Source of the DNA: a virus
Lineage: Duplodnaviria; Caudoviricetes
Length of the DNA stretch: 64,000 bases
Virus record (IMG/VR): IMGVR_UViG_3300028048_000106
Location: 1 to 64,000 of that record
Direction: 5' to 3' (one strand)
Below are positions 1 to 64,000 of the stretch, piece by piece (within the stretch, counting starts at the first letter, position 1; the number at the start of each line of letters is the position of its first letter). The notes under the pieces were generated by a model that saw only the letters and a list, made by a program, of their open reading frames with translations, ran no database searches and had not been told where the DNA came from. The position numbers and the translations under genes were made by a program.

Positions 1-147
1 AAGAAAGAGCCAAAGATGTGCTTCTGTGGGCACATCCACTCAGGGTCGCACAGCATGGCAGTGCTTGGCAAGACTCATGTGTGGAATGTGTCAAGAGTAG
101 ATGAGTCATATGAGATAGCATATGAGCCAACTGTCATCGATGTCTGA
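1..147 (+). CDS. C-terminal end of calcineurin-like metallophosphoesterase (5'-truncated by window)
   Basis: Frame 1 reads KKEPKMCFCGHIHSGSH...WNVSRVDESYEIAYEPTVIDV-TGA; GHIH motif. Confidence 0.7.
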   Translation, partial: KKEPKMCFCGHIHSGSHSMAVLGKTHVWNVSRVDESYEIAYEPTVIDV

Positions 148-613
148 TGAAGTTAACAGCTCTAAAGGCACATTTGCATCTCAATACTATGATGTGTTGA
201 TGCAAGATTACCGTGAACTGTTGAAGAGTACAGGGATCACGGGCGAGGAACTTGACAAAGTGTACCATTCTGAGTCAAGGCATGAGATGGAAGTCAATGC
301 CGACTTGCAAGGCATTGACTTGGCAAATCCTCATGTCTTGCTGTACTTAGCAAAGCAGACTGCATACCATCATGCATTTTGGCCACATACAGCAAAGAGG
401 TTCTTGGCATTCAAGAGCATACTAAGGTACAACAAGCATGTAAGAGCATCTCTTAAAGACGGACAACTGTTGAGCATGATCAATGTCTATTTTGATGCAC
501 TGGTTGCCTATCATTGTGATGACCCCATATATGACACGCCTGGGCATAGGCAAGAGATGAAGAACTTGAAGCAAGTCATCAACATTGTAGAGAAAGCTAG
601 AGAGACGGCGTGA
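140..613 (+). CDS. hypothetical protein
   Basis: TAG-free ORF; ATG at 140 overlaps the upstream stop. Confidence 0.6.
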   Translation: MSDEVNSSKGTFASQYYDVLMQDYRELLKSTGITGEELDKVYHSESRHEMEVNADLQGIDLANPHVLLYLAKQTAYHHAFWPHTAKRFLAFKSILRYNKHVRASLKDGQLLSMINVYFDALVAYHCDDPIYDTPGHRQEMKNLKQVINIVEKARETA

Positions 614-1242
614 AGCACAAGAAGTGGCCAATCTACATTTGGTTCTTAGACAAAGACTTGCCAAAGTCAGCAGAGTACTTGACAGACAAAGCGATGCTTA
701 GGTCTATTGATGGGTGCATTGGTGCACTTGTGTCAACATACTTCTACATGATAGGCATCAGGACAAAGAAGTTCTATGACTACTTCTTTGCAAAAGAACG
801 TGTTCAAGAGACAATGGACAGGTTTTTCCCAAATTGGCCACTTAGCAAGAAGCCATCATTTGCTGCATACAGTAGAAGAGAGTCAAAGTGGTGCAAGATG
901 TGCTTTGAGAATTGGTCTTATGCGAGAGAGTACTTAGAAGCACTGCTTGACGAGGCTACCTATAGAGATGGCTCAGAGCACGCAAGCGCCAGCTTTCTAC
1001 AGTGGCTTGACCTTGACATGCCGCACATTGACTTGCCAAAGGCCAGAATAGATGAAGTTGTGCTGCCATGGAAAGCAATTGAGCCACGGTTCCGTAGAGT
1101 AGATGTCATTGAAGGCTATCGTCTGCAGTTCATGAGCACATTTGAAGATGGCGATCCTTTCAAAGCATATGGGTCTTGTAGAAGAGACATTCCACAGTTT
1201 GTGGTAGAGCACTTCAACTTAGGCACGGCCATGGAAAGCTGA
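610..1242 (+). CDS. pyrimidine-dimer DNA glycosylase (DenV/Pyr_excise)-related protein, divergent
   Basis: N-terminus IYIWFLDKDLPKSAEYLTDK resembles the phage IFYLDxDPxxxAxxxxDKH family; C-terminal VIEGYR. Confidence 0.45.
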   Translation: MKHKKWPIYIWFLDKDLPKSAEYLTDKAMLRSIDGCIGALVSTYFYMIGIRTKKFYDYFFAKERVQETMDRFFPNWPLSKKPSFAAYSRRESKWCKMCFENWSYAREYLEALLDEATYRDGSEHASASFLQWLDLDMPHIDLPKARIDEVVLPWKAIEPRFRRVDVIEGYRLQFMSTFEDGDPFKAYGSCRRDIPQFVVEHFNLGTAMES

Positions 1243-1374
1243 GTCTCTATGCTTTTTATGTGAAGCCTAAGATTTTTTAGTTAGTGCAGAAACCTACAGA
1301 TTTTACAATCTATCTAGACAGTAGAAGACATCAAAGATGTTCAACATAGAACTATAGAAGTAGAATGCATCAAA

Positions 1375-2142
1375 ATGGTAAATGCAGTAATAAAAGGGAA
1401 CCAAAACACAACAAAGCTCATAAATGAGTTGAAGAAGGCGGCAAAGCAGTATCCAACATTGTCAAAAGAAGATGAAGAAGAGCTAGTGAAGACTTATGGG
1501 CATGACCGTGACAAGCTGAACAACTTGCTGTTCATGCACAACATACGTCTAGTCTTCAACATTGCAAAGAAGTACATGGGAAAGACTGATGACTTTGATG
1601 CAATGGTCCAAGATGGAATGCTTGGGCTTGCCATAGCAGCAAAGAACTTTGACATCTCACGTGGAGTGAAGTTCATAACATATGCAACACCATGGGTCAG
1701 AAAGAAGGTGCTAGAAAGGTTCTACTGCAAAGCAAATGAAGTCATAAAACGATCAGTGTCAATGAACTCGCCAGCAATGCAGTCTAGCTCAAAGATAAAT
1801 GACAGCACAGATGGAGATCTTGAGAACTATGTCAATGACTATCTAGACCCTAGTGTGTCTTCATTGAAGTCTTTCCACCAGCAACTGTCAACTAATGAGC
1901 AGAACAGACTATGCGCTGACTTGTACAATGAACTTCAACATGACAGTAGCTTGACAGATAAAGAGAAGAAGATATTCACTGACTTGTTCTACAATAGAGA
2001 AAGAGCAAAAGATGTGCAGCAGATGTATGGCGTGACATCTAAAGACATATCACAAATAAAAGAGAAGATATTGAAGAGCATGCGCAGCCGTCTTGAGTCT
2101 CAGTTTGGCATACATTCATTTTCAGACATATATGACGCATGA
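1375..2142 (+). CDS. sigma70-family RNA polymerase sigma factor (early/middle)
   Basis: Region 2: NIRLVFNIAKKY, MVQDGMLGLAIAAKNFDISRGVKFITYATPWVR; region 4 HTH; no TAG. Confidence 0.9.
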   Translation: MVNAVIKGNQNTTKLINELKKAAKQYPTLSKEDEEELVKTYGHDRDKLNNLLFMHNIRLVFNIAKKYMGKTDDFDAMVQDGMLGLAIAAKNFDISRGVKFITYATPWVRKKVLERFYCKANEVIKRSVSMNSPAMQSSSKINDSTDGDLENYVNDYLDPSVSSLKSFHQQLSTNEQNRLCADLYNELQHDSSLTDKEKKIFTDLFYNRERAKDVQQMYGVTSKDISQIKEKILKSMRSRLESQFGIHSFSDIYDA

Positions 2143-2948
2143 CACCAGTTATAGTCAAGAAAGCACTTGAGGACATCTGTAGAAAGACAGTAGCCGATGG
2201 ATTCTACATTGGATTCCATTTGGATGATGTTGGATTTCATTTGGATGATGACTGCAATAAGATGACTGCTAGACAGCAGTGTCAGATGATGGCTACTGAA
2301 GTAGAAGCAGAATATGGCAGCATTCTATCTAGTCCAACAAAGACAGTTGACCCACATGGAGAAGCAACGCTACTGTACAAAGTTGATGGCCTGTTTCAAG
2401 CATATCCAATAGTAGATGGAGAAGGGTCTATTAAGTTTTTTGCAAAGACGTGGTCTACTATACAGCCTACTGGAATTGTTGTTGTGTCGCATAAATTGAA
2501 GATGCTGTCATTTGTGTGGGCATGCTTTGACAGAGACAACTGGTCTTCAATGCCTGCACTTTGGATGCCTGGAACCAGGACAACACAGTGGGCAGCATGG
2601 CTTTATACTGCAGGTCCATATGAGCCATTGCCTAAGATTTTAAACAATGCAATATACTCAAAGTACATCTCAATGTTCCACCCTAGACGGTCATTTTCTC
2701 CAATAGCGTATGAGATGTGCATTGACATTGACAGCCATTATAGAAATGCACTGTTCTATGAGAAGATAAGTTCTGAAAATGAGATAAGTGGCTTGATGCA
2801 CTGCATTAAGTCTGCACAGTACATCATGGCTAGTCAACAGAAGAAAATAGATGACTTCAATGGAAGAATAGCTAGCATTGAATCTAGTTTAAAGAAGTAT
2901 GAGGTTGACTTGTATGCTTCTAGAGTAGCTTCTGACATAGAGTCTTGA
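2139..2948 (+). CDS. hypothetical protein
   Basis: 269-aa TAG-free ORF coupled to the sigma gene by ATGA overlap. Confidence 0.6.
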   Translation: MTPVIVKKALEDICRKTVADGFYIGFHLDDVGFHLDDDCNKMTARQQCQMMATEVEAEYGSILSSPTKTVDPHGEATLLYKVDGLFQAYPIVDGEGSIKFFAKTWSTIQPTGIVVVSHKLKMLSFVWACFDRDNWSSMPALWMPGTRTTQWAAWLYTAGPYEPLPKILNNAIYSKYISMFHPRRSFSPIAYEMCIDIDSHYRNALFYEKISSENEISGLMHCIKSAQYIMASQQKKIDDFNGRIASIESSLKKYEVDLYASRVASDIES

Positions 2949-3027
2949 ATTTGTTTTCAAGCTATGCAGCAAACCTAAGGTTTTTGCATTCTAGATGTAT
3001 ATTATTTTCAACAAAAAAGTATATTCT

Positions 3028-4371
3028 ATGGTTTAGAATTCTAGAAACATCATATATTGCGCTGACCGTCAAGGGACAGGCTTATGGAGAAGGATATTCT
3101 AGTCAGACACAGTAAATGCAATTGGCTAGAGCACTAATACATCAATAACAACGACTGACATTCCTATCATTGACTAGAAGTACTATCAAGGAATGACATC
3201 AATAACATGCTAGCGGTGGATAAATGACTAGCAACGAGACATATTCTGCCGATTCTTCAAGCCGATCATGGATGCAAATTCAGGATGGCTCATCTATGAG
3301 ATTGATGACAACATGTCTGACACATGCATACCAAAGTTCAATAGAGGCAGAGCAGCATTTGAAGGTGAGCACACACAGTCAAACATACGCTAGATGTTGA
3401 ACACAGCTGACTTTGTTACAGTCACAACTGACTACATTCGAAACTTCTACCATACACACTATGGAGTCCCACTTGAGAACATTGTTGCTGTCCCAAATCT
3501 GCTGCCAAAGTGGTGGTTTGGTGATAGATATGACCCTGAAGCGAAGTTGAAGCAGTTCAGTGCATGCAAGGCAAAGCCACGCATTGGCATTGTGTCATCA
3601 TTGTCACACTACAACGTAGACAATGTCATGGAAGACAAGAATGGCCTTGCTGCTAGAAAGAAGAAGAAGCCAGATGGGACAGATGTTTGGATAAATGAGA
3701 ATGGCCAAGAAGTTGATGAGGCTTAGTTGAGCAAGATAACTGATGACTTTGATGACATTGCTACATGCGTGAGAGAGACTGTGAAAGACTTCTAGTGGGT
3801 GTTCTTTGGCTACTGCCCTCCGCAAGTGAGAGACCTTGCTGAAAAGAACCTCATTGAAGTCCATGGAGGTGTCCCTCTCTTGAACTATGCATCAACATTC
3901 TACAATCTGAAACTGCAGGCCGTTGTGTCTCCAATAAAGAAGACAGAGTTCAACTTCTGCAAGTCGCACATAAAGACTATGGAGTGCGCAGCTCTAGGTG
4001 TCCCGCTTTTTGCAACAAACTGCCTGCCATATAGTAGAGTCATGGACAGGAACTAGCTGTTTGACACATCAGATGAGCTGAAAGAGAAGCTGCTTAAGCT
4101 GAAGTTTGCATCGTCTGGCGTGTACAAGAGGATAATAGAGAAGCAGTGGGAGTGGTTGAACTCGCCATGCAGCGAAGGAGACTTCTAGCTCAACAACTAT
4201 TGGCTAGAAGACAATGTCCGCAATGTCTGGCTTCCATTGTTCAAGCTACGCCAAAAGGGACTTAAGATATCATTGAAGAACTTCATTTAGCAGTATGAGA
4301 AGCGAAAAGAAGAAGAGAAAAAGAAGCTGCTGTTTGTCTCAAAGTCAGGCAAAGCTAAAGTGACACTGTGA
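3028..4371 (+). CDS. GT-B glycosyltransferase (TAG-recoded)
   Basis: Single frame ATG 3028 to TGA 4371 with only TAG interruptions; ADRQGTGLWRR, LIYEIDD, ADFVTVTT, FNFCKSHIKTMECAALGVP. Confidence 0.85.
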
Positions 4372-4385
4372 TTGGAGACAGCAAA

Positions 4386-5231
4386 ATGGACAAAAGAACA
4401 ATAGCAATACATTGGAACAAGAGCAAAGCTGCAGAGATTGTTGAGAAGACTGTGACAAGCTTCTGCATGAGCAAAGACAACTATGATGTCATTCTGTTCA
4501 AGACATCTAGCATGCCAGGTTGGGTAGAGTAGAGAGTCATCAACTATGGATGCAGGGCAATTGACTTCCCTAGCACGGTAGACACTGCAGCAAAGCAAAA
4601 GAACTTCATTCTGTCTTATTTTGAGCAGAACAGCTTTAGAGGCTTTCTGCACATAGTTGAGGATGTTGTTGTGCTAGACAAAGACCCTTTAGACTACATA
4701 TTGAAGATTGAGAACGCCATGGATGTCTTTGACTACAGCATATTCTTCTCAACGGTGACTGACCCATGCAACTACTTGTTCAAGAAGTTCAATCCACGGT
4801 TGACGCTAGACGTTGATGATGATGCATTGAAGTCAAGATTCAACTTGTCAGACAAGATCTCTTTCACAAGCCACTCTAACACATGCTGGACTATATATGA
4901 CTTCAACAAAAATGCTACTGCCTAGAAGTTTGATGAGCAGTTCAGCATTGGGATGTTCATGATAATTGAGTATCTTGCTAGACGCCGTTCTACAAGACAG
5001 CAAGGGCAGCTGTACTACATGAACTAGTACCTGAGCATCTCTGATGAGGTAGGGACATACCATGCATAGACAATAGATGAAGACCAAATTGACCCAAAGA
5101 AGATGCAAGAAGAAGACCAGGTGTTCAAGGCAATGAAGATTGACTATGCACCAGACAACAACATTGACACTACGCTTGATGACTTCTACTAGAAGATTCA
5201 GTAGAAGATAGAGCAGAAGACAGAGAGATAA
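4386..5231 (+). CDS. putative glycosyltransferase (GT-A-like, TAG-recoded)
   Basis: Continuous frame to TAA 5231 under TAG read-through; QKNFIL...FLHIVED, FDEQF. Confidence 0.6.
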
Positions 5232-5267
5232 TGCTAGACAAGTATTTTCTCTAAAAGGAACATTCAA

Positions 5268-5837
5268 ATGACAACTATCAAATTTGACAAGAAGTTGAAA
5301 TGTGGAAATGACTTTGTTGCTGTTGAAGTGCTAGATGTGCTCAACACAGCTAAAGTAGGGAACATCTATTTGCCAGACTCGTTTGGAGCAAATGCACGTC
5401 TTGCCCACTGCAGAGTGACAGATGTTGGCATAAAGGCAAAAGAGAAGCTTGGCATTGAGGTTGGTGACTATGTCATGATTGACCGTCTGTCAACATTTGC
5501 TTGGACAGCTCCATCTGCTGTGCTCAAGTATGACTCAGTCATTATGAAGACTAATGACAACAAAAGTGAGTATTATCCACTCAAAGACACGGCGTTCATT
5601 GAGCCAGACCAAAAAGAAGATGCAACTGATGTCAATGGCGTGCTTGTTGTCAACTATGACAAGCGGTTGAACCTTGGAACAGTCATCAAGAAGAGCTTTG
5701 ACAAGACAGATGAGTATCCATTTGATGTTGGTGACAAAGTCATGCTTGTCAAGGGCGGTGACATAGTAGACCTTGGAGAGAAGAAGATTTACATCTACAA
5801 GAAAGACATGATAGTCTGCACAGTAGAGGACAATTGA
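5268..5837 (+). CDS. tandem two-domain GroES-like co-chaperonin
   Basis: Two Cpn10-like repeats: NDFVAVE..GNIYLPD..VTDVG..IEVGDYV and PLKDTAFIE..GTVI..FDVGDKV..DMIVC. Confidence 0.75.
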   Translation: MTTIKFDKKLKCGNDFVAVEVLDVLNTAKVGNIYLPDSFGANARLAHCRVTDVGIKAKEKLGIEVGDYVMIDRLSTFAWTAPSAVLKYDSVIMKTNDNKSEYYPLKDTAFIEPDQKEDATDVNGVLVVNYDKRLNLGTVIKKSFDKTDEYPFDVGDKVMLVKGGDIVDLGEKKIYIYKKDMIVCTVEDN

Positions 5838-5838
5838 T

Positions 5839-6438
5839 ATGACACCTGTACTTGATATAGAAGCAAGCTTTAAGATACTAGATAAGTTTTTGTCTTATAG
5901 CGAACAGCTAATTAATGACCTGAACAATAATACAGGCATGTCATCTTATGGAAAAGAAGTCTTGACGCGGCAGTTAAGTGAATGCATAAGTGACTGTAGA
6001 AGAGTTTTTAAGGCTAGTGTTCAAGCTGGAGTGTCTTTAAAAAGCAAGTATAAAGTGCTTGAAAAGAAAATTAGTGAATCACAAGATCTTGAGCAAGAGT
6101 TTAAAGACGTTGCAAAGAAACTCAATTTCCCAATAATTCAAGCGACAACAGAAGGGATTTCAAGCAAGAACCCTAACATTGAAATGCCATTTGAAGACCC
6201 TGTGCCGAAAAAGGATGTTGAGTTCATGCAGAAGTGCTTGAAGAAGACGGATAGCATAGATGTCAATGACGTTGTATTGCCAAAAGATGAGTGCTTGTCT
6301 AAGAAAGAGATTGCAGCATATACAGACATAGACAAAGCTTTTGCTGAAGACAGAAAGACTGCTAAGAAAATAAGTAGTTCTCTAAAGAAAGCAAAAAACA
6401 AGAAAAAATCTGTTGCTAAAAAAGTAAAAATATTATAA
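5839..6438 (+). CDS. hypothetical protein with Lys-rich C-terminus
   Basis: 199-aa TAG-free ORF. Confidence 0.6.
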   Translation: MTPVLDIEASFKILDKFLSYSEQLINDLNNNTGMSSYGKEVLTRQLSECISDCRRVFKASVQAGVSLKSKYKVLEKKISESQDLEQEFKDVAKKLNFPIIQATTEGISSKNPNIEMPFEDPVPKKDVEFMQKCLKKTDSIDVNDVVLPKDECLSKKEIAAYTDIDKAFAEDRKTAKKISSSLKKAKNKKKSVAKKVKIL

Positions 6439-6487
6439 TTGACAAAAAGTCAATAAAACAACATAAACTAAGGAAATAGATAAAACA

Positions 6488-7183
6488 ATGAAAAAACTGA
6501 TTATGGTTGCCACTTTGGCAATGGCTGGTGCTGTTTTTGCAGCATCTGAATATATGGTATATGACTTTGTAATGTCAGCTAAGACTACAAAGGCAAAGGG
6601 TGTGACACAGACAGCATGTGGTGATGACTATGTGTGGCGTGATAAAGGGTCACAGAAGGTCCGCGGTATCATTGCAGGCTGTGGATGTGCTTCAATCTTT
6701 GCAAATGGTTCGTGTGACAATGCACTAGTCCTTCTTTGGAATGAGACAACAAAGCAGCAGATCACAAACTACACATTCTCAACTTGGGTTGTGCAGCGCA
6801 TTGGCAAGAAGGGTGAGAAGGCTGAACATATTGCTAGAATTGAGACTGATGAGTTCGAAGTGACTCTTGCTGGTTTTGGCACCTACAAGAATGACCATGT
6901 CACAGTCAGTGGTGACTTTGCAGGAATGGCAAATGCTCCATACTATGTCACGTTTGGCAGCTGCACTGCATGTGGCTCAACACCAGACACTGAAGACCAG
7001 ACAGTGGCCCTTGCTCCTTGCACAGATGGTGTATGCACAGCTTCTACTACTAGCGATGCCACACCATTCTATGGCTCATACTCTTTGAGGTACAATGCAA
7101 AGAAGTCAGCCAACACATCTAAGAATGGCATCTCATCAAAGTCGCTTGGAACGCCAGCATATGTTGAGATCACACTAGACTAA
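6488..7183 (+). CDS. secreted Cys-rich protein with Sec signal peptide
   Basis: MKKLIMVATLAMAGAVFA signal; AAGGA RBS; about 8 Cys; downstream terminator. Confidence 0.8.
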   Translation: MKKLIMVATLAMAGAVFAASEYMVYDFVMSAKTTKAKGVTQTACGDDYVWRDKGSQKVRGIIAGCGCASIFANGSCDNALVLLWNETTKQQITNYTFSTWVVQRIGKKGEKAEHIARIETDEFEVTLAGFGTYKNDHVTVSGDFAGMANAPYYVTFGSCTACGSTPDTEDQTVALAPCTDGVCTASTTSDATPFYGSYSLRYNAKKSANTSKNGISSKSLGTPAYVEITLD

Positions 7184-7211
7184 CATTGTCCAATATTGAC
7201 TAAGTCAATTG

Positions 7212-7238
7212 AAGCCATAGAGAAGTCTATGGCTTTTT
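7212..7238 (+). terminator. intrinsic terminator
   Basis: AAGCCATAG/CTATGGCTT stem followed by a T tract. Confidence 0.75.
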
Positions 7239-7259
7239 CTATGTTTGTAGACTATATAC

Positions 7260-7529
7260 ATGACAGTTAAACCACAGAATAACAATGTTCTTTGCACACT
7301 AGTGTCAAGCAATGAGAAGCAGACAAGCACTGGCTTTGTCTACAAGTCAAATGACATCTTAGTCTATAGAGTAGAGGCTATTGGCCATAAAGTAGGCATG
7401 CAATTGGCAATAGGAGACAGCATTGTTGCAAACTCTACAGGGACAAAGATTGTAGTTGACAACAAAGACTACTACTTCTTCAAAGAAGAGAACATTGCTG
7501 GAAAAATTGACAATGGCTACTCAGCATAA
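7260..7529 (+). CDS. GroES-like co-chaperonin (single domain)
   Basis: VKPQNNNVL..QTSTGFV..VEAIG..LAIGDSIV..FKEENIAGKI. Confidence 0.75.
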   Translation: MTVKPQNNNVLCTLVSSNEKQTSTGFVYKSNDILVYRVEAIGHKVGMQLAIGDSIVANSTGTKIVVDNKDYYFFKEENIAGKIDNGYSA

Positions 7530-7746
7530 GCACTCTACAGCGTAGAAACGCCATCCACAAGACCAACAATACTGCATAAAGATAGTCAAGCAATGTGAAA
7601 GTGGAGCATGTACTTTGTCAGATGTCATACTAGCATCATCATTAGTAGATGCATTTGCCAAAGCGCAGAGTATTGTCAGTAACTTGAACACAGCGGTAGA
7701 TAGAGACACTGCTTTTGAAATAGAGTCAATATCTCGAAAAAACTAA
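7513..7746 (+). CDS. small hypothetical protein (one TAG)
   Basis: ATG 7513 to TAA 7746 fills the gap under read-through. Confidence 0.5.
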
Positions 7747-7763
7747 AAGCATACATTACATCT

Positions 7764-8294
7764 ATGGATACATTAAGATACACAAAAGTTAGAGAAGTGA
7801 AGAGCCCAGTCCGTGGGACTCCAGTTGCAGCAGGGATTGACTTCTTTGTCCCAACGTCTATTGACAAAGAGACATTTGAGAGCAAATGCAAGACTACTGG
7901 ATGTGGTGTTTTTGCTGAATACAATGAAGATGGAATGCTCACTCGAATTGAGCTTAAGCCTGGCGAGTCAGTCATGATCCCTTCAGGAATCAAGATGAAA
8001 GTCCCTTATGGCCATGCCTTAGTCTTCATGAACAAGTCTGGCATTGGCGCAAAGAAGCAGCTTGCTGTCCTTGCCTGTGTAATTGATGAAGACTACGAAG
8101 GTGAAGTGCACATAAATCTTGTCAACACTGGAAAGAACATCCAACAGATTGCTGCAGGTGACAAGATAGTTCAAGGCTTAGTCATTCCTGTCAACTATGC
8201 AGTGCCAGAAGAAGTTGAAAGTGAAGACACACTGTATAAGAACTCTACTTCTCAGCGAGGTGAAGGAGGGTTTGGGTCTACTGGAAGTCGCTGA
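7764..8294 (+). CDS. dut: dUTP diphosphatase (trimeric)
   Basis: AAGIDF, KSG, VIDEDYEGE, GDKIVQ, RGEGGFGSTG. Confidence 0.95.
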   Translation: MDTLRYTKVREVKSPVRGTPVAAGIDFFVPTSIDKETFESKCKTTGCGVFAEYNEDGMLTRIELKPGESVMIPSGIKMKVPYGHALVFMNKSGIGAKKQLAVLACVIDEDYEGEVHINLVNTGKNIQQIAAGDKIVQGLVIPVNYAVPEEVESEDTLYKNSTSQRGEGGFGSTGSR

Positions 8295-8314
8295 GGCGCA
8301 CAGCTAGTCTTTAT

Positions 8315-8349
8315 AAAATAGTCATGCTAATGCATGACTATTTTTTTTT
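8315..8349 (+). terminator. intrinsic terminator
   Basis: ATAGTCATGC/GCATGACTAT stem plus long T run. Confidence 0.8.
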
Positions 8350-8423
8350 GCCTCTAAGCTGTTTTGGCAAGCTATATGCCTTAGAAAAGTAAATAAAACA
8401 TGAACAACTATGGAGACATACAT

Positions 8424-8921
8424 ATGAAAAAGACAATACTTAACACAGTTTGTGCATTTGCACTAGGTTTAGCCTTCTCTGGCTGCATGACTTCTACTGG
8501 ATTCATCCAAGTTGACAAGCACACTGCAGCATAGAATGGAATAGTTATAACGCACGTTGAAGACAATCCATTCTTTACAACAATTGAGTATGACTACTCA
8601 AGCATTGAGAACTTCACTACAAATGCAATTGAAGTCACATTAGTCCACAATTTTGTGCCAGAAGACCCAATGGGATATTTGACTTACTATTCAGATGACT
8701 ATAATGCTGCAGTGAACAAAGTTGACTACTACAATCCATGGGGAGCTTACATGCACAACATGCAACAATTGACTACTGTTGAAGGCATAAACATAACAAA
8801 GCTTCCTAATAGACCAGCTATAATTTGGAAGAATGAGCCAGGAAAACTAGTCATTGCAAGCTTTGATGACATTGGAACATACTAGATACGCTATAATAGT
8901 AGTCTTTGCTAGTCAAAATAA
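8424..8921 (+). CDS. putative lipoprotein (TAG-recoded)
   Basis: MKKTILNTVCAFALGLAFSG-C lipobox; GGAG RBS; three TAG; GTAAATA at 8389. Confidence 0.7.
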
Positions 8922-9085
8922 GACAAGCAAGTTCACACATATATCATATAGAAGATGGCTTTGCTAGAAAATAAGCCATCTTTTATTTTGTGCTTTTATA
9001 TAAAGCACTTGCTGATGCCAGTCTAAATCTAAAGTCTATCCTATAGAAGCTAGTTTCAAAATAAGAGTTATAGAATAGTTGTGCA

Positions 9086-9874
9086 ATGTGTAGAATACTT
9101 CTAAAGGAAACACTATCTATGACAAAAGAAGCACTAGACTCAATCATCAACAACTCTGAATTCACAGAGTGCATAAATGAGGCTGCTCCACACCGTGTGA
9201 AGATCATCCAAGACATTGGCCCTCAAATGCGTGAAGTCCAAGAAGACTTCTTGCAGACAATGATTGCCGCCAACCATAGAGGCGTGTCAAAGATCATGGA
9301 GCGCCTTAAAGTAGACAAGAAAGATGCAGAAGCTAAAGAAGAGTACTCTAGGTGGAAGAAAGCTACGATGAATCTCTTTAGAGCTACATTGAAGACAATC
9401 CACCCAAATGAGAACCAAGTGCCAAGCATCAGCATGCTGTACACTGCTGGCAGTCTATTGACGTACATTGGCAAAGAAGACCTCATCACTAGTAATGAGA
9501 ACTATGACAAAGACAACCCTCTCAAGTTCAAGAAGTTTGAGGAGATGAACTCTTTCTTTGATGACGAGAATGTCCGTGGAAAGATGCAGCAGATATTCAT
9601 GGATGCTGATGAGATTCAAGGAGAGATGTGCAATGAAGCAGACGCAATCAAAAAAGACATCTACCAAAAGCTTCCAGTCTCTGTGCGGTATGACAAAGAG
9701 CTCAACAAGAAAGGCTTGAAAGAAGGCCATTTCCAAGCTCTTGTCCGCACTAAGGCAATGGGCCTCATCAAAGACAAAGACAAGTACACAAAGTATGTCT
9801 CTTTACAGGTTGAGAACTCAAACAACAACATTGACCGTGAAGAAGTGATTCTTGGCAAGACCGAGCAGATGTAA
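9086..9874 (+). CDS. hypothetical protein (start may be 9119)
   Basis: TAG-free ORF; AAGGA upstream of ATG 9119; terminator at 9886-9914. Confidence 0.7.
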   Translation: MCRILLKETLSMTKEALDSIINNSEFTECINEAAPHRVKIIQDIGPQMREVQEDFLQTMIAANHRGVSKIMERLKVDKKDAEAKEEYSRWKKATMNLFRATLKTIHPNENQVPSISMLYTAGSLLTYIGKEDLITSNENYDKDNPLKFKKFEEMNSFFDDENVRGKMQQIFMDADEIQGEMCNEADAIKKDIYQKLPVSVRYDKELNKKGLKEGHFQALVRTKAMGLIKDKDKYTKYVSLQVENSNNNIDREEVILGKTEQM

Positions 9875-9974
9875 TGCTCTTGAAGACAGCCTAGAGATTC
9901 TTTAGGCTGTTTTTGTCTTGTTTTTCATTGAGTTCATCTCTATCCTCGTATTTTATAGTCAAAGGAAAAGTCAA

Positions 9975-11885
9975 ATGAAGAATGTAGTCATATTTGCTGG
10001 TGGGCATGGCGCCGTGAAGCTCCAGCAGTCTATTGCTAAGTGGGGTGGTCCAGGTGTTAATGTGCAGATCATCATATCAGCATATGACAATGCTAAGTCA
10101 ACACTAGCTTGCCGTCAAGTGTTTGACCACAAGATACTTGGTGTGTCAGACTTGAGGAAGAACCACATCACACAGTACAAGATACAGCAGTTTAGTGGCA
10201 GCATTAGTTCAAGTAATGCAACTACTGCTCAGCAGATATATGATTGGCTAGAGTATCGACTTCCAAAAGACTGGAACAAAAGCTTTGAAGAGACATATGC
10301 ATATGTCAAAGACACATATGTTGGCGAGCAAGCAAAGTACTTCTTCACAATATATGACCTTGAGACGCTGAAGCATGCTGTTGACAACTTCTTCTTGCAG
10401 CCTAAGGCAAAAGACATCAACTATGCTGACTTTGCTCTTTCAAACATCTTGTATGCATCATTGGCAAACATGAATGGCAACAGCCTTGAGACAGCTGGCA
10501 ACTTGATGTCTAAGATGCTTGGCATAGAAGACAATGTCCATCTCATCTCAAATGTGAACTTGTACCTCCACGCAAAGAGCGTCAATGGGCATGACCTCAA
10601 TGATGAAGATGTCATGTCACAGTGGAAGAGTGCTTCTGACCCTATTGACCATCTATACTATGTAGACAGAGATGGAAATGAGCACTACCCAACAGTTGAT
10701 GAGCTTCCAGACAGGACAATTGACCCAACACATAAGTGTGAGAAGCTGCTTGACAATGCTGACATCATCATCTTCTCAAGTGGAAGCCAATGGACGTCTT
10801 TGATACCTACTTATGCACAGCATGGCTTCAATGCCATCATCAAGAGGTCGAAGGCAAAGAAGTACTTGGTGATGAACAATGTTGAAGACAGAGACCTCTA
10901 TGGGTGCAATGCTGACTGGATATTGGCACAAGTCAGCAAGTATGTTGACATTGATGACTTCACTGTTGTCTTGAACTCAAATGCCATTAGCACTCTAGAC
11001 CATCTAGAAGACAAGAAGTGGAAGAGCATTACTGCGCCATTGTCTGACTCTAAAGGTGACCCTGTGCATAACCTTGAGGTGTTCAAGGTGATAATGGCTG
11101 ACTATGTCAAGCCATTGACAGACTACTCACACAAGTTTGTGTTTGACTTTGATGACACGCTTTGGTCAACAAAGACAATCGATGCTGACTTAGATGCTTG
11201 TGCAGACAACCTCATCCGTTTTGCAGAATTGAAGAAGAAAGGCATTTGGTCAATGATATTCAGTGGGAACAAGATAGCACGGTTCAAGAAGCTGTTTGAC
11301 AGCTATGCACATGCTGTTGGCAATGGCTCTACATTCAATGATGTCTTCTCACAGTTTTACTGCAACTTTGGCAACTCAAAGTACCACTTTGAAGATGGAA
11401 AGTTCTTGTTTGATGGGAAAGTGTTCAAGAACATATCAATGTTCAGCCACTACTTCAACTTAGTTGACTACTTAGTCAAGAGCTTGAACAAGAGCAAGTT
11501 GTTCTTGAACTTCAACACAAAGCTTGACTACTCTAACTTTGAGAACTGTGGTGATGTCAATATAGCAGTCTCTCCACTCTGCCACCGTGAGGAAGTGCTT
11601 CCAGTGTTCAATGAGCTCATTGATGAGTACAATGCATTCTACTATACCGACTTCCATGCATACATCAATGGAAACACGACAATTGACATCCTCTACAAAG
11701 ACTTTAACAAGGCATCATGCCTGAATGAAGTCCTCAGAGATGAGAAGTTCAACTACATTGGCGACAAGCTTGAAGATGGGAATGACGCATCAGTCAAGAC
11801 CATAAAGCTTGCAAACTGCATGTCAGTTGACGATGTCTATGACACAAACTTCTTGCTGAGAGCATTGGAGGCATTCATTGGATAA
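9975..11885 (+). CDS. YvcK/CofD (UPF0052) domain fused to HAD-IIB phosphomannomutase-like domain
   Basis: N: VVIFAGGHG, SAYDNAKST, SDLR, ADIIIFSSGSQWTSLIP; C: FVFDFDDTL, NGNTTIDI..FNKASCL, YIGDKLEDGND. Confidence 0.85.
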   Translation: MKNVVIFAGGHGAVKLQQSIAKWGGPGVNVQIIISAYDNAKSTLACRQVFDHKILGVSDLRKNHITQYKIQQFSGSISSSNATTAQQIYDWLEYRLPKDWNKSFEETYAYVKDTYVGEQAKYFFTIYDLETLKHAVDNFFLQPKAKDINYADFALSNILYASLANMNGNSLETAGNLMSKMLGIEDNVHLISNVNLYLHAKSVNGHDLNDEDVMSQWKSASDPIDHLYYVDRDGNEHYPTVDELPDRTIDPTHKCEKLLDNADIIIFSSGSQWTSLIPTYAQHGFNAIIKRSKAKKYLVMNNVEDRDLYGCNADWILAQVSKYVDIDDFTVVLNSNAISTLDHLEDKKWKSITAPLSDSKGDPVHNLEVFKVIMADYVKPLTDYSHKFVFDFDDTLWSTKTIDADLDACADNLIRFAELKKKGIWSMIFSGNKIARFKKLFDSYAHAVGNGSTFNDVFSQFYCNFGNSKYHFEDGKFLFDGKVFKNISMFSHYFNLVDYLVKSLNKSKLFLNFNTKLDYSNFENCGDVNIAVSPLCHREEVLPVFNELIDEYNAFYYTDFHAYINGNTTIDILYKDFNKASCLNEVLRDEKFNYIGDKLEDGNDASVKTIKLANCMSVDDVYDTNFLLRALEAFIG

Positions 11886-12684
11886 GACGCTGTTCATAGT
11901 TGCTGCTGGCTTGTCAACACGGTTCAATGGCAAGCCAAAGCACCTTGCCAAGATAAAAGGCATGCCTAACATTGAGCATACACTGCGGATGGCTAGCCCA
12001 TGGTACAACAGCATATATGTTGTGCTCAATGAGAAGGCAACTGAAGAGACTATAGAAGACACTAGAGCCATTGCATCAATGCATGGAGCTAGGCAGATCT
12101 TGATTCCATCTGGAAAAGGTGATGCGGATGCAGTCTTTCAATCGCTTGACAAGTCTGGCAATGGTGACTCATGCGTGTCAGTCTGCTGGGGAGATGCATG
12201 GTTCAAGAGCGCCAATGTCTTTAAGATTGCATCACAGGCTCTAGAAGAGAAAGACTACAGTAGCATTGTGTTTGACGCAATGTGCGCAATGGAAGAGAGC
12301 CCTTATGGCTGGTTCACCATAGACAATAGTGGAACAATACTAAAAGCAGAGTTTGCATCTGACTATGGCATAGAAAGTCCAGTTAATGGAGCATATGCTG
12401 CTCATGACCAATGCTTCTTCAACATCAATGTGCAGAACTTCAAAGAAGAGTTTGACCAGTATTCTAGATTTGCTGAAGCTGAAGTTGCATCACTTGAGCA
12501 CCTCATTGAGCAGCGCACTAGCATGGTAAAGCTCTCATTGAAGCATGAGATGTCATGGTACAAGATGATAAATTGGGCTAGCAAGATGAAAAGCAGCTTG
12601 AAGTCAACTGCAATAGTCTTAGCTGAGCCTGCTGCTTTGTCATTCAACACAGAAGAAGACTTGGAGAAGATAAGAGATGCATAA
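11878..12684 (+). CDS. sugar-phosphate nucleotidyltransferase (NTP_transferase/MobA fold)
   Basis: FIVAAGLSTRFNGKPKHL, GKGDADAV, VCWGD, SFNTEEDL. Confidence 0.85.
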   Translation: MDKTLFIVAAGLSTRFNGKPKHLAKIKGMPNIEHTLRMASPWYNSIYVVLNEKATEETIEDTRAIASMHGARQILIPSGKGDADAVFQSLDKSGNGDSCVSVCWGDAWFKSANVFKIASQALEEKDYSSIVFDAMCAMEESPYGWFTIDNSGTILKAEFASDYGIESPVNGAYAAHDQCFFNINVQNFKEEFDQYSRFAEAEVASLEHLIEQRTSMVKLSLKHEMSWYKMINWASKMKSSLKSTAIVLAEPAALSFNTEEDLEKIRDA

Positions 12685-13873
12685 GCTGGCAGTCTGCAAG
12701 ATAGGTGGACGGATATCATTTGGAAAAGTAGACAAAGATGGCAATGTCTCAAACGCAAGAGACACTAGTGGAGGCAATGGTGAGGCAAAGGCCATCATTG
12801 ACATTGCGCAGAAGTCAGGTAAGTTTGACATAACAATCTTGACTAAGACTACATCAAAAGACTACTTCCCTAAAGAGTACAAGTTTGTTGATGCTGTCAA
12901 GCTGCTACAAGAAGACAAGATAGAGAGCTTTCTTGCTAAGCAGGACTTTGATGTCTTGCTTCTCATAAATGGGTCAATAAACTGCTTTGGCGGTGCTGAG
13001 CAGTCAATAATGTCAGACTTGGCACTGTACAAGGCAATGCACTTCTTCAAGAAGAAGATTGTCTTCTGCTCTTGTGACATATGCATCCCTTTTGTGCCAG
13101 ACATCTGGAAGACGGTTGCTCCAAAAGAGTGGAGCAGCAAGTACAAGCAAGAAGACTTTGACTTGGGTGGCAAGACATTCTATATGCTCACCCAAGCTAG
13201 AGATCTTGACGCGCTGCACAAGATTCTAGACTCTAAGAAAGGCAATGTCTTCAAGAGAGAGAACATTGACAACTTCTCTTTTGAGAAGTTTCCATGTGAG
13301 AATGCCATACAGTATGTAGATGTCAACCCTAGTCCAGCATACGATCTTCTCTATGGAGGCACCCTAAGAGCCGGGAGACGCATCAAGAAGATAGTCAATT
13401 GGTACTACAACCACCCAAGCCTCAATATAGAGCTCTTCGGGAACATGGACCAAGACAAGATAGATGCAGTTGCAAAGAAAGTCTATGGGATATTCCATAA
13501 GCCAAGCTTCAATGACCCCGTGAACTATCTAGAGAATAGCAAGAAGATGAACCAAGCTCTAGCAACAATAGTCATTGGCGATGACATGTATGAAGAGACT
13601 AGCACTGTACAGCAGCGAGCATATGAAGCAATGTGCGCAAATGTCGTCACATTCATTGATGAGAAGCTAGACAAGCTACACAATGTGTATGGGTTCAATC
13701 CAGGTCTAGAGAAGTTCTTGTATCTACAGAGCCCTAGCCAGCTTGAGAAGCGAATGCAGATGCTAAAAGACACACCAGAGCTTCGTGCTAAAATCTTATC
13801 TCTACAGCAGAAGATAATCTCATTTGACAGACAAGAGTGGTATAATGTTTTTGCAGAAAAACTGCTGAAATGA
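12677..13873 (+). CDS. DNA beta-glucosyltransferase (T4 Bgt)-like glycosyltransferase
   Basis: YDLLYGGTLRAGRR..LNIELFGN..ALATIVIGD..RAYEAMCANVVTFIDEKLD parallels T4 Bgt DVIYGGSFRSGQR..LNIEFFGN..AALIIGD..RVWETMASDAVMLIDEEFD. Confidence 0.85.
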   Translation: MHKLAVCKIGGRISFGKVDKDGNVSNARDTSGGNGEAKAIIDIAQKSGKFDITILTKTTSKDYFPKEYKFVDAVKLLQEDKIESFLAKQDFDVLLLINGSINCFGGAEQSIMSDLALYKAMHFFKKKIVFCSCDICIPFVPDIWKTVAPKEWSSKYKQEDFDLGGKTFYMLTQARDLDALHKILDSKKGNVFKRENIDNFSFEKFPCENAIQYVDVNPSPAYDLLYGGTLRAGRRIKKIVNWYYNHPSLNIELFGNMDQDKIDAVAKKVYGIFHKPSFNDPVNYLENSKKMNQALATIVIGDDMYEETSTVQQRAYEAMCANVVTFIDEKLDKLHNVYGFNPGLEKFLYLQSPSQLEKRMQMLKDTPELRAKILSLQQKIISFDRQEWYNVFAEKLLK

Positions 13874-13874
13874 C

Positions 13875-14312
13875 ATGGACCAAAAGAAGCTAGACAACTA
13901 CTTTATGGGAGTAGCAAAGCTGACTGCTCAGCTTTCTCATGCTAGACGCACTAAAGTTGGTGCAGTCATGACTAAAGACAACCGCATCATAAGTGTTGGT
14001 TACAATGGGACAGTGCGTGGAGATGACAACAACTGTGAAGACGAGCTTCCAGATGGATCACTAGTCACAAAGAACACAGTTGTCCATGCTGAGATGAATG
14101 TGCTTTGCTTCTGCGCAAAGACTGAGATTGAAAGTGATGGAGCAACAATATACTTGACGCTTTCACCATGTGCAAACTGTGCATTGGCTATGATTCAGTC
14201 AGGGATAAAGCGAGTTGTCTACCTTGAGCAGTATAGAGACTTAAGCGGTGTGAAGATACTAGAGCAGGCTGGAGTAGAAGTAGAGAAGTTTGCTGACATG
14301 CAGCTATTATGA
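13875..14312 (+). CDS. dCMP deaminase
   Basis: VGAV, GYNG, VHAEMN, LSPCANCA. Confidence 0.92.
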   Translation: MDQKKLDNYFMGVAKLTAQLSHARRTKVGAVMTKDNRIISVGYNGTVRGDDNNCEDELPDGSLVTKNTVVHAEMNVLCFCAKTEIESDGATIYLTLSPCANCALAMIQSGIKRVVYLEQYRDLSGVKILEQAGVEVEKFADMQLL

Positions 14313-14337
14313 CAGCTATAGCATGTATATTTTAAAC

Positions 14338-15057
14338 ATGAAATTGTGTATTCCAGTCTGTGTTAGTTTTTAGACAGGCGTTCCAATTGAGTTGACTTAG
14401 CCACCATATGTGTTAGTTGGTGCAGGTGGGTTTAAGCAAGATGGCATCTAGTTTTTTGATAATGATGGCATAAACATATCATCATACAATCTATATCTAA
14501 ATGAGATGAGTGTGGTATATTGGATGGCAAAGAACTATGCTAAGCTTAGCAGTCCAGACTATGTTGGCCTTGCTCATTATCGTAGAAGACTTGTCCATGA
14601 GGACTATATGCTTTAGCCAAATGCAATTGTCTGTCATGCTGAGAACTACAAGATACCTTTATATAAGCACTACTGTATCTACCATGTCAAAGCTGATCTT
14701 GACTTCACAGTCAATATGGTCTAGAAGAACTTCTCGAAGTAGATGTTCAAATCATTTATTGACTTTTTGAACTAGACATACTCATTTGAGAGAAATCTAT
14801 ACATAATGCCAAAAGACAAGTTTTTTGAGTATTCAGATTTCATCTGCAAGTGTATAGATATCTTCATTAAAGACTTGTTTTAGAACAGTGACATTGCTTA
14901 TAGAGATAAGTACTAGAGACGTGCTATGGGATTCTTGTGTGAGAGGCTCACTAGCTTTTGGATATATGACTAGATGGTGCAAGGCAAGTCAACATTGATA
15001 CTGACATAGGAGTAGATATTTGACTTAGAGTCGCCATATCAACGAGAGTCAATATGA
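14338..15057 (+). CDS. DUF4422-family glycosyltransferase-associated protein (12 TAG codons)
   Basis: DNDGINISSYN..LNEMSVVYW..DYVGLAHYRR..Y(TAG)RRAMGFLCERL; TGA overlaps next ATG. Confidence 0.85.
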
Positions 15058-15824
15058 AGAGCGCACTTGTATGCATAGCAAAGAATGAAGACCACTACAT
15101 TGATGAGTGGCTGCAGTACCATCTAAAGCTTGGATTCTCAAGCATATTCGTGTACTAGAACAACTGGCGGTATGCTGGCAACAAGTCAGCATATGGAAGT
15201 TGTGCAATTTGGATAGACTTTGATGGCGAAGCAATGCAGATGAAGGCTTACAATGACTTCATTGACAAGCACAACAGTGAATATGACTTTGCAGCATTCT
15301 TTGATGTTGATGAGTTCTTGTGCTTGAAGAAAGACAAGTCACTAGAGAGCTTCTTGAGCAGATATGCTGACATATATGGTGTTGGAGTGAATTGGCGAGT
15401 GTTTGGAGACAATGGCCTAACATCAGTAGAGAGTGGTAGCTACTCACTGTTGAATAGATTCACAAAGTGCCAGGCAAAGCTTGACAAGCACATAAAGACA
15501 ATACTCAACTTGATGATGTCAAAGAACATGTTCCACTTTGTGAACCCTCATTTTGTAGATGCATCATTGAAGTATGATGTCATATTAGATGTTGACAAGA
15601 CTCACGTCATACATGGGCCATGGAATGAGAACTGCTAGACTTAGATTGCATAGCTTAACCACTACCACTCTAAGACATGGCCAGAATTCCAAGAGAAGAT
15701 GGCGCGTGGCAAGGCAGACACACTCAAGTCGCATCCAAAATACAACTACCTTAGCTCTGACTTCATGCTGCACAACTACAATGACATTGAAGACTTCACT
15801 GCAAGAAATTTCATGGAAGATTAA
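15054..15824 (+). CDS. GT2/GT92-like glycosyltransferase (TAG-recoded)
   Basis: CIAKNEDHYIDEWLQYHLKLGF, FFDVDEFL, NWRVFG, IA(TAG)LNHY. Confidence 0.85.
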
Positions 15825-15847
15825 AAACTGGCATAGGAATCACAGAA

Positions 15848-16675
15848 ATGATTGATTGGAAAAAGTATTTTGACTAGGTATTTGTGCTACATTATGCTGG
15901 TTATACAGAAATAGAAGACAAGCTAAATGCTGAATTATCACGTGTTGGACTAGTTGACAGTGGAATACTGACTATCCACAACAATATATCATCGCCATTC
16001 TTAAGCATACTTCAGCGTAACATAAACTGTGACAATGTTCCAAATGACATGCGACCATCATCATTTTCATGCTCATTTGGGCATTATACTATAATGAAGA
16101 TAGCTGAGCTGAAAGGCTACAGTAGAATTCTCATCTTAGAAGATGATATTGCTTTCTTGAAAGACGTTGGCAAAATTGAGTCAATTCTAGATGCTGCAGC
16201 GGCGGAAGTCCCAGACTATGATGTGTGCTTGTTCTCCCACTTCATGTCGCCTTGTCCACGCAGTGTGTCAGACATATAGAAGTATGCAGATGAGATGCAT
16301 TAGTGCCAAGCTCTCAACAAGTACTTCATACCATACACATCTTCTTCGGCACCTGTTGCATCAGGTGCTGCATATGGGCTATCTAGAAAAGGGCTAGTCT
16401 GCCTACGTGGGCTGTATGAGCACTAGATGCAGATAGCAGACATGATATTCAGAAACTAGCCATACCTCAAAGATGGTAATGTTGATGGCTTCCATGACAT
16501 TATCTTGAGTAGCTTGTCTCGTTTCTACTGCAGATGTCCAATAGGGATCTAGAACAACATCAAGCAGTCTGTAACAGGTGAGATACTGAAAGATGGCTTC
16601 TCATAGATATTAGCTGCTTAGAAGAAATTAGCAGAATGTGTTGGCATAAACTATGGTGAATATAGCTTCTCTTGA
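15848..16675 (+). CDS. GT25-like glycosyltransferase (TAG-recoded)
   Basis: SCSFGH, ILILEDDI, GAAYGLSRKG; continuous to TGA 16675. Confidence 0.8.
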
Positions 16676-16812
16676 CATCTATGGGCATGGCTTTAGGCAA
16701 TAAGTTCTCTAGAATAATGCATGCACAATAGTGGGTAGATGAGTAGGTTGGAATACACTACAATGACTGCAATTTTGATGCTTAATTGTGCCTACATTAA
16801 TATAATCTTAAC

Positions 16813-17337
16813 ATGTTAAACATAGATCCAAAGTTTCCAATAGTAATCGTTGAAGGATGCGATGCGAGTGGCAAGTCGACACTCATCAATAAGCTCATGG
16901 AGCGCCACCCTAACAACTGCTATCTCCACTGTGCAGTGACAAATGACATAAACTCACTCCACCAAAATGCAATTGACACTGCTCTAGTGGCATCTCAAGA
17001 GCGGTGGGTGTTCATTGACCGTCTGCATCTTTCAGAGACAATATATGGGACAGTGTTCCGCAATGGCCCTTCATATGATGTTGCGGCATTTGACAAGATG
17101 ATCACTGATGGCATATCTACACTCAAGAAGATCCTCTGCACTGTTGACAAAGAGACTGCTCTTGCAAAGCACGCAGAAAGAAAAGACAAAGAGATGTTTG
17201 ATGACATATCAAAGGTGTATGATCTATATGCAGATGTTGCAAAGAATGACAAGTCATGGACAGTCTATAATTGGAAGACTGACACAATAGACTTAGACAT
17301 GCTTGAAGTCAAGCACAACTCAAAGGAGATCAACTAA
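16813..17337 (+). CDS. dNMP/thymidylate kinase-like P-loop kinase
   Basis: IVEGCDASGKST, FIDRLHLSETIYG. Confidence 0.85.
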   Translation: MLNIDPKFPIVIVEGCDASGKSTLINKLMERHPNNCYLHCAVTNDINSLHQNAIDTALVASQERWVFIDRLHLSETIYGTVFRNGPSYDVAAFDKMITDGISTLKKILCTVDKETALAKHAERKDKEMFDDISKVYDLYADVAKNDKSWTVYNWKTDTIDLDMLEVKHNSKEIN

Positions 17338-18206
17338 TGAAAATGATAGTAGGTACAAGCTTTGCAGAAGTGTATGACAAGGCAATGGACATGCTGCTTA
17401 ACAACTATGAGTACAAGACAGCACCACGTGGACTTGACATACATGAGTGCTTGAATGTTGGACTATGCATCGAAGACCCAACAAAGAACTTGTTCAAGTA
17501 TGAAAACAAGAGCTTGACTCTTCCAACAGGGTATGTGAAGAAAGAGATGTGCCTATATCTTCTTGGAAGTGATGATGCAAGAGACTTCTCAAAGGCATCT
17601 AAGTTTTGGGACAACATCAAGACAGACAAAGGCAAGATAAACTCAGCATATGGCAACTTGATATTCAATGCAAGCCTAAAAGATGGCCGTAGCCAATTTG
17701 ACTGGGCATTTGACTGCTTGAAGAATGACAAAGACTCGCGGCAGTCTTTCATGAGGTACAACAACACTTGCCACCAATATGATGGAAACAAAGATGTGCC
17801 TTGCACATTCATCCAGATGTTCCACATACGAGACAATAAGCTCCACACAACAGTTGAGATGAGAAGCAATGATGTGATAAAAGGGACAACATATGACATT
17901 CCAAGCTTCATCTTGTTCCAAAGGCTCATGCTCCTTAGGCTAAGAGAAGTCTATCCAGACCTTGAGATGGGGACTTACACGCACTTTGCAAACTCTCTCC
18001 ACTTGTACTCATCTGACTTTGAGCTAGTTGAGAAGAGACTAGACAGCCAAATTCTAGAGAATTCTTATCCATTTCCAAATGACTGGCATTGCGTTAAGTC
18101 AGAAGATGCTCTAAGGTGCTTCGACACAAAAGTCAACAAACAAGATTGGCTTGTTGACTGGCAGTATCCAGAAAACAAAGACTTCTATGGATGGCTTTGC
18201 AATTAA
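17337..18206 (+). CDS. thymidylate-synthase-family enzyme, dCMP hydroxymethylase-like
   Basis: NSAYG, DSRQ, DVPCT, MRSNDVIKGTTYD (Asp at the dCMP/dUMP specificity position, as in T4 gp42), SLHLY. Confidence 0.85.
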   Translation: MKMIVGTSFAEVYDKAMDMLLNNYEYKTAPRGLDIHECLNVGLCIEDPTKNLFKYENKSLTLPTGYVKKEMCLYLLGSDDARDFSKASKFWDNIKTDKGKINSAYGNLIFNASLKDGRSQFDWAFDCLKNDKDSRQSFMRYNNTCHQYDGNKDVPCTFIQMFHIRDNKLHTTVEMRSNDVIKGTTYDIPSFILFQRLMLLRLREVYPDLEMGTYTHFANSLHLYSSDFELVEKRLDSQILENSYPFPNDWHCVKSEDALRCFDTKVNKQDWLVDWQYPENKDFYGWLCN

Positions 18207-18270
18207 GCCATAGTTGAATAGACTTCTTTAAGCTTAAGCCTAAAGGCTAAGTGTCTAGTAGATTTGATGC

Positions 18271-18306
18271 AAAAAGAATGCTCAGTTTAAACTGTGCATT
18301 CTTTTT
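18271..18306 (+). terminator. intrinsic terminator
   Basis: AAAAAGAATGC..GCATTCTTTTT inverted repeat. Confidence 0.65.
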
Positions 18307-18358
18307 GGCTATTCAAACTAGAAGTAAATATAAATAACTAAAAATTAATGAATAACAT

Positions 18359-20059
18359 ATGATTAGTAAAATATTTAGTCTTTATTTGTCAGATGACGTG
18401 TATCTAACATCATAGACATCAAGTAGCTATGAGTTATCATAGTTTTCTAATAAGATTTCAAGACAGCTCAGTAGCAAACTTGATTTGCATACTGGAGGGT
18501 CAATTTCTGGGGATGTTGACATTGTGGATGCTAATCTGTCAATCAACACATTTGAAAACATATATGATGTAGATGATGGTTAGTCACTAGCTGAAAAGCT
18601 AAATGCCAAGCAAGACAAGATCTTGTCAATAGATACTCTTACTACTGGAGTCTATGCATCGTAGCATGTCTATAGTGGCATCTATTTGTCTACTGGAAAT
18701 GGCACTAATCCAAAGCATTTAGACTACCCAAGCATAACAGCTGATGCAGTTATTGCTACAACAACTGACGTTAGCAGTTAGTTGAGTAGCTACCTCGACA
18801 AGTGCTGTGGCGGCGAAGTGTCCGGAGACATCTCCATATAGAATGCAAGCTTGTCTATCCTGTCAGGAAACTATATTCAGACGAGCACACCTGATGCTGT
18901 GGTCAACTACGCGTCTAAAAATGCGCTTATACAGGCCGATATTGATCCGCATTATGGAGACTCTTATGCTGGCACTAAGGCATTCTGCGTGCTTGGCCTT
19001 AGTTCAAATGTAAACTAGATCAAGCTCAGTGGAGACATCTAGGTCCTTAAAGACATTGTCGACGGGCGGCTGTCTGTTGGCAACATGCCAGTAGACATTA
19101 GCAAGAGCCGTTCACTACGCAATGTATTTGGAAAAGACACGTTTAAAGAAGGCGACCTGGTGACGGACGGCACAAGCATGTCGGCGGCGATGTTCTCGCT
19201 GACGCTCGACAACCGCGCGGCGTCGATGGCTTTTCACCTCTCGGCAGTAGATACCGATACGGGCATAGTCACGCTAAACGAGTCGCTAAAGGACGCGGAC
19301 GGCTTCGATGCGCTCGACGGCAGGCCATAGAGTTTCTTCGAAGATCTCTGGCTTAACGACGACAACGCGTTCTACCTTGTCGGCTTCCCTGAGCTCGGGA
19401 ATGCTAATGTTCCCAACAACTTCGGCCAGTTCGCGTCCGGCGGCAGCGTTCGCGCGATAGGCAGGCAGACGCACGCCGAGGGCCGCGACAGCATCGCTGA
19501 CGTACGGTATGCCCATGTTGAAGGATCACATTGCACTGCCGCTCATATGGCAACACACGCCGAAGGATTCAGGACGGTCGCTAACAAGCGCTACTCGCAT
19601 TCCGAAGGCGAAGTGACCAAGGCCGACGGACGCGCCGCTCACGCCGAGGGCAGATTGACTGAAGCTTCTGGAGTGAACAGCCATGCTTAGGGCAAGTCAA
19701 CTATTGCCAGCGGAGAGCAGTCATGCGCATTTGGATTGTCCACAAAATCTAAAGGAAAGAATACTTTCACCGCCGGGTATATGTCCGAAGCTAGCAAATG
19801 GGCGGACAATGCTTTTGTGATAGGACGATACAGCATGGCTGATGCTTATAATGGCAGTAACTCATTCGTCTGGCAAGGAATATCTAGCGGAGCGTCATAT
19901 TATAATTCAAATAGCAAAGGCTCGTTCAACGTCAACCCGCAGAATGGCCTTTCAGGCTTCTACATCGGCTCAGACAACTTCGTCCAGTGCGTCCTCTCGG
20001 CGGTGCAGTCTATGGACGAGACATAGATAAATGCGCTGAAGGCCGCGCTTGGACTATGA
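18359..20059 (+). CDS. tail fibre/adhesin with YadA-head-like HAEG repeats (TAG-recoded)
   Basis: One frame to TGA 20059; 14-aa repeats THAEG, AHVEG, THAEG, SHSEG, AHAEG, SHA(TAG)G; GTAAATA at 18324. Confidence 0.8.
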
Positions 20060-20109
20060 CAAATATTTGATTTGTTTACTTTGCCATCCATTTTGATACA
20101 ATATACATA

Positions 20110-20850
20110 ATGGATGACAAAACACTAATAGACAAGTTCAATGCTTCTAAAGTAGCTAAGAATATGGTTATTGCCTATGGAGGAGATGGCCAACTTCTTA
20201 AAGTTGTGTCTCAAGTAGGCAACAAGAAAGGCATCATCCCTATACGTAATTATGGTCGATGCGCAAAGCATGCCAAACTACTTGAAGAAGTTGTTGAAGG
20301 CACAAATGACCGACTAAATTTGAAGTACTCTAAGCAGCCATTCATTGACTACAGTCTTGATGGCGAGAAGTCTATCTTCAAAAATCAACTAGTAGGGCCA
20401 ATTGCTGAGATTGTCTGGAAGTCTGCTAATCCAACCGAAGCGATGCGGTTTAGTGTGCTCGTCAATGGCAAAGAGTACATGAAGCAGTGCATTGCAGATG
20501 GCGTGATATGTGCAACATCTCTTGGGTCACATGGCTACTTCAAGTCAGTCACACGCACAATATTTAATGACACTGAGTCTCTTGGCCTTGGGTTCATTGC
20601 ACCAACATATGGCCTCTGCAACCTCGTCTTGAAGTCAACTGACATAGTCAAAGTTGCTCTTGAGAGAGATGCAAATACGCTGCTTTCTGGAGACAAGTGC
20701 TTCAAAGAGATGGCATGCAAGAAAGGGACAGTCCTTGAGCTTAGACTTGGCGCAGAAGGGGTTGCACTGTATGGATATGACATGTTCTGCTGTCCAGAGT
20801 GCAGAAAGCTGCGGAACTCAACAACAGTGAATGACCAATATCTAGGATAA
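20110..20850 (+). CDS. NAD kinase-like protein
   Basis: IAYGGDGQLL; ADGVICATSLGSHGYFKS. Confidence 0.8.
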   Translation: MDDKTLIDKFNASKVAKNMVIAYGGDGQLLKVVSQVGNKKGIIPIRNYGRCAKHAKLLEEVVEGTNDRLNLKYSKQPFIDYSLDGEKSIFKNQLVGPIAEIVWKSANPTEAMRFSVLVNGKEYMKQCIADGVICATSLGSHGYFKSVTRTIFNDTESLGLGFIAPTYGLCNLVLKSTDIVKVALERDANTLLSGDKCFKEMACKKGTVLELRLGAEGVALYGYDMFCCPECRKLRNSTTVNDQYLG

Positions 20851-20862
20851 GGGCAAAAAAAG

Positions 20863-22221
20863 ATGGACGCAGCATTAGTAGACAGTCTTCAAGGGATAGT
20901 CAAGTATGTCGAAAGCAACCCTCTCATAGTCACGCTTACATCAGGTGGCGCCATTGTCTGGCTGTTTGCCAACTTGAGGAGCATAGTAGGGGCTGTTGTC
21001 TCTGGCATAAAGGCATGCATCTCATTCACTATCACAAACACATATGAAGACTCACGAGGAAGTGGATGTGGATACAATTTGAAGCTAAGGCAGATAGTGT
21101 TCAACAACTTCTTAGCAAGCACTAAGGCACTGTGGGAGAGGACAGTGAACATTGACTTGAGCAACTCTATTGATGTCAGCAACTTCTCTTCAGACACGGA
21201 TGCAACAGGCGTGTATGAGACATCATTTGCTGGACCACCTATTGACTCACAGGATGATGGATGCTTGAAGTCATCTGCCAAGATGGTGAACACATATGGC
21301 TTCTCAATACGGCTGCTGTTCAACAAGCTGTGCTGTGTAGAGCGCAGCTACAAGCTAGATGGCCAACGGATAACAATGAACACTTCTATAAGAGTGTACT
21401 TTGCATCTAAGAAGAAGTTCATGAAGAAGCTTGAGGATGCCATAAATGAGAAGGTCATTGAGAGTCTGCAGTCTAGTGCAGCAGGCAGCTATGTGAATGT
21501 CATCAATGGTGACACTTTCTCAGGACGGAAGATGAAGCGAAGCCTTGACTCAATATTCACTGAAGACAACGCCCACAAAGAGCTGTTCAACAGCATAAAG
21601 AGCTTCATTGACAACAAAGACACATACCAGAAGTTGAACTATCCATACAACTACTGTGGACTGCTGTATGGTGTGCCTGGCTCAGGCAAGACATCAACAA
21701 TTCTTGCAATTGCCTCAGAGTTGAAGAGAGATGTCCACTACATAAGCTTGGCACAGGCAAGCACTCAGACACTGTTGAAGTCATTCAATGACAACCCAAA
21801 TGGGTCAATATATGTCTTTGAAGACATTGATGCAATCTCATACAAAGGTGTGAAGAGCAGAGAAGAAGGCCAGCAGCAAGAAGATGATGGCATAGCAAAA
21901 GCATTTGGAGTGTCATTGTCAGACTTGTTGAACATGACAGATGGCCTTCTTGCATCTGATGGCACTATCTGCTTGTTCACGACAAACCACATTGAGAAGC
22001 TTGATCCGGCATTCTTGAGAGCTGGACGAATGAACAAGACTATTGAGTTCAAGTACATGGCACCTAGTGTGGCCCAGAAGATGGTAGAGACATATCTAGG
22101 AGTCTCTATAGGCAATATGATGGACAACATAAAGCCAGCTGAACTTCAAGAGAGCATTCTAGATGTGCTGCTGAACAAGAAGACGGTAGAAGACTTGAAA
22201 GAGAAGTTCTGTGTGAAATGA
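20863..22221 (+). CDS. BCS1-like AAA+ ATPase with N-terminal membrane anchor
   Basis: LLYGVPGSGKTS, VFEDID, LSDLLNMTDG, TTNHIEKLDPAFLRAGR. Confidence 0.85.
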   Translation: MDAALVDSLQGIVKYVESNPLIVTLTSGGAIVWLFANLRSIVGAVVSGIKACISFTITNTYEDSRGSGCGYNLKLRQIVFNNFLASTKALWERTVNIDLSNSIDVSNFSSDTDATGVYETSFAGPPIDSQDDGCLKSSAKMVNTYGFSIRLLFNKLCCVERSYKLDGQRITMNTSIRVYFASKKKFMKKLEDAINEKVIESLQSSAAGSYVNVINGDTFSGRKMKRSLDSIFTEDNAHKELFNSIKSFIDNKDTYQKLNYPYNYCGLLYGVPGSGKTSTILAIASELKRDVHYISLAQASTQTLLKSFNDNPNGSIYVFEDIDAISYKGVKSREEGQQQEDDGIAKAFGVSLSDLLNMTDGLLASDGTICLFTTNHIEKLDPAFLRAGRMNKTIEFKYMAPSVAQKMVETYLGVSIGNMMDNIKPAELQESILDVLLNKKTVEDLKEKFCVK

Positions 22222-22266
22222 CGATTGAGCATCTTTCTTGCTTGCCTAGAATGTAAATAAGCATGT

Positions 22267-23073
22267 ATGGAAATCATCAAAGCAACAGTCAAAGACATTA
22301 TGCTATCTAGCGAGATAGTAACAGACATTTAGGGTGGAAGTAGTCAAGGCGTAAGCGAGCTTAGTGCATAGTTGAGTTCACTTTAGAAGATGCTCATATT
22401 TGATGACTATGAGAGCACTTGCGTGCAGAAGATGTCTGACTCTATCAGTTCTGACAACTTCAACTGCTAGCTCTCAAGCAGTCTTGGATGCTACCCATTT
22501 GAGACATTGCTGACATCATTTTGCAAAGACAATGGCGCATCTATTTGGCAAGAAGACTTGTTTCTCAACAAAGTGTCTTTCTTGTCTCGCACAGTTGCAG
22601 CTAGTCCAATCCCATCTGGCACAAATGTCTTCATTGTCATCTCTCCAACAAAGGCGTCTGACTTCTATGACAAGACAACCGCTCCTGAAGACACATCTGC
22701 TCTTGAGGTAGAGCTGAAGGCCGCTGTCCAAGATGGCAGAGCATGGAAGTCAACTACTGTTGCATATCCAGATGCATAGAACACCTTAATTGAGTTTGAA
22801 GCAGATGCAGCAAGCAAGCAGCATTTCAATGCAGCTGTTGCCAACAAGCTTTGGATCTATTGGTTCAAAGATGATGGTGATAGTGGCTCTCTCATCAAGA
22901 ATGTTGGCATAAAGGTCAAACCAATGTCATCATCATCTGAGTTTGACGCATACAAAGACAACACTGGGCCATATTGGATGATAAACAACAAGTGGTACAC
23001 TCCAATCATCGATGTTGAGTTCTCTACAAAGTTGAAGATCCCTTATGCATTCACAAAGAGCTTGATTAAGTGA
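22267..23073 (+). CDS. hypothetical late (probably virion) protein, TAG-recoded
   Basis: Continuous frame to TGA 23073; GTAAATA at 22253. Confidence 0.7.
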
Positions 23074-23103
23074 ACTATTCACACCCTAAAGGATGTGATG
23101 TTT
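23070..23103 (+). repeat. IS200/IS605-type end hairpin remnant
   Basis: GTGAACTATTCACACCCTAAAGGATGTGATGTTT; 32/34 identical to 38003-38036; related copy inverted at 63495-63521. Confidence 0.65.
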
Positions 23104-23201
23104 CTTATAGAAGAAAGTCTAAAATTAAAGAAAGATGACATAGAAAAGCTAGAAATTGTCTCTAGCTTTTATTGTCTTTTCTATATGCGTAGCATATAGA
23201 C

Positions 23202-25238
23202 ATGAGTGAGTCAATATTCAACAATGCAGTAGACTTAAGTGACATACCACAAGACCAATGGCGCAAAAACTACATTGGTCCTGGATATCGCAATGTCTTC
23301 TACACAACCAACCATGACAGAGAAGGGCGCATTGTCCTCTTTGGATTTGACTTAGCTGGAAACCCTAAGACATTCATCTGCCCATGGAAGTCACAGTTCA
23401 AGTTCCGCGTGAAGTATGACACTCCTGAGAAAGACATCTTTGGCAACTATGTTGAGACACGCTTCTTCAAGTCAAGCTATGAGCGGAAGAAGAGGCTTGA
23501 AGACATTGGACAGAGCCTTTGGATTGTTGAGTGCTTGAAGCCAGAGCAAGAGTTCTTGCAAGAGATGTTCTACAAGAACTGCCTAGATGAGTCATTCAAC
23601 ACACAGCCAATGCGCATGCAGTTCATTGACATTGAGACAGAAGTCTCAGATGTCTTCATGCGCCCATCTGATGCTGGCAACCGCATCAACATGATAACTA
23701 TCTATGACACACTCACTGAGAAGTTCTACACATGGTCACTTGAGCACGCTGACATCAAGTTCCATGATGAGTATGATGAGAATGGGCATCTTGTGTGGGA
23801 GAACCCACTGAAAGACCTTCCAAAAGACAAGTTTGAGTTCTTTGAGTTCAACAACAATGAAGAGCGTCTTCTTGAAAGCTTCTTAGACTGGATTGAAGGC
23901 AACTACCCTGACATCAGCTATGGATGGAACATAAAGGCATTCGACTGGCCATACATTGTGAGGCGCATTGAGAATGTCTTAGGGAAGAGCCATGCGGCAC
24001 GTCTGTCTCCTGTTGGCAAGTACAGGATAAAAGAAGTGAACCATGATGCACCAAAGGCAGATGTTGGTGCAGAGATAGAAGTAGACATATCTGGCTTGTT
24101 CATTGCAGATGGCCTAGTGCTGTATAGAGACAAGTTCTTGATTGCTCCTGCTCTTGATGGAGGGTACAACCTCTCAAATGTTGGTGAGCATGAAGGCCTT
24201 GGCAAGAAGATCCAATATAAAGGGACTCTCAAAGACTTGTATGTCAAAGACTACCAGAAGTTCTATGAGTACAATGTGCGAGATGTCCATTTGACTGTAG
24301 AGATTGAGAAGAAGTGCAAGCTTACAAATCTTGCAAGGAAAGTTGCAGGACGTGGACTCTGCCCTTATGGCACAATCTACTCATCAATTGCATATCTCAC
24401 TGGCTCATTGATTGCATTCTCACGAGACAAGATGGATGCAATATTCCAGTCTTACTTGAATCGGCCAAATGTCAAAGAAGAGTATGAAGGCGCGTTCGTG
24501 TTCCCTCCTGTGCAAGGTGTGTATAGAGGAGGGATTGCCTGTGTAGATTTTAATAGTTTATATCCATCAAGCATTCGAGCATCAAATATGTCTATTGAGA
24601 CATATGTGGGCAAGATATCACGGATGAATGTCTTGTTTGACAGTGCAAGCCAACGTAGAGCTTTCAACATGGAAGAGTACATTGACATCAATGATGAGAC
24701 AATTGATGACCTTTGGTTCTATCCAGCAAATGGTGGAAAAAGAAAGCAGGTGAAAAGAGAAGACATTGTCAAGCTTGTCAAGACAAAGTGCATCTACACA
24801 AGGAACAACACCCTGTTCTTGAAGCACAGTGTCAAGCAGGGTGTCATATCTGCATGGTGCAAGCACTTCTACAACTTACGCAAGGCAACTAAGAAGAAAG
24901 GCCAAGCACTTGACCTTGAGATATACAAAGGCAGCATCCCTAAAGACCAGATAGCAAAGGCAAAGCTTGATGTTGAGAACCTTGATGCTGACCAGCACTC
25001 TTTGAAGATCATGCTCAACTCAGTGTATGGCATGTTTGGCACAAACCACTCACCTATATACAGTGCACACATTGCACAGAGCATCACTCGCACTGGAAAG
25101 TTCTGTAACATAAGTGCAAGCAAGTTCATCAAGAAGAGGTTCAAAGATTTGTTTGGAATTGATGACAGCTATGCTTCAGTTGCAAGTGGAGACACTGACA
25201 GCATCACTAAAGATACTATTTTATATATAAGATCTTAA
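23202..25238 (+). CDS. family B DNA polymerase, N-terminal part, ending in 12-aa split intein N-fragment
   Basis: Exo I FIDIETE, Exo II WNIKAFD, Exo III YNVRD, motif A VDFNSLYPS, motif B KIMLNSVYG; ends GDTD-SITKDTILYIRS-TAA. Confidence 0.95.
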   Translation: MSESIFNNAVDLSDIPQDQWRKNYIGPGYRNVFYTTNHDREGRIVLFGFDLAGNPKTFICPWKSQFKFRVKYDTPEKDIFGNYVETRFFKSSYERKKRLEDIGQSLWIVECLKPEQEFLQEMFYKNCLDESFNTQPMRMQFIDIETEVSDVFMRPSDAGNRINMITIYDTLTEKFYTWSLEHADIKFHDEYDENGHLVWENPLKDLPKDKFEFFEFNNNEERLLESFLDWIEGNYPDISYGWNIKAFDWPYIVRRIENVLGKSHAARLSPVGKYRIKEVNHDAPKADVGAEIEVDISGLFIADGLVLYRDKFLIAPALDGGYNLSNVGEHEGLGKKIQYKGTLKDLYVKDYQKFYEYNVRDVHLTVEIEKKCKLTNLARKVAGRGLCPYGTIYSSIAYLTGSLIAFSRDKMDAIFQSYLNRPNVKEEYEGAFVFPPVQGVYRGGIACVDFNSLYPSSIRASNMSIETYVGKISRMNVLFDSASQRRAFNMEEYIDINDETIDDLWFYPANGGKRKQVKREDIVKLVKTKCIYTRNNTLFLKHSVKQGVISAWCKHFYNLRKATKKKGQALDLEIYKGSIPKDQIAKAKLDVENLDADQHSLKIMLNSVYGMFGTNHSPIYSAHIAQSITRTGKFCNISASKFIKKRFKDLFGIDDSYASVASGDTDSITKDTILYIRS

Positions 25239-25280
25239 ATTTATGTCTTTATCCATCTTCTGTTAGAGGTAAATATAAAT

Positions 25281-27083
25281 ATGGGACAAGTATAGACAAA
25301 TATAGACTTATATTCAAAAATCAACCTTAATTGGACTCAACAAGATGAAGAGTTCTTGAAAATTGCTCTTGATGCGCATGATAAAAGTAGAATTGGATGG
25401 GTCAAATGGCTAGTAAAACATTATCCAGAAGTTGTTGATTGGTTATGGCATCGTCATCCATTATTGACAGACTCATATAACATATCAACACATCTATATT
25501 GGCTTGAGCATAAGTTTGTTGAATTTCCTAGATGCAAAGTGTGTGGAAAACCTATGTCAAAAGACATAGATTCTTTTGATGGAGGGTATTTTAGAGCATG
25601 CAATCCACTATGCGCAGCTAAAGACCCAAAAAGAAAAAAGAAGTATCAAAACACTTGTCTTGATAGATATGGATCTTCTAACTATTTAGCATCAAAAGAT
25701 GGAAAAGCAAAACGTGATCTTTGGCTTGCTTCTCAAGGAGTCACTAATGCATTTCAACTTGAATCTGTGAAAGAGAAAGCAAAGCAGTCTCGAAAAGACC
25801 ATTTTGGATATGAATTCACAATGCAAAGCCCTGAAAAAAGAAAACTCGCAAGTGACAACTACAAGAAGAAGACAGGATATGTGCATCAATTCTATGACCC
25901 AAATGTCCAAAAGAAAATCAATCAAACAAAGAAAAACACGATTGCTGCTGGAATAGATCCACGAAAGAAGTTCAAGCAAAATTGGAGAATACGACGTTAT
26001 AATAGCATTGCATCTCTTTCAACTGAAGTAGTTCCACTGTTCTCTCTTGAGCATTTTATGCAATTTGACAGAATTGGTCAATACCATGTTCTATTTGATT
26101 GGCACTGCAACAAATGTGGAAAAGACTTTAAAGCACATCTTGACCAAAATTTGATTCAACGTAGTAGATTGCCAGCTAGATGTTTGGTTTGCCATCCAAT
26201 ATCAAATGGAACATCTAGATATGAATATGAAATTACTGATTTTTTGATGAAATCTTGTGGAATAGCAGATGTAAAGATGCATGATAGAGATGTCTTGAGC
26301 CCTTATGAGATAGACATATCAGTTCCAAGCAAGAAGATTGGCTTTGAGTTTGATGGTCTATTTTTCCATTCAGAGACAAATGGAGGAAAAGACAAATCTT
26401 ACCATGTATTCAAGACTGACATGGCTAGAAAGAATGGATATCAACTATTCCACATATTTGAAGATGAATGGATAAACCATAGGCAATTGGTTGAGTCTCG
26501 TATAAGAAGTATATGCGGCAAGCCTAAAGAAAGACTTTTTGCTAGAAAATGCTGTGTTAGAGAGATTAATGACGCATGGCAAGTAAAAGATTTTTTGAAT
26601 TGCAACCATCTGCAAGGATGGTGTGCATCTAAAGTGAACTATGGCTTATTCTATGAAGGCCATCTAGTTGCAATGATGACATTTGGAAAGCCAAGATATA
26701 GCAAGTCATTTGATTGGGAACTACTTAGATATTGTTCAAAGATAGATGTGCAAGTCTTAGGAGGAGCTGGAAAGCTTCTTAGCGCTTTTGAGAAGGACTA
26801 TCATCCAAAAATGCTTTTGTCATATGCTGATAGACGATGGTCATTTGGAAAGATGTATGAGTCTCTTGGATTCTCACTAGACCATACTAGTAGTCCAAAT
26901 TATTGGTATCTTAAGACTGGCATATGCAAGAGGTTTTCACGTATTGACTTCCAAAAGCACAAGTTAAAAGACATTCTTCAAAATTTTGATTCATCACTGA
27001 CTGAAGTTGAGAATATGCGAGCAAATGGCTATGATCGAATATTTGACTGTGGAAACTTTGTATATGTAAAGCCATATGTTTAA
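25281..27083 (+). CDS. free-standing homing endonuclease (Zn fingers, PD-(D/E)XK/Vsr-like domain, Hef-like C-terminus); one TAG at codon 5
   Basis: CKVCG, CNKCG..CLVC, YEIDI..IGFEFDGLFFH, IFEDEW, SYADRRW, RIFDCG; lies between the polymerase halves. Confidence 0.85.
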
Positions 27084-27118
27084 AATAAGATGTCTATCTA
27101 AAAAAGTATGATTTCTAT

Positions 27119-28429
27119 ATGAATCAACAGATAAACATAGAGAGTTTATATGATAGTCTAGTAGATAAGTTTGATATAGAAAATAGAGGCTCATATGAAG
27201 TCATCTATCCAAGTGGCATTGAGATAAAAGTCTTTGGAAACAAATATGTCAAATTAGTTGCAGTCTCAAGGCATAAGACTTCTAAGCATATTGTTGAGGT
27301 GTCAGTTGTGTCTTCAAAAGGAATTGACAAAGTCAAAGTGACAACTGATCATATTTGCATGGTGTACAATGATGACCATTTCTTTGAGAATGTTGATGCA
27401 AAGAACTTGAAAGTTGGCAACTATGTGTCTGTATATGACAGTGAAAAAGACATTGAATTAGTTGGGACAATATCTAGTCTAGTTGATTTGGGGCAAATTG
27501 ATGAGTGGGTGTATGACTGTGAAGTAAATGACAATATGCACGCATTCTATGCAAATGATATTCTTGTGCACAACTCACAGTTTGTGAACATAGAGTGTGT
27601 GACAGATGACTTCAAGAAGAAGTATAGCCTTGGAGGCAACTTGGCAAAGTGGGATGATGAGAGCAAGCTCAAGCTTTGGAAGTGGGTAGACAACTTTGTT
27701 GAGACAGAAGTCAATCCATTCGTGCAGAATGACTTGATTGGCAAGACATACTGCACTGAGCATCCAGAAGTGCTGCGCTACTCACTTGAGTATGTTGGCG
27801 CTGTTGGCATCTATGAGAGGAAGAAGCACTATGCTGTCCACAAGATACTGTCAGAAGGGCCAGAGATTGTTGACAAAGTCAAGTTCTCAGGCATTGAGCT
27901 CAAGAAGGCATCTACTCCAGCTACTGTGAAAGACATCCTTCGTGACATATACTTAGGTGTCCTCAAAGAAGACTGGACTGAGCACCAGTTCATTGAGTAT
28001 GTCAATGCAGCATATGAGAAGTTCAAGACGCTCACGATCTCAGACATTGCAATGTGGAAAGGGTACAACACGGCCCGAGAAGCTGTTGGGTTCTTAGACA
28101 TGGAGACTGGTGCAACAGGCATATCAAAGGCATGCACATACTACAACCAAATGGTAGACCACTTGAAGATTGGCAAGAAGTATGACACGATCTTGCTTGG
28201 CCAAAAAGTGCGTTTTGCATATGTCATCCCTTCAAATGAATATGGCATTGAGTGCATTGCATTCCATGATGGGCAGTGGCCAATTGAGTTTGACAGCATA
28301 TTCAAAGTTGACTATGATGTGATGTTTGACAAGATGGTCTTGTCACCATTGAAAGGGTTCTTAGAGGCGACAAAGTTCAAGAAAGTTGACCCTAGGAAGC
28401 AAGTTGTGTTTGACATATTCGACTTATGA
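27119..28429 (+). CDS. split intein C-fragment (152 aa) fused to PolB C-terminal part
   Basis: INIESLYD, block B VTTDH, block F WVYDCEV, block G ILVHN/S; extein SQFVN..KKHYA..FSGIELKK. Confidence 0.95.
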   Translation: MNQQINIESLYDSLVDKFDIENRGSYEVIYPSGIEIKVFGNKYVKLVAVSRHKTSKHIVEVSVVSSKGIDKVKVTTDHICMVYNDDHFFENVDAKNLKVGNYVSVYDSEKDIELVGTISSLVDLGQIDEWVYDCEVNDNMHAFYANDILVHNSQFVNIECVTDDFKKKYSLGGNLAKWDDESKLKLWKWVDNFVETEVNPFVQNDLIGKTYCTEHPEVLRYSLEYVGAVGIYERKKHYAVHKILSEGPEIVDKVKFSGIELKKASTPATVKDILRDIYLGVLKEDWTEHQFIEYVNAAYEKFKTLTISDIAMWKGYNTAREAVGFLDMETGATGISKACTYYNQMVDHLKIGKKYDTILLGQKVRFAYVIPSNEYGIECIAFHDGQWPIEFDSIFKVDYDVMFDKMVLSPLKGFLEATKFKKVDPRKQVVFDIFDL

Positions 28430-28734
28430 GCACTAGTTTCGAGCATAGGCATCAAGTACGTGTAGCTCTCGCCACTAGAATAGCAAAAGATGCTATGCAT
28501 AACGCACTTAGCTATTGCTTGTTTGAAGAGTGGAAGAGCATTGATGCTTGGCTACGTGACCATATATTAGAAGCAGTGCGGCCATTCATTGAGTCAGGAG
28601 ACATTGACAGTGTTAATGTTGTCCACCACTTTTCAGAGAAAGGCAAATGGAATTTTGAGCTGAAAGTCATTCCGACTCAAGTAGTCTCATTCACATGCAG
28701 AATAGACATAGGAGAAGACAATGAGGATAATTGA
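28426..28734 (+). CDS. hypothetical protein
   Basis: ORF overlaps both neighbours. Confidence 0.55.
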   Translation: MSTSFEHRHQVRVALATRIAKDAMHNALSYCLFEEWKSIDAWLRDHILEAVRPFIESGDIDSVNVVHHFSEKGKWNFELKVIPTQVVSFTCRIDIGEDNEDN

Positions 28735-29824
28735 AGAAGAGCAGCTAGACTTTGATGATGTGCTGATACAGCCAAAGTGCTCTAAGATACTGTCTAGAAG
28801 CGAAGTCAACTTGATGCGTGAGTTCAAGTGGTATGACATTGACAACACTAAGAAGTTCACTATGACTTGCATCCCTTATGGCACAACTAACATGGGGACA
28901 GTTGGTGTCTGCAAAGTAGCTGAGAAGATGGTGAAGTTTGGGCACATTGCTTGTCTTGAAAAGCACATCCCTTATGAAGAGATTGAAGCGCTTTTCTCAA
29001 GCTTGAGCGAAGATGAGGCTGCTCGTGTGATTCCAAGCATTGGCATAAAAGAAGACTGCGGCACAATAAAGAAGCTATATGACAAGTTCCACCTCAAGAT
29101 GGTGATGATTGATGTCCCTAATGGCTACATCCCAACACTGATCAATAGAGTGAAAGAGATTCATGAGCACTGTAAAGACACTTGCATAATAGCAGGAAAC
29201 ATTGTTGATGCTGCCGGTGCTGCACAGTTGATGGATGCTGGAGTCAAAGTAGTCAAAAGTGGGATAGGGAATGGAAGCGTATGCCTCACAAGGCTTAAGA
29301 CTGGTGTTGGCCGTCCACAGTTGTCTACATTGCTCGAAGTTGCTGATGCGTGCCACCAACGTGGATGCTATGTCTTGTGTGATGGAGGAGTCAACTCTGC
29401 TGGTGATGTGTGCAAAGCATTTGGTGCTGGAGCAGACTTCGTCATCTCTGGATCTTTGTTTGCTGGATGTGATGAAGCTGAAGGCAGCACCATTGAGAAG
29501 CAGTACTTGCTTGATGAACTTGATGAAGATGGCACATCAATCATTGCAGTAAAGAAGTTCAAGCAGTACTATGGCATGAGCTCTCACTTAGCGCAAGAGA
29601 AGCACTTTGGCGGTGTGAGGAAATACTCATCAAGTGAAGGAAGAGAGAAGTTGATACCTTATTCTGGACCACTTGAAGATGTCATTCAAGACATTGATGG
29701 TGGCCTTAAGTCTTGCTGTGCCTACATTGGCTGCACTAAGATGAAGAACTTCAGCCGCCACACGACATTCTACAAAGTCAGACGGCAGTTGAACATAAAG
29801 TTTGACAAATGCAAAGACATATGA
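28721..29824 (+). CDS. guaC: GMP reductase
   Basis: LDFDDVLIQPK, SRSEV, IDVPNGY, KSGIGNGSVCLTR, DGG..GDVCKAFGAGADFV, YGMSS, SSEG; no CBS domains. Confidence 0.9.
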   Translation: MRIIEEEQLDFDDVLIQPKCSKILSRSEVNLMREFKWYDIDNTKKFTMTCIPYGTTNMGTVGVCKVAEKMVKFGHIACLEKHIPYEEIEALFSSLSEDEAARVIPSIGIKEDCGTIKKLYDKFHLKMVMIDVPNGYIPTLINRVKEIHEHCKDTCIIAGNIVDAAGAAQLMDAGVKVVKSGIGNGSVCLTRLKTGVGRPQLSTLLEVADACHQRGCYVLCDGGVNSAGDVCKAFGAGADFVISGSLFAGCDEAEGSTIEKQYLLDELDEDGTSIIAVKKFKQYYGMSSHLAQEKHFGGVRKYSSSEGREKLIPYSGPLEDVIQDIDGGLKSCCAYIGCTKMKNFSRHTTFYKVRRQLNIKFDKCKDI

Positions 29825-30036
29825 AAAGACAATTTGACATCTGCAGAGACTTTGACCCGTATAAGTGCTGGGACCTTGGCTGCATTGAAGTAGAAGACAG
29901 TCTTATCTATGATGAGAATGGTGAAATAGTTGATGAAGAGCTGTTCTGTGGAGGTGACTTCACAGATCTAGAAAAGTGCCCATTGAAAAGGCACATAGAA
30001 GGCCTTGACATAGATGATGTGCAAACATCTAAGTAA
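29821..30036 (+). CDS. small acidic Cys-containing hypothetical protein
   Basis: ATGA overlap with guaC. Confidence 0.5.
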   Translation: MKRQFDICRDFDPYKCWDLGCIEVEDSLIYDENGEIVDEELFCGGDFTDLEKCPLKRHIEGLDIDDVQTSK

Positions 30037-30047
30037 GTATTGCTGCT

Positions 30048-30239
30048 ATGGACTAGAATGAAACAATGATTTAGAAAGTACTGTCTAAGATTGAAGAAGT
30101 TGAAGACTTGCTCAATGATATACTTCCAAAGACAGACAAGAAGCACAAAGAAGAGATTCTTGATATCTGCAGTCTTGTAAGAATAAGAGCTGAACAATAC
30201 ATGAATGAGTACGGAGTAAATGAAGGAGTAGAGATATGA
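30048..30239 (+). CDS. small hypothetical protein (two TAG)
   Basis: Read-through frame ends in ATGA overlap with the next gene. Confidence 0.55.
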
Positions 30240-31309
30240 GAGTGGTAGAGCCATTTGAGTCACTTTATGGATGCAGAGATGCCATCTTCTTGGCAGGCCA
30301 TTGTCCAAGAGAAGACTTCAATGAAGATTGGCGTCTTGACGCGTTTGACATGTTGAAGCGCATTGGCTTTGATGGGACAGTGCTAAGCCCTACAAACCCA
30401 AAGTACATGGATTTGATTGACGCTCAAGGCATGGCACCAGACGCAGCAAGAGAGAAGCAAGTTGCATGGGAACGAGCAGCGATGCACGTTGCATCAGCTA
30501 TTGTCTTTTGGGTTCCACGCAGCAAGAAGTTTCCAGCTTTGACAACAAACTATGAGTTTGGAGAGTGGTACAAGAAGCCGCATGTCTTTGTTGGCTGGCC
30601 AGAAGAAGCAGAGCACTGTGACTACATGAGATGCAAGCTCAAAGAGCAAGGGAAGACTTACTGCAAGACTCTTGAAGAGACATTGAGATCAGCAGTAGAT
30701 GCATTGAAAGAGAGCAAAGGGCCTTGGTTCACTTCTGACACACACTTCTGCCAGCAACGGACACTCGAATTGTCTCGTCGTCCATTTGTTGATGTCACAG
30801 CAATGGACTATGAGATGGTGTCTAACTGGAACAAGAGAGTGACTATGCAAGATGAAGTCATCCATGCAGGAGACTTCATAGATCCAGACAAGGCTGCGGC
30901 AATACTCAAGCAGATGCTGAGCATCTTGAACTTCAAGAAGATGCATTGGGTCCTTGGAAACTATGACAGGAAGATAAAAGACTTGATAGTCCAGTATGCT
31001 GCTGAAAGTGGAAGAGACATTGCTGTCTATGACTCCAACTACAAGTTTTCAACAGACAAGCACTCTTATGTTGTTGTCCATGAGCCAAATGACTTTGAGA
31101 TAGATGCTTCTCCGGATGACATCATCCTCTATGGCCACATACATGGCCGCTCTTTTGCAAAGAAGAATGGCTTTGACCTTGGAATTGACTACCACCAATA
31201 CTCTCCAATCAGCATTGAGCAAGTTGAGTGGTTTGCAAATGCGATGAAGTATTGGGACAAGAATGTCTACTCAGATGCTTGCAGCATAAGCTAGACAGAC
31301 AGCATTTGA
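30236..31309 (+). CDS. nucleoside 2-deoxyribosyltransferase-like domain fused to calcineurin-like phosphoesterase
   Basis: IFLAG..WR..QVAWE..IVFW..TTNYEFG; FTSDTHF, AGDF, LGNYD, HEP, YGHIH; TAG at 31292, next TGA 31309 overlaps downstream ATG. Confidence 0.8.
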
Positions 31310-33024
31310 TGCACAAGAAAGCTAGACAAGACATGGATGAGACAAATAAAGAGATAGACATTGATGAGATTGCAGAAAAGTATGAAGAGCAGAGCTTCTT
31401 CAAGCGCTTGAAGACTATGTTCAGTGGGCTCAAGTGCTCAAAGTACTCTAGAGAGTACAAGCTTGCGCGGATTGAGCTGCAGCGACTCGCTGCTCCACTA
31501 GTTGCAGTAGTTGTGCCAACTTTGGTTGTTATAGTTCTCTGTGTCGTGACTATGGTATCTACGCAGCTGCTCCCAAAGATACCACTAGTGGACATTCCGG
31601 TGCCAGAGGATGATAAGGTGGACATTGTGGAGACGCCAGAAGAGCCTATTCCACCAGATGACCCAGAGCCAGTTGTCATTGATATTGTAGTGGATGCTCC
31701 ACCTTCTCCAACAGTTGAGCAGCCAACTGTTACTCCTCAGCCTTCAAATCCATCACAGGTCTTGACAACAAAGCCAGCAGCCGTTGATGCAGTTGCAAAT
31801 GTCAAGTCACCTGTTATGATGAAGAGCCTTAGAACATCTCGTACTCCAGGCCAGATAGGTGGTTTGACTAGAGGTGGTCCAAATGGAGGAGATCCAACAA
31901 CTGAAGCTACTGTCTTGAAGGTGTTGTGGTGGCTCAAAGACCAGCAGAACACTGATGGCAGTTGGGGCAAGGCAAATAGTGTTGCAAACACTTCACTTGC
32001 TGTGCTAACGTATCTTGCACATGGTGAGTATCCAGGCTCTGAGTCGCCATATAGAAAAGACTTTGGACCAGTTGTGCAGCTAGCAATAGACTATCTCATC
32101 TCTCATCTCAGGACTGATGTGCAGCCATGCAGATTTGATCCAACAGACAGCAATGAGTATAGCTTCTTGCTAGGAGCATATGCACTCAGCGAAGCATATG
32201 GAATGACCCAGAACCCAAACTGCAAAGATGCTGCTCTGCAATGCTTGTACAGGATTGTTGAGAACCAATCTTCTACTGGTGGATGGGACTACAAGCTCAA
32301 CAAGAACTCGACTCGTGATGACTTGTCATATGCTGGCTGGGCAATACAAGCTCTCAAAGCTGGAAAGATGGCCGGACTTCATCCAGAAGGCTTGCAGACT
32401 GCCATCAACAAGGCAATCAACTGCCTCAAGAAGCGCAGCTACTCGAAGTCTAGTGGCTTCACATACACTCCAACTTCTGGCAACAGTGGTGGCGCAACTG
32501 GCCTTGCGGGAGTTGGCACACTTGCAATGCAGCTTCTTGGAAGAGGCGGTGAGCAAGAAGTGCAGAATGCACTTGATGTCATGAGAGACTGGACGCCATC
32601 ATTTGACCCTGACAAGCTTTCTGCCAAGAAGCCTGGCAATAGCCCACAGTACTACTGCTACTATGCAACGCAGTGCAAGTACCAGGCAGGCATGAAGGCA
32701 GGAGCGCTAAAGAATGACGAGGTGACTTGGCAGCAGTGGAACTTAGCAATGAAGAAACTGTACACTGCGTCCATCATCGACTTGCCTGAACGAGTCCTTG
32801 ACTGGGCAGGAAAAGAGCACAAGCAAGGATACTTTGAGAACAAAGATGCGCATTCTACTCGTCCTTACATGGACACATGCTTGGCAGCGCTGCAGTTGAT
32901 GGTCTACTACCGCTACCTGCCAACGACTTCAGTCAAAGCTGGAGCAGAAGATCCTCAAGATGGAAAAGATGAGCAGAATGCGGTAGACAGCAAGAATGAT
33001 GTTGATGTGAAAGTTGACATCTGA
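31309..33024 (+). CDS. membrane-anchored prenyltransferase/squalene-cyclase (QW-repeat) alpha-barrel protein
   Basis: TM helix APLVAVVVPTLVVIVLCVV; Pro-rich linker; WLKDQQNTDGSW, ENQSSTGGWDY, TCLAALQLMVYYRYLP. Confidence 0.85.
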   Translation: MHKKARQDMDETNKEIDIDEIAEKYEEQSFFKRLKTMFSGLKCSKYSREYKLARIELQRLAAPLVAVVVPTLVVIVLCVVTMVSTQLLPKIPLVDIPVPEDDKVDIVETPEEPIPPDDPEPVVIDIVVDAPPSPTVEQPTVTPQPSNPSQVLTTKPAAVDAVANVKSPVMMKSLRTSRTPGQIGGLTRGGPNGGDPTTEATVLKVLWWLKDQQNTDGSWGKANSVANTSLAVLTYLAHGEYPGSESPYRKDFGPVVQLAIDYLISHLRTDVQPCRFDPTDSNEYSFLLGAYALSEAYGMTQNPNCKDAALQCLYRIVENQSSTGGWDYKLNKNSTRDDLSYAGWAIQALKAGKMAGLHPEGLQTAINKAINCLKKRSYSKSSGFTYTPTSGNSGGATGLAGVGTLAMQLLGRGGEQEVQNALDVMRDWTPSFDPDKLSAKKPGNSPQYYCYYATQCKYQAGMKAGALKNDEVTWQQWNLAMKKLYTASIIDLPERVLDWAGKEHKQGYFENKDAHSTRPYMDTCLAALQLMVYYRYLPTTSVKAGAEDPQDGKDEQNAVDSKNDVDVKVDI

Positions 33025-33153
33025 CATCTAGCATTGAAGTCTTCCAATCAACAGTAGAATGCCAATAGACTCAAAAGTCTTTGTTTAGTCTATTGTGCGT
33101 TTGCCATATAATAGATATGCTGTAAAACTACAATGAGGTAAATATAGTCTACT

Positions 33154-34455
33154 ATGGCAAATCTCAATGAATCATATGACCCTAAGTATCTTGTCTGTGT
33201 GACATCTAGCAACAACAACAAGTTCTATAGGATGCTTCCTGATCCTGACCAGCAAGGCTTCAGTGTTGAGTATGGACGAATTGGAGCCCCATCTTTCCGC
33301 ACTGACCACTACCCAATAGACATGTATTGGCGCAAGTATGATGAGAAGTTGAAGAAAGGGTATGTTGACCAGACAAACTTAGTGAAGGCAGCAGTTGCTG
33401 CAACTTCAGGAGAAGATGGATTCAAGGCGATTGCAGACAAGAGTGTGAATGAGCTTGTAAAAGCACTTAGGAAGTATGCAAGTGACACAATCAAGCAGAA
33501 CTACACAATATCGCAGAGTGCTGTCACACAAGAGATGCTTGACACAGCAAAAGAGCTCATTGACAAGTTGAATTCAATTGCAGATGGCTTGACTAAGGGG
33601 CAGTCAGCATATCAATTCAATGATGTGCTGATCAAGCTTTTCAAGACAATCCCTCGTAAGATGAACAAAGTCAATGACTATCTCCTGCAGAGCAGCAATG
33701 CTAAAGATGCAGAAAAAGTCATTGACAGAGAGCAGAAGCTCTATGATGTGCTGTTGGCAAACTTCCAGACACAGCAGGCCACTGCAGCAAAAGACGCAGA
33801 CAGCAATAAGCAGTCAGGTGCTGGTCCAACAGAGACAATTCTTGAGAAGTTTGGCCTAGAGTGTGAACTAGTAGATGACCAAGCAAAGATCAACGAGATA
33901 AAGAGGCATCTTGGCCAAGTTGCATCAAAGTTCAAGAGAGCATTTGTTGTTGTCAACAAGAAGACTCAAGATGCATATTCAGCATTCATGGCTGCTAATC
34001 CAAAGTGCAAGACTAAGCTCTTTTTCCATGGATCAAGGAATGAGAACTTCTGGAGCATCTTGAAGAATGGCTTGCAGTTGAACCCTAAAGCATCAATAAC
34101 TGGAAAGCTCTTAGGCAATGGAATATACTTTGCTGAAAAAGCAGCAAAGTCAGTGAACTACACATCACTACGAGGGTCTTATTGGTCAAATGGCACATCA
34201 AGTGTTGGTTTCATGGCAGTCTTTGCAGTTGCATGTGACACAGCAAATGCATTCAACGTGTGGACCAACTCTGACATGAACAAGTGCTATGGCATGACTT
34301 GGGACAAGCTCCAGAAACTTCAGCCTGGCGCAACACATGTATATGCTCATAAGCAGTCGGCATCTCATCCTGGCTCATGGCTGAGAGAAGATGAGTTCTG
34401 TGTGTATCGTGAAGACCAATGCACAATTAGGTATCTCGTTGAGCTGGCTGTGTAA
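33154..34455 (+). CDS. PARP-family ADP-ribosyltransferase with WGR and regulatory domains
   Basis: NNNKFY..EYGRIG..KLKKGY (WGR); FFHGSR, GKLLGNGIYFA, SVNY, DEFCVY (H-Y-E triad). Confidence 0.9.
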   Translation: MANLNESYDPKYLVCVTSSNNNKFYRMLPDPDQQGFSVEYGRIGAPSFRTDHYPIDMYWRKYDEKLKKGYVDQTNLVKAAVAATSGEDGFKAIADKSVNELVKALRKYASDTIKQNYTISQSAVTQEMLDTAKELIDKLNSIADGLTKGQSAYQFNDVLIKLFKTIPRKMNKVNDYLLQSSNAKDAEKVIDREQKLYDVLLANFQTQQATAAKDADSNKQSGAGPTETILEKFGLECELVDDQAKINEIKRHLGQVASKFKRAFVVVNKKTQDAYSAFMAANPKCKTKLFFHGSRNENFWSILKNGLQLNPKASITGKLLGNGIYFAEKAAKSVNYTSLRGSYWSNGTSSVGFMAVFAVACDTANAFNVWTNSDMNKCYGMTWDKLQKLQPGATHVYAHKQSASHPGSWLREDEFCVYREDQCTIRYLVELAV

Positions 34456-34487
34456 AATATAACTTGAATATGCATAGGTGAGAAACA

Positions 34488-36317
34488 ATGGCACTGAATT
34501 GGAATCCTTTTAGAAGACGGACATCTGACTAGACAAGCTAGAACATCTAGAACAACCCTAACTACTAGACATTTGCCTAGGTGAACTAGGACATTCAAGC
34601 AATTGTCAATGCAAAGTCAGTTGTGTCAACTGCAGCAAAAGACTAGAACAGAAGATTTGCAAACCCTTCTTGGCAGACATTCTTTGATGGTGAGATACTT
34701 GCACTTCCTCTAGCAACAAACAAGTCTGAGCGGATTGACTAGTATAGACGCATCTCAAAGTACAACATCTGTGATTGGTGCTTTGATGAGATTGCAGATG
34801 ACTTCATACATGAAGATGAGAATGGTGACATAGTGAAGCTGTCTGTCCCTGACAGACTGTCAACAATGCAGAAAGACATTCTGCAGAATGAGTTCAACAA
34901 GTTCATGAACTTGTTCAAGATAAAAGAAGACGGCTACAACTTGATAAAGCGCTTCTTGACTGAAGGAGAGCTTGCGTGGGAGAATGTCATCAGTCCAGCC
35001 CACCCAGAGATGGGCATAATTGGAGTGAAGTTCTTGCCGGCTGAGTACTATGAGACATTGATTGACACATCAACAGCTCGACCTGTTGGCATTGTCTTTG
35101 ATGTTGGGTCATTTGCTGATGAGACACGGCAGATGTACAGGAACTCTTTTCAAGGAGCAGCATCTATATTCAATGCGGTGTATCCAACACAGTACAAGTT
35201 CACTTTCTCAAAAGACACATGCATACCACTGCTGTACAGCCAGATAACATACATAAACTCAGGTGAGTACTCACATGACTTCTTGATAACTTATCCATTG
35301 ATTGAGAAGGCAAAGCAAGCATACTACAAGCTAGCATTGCTTGAAGATGCTGCTGTGACTCTACGTGTGACTCGTGCTCCTGAAAGACTGCTGTTCAATG
35401 TGTCTACTGGAAGACTTGACTAGAATAGAGCAGATGAGTATGTCAGACGGTTTGCAAACAGCTTGCACTCAAAGAAAGTTGCTGCAAATGGTGGGCAAGA
35501 CATTGTCAGCACATATTCACCAATCACAATGTTGAAGTCATATATCTTTGGCAAGTCATCTGACTCAGAAGGGACAACTGTAGAGTCTGTTGGCTCATCA
35601 GCTGACTATGACTAGCTTGCTGACATTGAGTACTTCTTGAGAGCATTCTTGAAGATGTTCAAGGTGCCATTCTCTCGCTACAAGACACCAGAGAACACAA
35701 TTGAGAAGAATGATGCTATACCATATGAAGAGTACTCATTCAGCCGTATGATAATGCGCTTCTAGAGAAGATTTGCAGAAGGCTTCAAACGCGGATTCAT
35801 AACACACTTGAAGCTTCGTGGACTTTGGGACAAGAAAGACTATGGACTAAAAGACTCTGACCTGCAAGTCAACTTCACTGCACCTGTCCTCTATGACTTG
35901 TATGAGAAGTAGAAGTTGACAGAGGCAAAGATGGCAATCTACAAAGCTTTCACTGACAATGATGAGATGTCTAAGTCACTGTGCATGAAGAAGTACTTAG
36001 GCTGGTCAGATGAAGAGATAAAAGAGAACTACATGTCATTGATACTTGACAAGCAGTGGACTGCTGTTGCTGACATGATGAGCGAGCGCATATCAGATGA
36101 GAACCCACCCGTTGACATAGAGTCTCCTATGAAGTTGAAGAATGACGTTGACAAGCTAGAGAAGAGCATAGGAGGCTAGGACAATGCCAATAGCGAAGAG
36201 CCATCTAGTGGAGAAGCAGAAGGTGGAGAAGAGGCAGAGTCAAGTGAAGAGCCATCTAGTGAAGAGAAAGAAGAGCCAGCAAAAGAGGCTGAGACTCCAA
36301 CGTTTGGCCTTGGCTAA
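34488..36317 (+). CDS. portal protein (T4 gp20-like), TAG-recoded
   Basis: YRRIS..FDEIAD, LLEDAAVTLRVTRAPERLLFNVSTG, DIEYF..FKVPFSR; continuous frame to TAA 36317. Confidence 0.93.
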
Positions 36318-36356
36318 GAGCCTTAAGTGGCATTCTGCCAAGTAAATAGAAATGCA

Positions 36357-36593
36357 ATGACGCCTTATCAATATCAATACTATAGTTTTCTTGAAAATGC
36401 ACGCAAACGTGCATTATATCAACATAGTCTTGCAATGAATGCATTGACAGCAATACGTAGAGCTGTAAATGCTGGAATAGATCCACGGACAGATCCAGAT
36501 CTACATGGCTATTGGATATTGATAAGTGAAGATGACAGACAGCGGTTTATATCTGAGCTTGATGGCACTGTGTTTGTCACTGAAGGTGACTGA
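36357..36593 (+). CDS. small hypothetical protein
   Basis: GTAAATA at 36342; ATG 36357. Confidence 0.55.
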   Translation: MTPYQYQYYSFLENARKRALYQHSLAMNALTAIRRAVNAGIDPRTDPDLHGYWILISEDDRQRFISELDGTVFVTEGD

Positions 36594-36607
36594 AGACTAG
36601 CAGAGCA

Positions 36608-37273
36608 TCATTCACTTTTGCTTTGGCTGTCTAGTATCTTAGTTATCTAGTCTACACTCCAGTTTTTCTTTGATGTCTCAATTGCATCAGCATCTATGCT
36701 TTTAGGGCCTTCTTTTGCCAACATCAACTCTTTCTACAAGTCAGCTTTGTACCGTAGAAGCTCTTTCTTCTACTCTTTGTCAAATATTGCAAACTTGACT
36801 TTGTCTACAAAGTTCTACTTGTCACGATAGACTCCTATGAACTCAGCTATGCTTATGTGGATGCTCTCTACAAGCTTGCTGTATGCCTAGACTGCTTCAG
36901 AGTCTATCAAGGGTGTTGCCAGAATGCTTGAATGGACGTGCCTTATGACATCTTTAGACAAGTCAATGATATCTTCTAGCTCCTTTAGAGAATGGTCCAT
37001 TGACACCATCTGCACAGACAGCTCTGACATAGGCATAGACATGCACGTTGGCATAGCTGATATCTCAGCCATCTTGTCATGCATGTCTTGCTCTATAGAT
37101 GACAACTAGTCAATTGCTGACAATGCAGCATCTTTAGTTGGCACTGCGCTACTGAGAGAAAGACTGTCTAGAAAAGTGTCAATGTCTTGTCCACCAGTTA
37201 TCCCAAACACAGCATCAAGCTTCTCTTGCTGTGTTGCAATGTGTGGAGTGCTCTATCTACTGTTGTCAGTCAT
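36608..37273 (-). CDS. hypothetical protein, possible terminase small subunit (TAG-recoded)
   Basis: Continuous frame; helical core LEDIIDLSKDVI..DSEAVQAYSKLV resembles T4-like gp16. Confidence 0.45.
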
Positions 37274-37913
37274 TCTATGATCCACTCATTGAGTCATCAG
37301 AGCCAATGTACTGCCTAATGTAGTTGTTCAAGCTTGACTTAGGGTCAATCCCTTGATATGTCTCAAGCTCTGACAACAGCTGCTTCATGACTTCTTTTCT
37401 TATGTTCTACTGCTTGTAGTGCTTTGTTATAGTTGATATGTATGCATTCCAAGCACATGTACTGAAGTATGCAAATGGATTGTTGAACTCAAAGTTGTAG
37501 TTCTTGAGGCCTTTTATTGCTTTCACAAAGAAGAACCCCTTTGCATCTTCTTTCAACTCTTTAGAGTAGTTTCTGAACTCACTTCGATTGAGCATCTTGT
37601 CAGCAATTGCCATAAGCATCCTGCCAAGCTCTTCTGACAGGATGCGGTCTTCTACTTTCTTAGCTGAGTCACGCCACTTGACTAACTCTGCATGTAGTTC
37701 AGCTGATGTGCAGTAGAACCTCTCTTTGTTCTTTGGCTCAAGCTCTCCTGCTGCAGCTTTCTTAGCTTGTCTTTCTCTCTATATCTTCAGCTTTATGGCT
37801 TGTTTTTCAGCAAGTGTCAACTTCTTTGGCTGTTCTTTTTTCTACTTCTACTATTGCTTCTAAGTCTTCTTTGTAGACACATCAATAGTCTACTGCTTCA
37901 TCATTGCACACAT
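37266..37913 (-). CDS. late-transcription sigma factor (T4 gp55-like), TAG-recoded
   Basis: FYCTSAEL..KW, LGRMLMAIA..FRNYS..AIKGLKNYN..NPFAYFSTCAWNAY; eight TAG, six in the first 45 codons. Confidence 0.9.
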
Positions 37914-38002
37914 ATATTGTCTTTCTTTGATTTAAAGGTATAAAGGTATATACTTATATAGAGATATTGTACACCGCTTTTGGCTATCTCTAGATTTTTT
38001 TT

Positions 38003-38104
38003 GTGAACTAGTCACACCCTAAAGGACGTGATGTTTTTTGCCTAAGTGAACTCTATACTTAGCTAAAGACTGAGCATCTTTCTTGCTTGCCTAAAAGTAA
38101 ATAA
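38003..38104 (+). mobile_element. non-autonomous IS200/IS605-like end remnants: two tandem GTGAACT-hairpin(CTAAAG loop) units
   Basis: First unit matches 23070-23103; 3' part TGAGCATCTTTCTTGCTTGCCTA is identical to 22226-22248. Confidence 0.55.
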
Positions 38105-38136
38105 ACGCTGTTAACAACTTATTTAGCATAAACACT

Positions 38137-39396
38137 ATGGTAGACATCCGCAATGAGATAGACAAGATTGTCTTAGTAGAGTCATTTTCATCAAAGAAGC
38201 CACACATTTTCAATGATGACAAGACAACATTCAAGCAGTTGAAAGACTTGTTCACTAGCATATTTGACTCACGAGTCATAAAGTTCTCAAGAAAAGTCCC
38301 TAAACTAGACGCATATTTGACTGTCAAAGATGGCAATTGGTTTGTGTCATCTTACCTTAGGCCAGAGCAGCAGTACCCTATTGGCAATGCCTCAAAGCTG
38401 CATGAGTCTGATGCTGACTCAAAAGATGCTGTCTAGAAGACATTTGACAGCATTGTTGAGTCACTTCAGTCTATTGACCCTGTGCTATTGAACAGGTTCT
38501 TTGCAAATGGCAGCAACCGCCTGCACATACTGCTAGTGTGCCCACCAGATGGATGCTCTAAGCTGTATGGTGGAAAGTGCTTCACAGAGTATGGTGGCAT
38601 TGACTGCTTCAATGATGGCAAATGCGTAGGTGATGACAAGAAGTCTAGCTTTGAGCTGTATAAGATATTGAAAGCTTGCCCAACACTGAAGTGCGAGTTT
38701 GCTGAGTTGACACCTGAACAGCTCACTGCAATAAAGTGCTGCAAAGATGAGAGAGCCATTCTAAAGCAGCTAGTTGACTAGTTGGCAAGACTAGTTGACG
38801 GCATTGGCTGGGGATGCTCAATACGTGACTATGTGCAAGACCGCTACTCTCGCTATCTAGTCAACAAAGCGCTTGAGCACAATCTTGATGTGTCAAAGAA
38901 AGGAGCACTTGTTGATGAGCTTACATCTCGTCTAAGTGGGACATCAACTCTTAGGCCAACTAAGTCTGACCTCGCAACATTTGCAAAACGTGAAGGGATT
39001 GATGTCAAGTCAGACGACTACAAGGCGTTTCTTGATGACATTGAGCAGAATGCGGCAATGACAAACAAAGACATCATGTCTCCAATTGAGAATGCAATAT
39101 ACTTTGCAGTGTCAAACATTGTCCAAGCACTGCTAAGCTACATCAGTCTTGACCCTAACCCAAAGGCAAAGAAGCTTGCACAGTAGACAGCAAGAGACTT
39201 GTTTGCTGCATGTGACTCTATTGAGAAGTGCTCTTTTGACAGCAGCAAGCTAGATGGAATGAAGAAAGCTCTTGCAAAGCTGTGCTCTTACAAAGAGTTT
39301 GCTCCAAAAGAAGTCAGGTTTGTCAACAATGGCATTCCATACACTGTGGCATGCGAATGTGAGAAGCTTGATGCAATGTGCAAGACAATTGCTTGA
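38137..39396 (+). CDS. hypothetical late protein (TAG-recoded)
   Basis: Four code-11 ORFs in one frame joined by TAGs; GTAAATA at 38097. Confidence 0.8.
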
Positions 39397-39407
39397 AAGG
39401 GCGCACG

Positions 39408-40421
39408 ATGACAACTGACAGCATACTAGAGTGCATAAGCATCGACATAGATGATAGCATGCTGAAAGATGCAAAGATTGCAGCATACATGGCAAACTAG
39501 TCAATGCCAACATCATCTGGAAAAGTGAAGCCATACTCTCCTAAGTCATTTCCTGACAAAGCGTGCATTGTCTAGTTCAACTATGGTGCTGTGCCAGTAA
39601 CAATATATCTTGACACTAAGGCCAAAGCCTGGAACTCAAGCTTCATCCAAGATGGCCATATTGCAAAACTAGCACCTGAACAGCTAGACGGGTTCTTCTC
39701 TACAAAGTTCTATGCAAAGCTTGTTGATGCATTGGCAAGAAAATGGCCAACAAAAGACCCACAGTATGCTGACTTGTACAAAGCAGTGCTAGACTGCGCT
39801 TGCACAACCGAGATAAGAGAAGATGAGGCTCTATGTGCTGGAAGAATTGATGAAGTTGACTAGCCTGGCAAGAAGAAAGAGCTTGCAAACAAAGATGTTG
39901 ACAACGACAACAAGAGAGACTATGCTGGGTCTGGACGAAAGATTGTCCACTTCTCAGACATGGGAGTGAGCAGCAAGTCAGGTGAGTACTTCTGCTGGCC
40001 TCGCAAAGGCAAAGAGTTCAAGTGGAACTCTTGGAAAGATTGGCACAAGCTGAAGCCATTCGCAAAGATGTACTTCAAGCACAATGGCCGAAAGTACATG
40101 ATATCTCTTTCACTGTTTGATGAGCAGTTTGACCACCGCGGGTTCCGTGGAGCAGATGTTGACTGGACACCGCCATTTGCATGGACAACACCTGAAGAGT
40201 GTGATGAGATCATGCAGTTGTCTATTGTCAAGAAGTTCTTGAAGCAATGCATAAAGCGTGTGAAGCCATACATAGAGATGGACCCTGAAGAAGTGCTTAA
40301 GAAGATAGACAAGCCTGAACGAGTTGACATAAAAGAGATAGAGAAGACATAGCGCGTGATAAAGCATGTACTGAAGTCTGTGTTCAAAGAACAGTAGGCA
40401 GATGACTACAAGTATGATTGA
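39408..40421 (+). CDS. hypothetical late protein (TAG-recoded)
   Basis: Continuous frame ATG 39408 to TGA 40421. Confidence 0.75.
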
Positions 40422-40445
40422 CATAATTCAACTAAGGACAAAGAC

Positions 40446-41447
40446 ATGAAGAACTATAGAAGAGGAAGCATGCACAACTTTACTGTGCGGTACAAGACAA
40501 GACGCAATGAGTCTACTATTGTGTGGGAAGGCTAGGCGTAGACTATAGAGCAAGCATTGCTCACTTGCCAAAGTACAGAAGATGATGGCATTGCACTTGT
40601 TGAATACATTGACATTGATGGTGAAGAGCTAAGCAGCGCTGCGATTGACAAGATAAACAAAGAGCATTTTGCTGAAGTTGATGAGTGCGATGGTGGAGGA
40701 GCTGCGGCCGGTGGAGATGCTGGTGGAGCTAGTGCTGGAGGAGATGCTGGAGCAGTTGCTGTTGATGCTGGAGACACTGCTGGTGAGATGGCAGGGACTT
40801 CTACTGCTGATGTCATTGGCGGCACATTTGACCCTAAAAAGGGAGTCATGGGTGTTGGCAACTTCATGGTTCCATCTAAAGTAAAAGTCCCACTCCATAG
40901 ATGGGAAGTGTGCAATGGTGGCTCAAAGCGCAAGAAAGACAAGAAAGGCAAAGACAAGAAGTATGCCTATGAGAAAGGCATGAAAGTTGTTGTTGACATG
41001 CTTGAGAAAGATGGCAATGGTGGAAGTCCAACATCTGGCAAGAAGAAGATCTTCTCAAGACTGAAGCGCATATCTAAAGGCGTGAAGTCTATGGATGACG
41101 TGAAAGCTGTTGAAGCTAAGATAGAGAAAGAGAAGTCACAGATTGAAAGCCGATTCTCAAAGTCAAGCTACTCTTAGATCAAGTAGATGTTCACCGACTT
41201 CTGTGCATTCATCAAAGACATCTGCACTGGAAAATACAAGGCATCTTGGTTTGCTGTGACAATGGTCACGGTTGGCTTGATATACATCATCTCTCCAATT
41301 GACTTGATTCCAGATGTTGTTCCTGTTGTTGGCGTCATAGATGATGCATTTGTCTTGAAGCTTATATATGATACTGTAAAAGACGAGATTGGCAATTGGA
41401 AATCATAGAAGACTGCGAATGGCAGCAATAGAGCTTCAATGCATTGA
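40446..41447 (+). CDS. Gly/Ala-rich protein fused to C-terminal YkvA/DUF1232 membrane domain (TAG-recoded)
   Basis: 40557-41177 and 41187-41408 are in frame, separated only by TAGs; YIISPIDLIPDVVPVVGVIDD. Confidence 0.75.
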
Positions 41448-41496
41448 GCAGCTATGAAAGTACAATATCTTCATCTACATAGATGAGGATATTTGC

Positions 41497-42426
41497 ATGC
41501 AGAAAGAAGTTGTAGTCCTTGGTGGCAATGGGTTTCTTGGGTCAAATCTCTGTGAAGCTCTTTGGAAGAAAGGAATAAAGCCAATTGTCCTTGACAAGTC
41601 TCTTGGATGTGATCTTGCCACAGATATTGGACAAAATGCATTCAATGATGTTTTGTTGAATCTTTGCAATATTGACGACATTGATGTTGTCATGATGGCG
41701 GCTCGTCTTGGTGCAGAGCTTTTTGAGAATGACCCAATTCCACCGTATCTTGAAAACAAAGCTGTCAATGAGAAGTGCATAGAGACAATTCTTAATTTTT
41801 CAAATCCAACGTCTAAATTCCACATATCATTCTATTCTACTTCTGAAGTGTATGGCAATGTTGACCCATCTAATGTGCCAAAAACGCTGCTGCCAACAAT
41901 TGACCCTCTATATGGCCGTTCACTGTATGCGCAAGAGAAGCTTGCCACTGAGACAGTCTTGAACTGCCTTAGAGACACAAAGAAGATAGCATCTCTTAGA
42001 GTATTTAGGCCATTCAATGTCTCTGGAAAATGGCAGAGACGTGGAGTAGTGCATGGAATGGTCAAGTCAGCAGTCTACTGCAACAAGATAAGGTATGTGT
42101 CTGGCCAGACAAGAGAGATAACATTTGTGCAAGATGCGACAAAGATGGCTTTAGATGCAGTTCTTAGCAGAGAAGAAGGGACATTTGACTTGACATCGAA
42201 GAACCACATCAGTCTAAAAGACCTTGCATGGAGCATAAAAGATGTCTTAGCTATGTCGCATCCATTGAAATATGCTTCTGTCACTGTAGAAGAAGACCCT
42301 CCAATTGACTCATACATAAAGACACGAGGGACAGTCAATGCCATCTCAAGCATTGGTGGAATAAAAGCATTTGCCAAGAGACTGGCAGAAAGCCACATCA
42401 TTGAAGACATAGTGAACACTATGTGA
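41497..42426 (+). CDS. NAD-dependent nucleotide-sugar epimerase/dehydratase
   Basis: VLGGNGFLG, STSEVYG, YAQEK, RPFNVSG; no TAG. Confidence 0.88.
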   Translation: MQKEVVVLGGNGFLGSNLCEALWKKGIKPIVLDKSLGCDLATDIGQNAFNDVLLNLCNIDDIDVVMMAARLGAELFENDPIPPYLENKAVNEKCIETILNFSNPTSKFHISFYSTSEVYGNVDPSNVPKTLLPTIDPLYGRSLYAQEKLATETVLNCLRDTKKIASLRVFRPFNVSGKWQRRGVVHGMVKSAVYCNKIRYVSGQTREITFVQDATKMALDAVLSREEGTFDLTSKNHISLKDLAWSIKDVLAMSHPLKYASVTVEEDPPIDSYIKTRGTVNAISSIGGIKAFAKRLAESHIIEDIVNTM

Positions 42427-42442
42427 AGTAAATACTGTCTAT

Positions 42443-43063
42443 ATGGCAGATGGACAGTCAATAATTGAGCCGAACACAGCCGAATTTCGGTCATCATTGT
42501 TTGAAGAGCACAGCTAGCAAGACATTGACAGCTAGCATGTAGCATAGACATTCAACATGGATGTCAACTATGCAAACTAGAACAAGTGGTTTGCATACTG
42601 CCCTCTTGAAGATGTCTTAGGCAAAAGATACAAGAACTTGAACTTGCACTTGACTAAGTTCAACATTCCACAATTGATTCAAGGAACAATGGAGGCCAGT
42701 TTTAAGGGCTATGCCAAAGAGATGCCAACAAAGATATTGAACCCTTCTACAAAAGAGATAACTCTTGAGTACATTGTTGACTCAAATTGGGAGAACTACC
42801 GCGCTCTCTATGCATTCATGTCTAACATAAATGGAACATTAAACCCTGTGTCAACTGATGAGAAGACTGGAATCCTTCCATCTGAGTACATGCCAGTCAG
42901 AATATATCTTCTTGGCCCTTACAAGAAGAAGATAATACAGTTCTTGTTTGAGAACTGCTGGATAAAGGTGTTCAACGAGATATCACTTGATGTAAACTCA
43001 CCAGCAGAAGTCACTCACTCATTTACACTCTCCTGGGACAGATATTGTATTGAGGACATCTGA
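42443..43063 (+). CDS. tail completion/tube-terminator protein (T4 gp3-like), TAG-recoded
   Basis: ITLEYIVDSNWENYRALYAFM, FLFENCW; GTAAATA at 42428. Confidence 0.7.
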
Positions 43064-43166
43064 CAAAGACTGCTATCTGCAGTAGTTGCTAGATTTAAAG
43101 ACTAAGCATAAATAGCACAAAATCCATCTTTGGCTATTGCTAGCTTTAACTTGTACAATATATGAT

Positions 43167-44471
43167 ATGATAATTATAGACTAGCAATAGCTTCATTGCA
43201 ATGTGTATTTTGTGCAAAATCATGATGCTGTTGAGCAGTTGATTGACTTACTCAACAAGCACAAGACTAAATATGGCGCAATGCTACAAGCGAAAGGACG
43301 AAAGTCACAGCCAAACTGCAAATCAAAGCACAGGATGCTGTATGAGTAGATAGTCCAAATGCTGCCAAATGCTGCAAATGGCATAAGTATTGCTGAAAAG
43401 TGCTATTGGATCATATATGGCTTGATAGATTTTCCAAAATGCGAAATATGTGGAAAAAGCCTTTCATCAAAGCAGTTTGTTAGCCTACGCCATGGATATC
43501 GAAGATGCTGCTCAATGAAGTGCAGAGGGAAAGACCCACAGTATAGGCAGCATTTGTCAAATGTATATTGCCGTATGGTTGAACGTGATCCACTAGCAGT
43601 AAGCAAGAGGTCATTGAAGTCATTGTAGACTAGAAAAGACAAGTATGGTGCATACTGCCCAACGTCATCATATGACAAGATGAGAGCAACTCGAAAGCAG
43701 AAGCAAGAAGATGACCCAAAGTACATTAGCAGAATTGTTGAGAAAGCGCATAGCACTAATGTTAAGAATGGACATCCTCCAACGTGGAACAACTCAGACA
43801 AAATGCGTAAGACACGGCTAGATCATAATGGTGGCCAATGGGAGACAGACTAGACACTAAGCCATAGAAAGCACAATGCTATGCTGAAGTATGGCGTTGA
43901 TGATGCAAACAAGTCAGATGCTGTCAAACTACGGAAAGCACAAGCATTTGAGTCTCGGTATGGAGCTGGTGTCACGTGTGTGTTCTAGACAGATGAATTC
44001 AAACGCCATATGGTAGAGATATCTAGTCAACGAAAGGAAAAAGAGCACGCAACAAAGAAGCAGAATGGCACGTTTAACACATCTAAGCCAGAAGAAGAGT
44101 GCTACCACATGCTGCATTTTGCCTATCCACACATTATTCGGCAATACCGCTCAGAAGCATATCCATTTGCATGTGACTTCTATGACCCTGACTCGCATAC
44201 ATATTTTGAGTACAATGGCTCATGGACTCATGGCGGGCATTTCTTTGACAAGACCAATGCTGCTGACATAGAACAGGCTGTCAAATGGAAAAGCAAAGGC
44301 ACAAAGTTCTATATGAATGCTCTCTACAATTGGACAGTCAGAGATGTCAAGAAAAGAGAGACTGCAGAGAAGAATAGCCTGAACTATGTCGTGTTTTGGT
44401 GTCTTGATGAAGTGAGAAGACATGTCTTAGATGTTTTGAATGGCATATGGTTGTGCATGGTGGCGAAGTAA
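43167..44471 (+). CDS. free-standing homing endonuclease-like protein (TAG-recoded)
   Basis: CEICG..CCSMKC, KYGV-type repeats, SKPEE, YPFACDFY..YFEYNGSWTHG. Confidence 0.8.
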
Positions 44472-44515
44472 ATAAAGTATGTTGTACAACATATAGAAAC
44501 TTAAGGAAAAAAACA

Positions 44516-45676
44516 ATGGAAATACTTACTGAATTTGATGGTCTTCAAGAAGCTTTGAAGAAAGTCAAGATGGATGAGTCTGTCATGCCATACGTCAATG
44601 GAAGACTAGTAGACGATTCAGCTTGGAACAAGACATAGAAGATCCTCAACTGCCCTGAGATGATCTCTGCCCACAAGTACCTCTACAATCTTGACATGGA
44701 CTAGTTGACAGAAGAAGAGATTGACAAGATCAACTAGCTCTACAAGGTTGGCTGTGATCGAGGATTCATCATTGATGACCTTACAGATTGGAATGCTCCA
44801 GATGCTCCAGCACAGGCCACCGATGCTCCAGAGAAGACAGAAGAGACGCCTAAGACAGAAGAGCCTATTGACCAGAAGCCAGTCAGTGGAAGTCTATTCA
44901 AGGCAAAAGTCCCATGTTGGACTATCATATACTCTGCTACATCAAAAGATGGCGACATCAAGACTGGAGAAGCATATTCAAATGCAATTTCAGCTTCAGC
45001 AGCAAAAGCAGATGTGAATGCTAAGCTTTCTCGTATTGGCTACTCAAACATCTCAATTCTTGCAATTGAGGCAACTGATGCTTGTGATGCTTCAGCAGCA
45101 TAGACATATGTCAAAGAAGTTGAGGATGTCGCAGAAGATGACATGCTTGATGGACGTCCACACAACAACCATGTCTCTGAAGCAGATGAAGAAGATGAGT
45201 CTAAAGATGATGCTGAGTCTGATGAGTCTGATGAAGAAGAGTCAAATGAAGATGCTGAAGAAAAAGAAGATGATGCATCTTCAGATGACAGTTCTGATTC
45301 AAATGATGAATCAACAGATGATGCTGAAGAAGAGGAAGACACCGAAGAAGATTCTGAAGAAGATACTGAAGAAGAAGAGGAAGACGCTGAAGAAGATTCT
45401 AAGGAAGAAGATTCAAAAGATTCAGAAGATGGCGAAAAAGAGCTTGATGCTAATGAAAAGGCAGAACTCAAAGACAAGTACCGTAAAACTTTCAAGAATG
45501 TCTTGTCTAAGTGCAAGTTTGAAAGCTCTTTCAATGACCTCACGCTTGAACAGAAAGTCAAGTTCTTCACCGAACTCTCAAAAGCATGGAACAAGAATGA
45601 GCCAACAGAGTTCATGACAGACAAAGAAGTTGAACAGCTCAACAATGTTGTCGTAAAAGAAGGCAGCGATGACTGA
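44516..45676 (+). CDS. highly acidic late protein, possible head scaffold/internal protein (TAG-recoded)
   Basis: Continuous frame; long Asp/Glu tract; AAGGA RBS; GTAAATA at 44468. Confidence 0.7.
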
Positions 45677-45902
45677 ATCAAATGACATTAGTCTGCTTGA
45701 TGTGTCAAGCCAATAGGGTGAACGAGAGAAGTGCTGTGCCAAGTGCAAGTACTTTGAAGAACGGACATGCTTTTGCCGCTTCAACCCTCCAATCCCTGTT
45801 GTCACACACAAAGACAATGGGCAGACATTTGTCACATCGGTCTACTCAAAGATAAACATGCCTAGCATTGATTGGTGCTAGAAGTTCGACAAAAAAGACT
45901 AA
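45669..45902 (+). CDS. small Cys-cluster protein (TAG-recoded)
   Basis: CCAKCKYF..CRFNPP..DWC(TAG)KF. Confidence 0.65.
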
Positions 45903-45948
45903 CATTAGTCTTGCTGTTCTAGAGTAGATGCATTAGAGAGCTAGCTAG

Positions 45949-46527
45949 TCATGCTAGCTCTTGTTTTGTCAAGCCAAATACTTCTTCTATGCATTTGCAC
46001 GCTGCAAATGCTTTTCTTGTCTTTCCAGTCTTACGAGTCTTAAAGCACTACTAAGGGCAACCACATTTCTAGAAGAAGTCTTTTGGAATGGTCTTCACAA
46101 TGTATGTGCCAGTCTTCTAGTATACCCATTTCTAGTTCAATGAGAATGATCTACCACCATCAGACTTCTAGAATGTCCCTTTCACATCTAGATACACCTA
46201 GAATGTGCTGCTCTACAATGCATGATGTGGCAGCTTAAACTCTTTAGCTAGTGTCTAGTAAGCTCTAGCTTTGACAACAACTAAGAAGTCTGGACTATAG
46301 ACATGCTCACGTAGAAGTGACTTCTTCTTTCCATCTAGTGCTATGAAGTCAACTGCGTCAAACAACTTTATAGAAGGTGGCTAGTACTAGAAGTCTTCTA
46401 CTAAGCCAAGCTAAGCAGCTTCTACACACCATTCAAGAAAGTCGCATTCTTCAATGGAGTCCATCATCAAGTCTACACCATGAAATGCATCTCTATATGG
46501 AAACTGTCTTCTGTTGTTTCTTCCCAT
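45949..46527 (-). CDS. PD-(D/E)XK nuclease, DUF1064-like (TAG-rich)
   Basis: DSIEE, F(TAG)Y(TAG)P, HVYSPDF, VYLDVKG; continuous to TGA 45949. Confidence 0.7.
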
Positions 46528-46529
46528 TG

Positions 46530-47231
46530 TCACTCCTCTATGCCAAGCGCTGCATCTAGATAGTCTTTTACTTCTAGAGCACATCTTTTGAATGAAGCAC
46601 TTTTGTTCATCCTACTTTTGTTGTTGACATATTTTGATATCAAGTCATTGATGGCCACAATGTTCTGCTGTTGACTAGAGAATATGTCTTTCCACATATT
46701 ACGGCAGTTACTGCTGCCATATGCCCACTTTATTGTCTTGAACAGCATGTAGCAGTCAAGTCTAGAATGCGATGCAAAGATGACTTTTGGCTACTGCGCT
46801 CGACATCTCTTGCGGGTCTCTCTATTGAAATAACCATTGAAGACATCTATGAAAAGCTCATTCATCAAGTCTATGTCAATTTCAATGTCTGTCTCAGACA
46901 ATAGCCATTTCAAGCTTGGCCTATTCTCTATAAGACTAGCTAGCTTGCGTGGAAAATACTTGTCATCTTTGAAGTCTAGCAGTAGATTGTCTTTAGGGTA
47001 GCATGACCCTATAACAATCATGGAGTCATGTTGGTCTTCTAGTTTAGAGACAGCACATTGTATGCTGTCATCTATGCAGTTTTTGACTATGCTGCGCAGT
47101 CGCTGCTTAGAAGCGCTTAGACTAAGAATGTATCTACCATTCTCACGCTAGAAGAAGTCTTCACAACAAGCAACAATCTTCTCAATTGCAGCATCAAGAA
47201 GGCACTTGTAGTATATGAGATTCAGCTTCAC
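46530..47231 (-). CDS. hypothetical protein (TAG-recoded)
   Basis: GTG 47231 overlaps the upstream TGA; joins two code-11 ORFs. Confidence 0.65.
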
Positions 47232-47518
47232 TTTCTTGCTAGACGTGGATCTGCCATAGCAGTATTTGCTCTAGAAATCTTGTCCGACAATGCAGAATAC
47301 CACGCTTTGTAGCTGACATTGCCTGAGTTGAAGAATGGATATGGCTTTGCATTGTCTATAGTAGTGTCATTTGCGGCATTGTACAGTGCTTCTTGTGCTT
47401 CTACATATCTACTAAGTGCTGACAAACATGCTTCAAACTTGTCTTTAGCAAAGAAAGTGTCTCCTTCTTGCTCTAGAGCTCTTATTTCTTGCTCTTTCTT
47501 CTGTGTAAGCTGCTTCAT
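47228..47518 (-). CDS. hypothetical protein
   Basis: ORF track; AGGA RBS. Confidence 0.6.
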   Translation of the reverse strand: MKQLTQKKEQEIRALEQEGDTFFAKDKFEACLSALSRYVEAQEALYNAANDTTIDNAKPYPFFNSGNVSYKAWYSALSDKISRANTAMADPRLARK

Positions 47519-47530
47519 TGTCTTTTCCTA

Positions 47531-47701
47531 TTAGTCAAGCTTGAAGTCTGCTATTGATGCTGCATACTTCTTCATGGCACTAGATATCAACATCTTTGTG
47601 ATTTCTGATGAGCAGACTTTTGCATCAGCTAGTAGTTCTTTAAGTTTCTAGACAGTGTCATCTAGAGATTTCAATTTTCCTTCAACTTCTTCTATGTTCA
47701 T
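47531..47701 (-). CDS. small hypothetical protein (one TAG)
   Basis: ATG 47701 to TAA 47531. Confidence 0.5.
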
Positions 47702-47830
47702 GATAAGCCTTTCTAGATAAAATATACAGCATTTGAAAGTGCAGTGAATGCGCGATGATGAAGTCTAGAAAGTGATGAAGTCTAGATAGAATAAGGTAAA
47801 TAAACACAGTATAAGTAACAGATACAGTAT

Positions 47831-49738
47831 ATGGAGAAAGAAGAACAACTAGCAACAATAAAAAAACCTGGCGAGATTGAGAAGATCTCTGATGAAGAGT
47901 TCTAGCGTAGAGTCATTGAAATTGCAAAATGCAAGCGTGACATCGTTTACTTTGCAGAGAAATACTACCGTGTAATAAGCCTTGACAAAGGCTTGCACAT
48001 AATAAAGCTCTATGATGTGCAGAAAGAATTCTTGAGATTCTTAGTCGACAACAACAAAGTCATATGTGTAAGTGGAAGACAATAGGGTAAGTCAACCATC
48101 TACTGCATCTATGCACTTTGGCTTGCTTGCTTTTCACCAGAGAAGAAGATAATGATTCTTGCAAACAAAGCAGCAACTGCACTTGAACTTCTTAGTCGAA
48201 TTGAGACAGGCTATGAGTATCTTCCGCATTGGATAAAGCCTGCTTGCCTTGTGTTCAATAAAGGTGAGATAACATTCTCTAACATGTCATCTATACGTGC
48301 ATTTGCAAGCTCAAGTGATGCTGCTCGTGGATTCTCATGCAATGTTGTGATCCTCGACGAGTTTGCATTCTTGAACAAGAATGTTGCAGACAAGCTCTTC
48401 ACTTCCATGTATCCCGTCATCTCGTCATCCCGGAATGGCAAGTTCATAATTGTCTCTACACCAAATGGGACAGACAACTTGTACTATGACATCTGGTGTC
48501 AAGCAAACTCAAAAGAAGTTGGAAAGAATCTTGAAGGCTGGAAGCCTTTTGAGATGTATTGGCACCAAGTTCCAGGCCATGATGAAGCATGGAAAGAGAA
48601 GCAGATTGCTGCAATTGGAGCACAGCGGTTTGCGCAAGAATTTGACAACTAGTTCTTGGCAAAGAGTGACAACAAGAAGCTCATTCCTGATGATGTCCTC
48701 TAGAAGTTCCGCATAAAGCTCTCTGAGTACAAGGCGCAAGGGTTGAAGCCAAAGAAGTAGAAGATTGTCTCTTAGGCCTAGGATGAGCTCTATGAGTTTG
48801 AGATGTGGCATGAGTTCAAGCCTAATAGGACATATCTTGCTTCAGCTGACATCTCTGAAGGCATCGGCAGTGACAGTTCAGTGCTGTACATATGGGATGT
48901 GACAGACTTGTCAAACATAGTGATGTGCGCAAAGTTCTCATCAAATGTCACATCTCTTGTGCAGTTTGCATACATTGCAAATAGAATATTGGCATTGTAC
49001 AACAATCCTTGGCTAGCGGCTGAACGGAATGGTGTCTCTGCAGGAATGCTTGACTCTCTTAGGATAACATATGGCTACTAGAAGATAATCATTGACAACA
49101 AGAAAAGAGAGCCTGGAATATACTCTCACGTCTAGGTGAAGAGCAGAGCATGCTTGTGGGCACGAGACATGATGACAACTAGCTGCTTTGGCTGGACAAT
49201 CTATGACAAAGACCTCATTGATGAACTGTCTATATTCATAAAGAAAGACACAAAAGGCATGCAGAATGTCTACCACGCAATGCCTGGACCAAACTCTCAT
49301 GATGACCATGTCATGGCATTCATATGGGGAGCCTATGCACTGCACAATGACAGAGTGCAAGACCACTTCATAGTAGTTGACACAGTCACAACTTAGATAG
49401 GGCTAGTGTATGCACACTACTTGCAGCCACTAGAAGAATACAATGCAAATGACATATCAAAATTGACAAGTGACCCACTGTACAAAGAGTTCTTGCAGTA
49501 CAAAGAAGAGGCAGTGAAGCTTGGCCAAGGGCTGCTAGAGGCAATGCAAAGAGAAGATGATGCTGATATCTTCAAGTATGAGAAGCCAGACACATACTTT
49601 GGTGATGAAGATGGAAGTGGCTCTTGGAACAGCACTCCACTGAACTGGAACATGAAAAAAGACTTCTAGTAGAGTGGTAGAAGCTAGGTGCAGTTGAATG
49701 GCCGAAGCAGTAGTCCGCCACCATTCTTTGTGTTTTAA
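47831..49738 (+). CDS. terminase large subunit (T4 gp17-like), TAG-recoded
   Basis: CKRDIVYFAEKY, Walker A GRQ(TAG)GKST, ILDEFAF, STPNG, FAQEF, ADISEG, AERN, HDDHVMA; GTAAATA at 47796. Confidence 0.95.
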
Positions 49739-50031
49739 GTTGCTAGCATCACTTCTGCATACTTGCTAGCTTCTATTTTGATAGTGCAAGCATTCTTGAC
49801 ATCAATGTCATCATCAAGATCAGCTTGCATTGCCAACTGCTCAATAGTCTAGCATTCTGGATGAGCATCTTTGAAATGGCGCAAGACTTCTCTTCGAAGA
49901 TACTTGCCACCTTCAGTGTTGCTCAAGAACTCTTGCTAGTTCAAGACAAGAGTCTCATATGCATCTGCTAGCTCATCTTTTGAGAAGCTGTCAATAGAGC
50001 ATGCTTGTGCAAGCATAGCTTCTTCCATCAT
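49735..50031 (-). CDS. hypothetical protein (two TAG)
   Basis: ATG 50031 to TAA 49735. Confidence 0.5.
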
Positions 50032-50206
50032 CTGCTGTTGGCTCATATTGCTTCTTCAACCACCTGTACAGCTCTTCTGCATTGACTGCTTCATTGTTGA
50101 TTTTCAATGTGTCAAATGCATATGCATTGGGTGCAATGCTGTTTTTGCTGCCAGGAACAAAAAATATCTCAGCTGTGCAGTGCACTAAGTCATTCAACTT
50201 CTTCAT
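49991..50206 (-). CDS. small hypothetical protein
   Basis: GAGGAG RBS before MKKLND. Confidence 0.5.
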   Translation of the reverse strand: MKKLNDLVHCTAEIFFVPGSKNSIAPNAYAFDTLKINNEAVNAEELYRWLKKQYEPTADDGRSYACTSMLY

Positions 50207-50447
50207 ATGTCTCCTCAAAGATGTTCTTCTCGTAGAAGTAGAACTCACCTCTGACGCCTTTTATGAGATAGTCACCGACTTTGTTCTTCATCTTCATGTC
50301 ACCTTCAAGCGTATGGACATACACCCAGCCATCTTGGTAGTAGACATCATTTCCTGCAAAGTCATATAGCTCTTTGAAGTTGTCACCAGTAAACTGGACC
50401 GCTTCAATTGGAATACGCTTCTTCACATACTTCTTAGCCATCGTCAA
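50190..50447 (-). CDS. conserved small phage protein (KKPxxIEAVQ / TLEG / GDYxIKG family)
   Basis: YVKKRIPIEAVQFTG..HTLEGDM..GDYLIKGVRGEFY..FEETYE. Confidence 0.75.
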   Translation of the reverse strand: MTMAKKYVKKRIPIEAVQFTGDNFKELYDFAGNDVYYQDGWVYVHTLEGDMKMKNKVGDYLIKGVRGEFYFYEKNIFEETYEEVE

Positions 50448-50453
50448 TGCCCT

Positions 50454-50804
50454 TCAACCATCATATCCACCATCAAGGCATGCATTGACATGTGGATCAT
50501 CAAATGCTTTGCCTAGAGCAGCCTCTATACGGTCTTTGAACTGCCTCTTAGTCTCATCATCTTCCATGCTGTTGAAGCTGAGGCCAATCACCCACATCTC
50601 ATAGTAGTTGTCTAAGCCTCTACGGCAGTCAAGGCCAAGCTCATCTGCAATTGCATCCGCTAGCTCATAACTGTCTTTTTGTCCATTGTCTTCTGGATGG
50701 AGCTTGTGCCAAGCTTTAGCAACGGTGTCATCATTAAATGCATCACCAACAAGCATGAATGAGCTGCTTGAGCTGTTGCTCACATAGTCTAGTCGTGTCT
50801 TCAT
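50454..50804 (-). CDS. conserved phage protein of the MKxRxxFVSNSSSSSF family
   Basis: MKTRLDYVSNSSSSSF. Confidence 0.7.
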   Translation of the reverse strand: MKTRLDYVSNSSSSSFMLVGDAFNDDTVAKAWHKLHPEDNGQKDSYELADAIADELGLDCRRGLDNYYEMWVIGLSFNSMEDDETKRQFKDRIEAALGKAFDDPHVNACLDGGYDG

Positions 50805-50822
50805 ATGTCTTCTTTCTTTCTT

Positions 50823-50993
50823 TTAGTAAGTGCTGTCATCTTTTGGAAGTGGATAGTGCTTTCTATACAACTTCAACTCGTCAAGCCACTTTGCCAACTG
50901 TAGATGCTCTTGACCACAAGTGTGAGTCTCTTTACTGCAGACCATCTTCAAGCCAACATTACGAGCATGCTCTATTGCTTCATCTAGTGTCAT
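50823..50993 (-). CDS. small conserved phage protein
   Basis: MTLDEAIEHA..CGQEHLQLAKWLDEL. Confidence 0.6.
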   Translation of the reverse strand: MTLDEAIEHARNVGLKMVCSKETHTCGQEHLQLAKWLDELKLYRKHYPLPKDDSTY

Positions 50994-51014
50994 GTCTACT
51001 ATAAGCTCCTCTCT

Positions 51015-51251
51015 TTATATGGCTATGTCTGCCAATAGATGCCATGCTTTGTCTTTCAACTCATCAACAGCATCTGCTTTAACATACTTGTTGTTTGGCC
51101 CGCTGAAGTCAAATCCATCATCTGCCTCACAGTCTGTGCAGTAGATGTGTGCTGAGTCTACAATGTCACTAGTTGTCAATGTAGGCAGCTCTAGTCTCTC
51201 AATAGACTTTATGAACTCTATGGCTTTCTCTAGCCTTTCTTCAATAATCAT
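51015..51251 (-). CDS. hypothetical protein
   Basis: ORF track; AAGGAG RBS before MIIEE. Confidence 0.5.
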   Translation of the reverse strand: MIIEERLEKAIEFIKSIERLELPTLTTSDIVDSAHIYCTDCEADDGFDFSGPNNKYVKADAVDELKDKAWHLLADIAI

Positions 51252-51425
51252 GTCAATCTCCTTCAATTGGAACTAGTCCATCACGTTGGTCCATCTTTGT
51301 GAGTATCTTGTGCAAGTCTTCAATAGACACATCATATTCATCAATGGAAGTACCATTGTCATATGATGCGTGCAAGACAACTTGTCCTATCTTGTGGTCT
51401 TTTAGAAGTCTGTCAAGGTCTAGTC

Positions 51426-51701
51426 TCATCTAATGTACCTTATGAAAGTTGAGTTCTGTCTTGGAATGGCTCTCAATAGCCATAGATATTGTATTGTCTC
51501 TGGCATCCGCTCTAAGGCCAAATAGTTGTCTAAGACAGTGCTTCTGACTCTAGAGTCTGTGCTCATTGTCAAGTACCGTCTTACCATGAATGGTGAAGCA
51601 TCTTTGAAGTTCTCAGATGAGATGTGCTCTCTGTAGAGCTCAATTGACTTTGTCTGCAAGATGTTTGCAAGAACATCAAAAAGCATGTTAGACCTTGCCA
51701 T
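51426..51701 (-). CDS. clamp loader small subunit (T4 gp62-like)
   Basis: LFDVL..SPFMVRRYL..QYLWL..FIRY; adjacent to the gp44-like gene. Confidence 0.7.
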   Translation of the reverse strand: MARSNMLFDVLANILQTKSIELYREHISSENFKDASPFMVRRYLTMSTDSRVRSTVLDNYLALERMPETIQYLWLLRAIPRQNSTFIRYIR

Positions 51702-51758
51702 ATGTCACTCTTGTATTCTTGTGCACTAAGATCTCTACTGTAGATTGGCTAGCATCTG

Positions 51759-52718
51759 TCATCTTTCCATCCATTTTGCAATGGCTGTCAGCAAGCCAAA
51801 GAAGCCACTCTCTTTGTCAATGACAGTGTTCAACTGGAACAGCAGGTCTGTCATCTTTAGTATTCCATCTAAGTCAACAACAATGCCAGTGTCAACAACA
51901 TGCTTGTACAATGCACTTCCAAACTCAACATAGTCACTTATCTTGTCTTTCTCAGACAGATAGAACTTCCTGACTTCAAGCATGCTTCTAGTTGTCTTGA
52001 GCTTGTCAACAATGGCATCTAGCAGCTCATTCTTCTCAGACTCAGCAACTTTGTTGAGATTGACAACAAGCTCTCCTGTTGTGCAGCAGAACTGCAGGTA
52101 GTTGATGATTCTTCTGACATCTGGATAGTACTGGAAAGCTTCTTCAATGAAAGCTTTCACTGAGTCTCTTGTGTACTTGATGCCTTCACTGTCAAGGATC
52201 TTCTTGACATGGATGAGAAGGTCTTTCTTGTCAAACTTGAGAGGGATGACTGGGCAACGAGACAGAAGAGGGGCAATTATCTTCTGCAAAAAGTTCCCAG
52301 TTATCAAGAACCGCGTGTCATCTTGTGCAGCCTCAATCAATGTCCTAAGCGCTTGCTGGAAGTTGTTGCCTCCTCCTGCACTCGCTGAGTCTACTTCATC
52401 AAGTATGACAACTTTTATCTTGCCTTCCATTGACAATGCATTGCAGAAGTCTTGGATCTTTGTCCTAAGGACATCAACGGTGCCATCTGTTGCACAAGGC
52501 ACAAACAGCACTTGTGCATCAAGCTCATTGCACAGTATCTTTGCAAGTGTTGTCTTTCCTGACCCTGCTACTCCAATGAGGCTTAAGTTCTGAAGTGACT
52601 TCTTGTCAATCATTGACTTGAAGTACTTCTTTATGTCTTCACCCAAGACATACTCACTAAGGCACTTAGGGCGGTACTTGTCTACCCAAAGCTCTGTCAA
52701 TGTGCTATTGTCTTCCAT
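51759..52718 (-). CDS. clamp loader large subunit (gp44/RFC)
   Basis: WVDKYRP, GVAGSGKTT, VILDEVD, LLSRC, PDVRR. Confidence 0.93.
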   Translation of the reverse strand: MEDNSTLTELWVDKYRPKCLSEYVLGEDIKKYFKSMIDKKSLQNLSLIGVAGSGKTTLAKILCNELDAQVLFVPCATDGTVDVLRTKIQDFCNALSMEGKIKVVILDEVDSASAGGGNNFQQALRTLIEAAQDDTRFLITGNFLQKIIAPLLSRCPVIPLKFDKKDLLIHVKKILDSEGIKYTRDSVKAFIEEAFQYYPDVRRIINYLQFCCTTGELVVNLNKVAESEKNELLDAIVDKLKTTRSMLEVRKFYLSEKDKISDYVEFGSALYKHVVDTGIVVDLDGILKMTDLLFQLNTVIDKESGFFGLLTAIAKWMER

Positions 52719-52740
52719 GTATACAACCTACTTGTCTAGA

Positions 52741-53694
52741 TCAAAGTGTCATGAAGTCTGACCAGTCATTTGCTGCTCTTTTGTTGAGAGGGTTGTCTCT
52801 ATACAAAGACTCATTTACAGTCTTCAATATCTTGTCTGAGAGTTCCTGTGGTATGCAGTTGAAGTCAATCATCTTTCTGTTCAGCACATATCTTGCTGCA
52901 AGCGAGTGGTCTTCTTTCAATGTCTTCTTCAATGCTTCTTTGTCTTTTGTCCACTTCAATGCTGTCTTAGGGCCACATCGTGTGAACACTTGCTGTATGT
53001 TGTCTGAACGGTCACCCATTAGGATCTTCCCAACCAAGTAGTCTTGTGCTGAGACGATCTCTCCACCTAAGTCACGCTTAGCCTCTTTGCCAAACAAGTC
53101 AAACTCTCTAATGCCATCAATCTGCAGAAAGTCATGGTCAGATGCAACTAGCATCACTCCAACATATTTGTCTCTAAGGTGCAATATTGTTGTGGCGATC
53201 ACGTCATCACCTTCTGCTCCATCAACTTTAACTAAGTGGTAGCCACGCTCACCTTCAACGTCAAGCTCTTTGAATATGACATCTGCAATGTAGTCTTTTA
53301 TTGGCTGCAGCTGGAACTGCCGCTTCACAAGCGCTCTATGTGCTTTGTACTCAGGGTAGAGTGCTTTGCGGAAAGAGTGGCTTAGCTTGTCATCCATAGC
53401 AAACACAATGTCAATTGCACTGCATTCATCTATCTCGCTTTGGAAGTTTGCTTTTGCAACCTCTTCAACACTCTCAAGCTTCCACATCACCTGCTTCTTC
53501 AAGCAAGTCTTGTAGTTGTCACAGTTCAAGAGGTTTGGCAGATTCTTTTGGTCACACTCTTCAGCAGGCTTGATCCAAACTGCGGCATCTTCTGGATACT
53601 TCTCTGTGAATGTCTTTACTGAAGCAAACAGGTTCACATATTCAAAATACGATCCATCAACTACTATCAAGAACTTCTTCTCATTGTCTTCCAT
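52741..53694 (-). CDS. RNase H / 5'-3' flap exonuclease (T4 Rnh-like)
   Basis: VVDGS, FRKALYPEYKAHR, AEGDDVIA, SDHDFLQ, GDRSDNI. Confidence 0.9.
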   Translation of the reverse strand: MEDNEKKFLIVVDGSYFEYVNLFASVKTFTEKYPEDAAVWIKPAEECDQKNLPNLLNCDNYKTCLKKQVMWKLESVEEVAKANFQSEIDECSAIDIVFAMDDKLSHSFRKALYPEYKAHRALVKRQFQLQPIKDYIADVIFKELDVEGERGYHLVKVDGAEGDDVIATTILHLRDKYVGVMLVASDHDFLQIDGIREFDLFGKEAKRDLGGEIVSAQDYLVGKILMGDRSDNIQQVFTRCGPKTALKWTKDKEALKKTLKEDHSLAARYVLNRKMIDFNCIPQELSDKILKTVNESLYRDNPLNKRAANDWSDFMTL

Positions 53695-53720
53695 GACTAT
53701 ATGGTACTCCTATAGACTTG

Positions 53721-54329
53721 TCAGTCTTCTTCAACAAGCTTTGTTGTTGGGAACATCTTTCCTGCATGCAAGTCAGCAAGAAGCTGTTTCTGCTCATCTG
53801 TCAAGTTCTGCTCAAGCTTCTTTGACTCTTCATCAGCTTTTTTCCAATACTCAATGCTCTTAGGGTCTAAGTTGGGGTCATAGTATGTCCCATCGGGCTT
53901 GCTGACTCTATTCAGCAGTGACTCTATTGTCTCAGTAGGAGCCCACTCAACGTCAAGATGCTGCCTTTCTGTACTGCTGTTTGGGTCATTCCAATACCCT
54001 TGGTCTTTCCACTTCTTGTTGGGGTCATATATGATCCTGTGCTTCTTCAAGTCAACTATGCTTCCATCATTGAGCTTGAACAGCGGAGAGTCACCAAGAA
54101 ATCCAAAAGCTGGCATAGGGCCATTGAAGTAAGGGATGTCTTGATTTGGGACAGTGAGCTTTGCACTTGCTGTTGGATCATATGGCCTAGCTTCAGGGAC
54201 AGTCAAGTGTCTAGCACTAGACTGCTTGTCTACAGCAAAAGCCTTCTAATATGGCTGCCCATATGCAAAATTCCTAAAGCGACTTTGGTTTAAAGGGTTT
54301 GCAAGAGGATGCGGATTTGTGGCTGTCAT
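53721..54329 (-). CDS. hypothetical protein (one TAG)
   Basis: ATG 54329, 6 nt after TACAAT, in frame with track ORF 53721-54206. Confidence 0.65.
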
Positions 54330-55540
54330 AGTGATATTGTATCATAAAACATAAACTATTTATGTTTCAGCTTTTGTGAAGAGGGACAATAGGCTCCTCT
54401 TCGTAGAATGTTTATAGCTGCGTTAGTGTCTGCATCTATATCCAATCCACAAGAGCAGTGGTAGTGCTCACCTTCTCGGTTTGCCTTTATCACCGCACCA
54501 CATTTTGAGCAAGTCTGGCTTGTGTAAGCTGGATCAATCTTAGTCAACGTGAAACCTTCACTTTCACTAAGTGACTCCAGCTTGTCAATGACTTGCCTAT
54601 AAGACCAATATTGAAGCTTGTTGTTGACTGACTTGTAGAATGAAGACTTGTGCTTCACGTTCTTCAAGTCTTCACAAACTATGTCATAGTCTTGATGCTC
54701 TTCAACAAACTTCTTTGTCAGACGATTTACTTCATTTTCTTTGAATTTCAAGAGCTTTTGGTATTTCTTTGACCCTCTCTTCTTGTTTGTCAATCTCTTA
54801 TAGATGTCAATTAGCTCTTTTCCATAGAACTTCCCATTTGAGTCAGCAATCAACTTGTGGTAGCCAAGGTCAATTCCAATCTTCTTTTGGTTGTCTTTCT
54901 TCTTTGCATCTTCCTTTTCATATATGAAGTTCAAGAAGTACTTTCCATTGATTCTTTGCAATTGAACTGACTTCTTCCTCTTCCAGTCTTTGAACTTCAA
55001 ACTATGTTTATGGTGCTTGATTGGCAAGCAGATTGTCTTTGCTCTTTTCTTTCCTTCTTTGAAGATTGGCAAGAAAATCCTGACAAACATGTCAAACTCT
55101 CCATCATCACATTCTTCAATGTCAAAGAGATTCTCGTTCAACATTATTGAGATGTTCTTCAAGTCAAACTTCAGTCTCTTCAGATAATTGATGTTGAGTT
55201 CGTGGAAATGTTTGTCAGTGAAATTCTTGAACTTGTTGTTCTTCAAGCACCATCCAAAAACCTTCTTGTATTTTCCAAAGACTCTTTGTCTAAGATTTGC
55301 TAATTGACTTCTGACAATTTCACTCGCATTCTTGTATACAAGCTACTTAAAACGCGAATGCTTAATTGCACACTCTGGACAGTCTTTAGTTGATAGATAC
55401 TGCTTGATTGGCAACTGTCCTCTTTTGATTAGCTCAAGATAAGTCTTCAAAGATGACTCGTACAAAGCAAACATCTAGTCAAGATCATTTGTCTTAACTT
55501 GGTTACAAAACTTCAAACTATGCTTGCTTGTTCTTGTCAT
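54326..55540 (-). CDS. tnpB: TnpB/Cas12f-like RNA-guided nuclease (TAG-recoded, no TnpA nearby)
   Basis: RuvC IGIDLG, IVCEDL, DADTNAAINI; Zn ribbon CSKCG..CSCG; frame extends to ATG 55540 through two TAG. Confidence 0.9.
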
Positions 55541-55704
55541 ATATCTATTTACTCTTTAAGAATATGTTTCTGATATTCTTATTTACTCAAATCAACTGCA
55601 ATTCTTTGCATGATTTATGCTGTTTATGCAATTCAATTAGTTTATCGCTTTAAATACATTCTACACATGTGAGGTAAATAAAGACAAAGTAGAGGTCAAC
55701 AACA

Positions 55705-56205
55705 ATGTCAGTCTCAAAAGAGTTTCTAGAAGAAGCAGAGTTTGCAAAGAACAGAATAATGCAGAGCAATCTTGACACATCATGCAAGAAATCTCTGCAC
55801 CGTCTCGTGAACATATCAACTGAAGCAACAAATGGCTTGACTCTTGATGAGAAAGTGCAGAAGATAACAGAGGCAATCTGTGGAATGGTGTTCTCACAAG
55901 TCAACTTCCTTGACACAGTTGACAAGAAGATAGAGAATGCAAACAAAGAGCAGTGCAAGACATGCATTGCTATGAAGCATGCTACTGATGAAGAGAGCGA
56001 GAAGACAAAGCAATAGGTAATAGAAGAGTGGAAAAAACAGCATGGATACACTGAAGACAAAAAAGAATCAGAGAAGATGAGCATTCTTGACACAGTCAAA
56101 GCTGTGCTTGTGAAGCCATATGTCTGGCTGTTTGGTGCAATATTAGTCTTCAGTCCTTATGGTGTCTAGATAGTAGATGCTATACTGAAGTTCTTCAACA
56201 AGTGA
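55705..56205 (+). CDS. late protein with C-terminal hydrophobic segment (TAG-recoded)
   Basis: Read-through of TAG 56014 adds PYVWLFGAILVFSPYGV; GTAAATA at 55674. Confidence 0.65.
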
Positions 56206-56227
56206 ATTGCTTGACTAGATGAAGACT

Positions 56228-56254
56228 AAAGCCATGGAATTATTCCATGGCTTT
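56228..56254. terminator. bidirectional terminator
   Basis: AAAGCCATGGAA/TTCCATGGCTTT between convergent genes. Confidence 0.8.
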
Positions 56255-56284
56255 GCTTATGTAGATATAGATCTAGCGTGTGGC

Positions 56285-57220
56285 TCAATTCATTTTCTCA
56301 AGAACACTTTTCCAATAGGCAATTGCTTCTGTGATCTGCTTCTTTGTGTACTGCTTCTTAGTAGGCTTTGACTCATCAAGGCGCTTTTCATTGATTTTTT
56401 TCGATAAGTCATCAATATCTTTGTCAAATGCTGACTAGTTGAACCCTGCATCCTTGAGGATGCTCCGACCATTCTGTGTTATCAGGTACTTGTTGCCTTT
56501 ACTTGTAGCAACGCCCATGTCAACTAATTCATCTAAGATCTTGACTTGTGCATTGAAGTCTTCTTTTGATGCATCGCATATCTTCTTGATGTCATCTTTG
56601 CTAAGTCCATTGCCTTTTGTCTGGGCAAGAGATGTGAGCAATGCAATCTATCCATCATCTAAGTTCTTTAATGCATGCTTATTCTCAAAGTACTTCTATA
56701 TCTTATGGCCGCCATATGCTCCAATGCCAACTAATGCAAGCGCTGGAATAAGACCAGCTCCAAGCAAAGCAGACACAATACCGCCAGTAATCCACCCAAG
56801 TATTCCACCAATCCATCCTTCATTCAAGATCTCATTCGCATTTTCTTCTTCGTAGAACCTATGGCGACTGCCACCGTTATTCATTCCAAGGCCCATGCCT
56901 TTCATACGTGCATTGTTCATGAAGAGCATTGCTTTCTCAAATGCTGCACGAGGACTTGGATTCTGCTCTTTTATCTGTCCAAGACTGTAGAAGAACTTGC
57001 GTGTCCACTCTGTGTTCAGTCCAGCGTCATCAAAAAGCTCATGGCAGAGTGCAACAACATCTTCAAATGTGCGGCACTTGTTGAAACGCTCAAAGTTTGT
57101 TGTCAATATCTCAGCAACTGAGCCAGGGATCTTTGAGAGGTCTAAGTCATTGAACGACTTGAATTGGGCTTCATCTATGTTTTTGTCTGTCTTCATGTTA
57201 TGTCTTTCTTTGTAGTTCAT
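56285..57220 (-). CDS. late protein with central Gly-rich hydrophobic hairpin, possible ejected virion protein (TAG-recoded; start 57220 or 57196)
   Basis: Continuous frame to TGA 56285; GWIGGILGWITGG..VGIGAYGG; GTAAATA at 57249-57255. Confidence 0.7.
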
Positions 57221-57239
57221 GTTATGTCTTTCTTTGTAG
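57192..57239. repeat. perfect 24-bp tandem duplication spanning RBS and start codon
   Basis: TTCATGTTATGTCTTTCTTTGTAG x2. Confidence 0.9.
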
Positions 57240-57258
57240 TTGTAGATATATTTACTTT

Positions 57259-58071
57259 TTATGACACATAGAAGCACTGCGCTTTGCTCTCACGAGAGAT
57301 GAGCTCTTCTAGTATCTTGTCTTTCTCTTCTTTCCCTTCATTGTATATCTCTACGTCAAGAGTGCCACCGCCTAGAAGTGCTGTGCCCTAGAACTTCTTG
57401 CGTATTGTGCCAACGAGCATCTTTGCTTCTGCTAAAGCGAGGTGCAAGACTGTGTCATTGCCATAGTACTGCTCAAGTGGTGGCTCAGCATTCACAGTCA
57501 AGAGAATGAACCGGTCGCGGCCACAAGGATGTGGTTCAGGTATCAAGCGCAGATGCTGTGTGACTTTGTCAAACTCGAAGTCTGGGTTTGAGCCAGTCAT
57601 CTTCTTGCTGAGGTCATAGAACTCATGTGCATTGTGGTACAATGTCCACATTCCAACAGGGTTTGCATTGCCCATTCCATACATTGGTGACCCTTGCCCT
57701 TGGCCCATGTATGCATACATGCCAAAGAACATGTCTGGCTAAGTTCCAAATATTGCATCTCGCTGTGTTGCAATGTCTTTCACAGACATGATCTTGAACT
57801 CATGCAAGTCAAGCCCTTCACCCGGCTTGTAGTACTTGAGGTTCACAGTGAGATATGACTCTTGGTGGTACTCGTATCTTGAGAATATGCGGATTGCATT
57901 TGCTATGCATGAATTCAACTAGTTGTCATTCAACTCTACTGTGACAAGTGGATATCCAAGCTAAGTAAGAATCCAGTCTTTCACTTTTTCAATTGTGTCA
58001 ATCTTCTAGTTGAGCCATGTGTCATTTGGATCAATTCTGATCTCTGGCTTCTCTTTTACAGCATTCTTCAT
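57259..58071 (-). CDS. neck protein (T4 gp13-like), TAG-recoded
   Basis: ILT(TAG)LGYPLVTVELNDN(TAG)LNSCI vs T4 gp13 [38 protein letters not shown]. Confidence 0.88.
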
Positions 58072-58113
58072 ACATTGACTATTTACTTCAATGCATGTTG
58101 ATTTGCCTAGCTG

Positions 58114-58368
58114 TCATAGACTAATGCTTCCAAGCTATAAGTTTCTATATACTGTTCTGCAGCTTGGATATGCATAGCTATGCTGTGGCTGCCAATGATT
58201 GAATGGCACCCCATAGTCATATACACTTTTGAGATGGCTATACTCATCCCTAGTGATGATGCACTCAATGCCAATAAGGTCACATTTCATTCTAAACTCA
58301 TCATATGTTGATGTGCTTCTCAATGCATCTACCATTGCATCTATGTCATAGTCTACGCCATCTTCCAT
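58114..58368 (-). CDS. small hypothetical protein
   Basis: ATG 6 nt after TACAAT; TAG at 58135, next TGA at 58114. Confidence 0.55.
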
Positions 58369-58407
58369 AGAGATATTGTACTGCCAAAAAAGTAAATATT
58401 GACTACC

Positions 58408-59154
58408 ATGGACATACCATTCTATTCAGACATATATGCATTTCCGGGCCCTTGGCGCCACACATGCCATCCACATAGACCACACTTCAAGAGAAGTCAA
58501 GTTGTTGAGACATCTAAAGAAGTTGCAATAAGTGATGCCACTGGCAGTCTACGCTACACTGTCTAGCTAGTGTCATCTCCACTTGAAGATGGCCTTGGAT
58601 TCTAGGTGAGAGTTGTCCACCACTACCCCAATGGCACAGATGAAGATGTTGAGCTAGTGAAGACTGTCCCTGAAGATGGGACATACACCAGAGATTACAA
58701 GAAGATTGAAGATGCTTTCAATACATGTGTGCAGAGGTACAACTCTCTAGTCAAAGCTGAGACGCAAGACTTCAACACAATTGACATATACAAAGACAAG
58801 ATTGGATACAAGAAGACACATCCAGACTGCTGCATGTTCTGTGAGTGGAGCAGAATGCCAACACCACTTGACATGTGGCACAAGTGCCCAGGCTATCCAC
58901 ATCTTGAATGCCACAACCCAGACAATGAGTTCAAGTTCACATACATGGTAGATGATTTCCCTGGCTTTCCAAACAAGAACCACCATAGATATTGCCCAGA
59001 CAGTTGGCACAAGCTGCCATGGATGGAAGAAGACCCATTCAAGAGAAAGCCTCTTAGAGGAGATGAAGTCTTGAACAGGATCTTTCCACATGTTGACATG
59101 TTTGGAGTGTGCAATGGCTTCAAGAGAAGAGACAGTAAAATGCCTCCACATTGA
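58408..59154 (+). CDS. His/Pro/Cys-rich late protein (TAG-recoded)
   Basis: ATG 58408 in frame with 58606-59154; CCMFCEW..LECHNP..GVCNGF; GTAAATA at 58392. Confidence 0.7.
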
Positions 59155-59244
59155 TTGCAGAGGCATTGAGCAGCAGTATGACAAATGGCACCTATAGATG
59201 TAGGTGCCATTTCTGTCTATGCTATGCTATGCTATATAGGTCAG

Positions 59245-60435
59245 TCAGTTCTTCAAATAGTTGTCTACTTTGCTCTTGTAGTCACGCATTCCATAAGTCT
59301 TTGGCTGGAGGCTCTTCAACTCTTCAAGCAACTTAGTCTGCTTGCTGTCAAGACTGTCAAATGGCATGACTTTGAACTCAACAACTAGACTCCCTCTTGC
59401 ATCTTTTGACCTCACTCCTTGTCCTGGAAGCGTCTTTGTTGCTCCACTTGTTGTCTTTGCTGGCACATCAACCATCAGCTTTTCCCAAGGAGTCTGGACT
59501 TCAATCTTCCCACCTAGCGTTGCTGTGATGGCATCTATAGGCACAACAGTCTTCAAGTTCATTCCACTTCTTGCAAAAAGACTGCTTGGTGACACTGAGA
59601 TGCCTATGTACATGTCACCATTGTGTCCACCTTTCAGTCCACACTCTCCTTTTCCATGCACTCTAAGGCGTTGACCGCTATCAATTCCAGCAGGCACTTT
59701 CACTGACACGCGCTTCTTGGCATCAACTCGTTTCTGTCCATGGCACTTCTTGCACAGCTTTGCTGACACACCTTGCCCATGGCAGTGCGGGCATGGACTT
59801 ATTGTCTGAGACACCATAAATCCATTCCGCTGTGTATGGACAACTTGCCCTGTGCCATTGCAGTGAGAGCACTTAGTTGGACTGCTTCCTTTCTCTACTC
59901 CTCGCCCAGAGCATTCTGGGCATGGGTCACTCAAAGTCAAGTCAATGTCTTTGACACAGCCATACAGCGCTTCTTTGAATGTCAACTGCATTGCCATCTG
60001 CAAGTCACTGCCATTCTCAGGTGAGTCAAAGTCGGGCTCTCTACTGTGGTGTCTTCTACTTCCAAATCCACCAAAGCCAAATGGACTGAAGCCAGCATCA
60101 TCTTCTTCTTCAAATGGATTTCCACCAAAGTGCGCTCTAAACAGGTCAAACGGATTGAACCCAGATGAGCTGAAGCCACCTCCCATACTAGGGCCATCAA
60201 ATCCAAATTGGTCATATTGGGCTCTCTTGTCTTTGTCTGAGAGCACTGAGTATGCTTCAGCAACTTCTTTGAACTTTGCTTCTGCATCTTTCTTCTCAGA
60301 CTCGCTTTTGCCAACTTGACGGTCAGGATGGTACTTCAAGCTTAGCTTGTGGTAGCTCTTCTTCAACTCCTCATCGGTAGCATTCTTTCCAACGCCAAGC
60401 ACTTCATAGTAGTCACGTCTGTCTGCCATAGTCAT
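59245..60435 (-). CDS. dnaJ: molecular chaperone DnaJ
   Basis: J domain HPD, G/F region, four CxxCxGxG-type repeats. Confidence 0.95.
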
Positions 60436-60755
60436 TTTTCACTTTCTGCGGCGTGCTTTTCATTTGTCTGTTGGCCATGCCCTGGATCTGCAATGATCTT
60501 GTTTACACGGCAAAATGACTCATCATCATTCTTCTGCTCTATTGAGTAGTCAATGATTGACAGCACCTGAGGGATGCCTCTAAGATAGACGCTCTTGAAC
60601 CAAAAAGCAAAAGACTCAACTGCTGCTTTGTCTTTCTTATCTATGATGAACTGGTTGCGGCCAGAGTCTTCAAGCACAATGACTGTGTCATGAAGCTCTA
60701 CTCCACATATAAAGCATGACCGAAACCGCTTAACTTTGTCACTAGTAGTAGCCAT
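60432..60755 (-). CDS. hypothetical protein
   Basis: ORF overlaps the dnaJ start. Confidence 0.5.
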
Positions 60756-60778
60756 ATCTATATGTATGAAAACAAAAC

Positions 60779-60805
60779 TTTGACTGGCAGTAACTGCCAG
60801 TCAAA
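60779..60805 (-). terminator. intrinsic terminator after dnaK
   Basis: TTTGACTGGCAG/CTGCCAGTCAAA. Confidence 0.75.
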
Positions 60806-60826
60806 GACATTTTACAACTTTAGGCC

Positions 60827-62791
60827 TCAAACGGTCTCAGCATCAACCGTTCCAGAGTCATTGCCCGTTGTTCCAGCACTGCCACTTGATGTTGATGCTC
60901 CACCCATGTTCTTGAACATCTCAGCAAACTTAGGGTCATTCTTCATCTTCTCTAAGTCTTCAGCAGAGAAGTTTGGCATCTGTCCATTTGCTCCAGCGGG
61001 GTAGATCTTCTTGACAACCGGCTCCCATGCCTTTGTCAAAGCATCAACAGCATCTTTCACCTTCTGGATGTCATCAGTCTTCATCTCTTCACGGACTTTG
61101 GCAATTGCATCATTGATGGCTTTCTTCTCATCATCTGTTGCTTTGTCACCATTGTCTTTCAGAGTCTTCTCAATAGAGAAGCACAGACTGTCAGCTGCAT
61201 TCTTCTCCATCACAACTTCAGCACGCTTCTTGTCTTCTTCTTCATGCGCCTCAGCATCGGCCTTCATGCGCTCAATCTCCTCTTTTGAGAGGCCAGACCC
61301 ATTTGTGATGGTGATGTGCTGCTCTTTGTTTGTCCCAAGGTCCTTTGCAGACACTGATATGATGTTGTTTGCATCAATGTCTACTGTCACTTCAATCTGT
61401 GGGACTCCACGTGGAGCAGGAGGGATTCCATCTAAGTTGAAAGACCCGAGCAGCTTGTTGTCAGCAAACATCTTGCGGTTGCCTGTTGCTAGACGTATTG
61501 TCACGGCTGGCTGGTTGTCTACTGCTGTTGAGAACACCTGTGACTTCTTTGTTGGGATTGTTGTGTTCTTCTCAATGAGTGTTGTGAATATCTGGCCCAT
61601 TGTCTCAATGCCAATGTCAAGAGGCGTCACGTCAAGAAGAAGGACATCTCCACCAACATTCTCGCCAGCAATGATAGATGCCTGTATTGCTGCTCCTTCT
61701 GCAACAACAGTGTCAAGATTTGCATTCTTGCTTGGCTCTTTATTGAACAGTGCCTTGACTTTCTCTTGCACCAAAGGCATACGGCAAGAGCCACCAACAA
61801 GGACAACATCATCAATCTCACACTTTGCGTCATCAAGCAAAGCTTTTACTGGAGCGTCAAGACGGTCTACAAGAGGAGCAGCTAGCTGCTCAAACTTTGC
61901 ACGTGTGAGCTCATACACCAGGTGCTTAGGGCCAGATGCATCAGCTGTGATGAATGGCAGATTGATAGAGTATGAAGGTGTAGTAGACAGTGCGCACTTA
62001 GCCTTCTCAGACTCTTCAACAATCCTCTGCATTGCCATTGGGTCATTGCTCAAGTCAATGCCATTGTCTTTCTTGAACTCTGCAACAAGCCAGTCAGCGA
62101 TGGCATTGTCGAAGTCCCAGCCACCAAGATGGTTGTCGCCATTTATTCCAATGACTTCAAACACACCATCTGCAATGTCAAGTATAGAGAGGTCAGATGT
62201 GCCACATCCAATGTCAGCAATTGCAATCTTTCCAGTCTTCTTCTTTGAAAGGCCATATGACAGACAAGCAGCTGTTGGCTCTGACAGCACTCTGACACAC
62301 TCCATGCCAGCAATTGTTGCTGCATTCTTTGTTGCTTCTTTTGCTGCTGCATTGAAGTATGCTGGAACAGTCACAACACACTTCTTTATCTCATATCCAA
62401 GATATGCTTCTGCATCTTTCTTCAACTTTCCAAGTATCTTAGCTGAGATCTCTTCTGGAGAGTACAGCTTGCCATCAATCTTCACTCTGCACTGGTTGTT
62501 TGGCCCTGCCACAACCTCATATGGCACGTTTGCAATCTCATCTTTGGCTTCATCTACTGTCTTTCCCATGAAGCGCTTTATTGCAAACACAGTGCGCTTA
62601 GGGTTTGTCACGCGCTGCCGCGCTGCTTGTGTTCCAACAAGAATCTCACCAGATGATGTAAATGCGACAACAGATGGTGTTGTCATGCTGCCAGTGTCCT
62701 TTGCTGGAATTATGATTGGCTTGCCTCCTTCAGAGATGGCAACAACCGAATTGCCTGTTCCCAGGTCAAAACCTACAATTTTGTCACTCAT
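60827..62791 (-). CDS. dnaK: molecular chaperone DnaK (Hsp70)
   Basis: GFDLGTGNS, TVPAYFN, EPTAA, VLLLDVTPL, PAPRGVPQIEV. Confidence 0.97.
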   Translation of the reverse strand: MSDKIVGFDLGTGNSVVAISEGGKPIIIPAKDTGSMTTPSVVAFTSSGEILVGTQAARQRVTNPKRTVFAIKRFMGKTVDEAKDEIANVPYEVVAGPNNQCRVKIDGKLYSPEEISAKILGKLKKDAEAYLGYEIKKCVVTVPAYFNAAAKEATKNAATIAGMECVRVLSEPTAACLSYGLSKKKTGKIAIADIGCGTSDLSILDIADGVFEVIGINGDNHLGGWDFDNAIADWLVAEFKKDNGIDLSNDPMAMQRIVEESEKAKCALSTTPSYSINLPFITADASGPKHLVYELTRAKFEQLAAPLVDRLDAPVKALLDDAKCEIDDVVLVGGSCRMPLVQEKVKALFNKEPSKNANLDTVVAEGAAIQASIIAGENVGGDVLLLDVTPLDIGIETMGQIFTTLIEKNTTIPTKKSQVFSTAVDNQPAVTIRLATGNRKMFADNKLLGSFNLDGIPPAPRGVPQIEVTVDIDANNIISVSAKDLGTNKEQHITITNGSGLSKEEIERMKADAEAHEEEDKKRAEVVMEKNAADSLCFSIEKTLKDNGDKATDDEKKAINDAIAKVREEMKTDDIQKVKDAVDALTKAWEPVVKKIYPAGANGQMPNFSAEDLEKMKNDPKFAEMFKNMGGASTSSGSAGTTGNDSGTVDAETV

Positions 62792-62875
62792 ATTTTGTTT
62801 CCTTTGTATTCAAAACAGTCATATTTGATCTATTTCATTTCTATAATATACTTGCCTGACTACTATTTCTGTTGG

Positions 62876-63325
62876 TCAATGGCTGACTATTTGATGGTAC
62901 TTCTCATAGTCAAATGGTGCATCTTCATCAATGATGCCTTTCTGCTTGAGCTCCATCCAAAGCTCGCACTCTGGAGTCAAAGAGTATGTTGCATCTGGCA
63001 GCACAAGGTACTTTGTGTATGCCATGCTGTCTCTCAGGCTGCTGTCATCCATTGACTCAGATATGACTGGATAGTACTCTCCATCATCTACATTGTATAT
63101 GACTAAGTCAACTATGCGTGGAAAGTCTTCATCATCAAGCTCATCACTTGGCAACAAAGGGTCAGGGCAGCCGTGCTCTTCAGCAACTTTATTGTAGATG
63201 GCATCTATGACTTCATCATATGTAAGGCTAGCCTCATCTTTGTCTAGCTCAACTTTGACATTGACTTCCTCACCACCGTATGGAAGCTCTACTACTGCTG
63301 CAAATGTTGTCTTGTTTGTCTTCAT
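62876..63325 (-). CDS. acidic hypothetical protein
   Basis: ORF track; ATG 6 nt after TACAAT. Confidence 0.6.
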   Translation of the reverse strand: MKTNKTTFAAVVELPYGGEEVNVKVELDKDEASLTYDEVIDAIYNKVAEEHGCPDPLLPSDELDDEDFPRIVDLVIYNVDDGEYYPVISESMDDSSLRDSMAYTKYLVLPDATYSLTPECELWMELKQKGIIDEDAPFDYEKYHQIVSH

Positions 63326-63494
63326 GTATACATTGTACTTTGTCTAGTTGGAAACTAAATCACAGTCAGTGCATCTAGACGCATTGTCAGTCTTTGGCTT
63401 CATCATCTACTGTCTGGCCAACTATCTTTGCACTGACTATCTTCCACTCTCTACTGCTGTCAAGCTTCTTCATTGACAAAAATCTCGCACCAAG

Positions 63495-63521
63495 ATCACA
63501 TCCTTTTAGGGAGTGATTCAC
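63495..63521 (-). repeat. IS200/IS605-type end hairpin upstream of second TnpB
   Basis: Reverse complement GTGAATCACTCCCTAAAAGGATGTGAT resembles the 23070 and 38003 copies. Confidence 0.6.
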
Positions 63522-63598
63522 GTGCGAGAAGAGTAAATAAGATATGAAACAACATTAAGTCAATAGATTTCCAAGTCAAGAGAGTAAATAAGATTGCA

Positions 63599-64000
63599 AT
63601 GAGCAGAGGACTCCATACAGAAGAAGAGAAGGCAAAGATAAGAGCTAGCAAGCAAGCTACAGCTCTTAGGCACTCTTCTATGGATGCTAAAGTCTATGAG
63701 CTCAAGATTGTTGAGAGAAGACTTAACAAACAGCAGAAAGAACAACTTGAATTACTATTCTTAGAAGGAAAATGGTTCTACAACCACATTCTTTCAGAGA
63801 AGAAGAAAAGAGAAATCCCACTTCATTGCATTAATCCAACTCACTATAAAGACATCTTAAAACTAGACAAAGACAAAAATAAAGTCTCATACAAACTCCA
63901 AATTCTTCCTTCTCACTTCAAGCAGACAATCCACATGAGGATGATTTCGAATGAGAAGACAATTCGTTCATTGGTGAAGAAAGGCTTGCAAAGATATGGT
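63599..64000 (+). CDS. TnpB-family protein, N-terminal part (3'-truncated by window)
   Basis: KVYELKI..LNKQQKEQLELLFLEGKWFYNHIL; IS-end hairpin upstream; RuvC lies outside the window. Confidence 0.65.
   Translation, partial: MSRGLHTEEEKAKIRASKQATALRHSSMDAKVYELKIVERRLNKQQKEQLELLFLEGKWFYNHILSEKKKREIPLHCINPTHYKDILKLDKDKNKVSYKLQILPSHFKQTIHMRMISNEKTIRSLVKKGLQRYG

Follow-up and report, generated by a model that had tools for sequence, protein, structure and literature searches.

The window analysed here, a stretch of 64,000 nucleotides from a tailed phage (Duplodnaviria; Caudoviricetes; positions 1 to 64,000 of IMG/VR record IMGVR_UViG_3300028048_000106), contains long reading frames that are interrupted by TAG next to others that are free of it, raising the question of what TAG encodes in this genome and why only some genes use it. 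We consider it probable that the window comes from a rumen jumbo phage with a genome of at least 178 kb, in which TAG encodes glutamine and adds a translational lock to the transcriptional control of the late genes, most plausibly opened by a suppressor tRNA.

The window is part of a 92-kb contig of a large, distantly T4-like phage, presumably from the rumen, and a contig in ENA, identical in sequence, extends it leftwards to 178 kb. The 92-kb contig represents about 34% of the genome, and about a third is unseen even with the extension. The gene set is T4-like in the broad sense, with a gp20 portal, a gp13 neck protein, a gp23 capsid, a gp43 polymerase, a gp44-type clamp loader and a gp55 late sigma factor. 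Nevertheless, all of these are only remote homologues of their T4 counterparts, with an identity to T4-like phages of only 24-29%, which indicates a distant lineage outside any named family. Relatives share 58-76% identity in the portal. A complete 414-kb relative also has in-frame TAG, but about ten times sparser, and its portal is 38% identical.

TAG as a sense codon and its reading as glutamine

TAG is a sense codon in this phage. The 92-kb contig has 228 in-frame TAGs in 38 genes (1.9 per 100 codons) and no interruption by TAA or TGA, and its other 62 genes (15,880 codons) lack in-frame TAG; in the window, 164 TAGs fall in 29 genes (8,663 codons) and 38 genes (11,001 codons) are TAG-free. 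The first-pass annotation had described these frames as broken by TAG alone and closed by TAA or TGA; the former is confirmed, and the latter follows by construction from calling genes with TAG as sense. In three genes a lone TAG lies 4-19 codons ahead of the TAA/TGA stop, so these may be standard-code genes that terminate at TAG.

The comparison of coding density under codes 11 and 15, proposed with that annotation, gave the expected gain. Using a codon-usage gene picker, the density of the 92-kb contig rose from 0.775 (145 genes) under code 11 to 0.913 (106 genes) with TAG as sense, whereas reading TGA (0.64) or TAA (0.75) as sense brought no gain. In the left extension, the density was 0.952 against 0.565 under code 11, with ORFs of up to 2,745 aa containing 58 TAGs, and gene calls over the 178 kb fell from 329 (code 11) to 163. 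Comparing ORF lists under code 11 and with TAG as glutamine, the long frames of the portal, the terminase large subunit (TerL), a glycosyltransferase and a DUF4422 protein were regained only with TAG as sense. A code 11 annotation of this genome is badly wrong.

Concerning the amino acid, TAG faces a sense codon of a relative at 121 aligned sites, and 48 of these partners are glutamine (33 CAG, 15 CAA). Glutamine is the best residue for TAG, with the next-best behind by 135 lnL, and interchange between TAG and CAG/CAA is seen between relatives. The motifs first cited for this reading, Y*RRAMGFLCERL (14911), IA*LNHY (15645) and DN*L (57927, minus strand), are present with TAG at the asterisk. 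Two gp13 TAGs align with glutamines of T4 gp13, one of them in VELTPDQI, and T4 gp20 has glutamine at some of the portal TAG sites. TerL has 9,415 homologues; in the distant ones, polar residues vary at the positions that match TAG (Glu 21%, Gln 10%), a weaker support than that from close relatives. The tally over relatives and the T4 gp13 and gp20 alignments strongly support that TAG is read as glutamine, as the first-pass annotation had proposed. Pseudogenes, faulty assembly or leaky read-through with no change of codon meaning would explain the mere presence of in-frame stops, their only support, but they are hardly credible here: all 228 interruptions in the contig are TAG, as are 787 in the 178-kb gene set, independent assemblies preserve the same frames, and TAG interchanges with glutamine codons.

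Two conserved gene sets

The genes fall into two sets, and this division is conserved. The split is bimodal: a uniform rate would give 18.5 TAG-free genes, and 62 are observed. Off-frame TAG is similarly frequent in both sets (1.6-1.8%), showing that the depletion is codon-specific. Frames are conserved across independent assemblies, and relatives show the same split, in which PolB, the clamp loader and the exonuclease are TAG-free and the portal and TerL contain TAG.

The TAG-containing set, with about 2 TAGs per 100 codons, comprises packaging, neck, tail and fibre genes, several glycosyltransferases, TnpB, a DGR gene and a gp55-like late sigma factor. Many are preceded by the box GTAAATA. 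In the window (plus strand unless stated), the virion-related genes are the gp20-type portal (34488..36317, 13 TAGs; phrog_213, E=1e-73; T4 gp20 6uzc, E=4.5e-25), TerL (47831..49738, 13 TAGs, box 28 nt upstream; phrog_5989, E=4e-50), the gp13-type neck protein (57259..58071, minus strand, 5 TAGs, box 8 nt upstream; T4 gp13 9mkb, E=1.5e-7; phrog_211), the tail tube (42443..43063, 4 TAGs, all in the first 46 codons, box 8 nt upstream; phrog_45, E=2e-10) and a fibre-like protein (18359..20059, 11 TAGs, box 28 nt upstream; phrog_25468, E=2e-15; weak YadA_head match). The glycosyltransferases are one at 2899..4371 (15 TAGs; phrog_7162, E=2e-17), a DUF4422 glycosyltransferase-like protein (14290..15057, likely starting at ATG 14341, 12 TAGs; Pfam PF14393, E=1.5e-28; alignment A2) and a family-2 enzyme carrying the IA*LNHY motif (15054..15824, 4 TAGs; PF13704, E=4e-13). 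The TnpB/Cas12f-like transposon protein (54326..55540, minus strand, 3 TAGs; PF07282, E=1e-20; phrog_506) has two boxes upstream. Three late genes (38137..41447; 3, 5 and 5 TAGs) follow a box at 38097 and have homologues in one relative (L006), and three further TAG-dependent genes (43050..45902; 8, 4 and 2 TAGs) have homologues in another (L013). The remaining proteins are uncharacterised: 4368..5231 (6 TAGs, its start overlapping the preceding stop), 8400..8921 (3 TAGs, box 4 nt 5' of the ATG), 15848..16675 (8 TAGs), 22267..23073 (5 TAGs, box 7 nt upstream), 36608..37285 (minus strand, 7 TAGs; called by coding score, homologue in L006), 55705..56205 (2 TAGs, box 24 nt upstream), 56285..57277 (minus strand, 3 TAGs) and 62876..63463 (minus strand, 4 TAGs in the first 40 codons).

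The TAG-free set covers replication, nucleotide metabolism, chaperones and a sigma70-like factor, as first reported. In the window (again plus strand unless stated), it includes the sigma70-like factor (1375..2142; phrog_351, E=2e-29), a Cpn10-like co-chaperonin (5268..5837; PF00166, E=1e-8), dUTPase (7764..8294; phrog_135, E=1e-38), an operon encoding a CofD-like protein, an uncharacterised protein, a Bgt-like glucosyltransferase and dCMP deaminase (9918..14312; PF01933; phrog_7922, phrog_174), dNMP kinase with a thymidylate-synthase-like protein (16813..18206; phrog_761, phrog_160), and an uncharacterised protein with an ATPase (20110..22221; phrog_7485, E=2e-54). The family-B DNA polymerase (23202..28429; phrog_262, phrog_3339) is encoded in two pieces, 23202-25238 and 27119-28429, with an HNH homing-endonuclease gene (25356-27083) between them. 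It is followed by a dehydrogenase, a deoxyribosyltransferase-phosphoesterase, a 598-aa uncharacterised protein and a WGR-PARP (28721..34455; phrog_9582; PF15891; PF00644, E=1e-21), among which the deoxyribosyltransferase-phosphoesterase gene stops at TAG 31292-31294. A nucleotide-sugar epimerase (41497..42426; phrog_540, E=4e-21) lies inside the late block. On the minus strand are the clamp loader and exonuclease (51759..53694; phrog_168, E=1e-58, phrog_107), also TAG-free in a relative (L009), and DnaJ, a small uncharacterised protein and DnaK (59245..62791; PF00012, E=5e-219; PF00226, PF01556).

The two sets could instead reflect history rather than regulation, the TAG-free genes being recent gains from standard-code cells and the TAG-containing genes old residents. 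Cellular counterparts exist for DnaK, DnaJ, Cpn10, dUTPase, the epimerase and PARP, and the epimerase is a TAG-free gene within the late block, as such a history would predict. However, we judge it very unlikely. PolB, the clamp loader and the exonucleases lack TAG in this phage as well as in relatives with 62-78% identity, which indicates that this state is maintained; the epimerase has no close homologue among 185,579 species genomes; and the mobile TnpB and DGR genes carry TAG. Bacterial DnaK proteins share only 47-56% identity with that of the phage, with the exception of one 74% match. That match is on a contig of 4.3 kb assigned to a Lachnospiraceae MAG and is the sole hint at the host.

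A candidate late promoter motif and a proposed translational lock

TAG use is linked to a promoter motif. An AT-rich (G)TAAATA box is found 3-40 nt ahead of late-type genes. Of the 43 GTAAATA sites, 33 fall in the 80 nt before a gene start, and they precede 27 TAG-containing genes against 4 TAG-free ones (Fisher p=0.0016). In T4, which uses the standard code, late genes depend on the late sigma factor gp55 and the late promoter TATAAATA. From this resemblance, GTAAATA is a candidate T4-late-like promoter. The gene for a gp55-like late sigma factor in the window (37266..37913, minus strand; T4 gp55 7d7c_F, E=3.3e-7, residues 66-168) itself requires TAG decoding, with 8 TAGs at codons 8, 18, 21, 22, 24, 45, 169 and 213.

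TAGs are also skewed towards gene starts: codons 1-50 hold 59 of 219, where 14.5% would be expected (p=1e-6), and the skew persists with motif-anchored starts only (16 of 54 TAGs, p=0.003). CAA and CAG, unlike TAG, are evenly distributed along genes.

These features suggest the following order. TAG-free genes read identically under both codes and could thus be made in a standard-code host from the onset of infection. TAG-containing genes would mostly be transcribed from the T4-late-like GTAAATA promoters, but their complete translation would have to await a TAG-decoding activity; in this way TAG would add a translational lock on top of the transcriptional control of the late programme. Since the late sigma gene contains TAGs, decoding should precede late transcription, and with TAGs concentrated in the 5' part, translation before the switch would halt early. 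We infer this timing, as well as a host using the standard code, a switch in mid-infection and a decoder bringing it about.

The division into early, code-compatible and late, code-dependent genes first proposed for this sequence thus holds insofar as the two sets are real, conserved and tied to the GTAAATA box, with TAGs in the gp55-like sigma gene; the equation of late with TAG-containing is inexact. The Gp23 capsid, WGR-PARP and sugar epimerase genes are TAG-free, and in the window the PARP gene and two others are TAG-free despite lying behind GTAAATA boxes. The capsid gene has no TAG in 499 codons (probability about 3e-5 at the rate of its neighbours, which is about 2%). A TAG-free capsid gene and the three TAG-free genes behind boxes would be expected if TAG avoidance followed expression level and translation cost instead of timing, as suppression is never fully efficient and genes needed abundantly or reliably would avoid TAG whenever expressed; indeed, Gp23 is the most abundant late product. 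Nevertheless, cost as the explanation seems unlikely to us, because it leaves unexplained both the 5' pile-up of TAGs and why all replication and nucleotide-metabolism genes, low-copy enzymes included, are TAG-free. A cost effect could also operate together with temporal gating rather than replacing it.

The decoder and known recoded phages

The first-pass annotation had reported neither a suppressor tRNA nor a release factor gene in the window, and a tRNA scan and domain searches agree. In the 178 kb of this incomplete genome, we found no tRNA (hence none with a CUA anticodon), tmRNA, release factor (RF) or GlnRS gene. RF-1, PCRF and tRNA-synt_1c (GlnRS) domains were absent from the 92-kb contig and from two relatives (G004 and G005), and genes called in the extension had no RF or GlnRS Pfam matches. 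As the contig is only a part of the genome, the missing suppressor tRNA in the window says little. Of the 28 tRNAs encoded by the complete 414-kb relative, none has a CUA anticodon, and RF and GlnRS are missing there too, although the sparser TAG and divergent portal of this relative make it a weak proxy. A phage-encoded suppressor tRNA is therefore only a candidate; the likeliest decoder would be such a tRNA in the unseen part, beside the tRNA array that relatives carry 11-24 kb past the position of the contig's right end.

Alternatively, the phage may encode no decoder, and a host suppressor tRNA or a near-cognate tRNA-Gln would read TAG after an early phage protein disables RF1. This would accord with the lack of CUA tRNA, RF2 and GlnRS in the 178 kb and in the 414-kb relative, with the literature, in which only about 40% of TAG-recoded genomes yielded a suppressor tRNA (10.1101/2021.08.26.457843), and with the many TAG-free early genes without known function. 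However, it appears doubtful given the unseen third of the genome, the position of the tRNA array in relatives and the weakness of the 414-kb proxy, and no candidate RF1 inhibitor was identified. In a further reading, to which we assign a small chance, TAG would be read as glutamine without a phage suppressor tRNA, RF2 or GlnRS, and a TAG-free early product not yet recognised would reprogramme host termination or a host tRNA. If so, the clustering of TAGs at 5' ends and the TAGs in the gp55 sigma gene would amount to a deliberate two-key gate, with a code switch followed by late transcription, and the capsid gene would be left outside it.

Irrespective of the decoder, late-gene TAG recoding is already published, including in rumen jumbo phages with gp20-type portals, and the concentration of recoded codons in late genes mentioned by the first-pass annotation is documented; the model put forward in those studies matches the one given here (10.1101/2021.08.26.457843; PMC13037316). 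In TAG-recoded (code 15) gut phages (Lak, crAss-like, Agate and others), late and structural genes are recoded, standard-code-compatible genes were proposed to act first, and recoded genes of large-genome clades occur in several modules across the genome (Borges et al., 10.1101/2021.08.26.457843). The present phage shares with them TAG read as glutamine and recoded structural and late genes. Many of those genomes have no detectable suppressor tRNA, and the lack of one in 178 kb of the present, incomplete genome adds to the published gap of TAG-recoded phages without a recognisable decoder. It differs in that the split is resolved to single genes and tied to a T4-late-like box and a TAG-containing gp55-like sigma, and in that its capsid gene is exempt from TAG; no lysis genes were identified here. 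A 2026 survey of rumen and gut jumbo phages with code 15 gives as a worked example a gp20-type portal gene that TAG interrupts when it is read with code 11 (PMC13037316). Jumbo size, a gp20-type portal with TAG and presumably the rumen habitat, judging from a relative's scaffold whose name resembles those of the Stewart 2019 rumen assemblies, are common to those phages and ours, whereas that survey reports suppressor tRNAs in 61% of such genomes and none is seen in the 178 kb here.

With T4, the present phage shares a gp55 homologue, a (G)TAAATA-type late box and homologues of gp20, gp13, gp43 and gp23; in contrast to standard-code T4, its late sigma and most of the target genes also need TAG decoding. 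It thus offers a clean gene-by-gene case consistent with stop-codon recoding as a late-gene lock, in a lineage remote from the crAss-like and Lak phages, and the tie to a recognisable late promoter and late sigma makes the order of events testable.

TAG as a glutamine codon

The 64-kb window opens a single viral contig of 92,187 bp, which lacks a terminal repeat and has a completeness of 34% according to CheckV. Many of its long frames are broken under the standard code (code 11) and close, when TAG is read as Gln (code 15), into a tight and mostly co-directional array. Using a codon-usage-based gene picker that leaves TAG out of the scoring, the contig holds 106 genes at a coding density of 0.913 with TAG as a sense codon, versus 145 genes at 0.775 under code 11; no gain in density was observed in the contig with TGA or TAA as sense codons instead. 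A greedy, length-based picking of ORFs under TAG-sense was dropped, as it selected spurious antisense frames such as 52700-53905 (+), in whose alignment a relative has a TAA. The motifs quoted in the first-pass annotation (including DN*L in the gp13 homologue) were all found, with TAG where it had been placed, and the recoding described there is confirmed.

An exact-protein look-up retrieved an ENA contig (ERZ27252073:k141_1141552, 129,534 bp) that is identical over an overlap of 11,242 nt and adds 85.7 kb leftward. This extension is almost wholly recoded, with a density of 0.95 under TAG-sense versus 0.57 under code 11, and 551 TAGs in 55 genes. It also encodes (record positions 1129-86862, loci L045-L054) giant TAG-rich proteins of 2,745, 1,866, 1,591 and 1,368 aa, and many LRR_5 (BspA-like) repeat genes that are visible only as fragments under code 11. 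At the right end, exact-protein look-ups with two genes gave zero matches and the contig was not extended.

Regarding the residue encoded, all contig proteins were aligned to relatives retrieved from IMG/VR and ENA (38-82% protein identity) and the codon was logged on both sides. Gln was the partner of TAG in 48 of the 121 aligned positions where TAG faced a sense codon (CAG 33, CAA 15), followed by Glu (13), Ser (12), Ala (9) and Lys (7). When scored by the substitution frequencies of these alignments, Gln leads the second-best residue by 135 log-likelihood units. In T4, Gln faces two TAGs of the neck protein in gp13, including the DN*L site, and one portal TAG in gp20. The homologue tally and these T4 matches bear out the assignment of TAG to Gln in the first-pass annotation. 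Compared with 150 distant representatives, the TAG sites of TerL are polar and variable, with Glu at 21%, Ser at 11% and Gln at 10%, a pattern that would agree with Gln, weakly on its own. Total Gln, including TAG, amounts to 4.4% in the TAG-containing set versus 3.0% in the TAG-free set. The DUF4422 homologues were discarded as evidence for Gln because the closest ones are recoded relatives, probably translated with TAG as Gln, and their Gln residues are not independent; the sole homologue likely to use the standard code (34% identity) gave no information on the TAG sites.

Two gene sets and the GTAAATA box

The gene content of the contig is bimodal for TAG. The 228 in-frame TAGs are found in 38 genes (1.90 per 100 codons) and 62 genes, totaling 15,880 codons, are TAG-free, when a uniform rate would give 18.5 such genes. 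In the two non-coding frames, TAG is equally frequent across the TAG-containing and TAG-free sets (1.65% and 1.92%); therefore, its in-frame absence reflects selection on the codon and not on the trinucleotide. The TAG-free set includes a sigma70-like factor, a Cpn10-like protein, dUTPase, an operon of CofD-like, Bgt-like and dCMP deaminase genes, dNMP kinase, a thymidylate-synthase-like protein, both parts of the family-B polymerase and the HNH gene separating them, clamp loader, exonuclease, DnaK, DnaJ, a dehydrogenase, a WGR-PARP protein and a sugar epimerase. The TAG-containing set comprises the portal, TerL, tail tube, gp13 neck protein, a fibre-like protein, three glycosyltransferase-type genes, a TnpB-like gene, a gp55-like late sigma and many genes without assigned function; PHROGs and Pfam searches returned no match for many TAG-rich genes. 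The TAG-containing or TAG-free state of each gene is unchanged in relatives. Three genes carry a single TAG located 4-19 codons before their TAA/TGA stop (window 30236-31309; window 58114-58368 (-); contig 65076-65363 (-)), and these candidate standard-code genes may stop at TAG and gain a short tail after the proposed code switch.

The T4 late promoter is TATAAATA, which the GTAAATA box of this phage resembles. The contig has 21 GTAAATA copies, close to the number predicted from base composition by our own estimate, and 18 of them lie at most 80 nt upstream of a start codon on the same strand, as do 33 of the 43 copies in the 178-kb extended sequence. In the latter, 27 TAG-containing versus 4 TAG-free genes stand behind boxes (Fisher p=0.0016). 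A homologue of gp55 is present in the phage too (E=3.3e-7 versus PDB 7d7c chain F); its gene contains eight TAGs, six ahead of the conserved domain and one at codon 169, directly after it. No alternative start yielding a 100-aa ORF was found for this gene under code 11. In the retrieved locus L006, the ORF first read as a gp55 homologue is a DUF4422 gene, and the true homologue (L006:8101-9189) has one TAG.

The division of the sets is more than a plain "early versus late". The two sets announced in the first-pass annotation, code-compatible (presumably early) and code-dependent (presumably late) genes, do exist and are kept in relatives, but several genes escape this scheme. The sugar epimerase gene is TAG-free although inside the late block, and no epimerase relatives were found among species genomes. 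The PARP gene and two more genes preceded by GTAAATA boxes are TAG-free; this PARP gene (window 33154-34455) encodes both a WGR domain and a PARP catalytic domain (PF00644, E=1e-21). Finally, the Gp23 major capsid gene of the left extension (499 aa; ERZ27252073:k141_1141552 record 79271-80770, L046:11474-12973) is TAG-free and intact under code 11, with PF07068, in an 86-kb block where nearly all other genes have about 2% TAG; it has no GTAAATA box within 80 nt upstream. The capsid and the other exceptions suggest that TAG is avoided in genes for very abundant products, irrespective of the time of their expression.

Within genes of at least 100 codons and at least two TAGs, across the whole contig, the first 50 codons hold 59 of 219 TAGs versus 14.5% expected, an approximately twofold enrichment (p=1e-6) that we regard as a lead, as errors in start-codon choice could inflate the figure. 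Considering only box-anchored starts, 16 of 54 TAGs were in the first 50 codons (p=0.003). CAA and CAG, searched for the same skew, are spread evenly. This 5' skew fits with translation aborting early, before the proposed code switch.

The family-B DNA polymerase (window 23202-28429) consists of two ORFs separated by the HNH homing-endonuclease gene, and is a single continuous frame in the relative L012. A GTAAATA at 25269 lies 5 nt ahead of the ATG at 25281; a start at this codon would lengthen the HNH endonuclease by 25 codons, one of them TAG.

Search for the decoder

Neither tRNAs (ARAGORN, Rfam) nor RF-1, PCRF or GlnRS domains were found in the contig, and no tRNA or tmRNA in the combined 177.9 kb with introns permitted. 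The lack of a suppressor tRNA or release factor gene, noted in the first-pass annotation for the window, thus extends contig-wide, and the tRNA-CUA, GlnRS and RF2 searches are likewise negative for this incomplete genome. The right-end gene led to two large IMG/VR relatives, G004 (414,060 bp, direct terminal repeat, CheckV 100% complete) and G005 (201.6 kb), with tRNA arrays 11-24 kb past its homologue: 28 tRNAs plus a tmRNA with the tag GNDYRMAA in G004 (361964-370950, L113), and 31 tRNAs in G005 (182878-194582, L114 and L115). Therefore, the phage's own array is probably just off the contig. In the whole G004 genome, no CUA, UUA or UCA anticodon was present among the 28 tRNAs, nor any RF or GlnRS domain. 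G004 uses in-frame TAG about 10 times more sparsely than this phage (48 genes with at least two TAGs, a 3,888-aa ORF with 20, the portal with 3) and is a weak proxy for it, since their portals are only 38% identical. Suppressor-like tRNA pattern matches in G004 and G005 were at chance level and rejected by ARAGORN, and an odd G004 tRNA (ARAGORN anticodon 'ca') reads as CAU-type with an irregular anticodon loop rather than as a CUA tRNA. In G005, one tRNA-Thr is interrupted by a 194-nt intron.

Relatives, known systems and mobile elements

Searches of IMG/VR with TerL and with a radical-SAM-like gene gave no relatives. In GenBank, the phages closest to this one are T4-like, with 24-29% identity in portal and polymerase. 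DnaK gave no usable host signal except for one binned 4.3-kb contig in a Lachnospiraceae MAG (L015, CAVJGK010000129.1), whose DnaK is 74% identical to that of the phage; this contig, probably phage DNA assigned to the wrong bin, gives only a weak hint at the host. The scaffold of one relative bears a name that follows the pattern of the Stewart 2019 rumen assemblies, which we take to mean a rumen origin.

Borges et al. (preprint 10.1101/2021.08.26.457843) describe recoding of TAG and TGA across many gut phage clades. In their account, the recoded codons lie in genes for structure and lysis, the clades with large genomes have several recoded modules dispersed over the genome, genes readable in the standard code are modelled to act first, and a suppressor tRNA could be detected in only about 40% of the genomes recoded at TAG. 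A 2026 survey of jumbo phages (PMC13037316) reports that alternative codes reach their highest rate in rumen phages, and takes as its example a Portal_GP20 gene that is interrupted under code 11. The recoding is thus a known phenomenon, correctly read, in a new distant lineage, and the first-pass interpretation is supported apart from the exceptions given above, among them the epimerase, PARP and Gp23 genes. What this phage adds to the known picture is the association with the promoter box, a late sigma gene that itself contains TAGs, a capsid gene free of them and the 5' TAG skew.

Two TnpB/Cas12f-like genes (window 54326-55540 (-) and contig 69635-70921 (-)) contain three in-frame TAGs each, with GTAAATA boxes upstream, indicating that mobile-element genes took on the phage code and late promoter. 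A phage IF3 C-terminal domain (PF00707, 81 bits) is encoded at contig 69072-69320 (-) (L014), in a stop-free open frame of 204 aa. Furthermore, a DGR-like unit at contig 75278-80036 (L004:11278-16036) pairs a target gene of 793 aa with a reverse transcriptase (phrog_1423, E=1e-82); many TAGs occur in each of the two, and a segment of about 45 aa at the C-terminus of the target is matched again upstream of the reverse transcriptase.

Follow-up and report, generated by a model that had tools for sequence, protein, structure and literature searches.

A jumbo phage locus that may make glycosylated 5-hydroxymethylcytosine DNA with a phage-made sugar donor

Several described systems resemble parts of the phage locus analysed here. 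In the hydroxymethylcytosine (hmC) pathway of T4, the dCMP hydroxymethylase gp42 works with a gp1-like kinase and the sugar is taken from host UDP-glucose. The arabinosyl-5-hydroxycytosine clusters of RB69 and DLP3 encode donor synthesis beside a thymidylate synthase (TS) homologue, a thymidylate-kinase-like (Tmk-like) kinase and DNA glycosyltransferases, with extra transferases that extend the sugar (Lee et al., NAR 2026, PMC13326640); since both phages do so for arabinose, donor synthesis beside a phage DNA glycosyltransferase is not without precedent. A third group is that of the TET-associated DNA glycosyltransferases (TAGT; Burke et al. 2021, PMC8256090). The YvcK/GlmR proteins (UPF0052) stand alone, with ~320 aa, in a yvcJ-glmR-yvcL operon, and bind UDP-GlcNAc; the sole enzymatic report for GlmR is an accessory uridyltransferase activity (PMC10128056). 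CofC and CofD (FbiD and FbiA) belong to coenzyme F420 and pair a nucleotidyltransferase with a protein of the same superfamily as YvcK. Finally, Mycoplasma fermentans produces a beta-1,6-glucofuranan capsule (Gaurivaud et al. 2024, PMC11658790).

The window, that is the whole stretch of 64,000 nucleotides that was analysed (positions 1 to 64,000 of IMG/VR record IMGVR_UViG_3300028048_000106), comes from a jumbo phage with a rewritten TAG stop codon. An earlier note on this DNA had described an overlapping operon of TAG-free genes, interrupted by a TAG-rich insert. In an ORF check of the window all six TAG-free genes were found on the + strand where that note had placed them (Table 1), with gene ends overlapping by 8, 8 and 1 bases; the nucleotidyltransferase gene has a TTG start in its 8-base overlap with the fusion gene, and the kinase gene is translationally coupled to that of the TS homologue. 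The insert (14290-16675) was likewise as described, being made of three ORFs open only with TAG read through, which were translated with TAG = Q for family matching (DUF4422, Glyco_tranf_2_4).

Table 1. Genes of the locus and their family matches (positions in the window)
Feature	Position	Strand	Match
dUTPase-family gene, 176 aa, TAG-free	7764..8294	+	Pfam dUTPase 8.4e-17
YvcK/GlmR-like + HAD-IIB fusion, 636 aa	9975..11885	+	Pfam CofD 1.6e-18; NCBIfam HAD-IIB 4e-4
Sugar-1-phosphate nucleotidyltransferase, 268 aa	11878..12684	+	Pfam NTP_transf_3 8.8e-10; NTP_transferase
T4 BGT homologue	12677..13873	+	Pfam T4-Gluco-transf 3.9e-11; PHROG beta-glucosyltransferase 1.7e-45
dCMP deaminase	13875..14312	+	Pfam dCMP_cyt_deam_1 4.6e-24; PHROG dCMP deaminase 5e-56
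DUF4422-type glycosyltransferase-like gene, 12 in-frame TAGs	14290..15057	+	DUF4422 1.5e-28
GT-A glycosyltransferase-like gene (Glyco_tranf_2_4 / GT92), 4 in-frame TAGs	15054..15824	+	Glyco_tranf_2_4 4.4e-13
275-aa ORF, 8 in-frame TAGs, not assigned to a family	15848..16675	+	fragment: weak GT25 match
Thymidylate-kinase-like P-loop nucleotide kinase	16813..17337	+	PHROG thymidylate kinase 5.6e-18
TS-family gene	17337..18206	+	best solved match T4 dCMP hydroxymethylase (gp42) 1.9e-16

The TS homologue carries the residues that set T4 gp42 apart from other members of its family. Its catalytic Cys is present (DVPCT aligns with T4 DFMCT), and the Asp of GTTYD, to which the earlier note had drawn attention as the specificity site, aligns with Asp179 of T4 GFRND, at the ThyA N177 position where a true Td has Asn. 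As in T4 gp42, a second Asp stands at the ThyA L143 position, three residues ahead of the Cys (DVPC), where an acidic residue admits water and gives a hydroxymethyl product (PMC13326640), and a third at the ThyA D169 position (RSND), which is Asn in RB69 gp48 (RSQN) and in every tested 5-hydroxycytosine (5hoC) synthase (PMC13326640). The same pattern was found in the relatives: the 169 and 177 equivalents are Asp in all 18 of the other cassette-linked TS homologues that were aligned, and three further homologues, from other parts of records that carry the cassette, show Asp at each of the three positions. The protein is thus a predicted dCMP hydroxymethylase (5hm-dCMP synthase), and the 5-hydroxycytosine option of the earlier note is disfavoured because Asp is retained at the ThyA-169 position.

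It could still be that the product of the enzyme is 5-hydroxy-dCMP (the RB69 case) or 5-methyl-dCMP, with the sugar attached differently or not at all. Two observations favour this: a Tmk-like kinase beside the TS gene is the arrangement of the RB69, DLP3 and RL38J1 5hoC clusters, and the TS of the window falls in a divergent subclade that has a C-terminal extension. The Asp at position 169, the acidic residue at the L143 position, which argues against a methyl product, and the presence of a BGT homologue as partner make this explanation very unlikely. The kinase, which differs from the gp1-like one of T4, weakly resembles RB69 gp45 (26%, 5e-5), which is the Tmk-like kinase adjoining the TS homologue of that phage (PMC13326640), and is predicted to phosphorylate the modified dCMP. 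The dUTPase-family protein, whose solved matches are ordinary trimeric dUTPases and which has homologues close to the cassette in 9 further loci, probably serves nucleotide-pool control. The dCMP deaminase is a further likeness to T4 (cd deaminase); its dCTPase and alpha-GT, on the other hand, were not seen in the 92-kb fragment of the window phage (record 34% complete).

The glycosyltransferase of the locus is a T4 Bgt homologue, as had been claimed: it is 30% identical to T4 b-gt (E 2e-33), and its family profile matches 1bgt over the full length (1.7e-65). The equivalents of the catalytic and UDP-binding residues are kept: catalytic E36 (T4 Glu22) and D134 (Asp100) and UDP-binding R231 (Arg191), R235 (Arg195) and R314 (Arg269) are invariant, and E317 (Glu272), also UDP-binding, is nearly so.

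The gene at the head of the operon encodes a fusion, with an N-terminal YvcK/GlmR-like domain (UPF0052, CofD superfamily) and a C-terminal HAD-IIB domain of the phosphomannomutase/alpha-phosphoglucomutase (PMM/alpha-PGM) type. Against solved structures, its family profile matched YvcK proteins at 7e-29 to 9e-22 and, between 2e-15 and 1e-9, PMM and alpha-PGM, while phosphatases came at 1e-4 or weaker and CofD (3c3d) at 0.03. An AlphaFold model (pLDDT 93), searched with Foldseek, gave a TM-score of 0.77 with 2o2z, 0.64 with the PMM 2i54 and 0.65 with CofD 3c3d. YvcK/GlmR (PDB 2o2z, 2hzb, 2ppv, 2q7x) is thus the best match of the N-terminal domain in both sequence and fold; GGxG, D-N-G-x-S-T-G and S/P-D-x-R-N motifs are common to both, and D38 is the counterpart, in the alignment, of the first Asp in the DD motif of GlmR. 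Unlike YvcK/GlmR, the domain is here encoded outside the yvcJ-glmR-yvcL operon; a phosphomutase-like domain is joined to it, it contains a helical insert of ~90 residues, and a nucleotidyltransferase is its constant partner. The phosphomutase-like nature of the HAD partner, suggested earlier, was borne out: mutases outrank phosphatases and the four HAD motifs (DxDxT, S/T-G-N, K and GD..GND) are intact, being invariant or nearly so in 50 homologues (D391, D393, T395, G431, K579 and G596 invariant; N432, N603 and D604 at least 90% conserved). Mutases of this type hold the second phosphate of their substrate by cap-domain Arg residues; a possible counterpart is a near-invariant Arg at cap-domain position 525 (45 of the 50 homologues), where the protein of the window has Cys.

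The nucleotidyltransferase has the consensus AAGxGSRMGxxxPKAL, that is the G-x-G-(T/S)-R-x...PK signature of GlmU, with the GlmU-N fold. The best solved matches of its family profile are GlmU uridyltransferase domains (5e-18), and neither CofC nor FbiD is among the solved matches listed. With 268 aa, it matches the nucleotidyltransferase part only and lacks the C-terminal left-handed beta-helix acetyltransferase domain of GlmU. By these sequence features the enzyme is GlmU-N-like, not CofC-like.

The label "YvcK/CofD" given to the fusion by the earlier note therefore fits better in its first half, YvcK (7e-29), than in its second, CofD (0.03), despite the shared superfamily. Moreover, an identity with CofD/FbiA, the 2-phospho-L-lactate transferase, was rejected, given the E value of 0.03 with 3c3d and a partner that matches GlmU and not CofC. 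These data bear on a phosphotransfer of the CofC/CofD style, in which the nucleotidyltransferase would make an NDP-X and the CofD-like domain would move phospho-X to 5hmC or to its sugar, so that the DNA would bear an adduct joined by a phosphodiester. The domain does belong to the CofD superfamily (Pfam match in Table 1), and, as CofD is with CofC, it is obligatorily paired with a nucleotidyltransferase, here a MobA-like one; however, the CofD signal is weak, CofD scores lower in the fold comparison, an F420 context is lacking, the HAD domain is of the mutase type, and the transferases served by the pair in other organisms have acceptors that are not DNA. We consider this explanation quite unlikely. 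The phospho-adduct of the earlier note is likewise disfavoured, because the domains resemble YvcK, a phosphomutase and GlmU and because the pair serves unrelated transferases, one of them in a glucan-linked locus whose polymer is reported undecorated (M. fermentans, PMC11658790).

The fusion is carried by 70 IMG/VR loci. The nucleotidyltransferase gene adjoins it or is fused to it in ~59 of the 70, a BGT homologue lies close upstream in ~44 and a TS homologue within 8 kb in ~30; in the records at least 58% complete that have no TS in the flank, a gp42-type TS was found elsewhere in 3 of 3. The order TS, fusion, nucleotidyltransferase, BGT is retained at 38-47% identity, and the cassette is also present in the cultured Ralstonia phage RsoM2USA. 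Since the same genes recur together across the 70 loci, their linkage is far beyond chance. The co-occurrence on which the earlier note had staked its proposal is thus observed across distant phages and, with the gp42-type signature of the TS and the residues of the BGT, supports a locus for DNA cytosine modification. In 5 phage loci a TAGT-family enzyme, instead of BGT, stands beside the pair, whereas the window has BGT and a TS homologue; neither TET nor TS was detected in these 5 records, which are mostly incomplete. The novelty claimed for the YvcK/CofD domain in phage base modification is upheld as well, no paper linking the YvcK/CofD-HAD family to phage DNA modification having been found in the literature searched.

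The insert, by contrast, is lineage-specific and not part of the conserved cassette. Its DUF4422-type gene, with a likely ATG start at 14323 or 14338, has no counterpart in any other of the 70 cassette loci, its relatives being distant gut-phage matches only, and the GT-A gene has distant matches in Lak megaphages.

Outside phages, the fusion/nucleotidyltransferase pair is kept without BGT, and adjacent, in all 37 bacterial loci. A GT2 synthase is found in 14 of them, 53% identical to one in the M. fermentans locus, and Clostridia loci have the full fusion and the nucleotidyltransferase with a GT2 synthase as partner. The M. fermentans locus is built of a membrane GT2 capsule synthase, a YvcK-like gene and a nucleotidyltransferase gene; the latter two encode proteins homologous to those of the window (7e-38 and 2e-11), and the CofD-family one (340 aa) has no HAD domain. 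This gene is perhaps dispensable in strain PG18, since it is reported there as split into two pseudogenes (PMC11658790). Natural triple fusions containing the nucleotidyltransferase exist, and in P0126 a GT2 is fused to the pair. A constant pair with a changing transferase, BGT or TAGT in phages and GT2 in Clostridia and P0126, fits a role in making the donor and not in modifying the acceptor.

This distribution could also mean that what the pair serves is not DNA but, for instance, glycosylation of a virion protein or a glycan of the host envelope, its adjacency to BGT reflecting shared early expression only. Giant-virus bins, like bacteria, have the pair without DNA-modification genes, and three extra TAG-containing glycosyltransferase-like genes lie in the window; yet the pair's neighbours, BGT in ~44 of the 70 phage loci and TAGT in another 5, point specifically to DNA glycosyltransferases, and gene ends overlap in the window. 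We regard a non-DNA target as highly improbable.

A weightier alternative is that all the module does is raise the supply of ordinary UDP-glucose or UDP-GlcNAc. It would be a phage version of pgm and galU/glmU, assisted by a GlmR-like helper, and would let a large genome be fully glucosylated regardless of the host pool; the DNA would then carry plain beta-glucosyl-5hmC as in T4. For making a UDP-hexose, nothing more is needed than the phosphomutase-like and GlmU-like identities, the BGT retains the catalytic and UDP-binding residues of T4, GlmR has been connected with the supply of UDP-GlcNAc (PMC10128056), and the donors of known TAGT enzymes are UDP-Glc or UDP-GlcNAc (PMC8256090). On the other hand, the YvcK-like domain is always present and would be superfluous for a two-step supply, the same pair occurs in bacterial glycan operons, and M. 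fermentans also has it despite possessing pgm and galU, yet makes glucofuranose (PMC11658790). We hold this alternative to be possible, but doubtful.

From the family memberships, residue signatures and gene linkage described above we infer the enzymatic steps and the nature of the sugar, and we lean, somewhat beyond an even chance, towards glycosylated 5-hydroxymethylcytosine DNA made in three stages with a phage-made donor. Before replication, the TS homologue would turn dCMP into 5hm-dCMP, which the adjoining kinase would phosphorylate, while the deaminase and the dUTPase-family enzyme would balance the pyrimidine pools. For the donor, the PMM/alpha-PGM-like HAD domain would turn a hexose 6-phosphate into the 1-phosphate, the GlmU-N-like enzyme would convert this into an NDP-hexose, and the fused YvcK/GlmR-like domain would perform or control a further nucleotide-sugar step, because of which, we propose, a dedicated module is necessary. 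After replication, the BGT homologue would move the sugar onto 5hmC in DNA.

Compared with T4, the phage of the window would thus bring its own three-domain donor module; compared with RB69 and DLP3, whose donor enzymes include a phosphatase and a nucleotidyltransferase, it uses unrelated families (YvcK-like, PMM-like), with neither the arabinose-5-phosphate isomerase nor the kinase-nucleotidyltransferase fusion in the window, and a TS that, keeping Asp169, is predicted not to be a 5hoC synthase. The non-glucose sugar of the earlier note is plausible, but the sugar may also be plain glucose, since a phosphomutase and a nucleotidyltransferase suffice for UDP-glucose. The three TAG-containing glycosyltransferase-like genes, late and lineage-specific additions on this reading, may extend the sugar. 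On the best reading, the fusion and the nucleotidyltransferase form a line dedicated to supplying an NDP-hexose to DNA glycosylation, which probably makes an activated sugar, possibly an unusual one.

In the window, which covers the first 64 kb of a 92-kb IMG/VR record with a CheckV completeness of 34%, so that the source is a jumbo phage, the standard code gave 86 ORFs (100 aa or longer) that are separated by long gaps, and no tRNA genes were found within these 64 kb. Most of the gaps close once TAG is read as a residue and, thus, TAG is recoded in some of the genes of this phage, as assumed in the earlier note. In fact, at least 12 long ORFs are open only if TAG is read as glutamine, each with at least 8 in-frame TAGs, and read-through is observed in many genes, chiefly the late- or structural-looking ones. 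The six cassette genes listed in that note were all recovered where it had placed them, from the fusion gene, encoding a 636-aa protein with a YvcK/GlmR-like N-terminal domain and a HAD-IIB domain, to the thymidylate-synthase homologue (TS). The 2.4-kb insert is made up of three ORFs that contain 12, 4 and 8 TAGs in frame and, when these are read through, match DUF4422 (1.5e-28) and Glyco_tranf_2_4/GT92 (4.4e-13). The 566-aa ORF directly after the TS gene has 11 in-frame TAGs and a weak match to YadA-head repeats, and is probably a fibre or an adhesin.

Coordinates of the features in the window and in the loci compared with it (window positions unless a locus is named)
Feature	Coordinates	Strand	Remarks
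dUTPase-family gene	7764-8294	+	upstream of the cassette genes
ORF	9086-9874		no usable match in the Atlas search
Fusion gene	9975-11885	+	ATG at 9975, MKNVVIF; start position common to all homologues
Codon of fusion residue 525	11547-11549		Cys
Nucleotidyltransferase (NTase)	11878-12684	+	
T4 β-glucosyltransferase (BGT) homologue	12677-13873	+	
dCMP deaminase	13875-14312	+	
Tmk-like kinase	16813-17337	+	
TS homologue	17337-18206	+	
566-aa ORF	18359-20059		
Resolvase and IS605 element, 79%-identical relative	L002:7228-9146		
Gene in the BGT-deaminase slot, same relative	L002:14041-15228		395 aa
RsoM2USA cassette stretches	L006:29-1888 and L007:10045-10794		
Stretch with the CofD-family gene, M. 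fermentans M64	L165:7319-9052		YvcK-like half alone, 340 aa, TGA = Trp; NTase directly after
YvcK-HAD-NTase triple fusions	L037, L042, L046, L048, L050, L052, L059, L060, L065, L071		single polypeptides of 764-837 aa

A single-protein scan of IMG/VR and a megablast search against phages gave no match. The cassette was found on 70 or more viral contigs, of which many exceed 200 kb. On a 284-kb contig, whose fusion is 79% identical to that of the window, the same genes occur in nearly the same order, and the block TS, fusion, NTase, BGT is kept in relatives with 47%, 41% and 38% fusion identity. When the neighbourhoods of 70 IMG/VR loci were surveyed, the NTase adjoined the fusion or was fused to it in about 59, a BGT lay close upstream in about 44, contrary to the lack of co-occurrence of the YvcK-HAD gene and Bgt homologues that the earlier note had named as a refutation, and a TS homologue was no more than 8 kb away in about 30.

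The 79%-identical relative also illustrates how the layout varies: its slot between BGT and deaminase is occupied by a gene with 8 TAGs and DUF7487 plus zf-FCS domains, whereas the three glycosyltransferase genes of the window sit after the deaminase, and late inserts that bear TAGs seem to accumulate at the junctions of this early operon. Moreover, this relative carries a resolvase and an IS605 OrfB/TnpB (Cas12f-like TNB) element between the dUTPase gene and the ORF preceding the fusion gene; no such element is present at the corresponding position of the window.

In five phage loci (L016, L032, L043, L064 and L078) a TET-associated DNA glycosyltransferase (TAGT, PF20691) stands beside the fusion-NTase pair in place of BGT; neither TET nor TS was detected in these five records, which are incomplete, and the TET control matched no genome. 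The other phage loci devoid of BGT mostly encode triple fusions; several of these come from giant-virus (GVMAG) bins, and no BGT was found near the triple-fusion loci. In bacteria, the NTase is adjacent to the fusion in all the 37 full-length loci, none of which has BGT or TS, and a GT2 synthase lies directly upstream in 14. Across these loci the pair stays the same while transferase and acceptor vary, which is the pattern expected if fusion and NTase form a donor-making module.

A search of 50%-identity representatives gave more than 130 full-length relatives of the fusion with E < 1e-30. Using a 50-sequence profile, its N-terminal domain matched YvcK/UPF0052 structures at 7e-29 to 9e-22, and CofD only at 0.03, while the C-terminal domain matched phosphomannomutases and the Lactococcus α-phosphoglucomutase (2e-15 to 1e-9), with HAD phosphatases ranking well behind. 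The fold predicted from the single sequence, with no alignment, was unusable (pLDDT 35) and was replaced by an alignment-based AlphaFold model (pLDDT 93), whose fold ranking agrees with that of the profile. The description of this protein as YvcK/CofD-PMM-like HAD was thus right. The catalytic motifs of the HAD domain hardly vary. Among the matches of the NTase profile, those to GlmU uridyltransferase domains rank first (5e-18), and CofC/FbiD do not appear. These identities suggest that the module combines a sugar-phosphate mutase with a sugar-1-phosphate nucleotidyltransferase, rather than performing F420-style phosphotransfer; the analogy with CofC/CofD, our first working idea, was dropped on the profile and fold comparisons and on the bacterial contexts. 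At residue 525, in the E-N-R-G motif of the cap domain, 45 of 50 homologues have Arg, and the Cys of the window is shared with one close relative; the same two proteins have Ser at residue 533, where most have Lys. These changes may point to a shifted substrate.

The T4-like part of the cassette is ordinary. The BGT homologue shares 30% identity with T4 b-gt, and the profile built from 35 BGT homologues linked to the cassette aligns with T4 BGT over the whole length (1.7e-65). In this family, the residues corresponding to Glu22, Asp100, Arg191, Arg195 and Arg269 never vary and the one corresponding to Glu272 hardly does; the machinery that binds the NDP-sugar is intact. The best solved match of the TS homologue is T4 dCMP hydroxymethylase. 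It has been reported that, in ThyA, Asp at N177 confers dCMP specificity, an acidic residue at L143 gives a product other than methyl, and Asn at D169 marks 5-hydroxy-dCMP synthases (Lee et al., NAR 2026, PMC13326640). We aligned the window protein with T4 gp42, RB69 gp48, one true Td and 18 further TS homologues linked to the cassette. The window protein has Asp at the equivalents of 143, 169 and 177, as in gp42, and Asp at the last two is found in 18 out of 18 of the others; Asn occurs at 169 in RB69 gp48 and at 177 in the true Td. The full set of three Asp residues is also present in three more TS homologues, located in other parts of records that carry the cassette. Since these residues are gp42-like, the predicted product is 5-hydroxymethyl-dCMP. 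A 5-hydroxycytosine product was considered because of the coupled Tmk-like kinase, whose similarity to the kinase adjoining the RB69 TS homologue is only weak, and was dropped on finding Asp, not Asn, at 169. No dCTPase candidates of the MazG and PRA-PH families were found in the 92-kb fragment, a negative that carries no weight because only 34% of the genome is covered.

The only experimental handle on the module is the locus of Mycoplasmopsis fermentans, ordered as GT2, CofD-family gene, nucleotidyltransferase and transposase. Its CofD-family protein and NTase are homologous to those of the window (7e-38 and 2e-11), and its GT2 is 53% identical to the GT2 synthase of Clostridia. Strain PG18, in which the CofD-family gene is described as split into two pseudogenes, makes an undecorated β-1,6-glucofuranan and has pgm and galU, with no known route to a glucofuranose donor; the nucleotidyltransferase has been proposed as a candidate for this pathway (Gaurivaud et al., PMC11658790). 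By analogy, an unusual donor sugar is plausible for the phage module, and the comparison argues against a phosphate decoration, without proving either. If the product is a non-canonical NDP-hexose, NDP-glucofuranose, the donor missing from the glucofuranan pathway, is the leading candidate.

Taken as a whole, the locus encodes a genuine DNA hypermodification system that is conserved. That fusion and NTase make a non-canonical NDP-hexose, possibly NDP-glucofuranose, placed on 5-hydroxymethylcytosine by BGT- or TAGT-type enzymes, is a tentative proposal that we consider rather unlikely as it stands. The chemistry is directly measurable, since the cassette is present in the cultured Ralstonia phage RsoM2USA as TS (ORF10), deaminase (ORF8), BGT (ORF2), fusion (ORF1) and NTase (ORF486), all deposited as hypothetical proteins; the linear record starts inside the cassette, so that ORF1 and ORF486 lie at its opposite ends. 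The published description of this phage contains no DNA-modification chemistry. A literature search gave no paper linking a YvcK-like/HAD and NTase module to phage DNA modification; phage-encoded synthesis of sugar donors as such is already known for RB69 and DLP3 (PMC13326640).

If the non-canonical donor were confirmed, many jumbo phages would have a new DNA base bearing a furanosyl hexose, and this YvcK-like branch would gain its first catalytic role. With sugars on their cytosines, phages evade restriction enzymes as well as CRISPR nucleases, and which defences are effective changes with every new sugar. The module is also found in glycan operons of gut Clostridia, in giant-virus bins and in the glucofuranan locus of M. 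fermentans; thus, solving it once would show what a large and so far unstudied branch of the YvcK/CofD superfamily does, and might also uncover a bacterial route to glucofuranose donors.

Follow-up and report, generated by a model that had tools for sequence, protein, structure and literature searches.

The window analysed here is a 64,000-nt stretch (positions 1 to 64,000) of the metagenomic IMG/VR record IMGVR_UViG_3300028048_000106, and its family B DNA polymerase (PolB) is encoded on the forward strand in two halves with another gene between them. The first ORF (23202..25238, 678 aa) matches Pfam DNA_pol_B (8.6e-27) and the exonuclease domain DNA_pol_B_exo1 (5.8e-14), and its first 666 codons (23202..25199; PHROG 262 DNA polymerase, 6e-102) take in the exonuclease domain and the palm as far as the catalytic GDTD. 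Read directly, the ORF ends ...ASGDTD|SITKDTILYIRS, that is, with 12 further codons (25200-25235) and a TAA stop (25236-25238; the feature as a whole spans 25200..25238). An earlier sequence-only reading had taken these codons for the beginning of an intein, and the sequence agrees with it base for base. The second-half ORF (27119..28429, 436 aa) starts with MNQQINIESLYD and contains SRHK, VTTDH, VYDCEV and LVHN. Its first 152 residues (27119..27574) form the C-terminal piece of the intein, the last Asn of which ends at 27574, and the polymerase picks up as SQFVN in a C-extein of 284 aa plus stop (27575..28429; PHROG 262 and 1918 DNA polymerase), confirming the downstream ORF with intein motifs that had been read there. 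The second ORF has its own ATG and an in-frame TAA 30 nt upstream. The whole element occupies 25200-27574, exactly as previously delimited, and it is the only intein, in the only PolB, of the 92-kb record; as the record amounts to approximately 34% of the genome by CheckV, a second, intact polymerase might exist elsewhere.

Between the two halves, and in the same frame as the first of them, lies an ORF that is open from position 25296 and stops at 27083. Two starts can be proposed for it: a TTG (25356) or, on reading the TAG at 25293-25295 as Gln, an ATG (25281). Homology to L004 and L097 continues upstream of the TTG. Judged from its sequence the virus is a TAG-recoded jumbo phage, the case for TAG as Gln being based on tiling ORFs and on portal and terminase matches; no tRNA, and hence no suppressor tRNA, was found in the window or in the 92-kb record. 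The terminator at both ORF boundaries of the split polymerase is TAA, which remains a stop under this recoding. With the ATG start, the gene (25281..27083, approximately 600 aa) is flanked by non-coding spacers of 42 and 35 nt, close to the 40 nt estimated before. Its PHROG matches are 3339 'homing endonuclease' (7e-118) and 559 (4e-98); DUF7487 was the only hit in the Pfam scan, the NCBIfam scan gave no match, and a single-sequence search of PDB found nothing. A profile made from three homologues had I-Bth0305I (PDB 3R3P) as a joint-top PDB match over the catalytic region at a weak E-value of 0.036, and this match, together with motif resemblance, hints that the protein may be a Vsr-like endonuclease. 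A free-standing endonuclease ORF (PHROG 3339, approximately 1e-118) thus lies between two intein-bearing gene halves, which is the arrangement of a fractured gene.

A putative promoter-like motif, GTAAATA (25269..25275), lies 6 nt before the ATG of the endonuclease gene. It is about fourfold over-represented in the window (18 observed, 4.2 expected; none of 100 shuffles reached 18), occurs closely upstream of several gene starts there, and is likewise found before the endonuclease ATG of the relative L161. At the endonuclease ATG itself there is also an overlapping match to the T4 late-promoter consensus TATAAATA; a T4-type late promoter was set aside, as the consensus is not enriched in the window (2 occurrences against 1.1 expected). 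The scan of 24800-27400 for sigma-70 promoters and terminators stayed at chance level.

The two intein pieces together hold the complete set of class 1 motifs as defined for PolB16 (Pasch et al., 2023; PMC10189870): N1 (SITKDTILYI), N3 (T75..H78), C2 (D133) and C1 (H151-N152), the last three being in the C-piece, where the NX motif (R51-H52, within SRHK) is also found. The NX motif (Arg/Lys-His) is specific to Ser1 inteins (PMC10189870). Ser1 is encoded by AGC at 25200-25202 and Ser+1 by TCA at 27575, so that both nucleophiles are Ser, as had been proposed. The N-piece fits the family pattern of S1, T6, aliphatic residues at positions 8 and 10, and K/R at 11. In a phmmer search of PDB sequences the C-piece matched 8CPN (E 5.3e-60) and 8CPO (E 1.3e-57), the crystal sequences of the PolB16 intein, and it also scored past the cut-off of TIGR01443 (intein_Cterm); at E-values of this order the identification of the C-piece as an intein is far beyond chance. 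No PDB sequence was matched by a 25-residue query across the N-junction, a query of that length being too short and position 1 being mutated (S1A) in the crystal construct. Among 32 aligned relatives, down to 51% identity, H52, T75, D133, H151, N152 and S153 are invariant, and R51 is conserved in at least 90%. Mutations that impaired splicing of PolB16 were S1A, H68A, T106A, D164N, H182Q and N183Q (PMC10189870), and the window intein has an equivalent for every one of these residues.

PolB16 OarG, a split intein from a sheep gut metagenome (Pasch et al., 2023, Chem Sci, PMC10189870; PDB 8CPN/8CPO), is the nearest characterized system. The host protein and the insertion point are the same (SGDTD|S...HN|SQF.N), and both inteins have Ser1 and Ser+1 and are split after beta-strand 2. 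They also share their motifs, the NX Arg-His among them, and two Cys residues without a catalytic role, in N3 and C2. The window N-piece aligns in register with the synthetic PolB16 N-piece SVHGKTHVFIRSIKN; the C-piece is approximately 75% identical over the aligned part (by reading of the PDB-search alignment), and the PolB N-half approximately 84% identical to that of the PolB16 polymerase. A crystal structure is, therefore, already available for a homologue at approximately 75% identity. The source proteins of PolB16 are themselves among the relatives found here (P0128, with an identical N-piece, and P0008, which starts MQEAKIDIKSLYDS). As to differences, the window N-piece has 12 aa compared with 15 aa and lacks the IKN tail, while the C-piece has 152 aa compared with 168 aa and is missing the insertion T84-D101 (15 residues, partly disordered in the crystal). 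In addition, position +4 is Val in the window and Cys in PolB16. The sequence-only reading had correctly named PolB16 among its comparators but underestimated the closeness, since the two share both the insertion allele and the intein family. The comparison supports placing the window intein as a naturally split, cysteine-independent, atypically split class 1 intein of the PolB16 allele. By its sequence it is a shorter form, found in nature, of a characterized intein from a known, biochemically proven family rather than a new kind of split.

Other split inteins are more distant. The N-pieces named earlier as being somewhat longer are indeed so, with 25 aa in AceL-TerL, 16 aa in VidaL and 15 aa in PolB16 (PMC13014065). 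VidaL, AceL-TerL and the M86 DnaB intein (N-piece of 11 aa) share with the window a very short N-piece and a long C-piece, and the split of VidaL corresponds structurally, falling likewise after beta-strand 2. However, all three are Cys-dependent and belong to other host genes and other sequence families, and M86 DnaB is a man-made, artificially split intein, whereas the split in the window is natural. The Aes123 PolB1 / CL intein (PDB 9HTH), from the split family B polymerase of an Aeromonas phage, is also cysteine-less and shows a weak relationship to the C-piece (E 1.8e-5); Aes123 PolB1 is naturally split at the canonical site, and the 26-aa short N-piece of the CL intein is engineered. The fractured genes described by Dassa et al. 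(2009, NAR, PMC2677866), which combine split inteins with free-standing endonucleases, resemble the window in their short spacers and in a promoter-like element directly before the endonuclease start. Their inteins (gp41-1, NrdJ-1, IMPDH-1 and others), in contrast, have the canonical split, with an N-piece of approximately 90-100 aa, and Cys (PMC2677866), unlike the split near the N-terminus and the Ser/Ser chemistry seen here. A canonical naturally split intein of the DnaE or gp41-1 type (split at the site of endonuclease insertion, N-piece of approximately 100 aa, C-piece of approximately 35-50 aa) was rejected for the window, which has 12 + 152 aa.

The insertion is present in some relatives and missing from others. 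The 120 N-fragment clusters listed comprise 85 that are split, 34 that are intein-free (some of them 95-99% identical) and one with a contiguous mini-intein. In the split clusters the N-piece continues for 11-28 residues after GDTD, with a conserved core of 11-12 residues; a length of 12 is the commonest (21 clusters) and 11-residue N-pieces also occur among the listed clusters. A 12-aa N-piece is ultra-short, as first remarked, but it does not stand apart, being the modal length in the PolB16 family. The first residue of the unique N-pieces is Ser in 72 of 74 and Thr in the other two, and the HN|S junction was found in all 116 C-pieces that could be parsed. The search yielded 178 homologues of approximately 436-460 aa, and in all 32 aligned ones the same split point serves as the start. 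Isolated phages in GenBank yielded no close relative, every match being below 30% identity.

Intein-free alleles, P0121 and L082 among them, read straight through as GDTDSQFVN. P0121 has 950 aa and, across the final 199 residues of PolB-N, is 99% identical to the window; the C-extein shares 88-92% identity with the last 284 aa of the intein-free polymerases L003 and L082. DNA alignment with L082 places the insertion exactly between GAY and TCN, the intein-free target of such an allele being ...GGNGAYACNGAY|TCNCARTTY.... The contiguous mini-intein (P0230) is a natural one, with a linker of approximately 10 residues at the position where the window intein is split. What lies between the halves varies among relatives: in some it is one endonuclease, in others two endonucleases accompanied by a helicase, another kind of nuclease, or a stretch exceeding 6 kb. 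This makes the halves independent genes, of which only the joining at the protein level is conserved.

From the directly observed anatomy, homology, conservation and population pattern we infer that the PolB gene is very probably a fractured gene, with a PolB16-family split intein and a free-standing endonuclease, the products of which would be joined at the protein level. The naturally split intein at GDTD|S with a 12-aa N-piece, proposed from the letters of the window, is thereby borne out in its anatomy and in its homology to PolB16. In this model, a mobile element consisting of a class 1 mini-intein and a putative Vsr-like homing endonuclease gene lies exactly between the Asp and Ser codons of GDTD|S. 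The endonuclease gene occupies the intein loop after beta-strand 2, for which reason the intein is made as two separate polypeptides: PolB-N with the 12-residue N-piece, and the 152-residue C-piece with PolB-C. The N-piece is predicted to dock as the two missing strands of the horseshoe fold, and Ser1 and Ser+1 would splice through oxyester intermediates, with probable help from the His of the NX motif, the Thr of N3, the Asp of C2 and the His-Asn at the end of the C-piece. The expected product is a polymerase of 950 residues with its GDTDS active site intact. The endonuclease, in turn, would be expected to spread the element by cutting polB alleles that lack the intein in relatives infecting the same cell.

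It might be argued that the pieces splice no longer and that they act as a non-covalent dimerization handle, or that the polymerase works as two subunits. Intein-less fractured PolB (split gp43) is known in some T4-like phages (Dassa et al., 2009; PMC2677866), PolB16 is slow and inefficient in vitro (PMC13014065), and even though the split falls inside a catalytic motif, mere association might place GDTD near S. We nevertheless regard this as unlikely. S1, the NX His, the N3 Thr, the C2 Asp, HN and S+1 are all invariant in relatives to approximately 51% identity, which would be unexpected without selection for the chemistry, and the homologue PolB16 trans-splices from separately made fragments, including a synthetic 15-residue N-piece (PMC10189870). 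The same splicing of separate fragments speaks against a second possibility, namely that the endonuclease gene is part of an element removed from the RNA, such as a self-splicing intron, which would leave a contiguous mini-intein to splice in cis. Vsr-like endonucleases are known in group I introns too (PMC2677866, PMC3239194), and P0230 is a natural contiguous version of this intein. However, the Rfam cmscan of 24900-27700 at E-values up to 10 returned no group I intron or other intron family, and the non-coding DNA of just 42 and 35 nt leaves no room for a group I intron around the endonuclease gene, as the sequence-only reading had noted. The intervening DNA is, moreover, unconserved among relatives, can run to more than 6 kb and then holds unrelated genes, and in all 32 aligned relatives the C-piece ORF starts with a Met 2-5 residues before the conserved core. 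Removal at the RNA level is accordingly very improbable. We give equally little credence to a decaying gene or an assembly artefact, in the sense of a pseudogene that a selfish insertion has broken within a contig that is defective or wrongly assembled. The metagenomic assembly behind the record is partial (34%), but none of the three ORFs is disrupted, the exteins share 88-99% identity with intact polymerases, and this architecture is seen again in many independent assemblies and samples.

PolB16 is the only characterized cysteine-less, atypically split intein, and it is slow and prone to side reactions, with C-cleavage of up to 25% (PMC13014065). Better cysteine-less inteins with N-pieces of approximately 15 aa or fewer are an explicit wish of the field. 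As of March 2026 the natural range of N-pieces was given as 15-37 aa, with a published record of 15 aa (PMC13014065). It is conceivable, though we hold it only tentatively, that the window intein and its dozens of relatives with 11-12 residues represent the shortest natural N-fragments and that the compact 164-residue variant, which lacks the disordered insertion, may out-splice PolB16; if so, it would provide the cysteine-less, easily synthesized short-N-piece tool that the field calls still missing. The survey yields a natural library of such inteins with a predicted functional core of 11-12 residues, in which the compact variant of the window is one candidate. The locus leaves the understanding of intein mechanism unchanged, and its value lies mainly in material for protein engineering. 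For the phages themselves it offers a well-resolved example of the life cycle of a fractured gene, in which jumbo phages that are close relatives carry alleles of all three sorts (without the intein, with a contiguous intein, or split) and the two halves of the gene drift apart among them.

The DNA polymerase gene of this phage is divided by an inserted element that spans exactly positions 25200-27574. The upstream ORF, PolB-N (23202..25238, + strand), encodes 678 residues, has the exonuclease and polymerase domains of a family B polymerase, and ends in VASGDTD, SITKDTILYIRS and a TAA stop; with Ser1 at the AGC codon at 25200, the intein N-piece has 12 codons. The downstream ORF, C-piece-PolB-C (27119..28429, + strand, 436 aa), starts with MNQQINIESLYD, carries the intein motifs SRHK, VTTDH, VYDCEV and LVHN, and from 27575 resumes as SQFVN with the C-terminal 284 residues of the polymerase, the intein C-piece being 152 aa long. 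This arrangement, including serine at both nucleophile positions (Ser1, and Ser+1 opening SQFVN), had been proposed in the sequence-only reading and was confirmed. DNA alignment with the intein-free allele of a relative (L082) places the insertion point directly after the Asp codon (GAY) and before the Ser codon (TCN). The 92-kb record contains one PolB and one intein.

At about 34.5-50.6 kb the standard code yields few long ORFs, and TAG read as Gln resolves the region into tiling ORFs on the + strand. With this reading the portal protein (34488-36317, 609 aa, 13 in-frame TAGs; PHROG 213, 1e-73) and the large terminase (47831-49738, 635 aa, 13 in-frame TAGs; terminase families, 4e-50) are each matched in one stretch; judged from these frames, the structural genes of the phage read TAG as sense (Gln). 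The split of the polymerase is nevertheless not a genetic-code artefact, because the stops defining it, at 25236 and 27086, are both TAA. Neither polymerase half in the window contains TAG. This avoidance is specific to some lineages, since two relatives carry TAG inside the polymerase: L084 (679-714) reads S-TAG-F, with TAG at +2, where others read SQF, and C-piece-PolB-C of L162 (6001-7311) contains nine TAGs, the database translation having used TAG=Q. No tRNA was found in the window or in the 92-kb record, which is approximately 34% complete (CheckV), implying a genome of approximately 270 kb; contigs carrying relatives reach 277-455 kb.

The earlier argument against a group I intron held: no intron family came up when 24900-27700 was scanned against Rfam at E values of up to 10. 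Moreover, the DNA between the halves varies between relatives: there is one homologous endonuclease in L004, a homologous endonuclease with two small ORFs in L097, a different nuclease with transposase-like remnants in L083, and the homologous endonuclease together with a further 1.4 kb that includes a 127-codon ORF in L161, the closest relative (86%). In L162 (1-7311), C-piece-PolB-C is preceded by a second endonuclease-like gene with DUF7487, a helicase (DEAD/ResIII) and one more endonuclease. PolB-N is absent within 6 kb upstream of C-piece-PolB-C in L162, L001 and L086, where the two halves of the polymerase gene are no longer linked, an arrangement also seen in cyanobacterial DnaE. Because the intervening DNA differs in this way, only a join at the protein level can be common to all these loci. 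In L083 (4047-5987) the putative nuclease, found alongside the transposase-like remnants, bears an E.D...EYDG..H motif, and a small, seemingly helix-turn-helix-like ORF (MK..KVLEKL..TR.TL..YVKSGKIRV) occurs both there and in L097 (3611-4217).

The C-piece matches chains of PDB entries 8CPN (E 5e-60) and 8CPO (E 1e-57), the PolB16 OarG split intein of a PolB-type polymerase from a sheep gut metagenome (Pasch et al., 2023; PMC10189870). This intein is experimentally active: its separately made fragments trans-splice, also with a synthetic N-peptide, and its structure has been solved (PMC10189870; PDB 8CPN, 8CPO). It has Ser1 and Ser+1, the exteins SGDTD and SQFCN, an N-piece SVHGKTHVFIRSIKN of 15 aa and a C-piece of 168 aa starting MQEAKIDIKSLYDS (PMC10189870). 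The window intein represents the same allele. Its N-piece ends in IRS, whereas that of PolB16 ends in IRSIKN and is 3 residues longer, and its C-piece is without a 15-residue stretch, an alignment gap at the PolB16 T84-D101 insertion, which is partly disordered in the crystal (PMC10189870). PolB16 splicing needs S1, H68, T106, D164, H182 and N183, H68 being the new 'NX' motif preceded by Arg/Lys (PMC10189870). Counterparts of all functionally tested residues are kept in the window: S1, S+1 and, in C-piece numbering, R51-H52, T75, D133, H151 and N152. Among relatives' proteins, P0128 has an N-piece identical to that of PolB16, and P0008 opens with residues 1-14 of the PolB16 C-piece; their polymerase halves are approximately 84% and 79% identical, respectively, to that of the window. 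By sequence, the window intein is a member of the already known PolB16 family.

With the C-piece-PolB-C protein as query, 178 proteins were matched at E < 1e-10; of the 120 listed, nearly all have lengths of 435-460 aa. All 32 aligned relatives have the same split start and invariant catalytic residues, at identities down to 51%, and HN|S is present in 116/116 parsable C-pieces, whose lengths form two clusters (152-157 and 166-168 aa). After 50% clustering only approximately 15 clusters match the C-piece at E < 1e-10, in most of which the match begins at residue 1-10; weaker matches are ordinary contiguous inteins of other hosts. When the last 199 residues of PolB-N were used as query, 85 of the 120 clusters listed ended 11-28 residues past GDTD, with N-pieces of 12 (n = 21), 13 (17), 16 (14), 14 (13), 11 (6) and 15 aa (3), so the window 12-mer is a typical form and no outlier. 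In 74 unique N-pieces, positions 1-11 follow the pattern S, x, x, G/S, S/D, T, x, I/L/V, Y/R/H, I/V, K/R, and past position 12 sequence and length are unconstrained; the functional core therefore looks like 11-12 residues. Another 34 of the clusters listed are intein-free polymerases (GDTDSQF), among them P0121, which shares 99% identity with the window across the 199 residues and is 950 aa long, exactly 666 + 284. The only contiguous form among the 120 clusters listed, P0230 (1130 aa), has a 172-residue mini-intein at GDTD|S, with a linker of approximately 10 residues between its first 12 residues and the part aligning to the C-piece, at the point of the split in the others. This protein may represent the ancestral state or a secondary fusion of the halves.

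The ORF between the halves shares its reading frame with PolB-N (+ strand, open 25296-27083). Its match is PHROG 3339 'homing endonuclease' (approximately 1e-118), and Pfam recognises only DUF7487 in its N-terminal part. For a profile of three homologues the joint-top PDB match, a weak one (E 0.036), was I-Bth0305I (3R3P), covering the region with E.D...FE.DG..H...FE.EW motifs. The enzyme is likely of the Vsr-like family, known originally from 'fractured genes' (Dassa et al., 2009; PMC2677866) and for which Taylor et al. (2011; PMC3239194) is also cited. Its C-terminal approximately 200 residues (~400-600; 26470-27080) make up a domain under strong conservation (ARKC, NHLQG, MTFGK, YADRRWS, FQKH.LKD, TEVENM, IFDCGN) that is not named in Pfam or NCBIfam; the sole family match is PHROG 29804, which carries no functional annotation. 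The domain is a candidate DNA-recognition module. Translation probably starts at ATG 25281, because homology with L004 and L097 reaches upstream of TTG 25356 and GTAAATA lies 6 nt before this ATG, as it also precedes the endonuclease ATG of L161. This start requires TAG at codon 5 (25293-25295) to be read as sense, with no later TAG in the gene, and nuclease translation may depend on such read-through. GTAAATA is approximately 4-fold over-represented in the window (18 observed, 4.2 expected; 0/100 shuffles reach 18), with sites including 25269, 33138, 38097, 42428 and 47796. Gene starts, including those of the endonuclease, PARP and terminase genes, often lie a few to 40 nt downstream, and the motif is a possible promoter element of the phage. 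No enrichment is seen in the window for the complete T4 late consensus, TATAAATA.

The layout of the locus, its homology to an intein of proven activity, the conservation and the distribution of alleles among relatives are direct results; from here on we infer that the window pair splices and that the nuclease is active. The two polypeptides would associate, the 12-mer providing strands 1-2 of the horseshoe fold, and a Ser1 N-O acyl shift, transesterification to Ser+1, Asn cyclisation and an O-N shift would yield a polymerase of 950 residues in which GDTDS is whole again. The endonuclease would carry the element into empty alleles, and the coexistence of empty alleles that are 95-99% identical is consistent with a homing cycle still under way.

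For natural atypically split inteins the published range of N-piece lengths, as of March 2026, is 15-37 aa, PolB16 being the only cysteine-less one and 'record-short' at 15 aa (PMC13014065), in line with the somewhat longer fragments named in the sequence-only reading. The 12-mer is 3 residues shorter than the published natural record, but in metagenomes it is typical of its family. An artificial 11-aa N-piece (M86 DnaB) is functional, and PolB16 itself is of limited use, being slow and prone to C-cleavage (PMC13014065). P0230 is useful as a cis-splicing comparator, and to the specialist the finding is useful more than surprising.

Follow-up and report, generated by a model that had tools for sequence, protein, structure and literature searches.

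The late sigma gene of an uncultured phage, a gene of the T4 gp55 type, depends on amber read-through for its translation, a genuine dependence that is conserved across the clade to which the phage belongs. The reading that we favor, at a probability of roughly 0.7, is that gp55 is written in the late dialect of a jumbo phage recoded at amber codons, in which TAG encodes glutamine, and that its dependence is passive, the TAG-dense leader of the gene being no purpose-built lock. The dependence itself is best read as tolerance: gp55 would be needed only after the genetic code has been switched, so that TAG codons in it do no harm. A preliminary description of the same DNA had gone further, treating the leader as a selected master gate, and much of what follows bears on the difference between these two readings.

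The window, a 64-kb stretch, opens a linear viral contig of 92,187 bp, whose completeness is estimated at 34%. Relatives of its gp55 gene are hosted on contigs of 277–432 kb, which suggests that the studied contig is a fragment of a jumbo phage. T4-like genes occur along it, encoding a T4-type portal, large terminase, tail tube, family B DNA polymerase, RNase H and a clamp-loader-like ATPase of the AAA+ type (51759–52718). Comparison of the studied DNA with phage GenBank records by DNA similarity returned zero matches. The sliding-clamp profile PF02916 had no match on the approximately 34%-complete contig and was silent on the control genomes as well, and no gp33 was seen on this fragment.

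The gp55-type coding sequence lies on the minus strand at 37266..37913, ends in TGA and encodes 215 amino acids when TAG is read as glutamine; only when TAG is a sense codon is the frame open. As the preliminary description had proposed, the locus holds a gp55-like gene: residues 61–188 match PHROG 234, ‘late sigma transcription factor’ (E=1.3e-18), and a profile built from 18 family members matches the solved structure of T4 gp55 (PDB 7d7c chain F, E=3.2e-13). In the latter alignment profile positions 59–163 correspond to gp55 residues 9–118, so that about 57 residues form an N-terminal extension relative to T4. Pfam Sigma70_r2 scores below cut-off on the protein (E=0.034), and region 4 has no match. 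From residue 34 onward only helices appear in an AF2 model, the quality of which is moderate (mean pLDDT 62.9). Judged by its sequence, the gene product is a T4 gp55-type late sigma factor with a clade-specific extension, which consists of a disordered tail rich in lysine, glutamine and threonine followed by a conserved basic helix. Residues 1–29 are predicted to be disordered (pLDDT <50) and are poorly conserved; the family as a whole conserves a block at residues 31–62, within which residues 34–54, including Q45, are modeled as a helix (pLDDT ~70).

Eight in-frame TAGs interrupt the gene, at codons 8, 18, 21, 22, 24, 45, 169 and 213, alongside nine CAA or CAG codons for glutamine. Six fall in the first 45 codons (37779..37913, minus strand), at 37892–37890, 37862–37860, 37853–37848, 37844–37842 and 37781–37779, and codons 21–24 read TAG TAG AAG TAG. 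The preliminary description had counted the six TAGs and the TAG TAG AAG TAG run correctly, but had placed all of them before the conserved domain; five lie in the disordered stretch of residues 1–29, and codon 45 sits inside the conserved helix block. The remaining two are codon 169 (37407..37409, minus strand), within the sigma domain, where relatives have TAG, CAA, CAG or isoleucine codons in the same column, and codon 213 (37275..37277, minus strand), three codons ahead of the TGA stop. Codon 45 belongs to a near-invariant glutamine column, occupied in 44 relatives by 14 TAG, 13 CAG and 9 CAA codons, and this mixture demonstrates that TAG stands for glutamine.

The N-terminus MCAMMK is common to close relatives, which fixes the start, and the plausible initiation codons within it (M1, M4 and M5) are all upstream of the TAGs. 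Initiation downstream of the cluster, which would give an active sigma factor without recoding and against which the gate had been weighed, was rejected. There is no in-frame ATG, GTG or TTG between codon 45 and codon 99, and starting at the first candidate, codon 99, removes the part aligned with T4 gp55 residues 9 to ~45. An internal start at TTG codon 32 was rejected too, as a start codon (TTG or ATG) stands there in just 14 of 44 relatives. With every plausible start upstream of TAGs, and with two further TAGs inside and beyond the sigma domain, the complete sigma factor would be made only while TAG is read as glutamine. The sequence thus supports the view that this late sigma factor could not be made in the standard code, no alternative start being predicted to yield the whole protein, and very likely it is unmakeable before amber suppression is on. 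The claim that translation of gp55 needs amber suppression accordingly stands.

The start of the gene downstream (36608..37273, minus strand; 221 amino acids from the ATG at 37273, seven TAGs) overlaps the gp55 stop (ATGACTGA), and this gene adjoins gp55 in relatives with matching gene order. It has a weak match to PHROG 9704, of function unknown, and no Pfam match.

We counted TAGs across the 92-kb contig in genes called by a codon-usage score with TAA and TGA as the stops. The genes fall into two sets. Fifty-seven are free of TAG, with none among 402 glutamine codons, and 40 carry at least two TAGs each, with 242 TAG against 310 CAA or CAG codons, a TAG share of 44%. Genes with an apparent single TAG near codons 3–18 proved to be over-extended starts. 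The functions of the two sets divide as early versus late: the TAG-free genes serve replication and nucleotide metabolism or encode chaperones (DnaK and DnaJ) and the sigma70-like factor, and they include split PolB, thymidylate synthase and kinase, an IMPDH-like dehydrogenase, a PARP-like protein, the clamp loader and RNase H, whereas portal, terminase, tail tube and a glycosyltransferase are TAG-bearing. With its 8 TAG and 9 CAR codons, gp55 falls within the TAG-bearing set. The sigma70-like gene (1375..2142, plus strand; PHROG 351, E=1.9e-29; Pfam Sigma70_r2, E=8.5e-15) has no TAG and 12 CAA or CAG codons, just as the preliminary description had stated. Two homologues of it were recovered, one of which has a TAG end six codons ahead of TAA; a scan of viral contigs for sigma70-like homologues returned none.

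Such a division need not reflect timing. If suppression were present throughout infection, supplied by the host or a co-infecting phage, the gp55 TAGs would have no regulatory effect, and avoidance of TAG would stem from the origin of a gene, its level of expression or its need for accuracy. With ARAGORN, neither the 92-kb contig nor either of two related fragments yielded a tRNA, all three being incomplete (24–43%), an Rfam search for tRNA on the relative G001 found none, and a suppressor tRNA is absent from a 105-kb relative fragment (43% complete). The absence of a suppressor tRNA from the scanned sequences, uninformative in itself for mere pieces of genomes, agrees with this account, as does a survey in which about 40% of recoded jumbo phages lack one (PMC13037316). 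Set membership also shifts among relatives: the PARP gene carries 10 TAGs in L002 and PolB carries 6 in L005, so ‘TAG-bearing’ does not equate rigidly with ‘late’. However, the split on the studied contig is absolute, at 0 of 402 glutamine codons, and follows classic early and late functions; the TAG six codons before TAA in the sigma70-like homologue looks as if it were still a stop; and the pattern is in keeping with the model published for recoded phages (10.1101/2021.08.26.457843). We regard a division unrelated to timing as very improbable.

The next question is whether the leader cluster is more than ordinary late-gene recoding. The reading advanced in the preliminary description was that the gp55 mRNA is transcribed early from a host-type promoter while its translation is withheld until suppression is strong, that clustering of the TAGs sharpens the threshold of the response, and that the arrangement amounts to a coherent feed-forward AND gate. 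By density alone the cluster is uncommon: among windows of TAG-bearing genes, 31 of 10,671 hold at least six TAGs in 45 codons, and these come from three genes, gp55 included. The other clusters are as dense or denser, which speaks against a selected gate. The portal gene (34488..36317, plus strand; PHROG 213, E=1.2e-73; 13 TAGs) reaches seven TAGs within 45 codons from codon 9 by a sliding-window count, and the gene at 45949–46584 reaches six. Measured per codon over the whole gene, the TAG density of gp55 (0.037) is tied fifth among the 40 TAG-bearing genes.

The leader is rich in glutamine, and 6 of its 11 glutamine codons are TAG, which does not differ from the 44% share of the class (binomial p=0.55). 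Nor does clustering add steepness. With p the efficiency of read-through, full-length yield scales as p^n whatever the positions of the TAGs, so that a steep dependence is common to gp55, the portal and the terminase (13 TAGs, equal to the portal) and the exponent gains nothing from clustering. A mild 5' bias of TAG is likewise general to late genes: in the other TAG-bearing genes of the contig the share is 60% in the first 50 codons versus 42% beyond (p=0.002), and in the late genes of relatives it is 54% versus 43% (p=0.04). The six leader TAGs are therefore a glutamine-rich tail at normal TAG share, and the notion of a threshold device is not supported, given also that leader TAG counts range from 1 to 6 across relatives.

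Comparison across the family bears on the same question. We found 252 gp55-type homologues. A single-protein search of IMG/VR for close relatives returned none, and a search with the family alignment located 5 loci in IMG/VR and 44 in metagenomes; TAGs were counted in the DNA of 47 distinct homologues. TAG is carried by 42 of the 47; in 41 of these 42 the N-terminal ~80 residues include one or more, and 34 have one within the conserved block. The nearest relatives (87–88% identity) have six leader TAGs each, at codons that are partly different, and another has four. This retention is what a selected gate would predict. Yet with about six leader glutamine codons at a TAG share of 40%, chance would leave about 2 of 42 leaders without a TAG, so near-universal presence calls for no selection on a gate. 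The steepness, moreover, is not conserved, as a relative of 83% identity on a 395-kb contig has a single leader TAG. A TAG-dense leader is retained in the nearest relatives alone, leaders elsewhere having 1–5 TAGs.

The other five homologues are free of TAG. Four (L044, L045, L047 and L048) lack the extension altogether, and coding density at the L044, L045 and L048 loci is not raised under code 15; the fifth, L039, has the extension without any TAG in it.

Where the TAGs lie within the family is one hint of something beyond tolerance. The TAG share falls from 51% in the variable tail to 34% in the conserved block and 15.5% in the sigma core, so that the leader share is 2–3 times that of the sigma domain, as a selected gate would have it; leader and core differ by Fisher’s test at p=4e-9, computed on sequences that are related and hence non-independent. 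Set against the 46% of neighboring late genes in the same relatives, however, the sigma core is TAG-poor while the leader is not TAG-rich, and gp55 as a whole is less recoded than those neighbors (29%, 136 of 465). In the sparsely recoded relative G002, with an overall TAG share of 3.7%, gp55 ranks first in TAG density among 43 genes (3 TAG and 5 CAR codons, p=0.003), a further point for selection. Elsewhere gp55 is recoded to an average degree (G001) or far less than neighboring genes (L002), and preferential recoding of gp55, true in G002, does not hold for G001, L002 or the studied genome and cannot be taken as general. Codon context is another point on the side of the gate, seven of the eight gp55 TAGs preceding an A, which is the favored context of sense TAGs genome-wide.

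The tail-to-core gradient and the G002 case hint at selection on TAG placement. One reading is that termination in the sigma core would be costly, releasing a truncated sigma, and that termination early in the tail would be cheap, sparing the cell such fragments. A clade-wide checkpoint is conceivable on this basis, one in which selection keeps TAGs in the N-terminal part of the late sigma so that failed read-through yields harmless short peptides; we consider it rather unlikely. The full master gate, with early transcription and a threshold built by clustering, appears unlikelier still; the leader is at the genome’s own late-gene TAG share. If the checkpoint were real, late transcription would be wired downstream of the genetic-code switch, and the switch would act twice, on synthesis of the late sigma and on each late mRNA. 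On the side of passive dependence, gp55 shows no strong selection against TAG of the kind seen in the early set, which suggests that it is not needed before TAG can be decoded.

The early transcription that the gate requires rested on the sequence upstream of gp55. A TACAAT, a −10-like hexamer, is present where the preliminary description had placed it (37966..37971, minus strand), with 52 nt between hexamer and ATG. It belongs to a 15-nt motif, GTACAATATCTCTAT, that recurs ahead of two other genes and precedes TAG-bearing and TAG-free genes alike. A promoter scan on the gene strand found no sigma70-type −35/−10 pair upstream of gp55, leaving TACAAT without a −35 partner, and bare TACAAT shows mild intergenic enrichment (11 of 62 copies). 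The companion claim, that no GTAAATA is adjacent, is correct insofar as the 223-nt spacer holds no exact copy in the gp55 orientation; the copy within it, at 38097..38103 on the plus strand, is the box of the divergent gene 38137–39396. A GTATATA, one mismatch from GTAAATA, nevertheless lies at 37947..37953 on the minus strand, 12 nt past TACAAT and 33 nt ahead of the ATG.

No other intergenic 7-mer of the contig is as strongly oriented as GTAAATA. Intergenic DNA makes up 6.6% of the contig and holds 16 of the 21 copies, all 16 of which face a start no more than 80 nt away. It stands upstream of 11 TAG-bearing and 4 TAG-free genes (odds ratio 5.9, p=0.003). These patterns in the sequence support the view that GTAAATA behaves as a genuine promoter element linked to TAG-bearing genes. 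The late promoter of T4 is TATAAATA, and by likeness to it the putative late box GTAAATA may be a gp55-dependent promoter.

In the close relative L057, the site homologous to TACAAT/GTATATA reads TACATT, 12 nt, GTAAATA. At least 15 relatives, L057, L058 and L003 among them, have an exact GTAAATA 17–35 nt ahead of the gp55 start, and this box is usually preceded by a TATAAT/TACAAT-like box at a variable distance (4–18 nt); GTATATA recurs at the homologous upstream site in L056 and L012. Most likely, the gp55-type gene has two upstream elements. A GTAAATA-type box at the homologous site makes it unsafe to argue from a missing late box to early-only transcription, and with a lone −10-like hexamer as its other basis the claim that the mRNA is made early is weakened, which further undercuts the selected gate.

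The same boxes raise the possibility that gp55 is itself late and auto-activated, the GTAAATA-type box serving as its own promoter after a small priming amount of sigma, and the TAGs reflecting late expression. The exact boxes in relatives and the GTATATA here, in L056 and in L012 are in keeping with this, and the variable gap of 4–18 nt fits two independent promoter elements. Against it, GTATATA is unenriched between genes (2 of 5 copies are intergenic), the reading of GTAAATA by gp55 is putative, and a sigma factor that depends on itself needs a first source. The upstream −10-like box could supply one, so auto-activation overlaps with passive dependence and does not replace it; as an explanation of its own it is improbable.

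Under passive dependence, infection would most likely run through five steps. Early genes in the standard code would be expressed first, amber suppression would then be switched on by an agent not seen on the studied fragment, gp55 would be synthesized, late promoters of the GTAAATA type would fire and, finally, TAG-rich late mRNAs would be translated. Against this reading, the part of the genome beyond the contig, two thirds of the whole, could carry a second late sigma gene that is free of TAG.

Recoding of stop codons by phages is at present treated as a brake on the translation of structural and lysis genes. Should the late sigma factor depend on the code as well, the switch would in addition time the onset of late transcription, and the dependence of gp55 offers a simple, testable link between the two main timing layers of phage infection in a group of uncultured giant phages. 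The claim has a limit, in that amino-acid composition and normal codon usage explain the dense TAG cluster.

The nearest known counterpart of the protein is T4 gp55 (PDB 7d7c/7d7d; PHROG 234), with which it shares sigma-core homology and small size; a predicted all-helical fold and the lack of any match to region 4 may add to the likeness. The studied genome resembles that of T4 also in its portal, clamp loader and RNase H and in its putative late box. Unlike T4 gp55, which is without the ~57-residue N-terminal extension, the studied gene carries eight TAG sense codons.

Recoding of this kind has precedents among phages. Stop-codon-recoded phages include the Lak megaphages (PMC6784885), use of code 15 in phages has proteomic proof (PMC9523058), and for recoded gut and rumen phages an early/late code split and a switch model have been described (Borges et al., bioRxiv 10.1101/2021.08.26.457843). 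The studied phage resembles the latter in reading TAG as glutamine, in early genes compatible with the standard code, in structural and packaging genes rich in in-frame TAGs, and in the temporal switch proposed for it. In that model recoding is a post-transcriptional control of late and lysis genes, whereas here the late-class transcription factor is itself code-dependent, which would place the switch upstream of late transcription as well. A sigma factor is mentioned zero times in that work, sigma is likewise missing from a 2026 survey of jumbo phages, and we found no paper that combines gp55 or late sigma with an alternative genetic code, in line with the suggestion in the preliminary description that the layout is undescribed. 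A code-dependent late sigma is thus a modest variation on the established model of recoding, one that apparently has not been described.

Two further systems make expression of a transcription factor conditional on a tRNA or on suppression. In Streptomyces, adpA, a master regulator of transcription, carries a TTA codon that needs a specially supplied tRNA, the tRNA(Leu-UUA) encoded by bldA. As there, a tRNA would gate a transcription program whose targets may share the codon. In the bldA/adpA pair, however, the codon is a rare sense codon and not a reassigned stop, the setting is bacterial development and not phage infection, and the single codon is conserved and experimentally limiting. In gp55 the codons that would do the gating are neither conserved nor enriched over background in this manner, as the leader’s ordinary share (p=0.55), the counts of 1 to 6 and the denser portal cluster attest. 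Amber mutants in T4 gene 55, laboratory strains propagated on suppressor hosts, show in turn that UAG in this gene makes late transcription conditional on suppression. Those mutants are engineered conditional lethals, whereas the state that we describe occurs in nature, extends to several codons and is repeated in relatives across a clade.

Sense TAG codons, which we read as glutamine, are not evenly distributed along the genes that carry them. Across all TAG-bearing genes of the contig, TAG accounts for 60% of the glutamine codons (TAG, CAA and CAG) in the first 50 codons and for 42% of those further downstream (p=0.002), and late genes of relatives, drawn from the homologous loci L002-L006 and L056-L058, show a 5′ TAG share of 54% compared with 43% later in the gene (p=0.04).

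The base that follows these codons is also biased. Over the whole contig, A comes next after 121 of 226 sense TAGs (54%) but after only 71 of 273 CAA or CAG codons in the same genes (26%), an odds ratio of 3.3 (p=4e-10). G is depleted directly 3′ of sense TAG. Seven of the eight TAGs in gp55, the late sigma factor gene, are followed by A, and the stretch at window 37842-37892 serves as an example of this context bias, which may reflect selection for efficient read-through.

Membership of a gene in the TAG-free or the TAG-bearing set varies among relatives. The PARP-like gene has no TAG in this contig or in the homologous loci L003 and L006 and has 10 in L002 (6811-8085), and PolB carries six in L005 (14589-17468). 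In the sigma70-like homologue of locus L060, on a related contig (G001:C1:19391-20155, minus strand), the sole TAG lies six codons 5′ of TAA; it looks as if TAG were still the stop of this early gene, a short read-through tail coming later. The family B DNA polymerase of the present contig is encoded by two ORFs with a 600-aa HNH/homing-endonuclease gene between them (window 23172-25238, 25281-27083 and 27119-28429).

Two sequence elements recur in the intergenic regions around gp55 and elsewhere. An imperfect palindrome of about 20 bp, CAC(A/G)TCCTTTAGGGTGTGA, is repeated in four intergenic regions, three of them divergent promoter regions, among which is the region preceding gp55. Copies occur at window 38011-38030 and 23078-23097, and similar ones lie 5′ of 63599 and within the contig spacer 70922-71077. 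The palindrome may bind a regulator or form an RNA hairpin. The second element, the 15-nt motif GTACAATATCTCTAT, is found 5′ of gp55 and of two other genes (window 37957-37972 and 58366-58381, and contig ~70927-70942, all on the minus strand), and a close variant precedes a TAG-free epimerase-like gene (window 41460-41474, plus strand). Its recurrence suggests a separate class of promoter or operator.

The gp55 stop is overlapped (ATGACTGA) by a 221-aa gene of unknown function with seven TAGs (window 36608-37273, minus strand). This gene is placed after gp55 in all examined relatives with matching gene order, and we regard its product as a candidate late-transcription partner. The gp55 homologues at loci L009 and L040 carry an insertion of ~90-115 residues that separates helix 1 of the sigma core from the remainder of that core.
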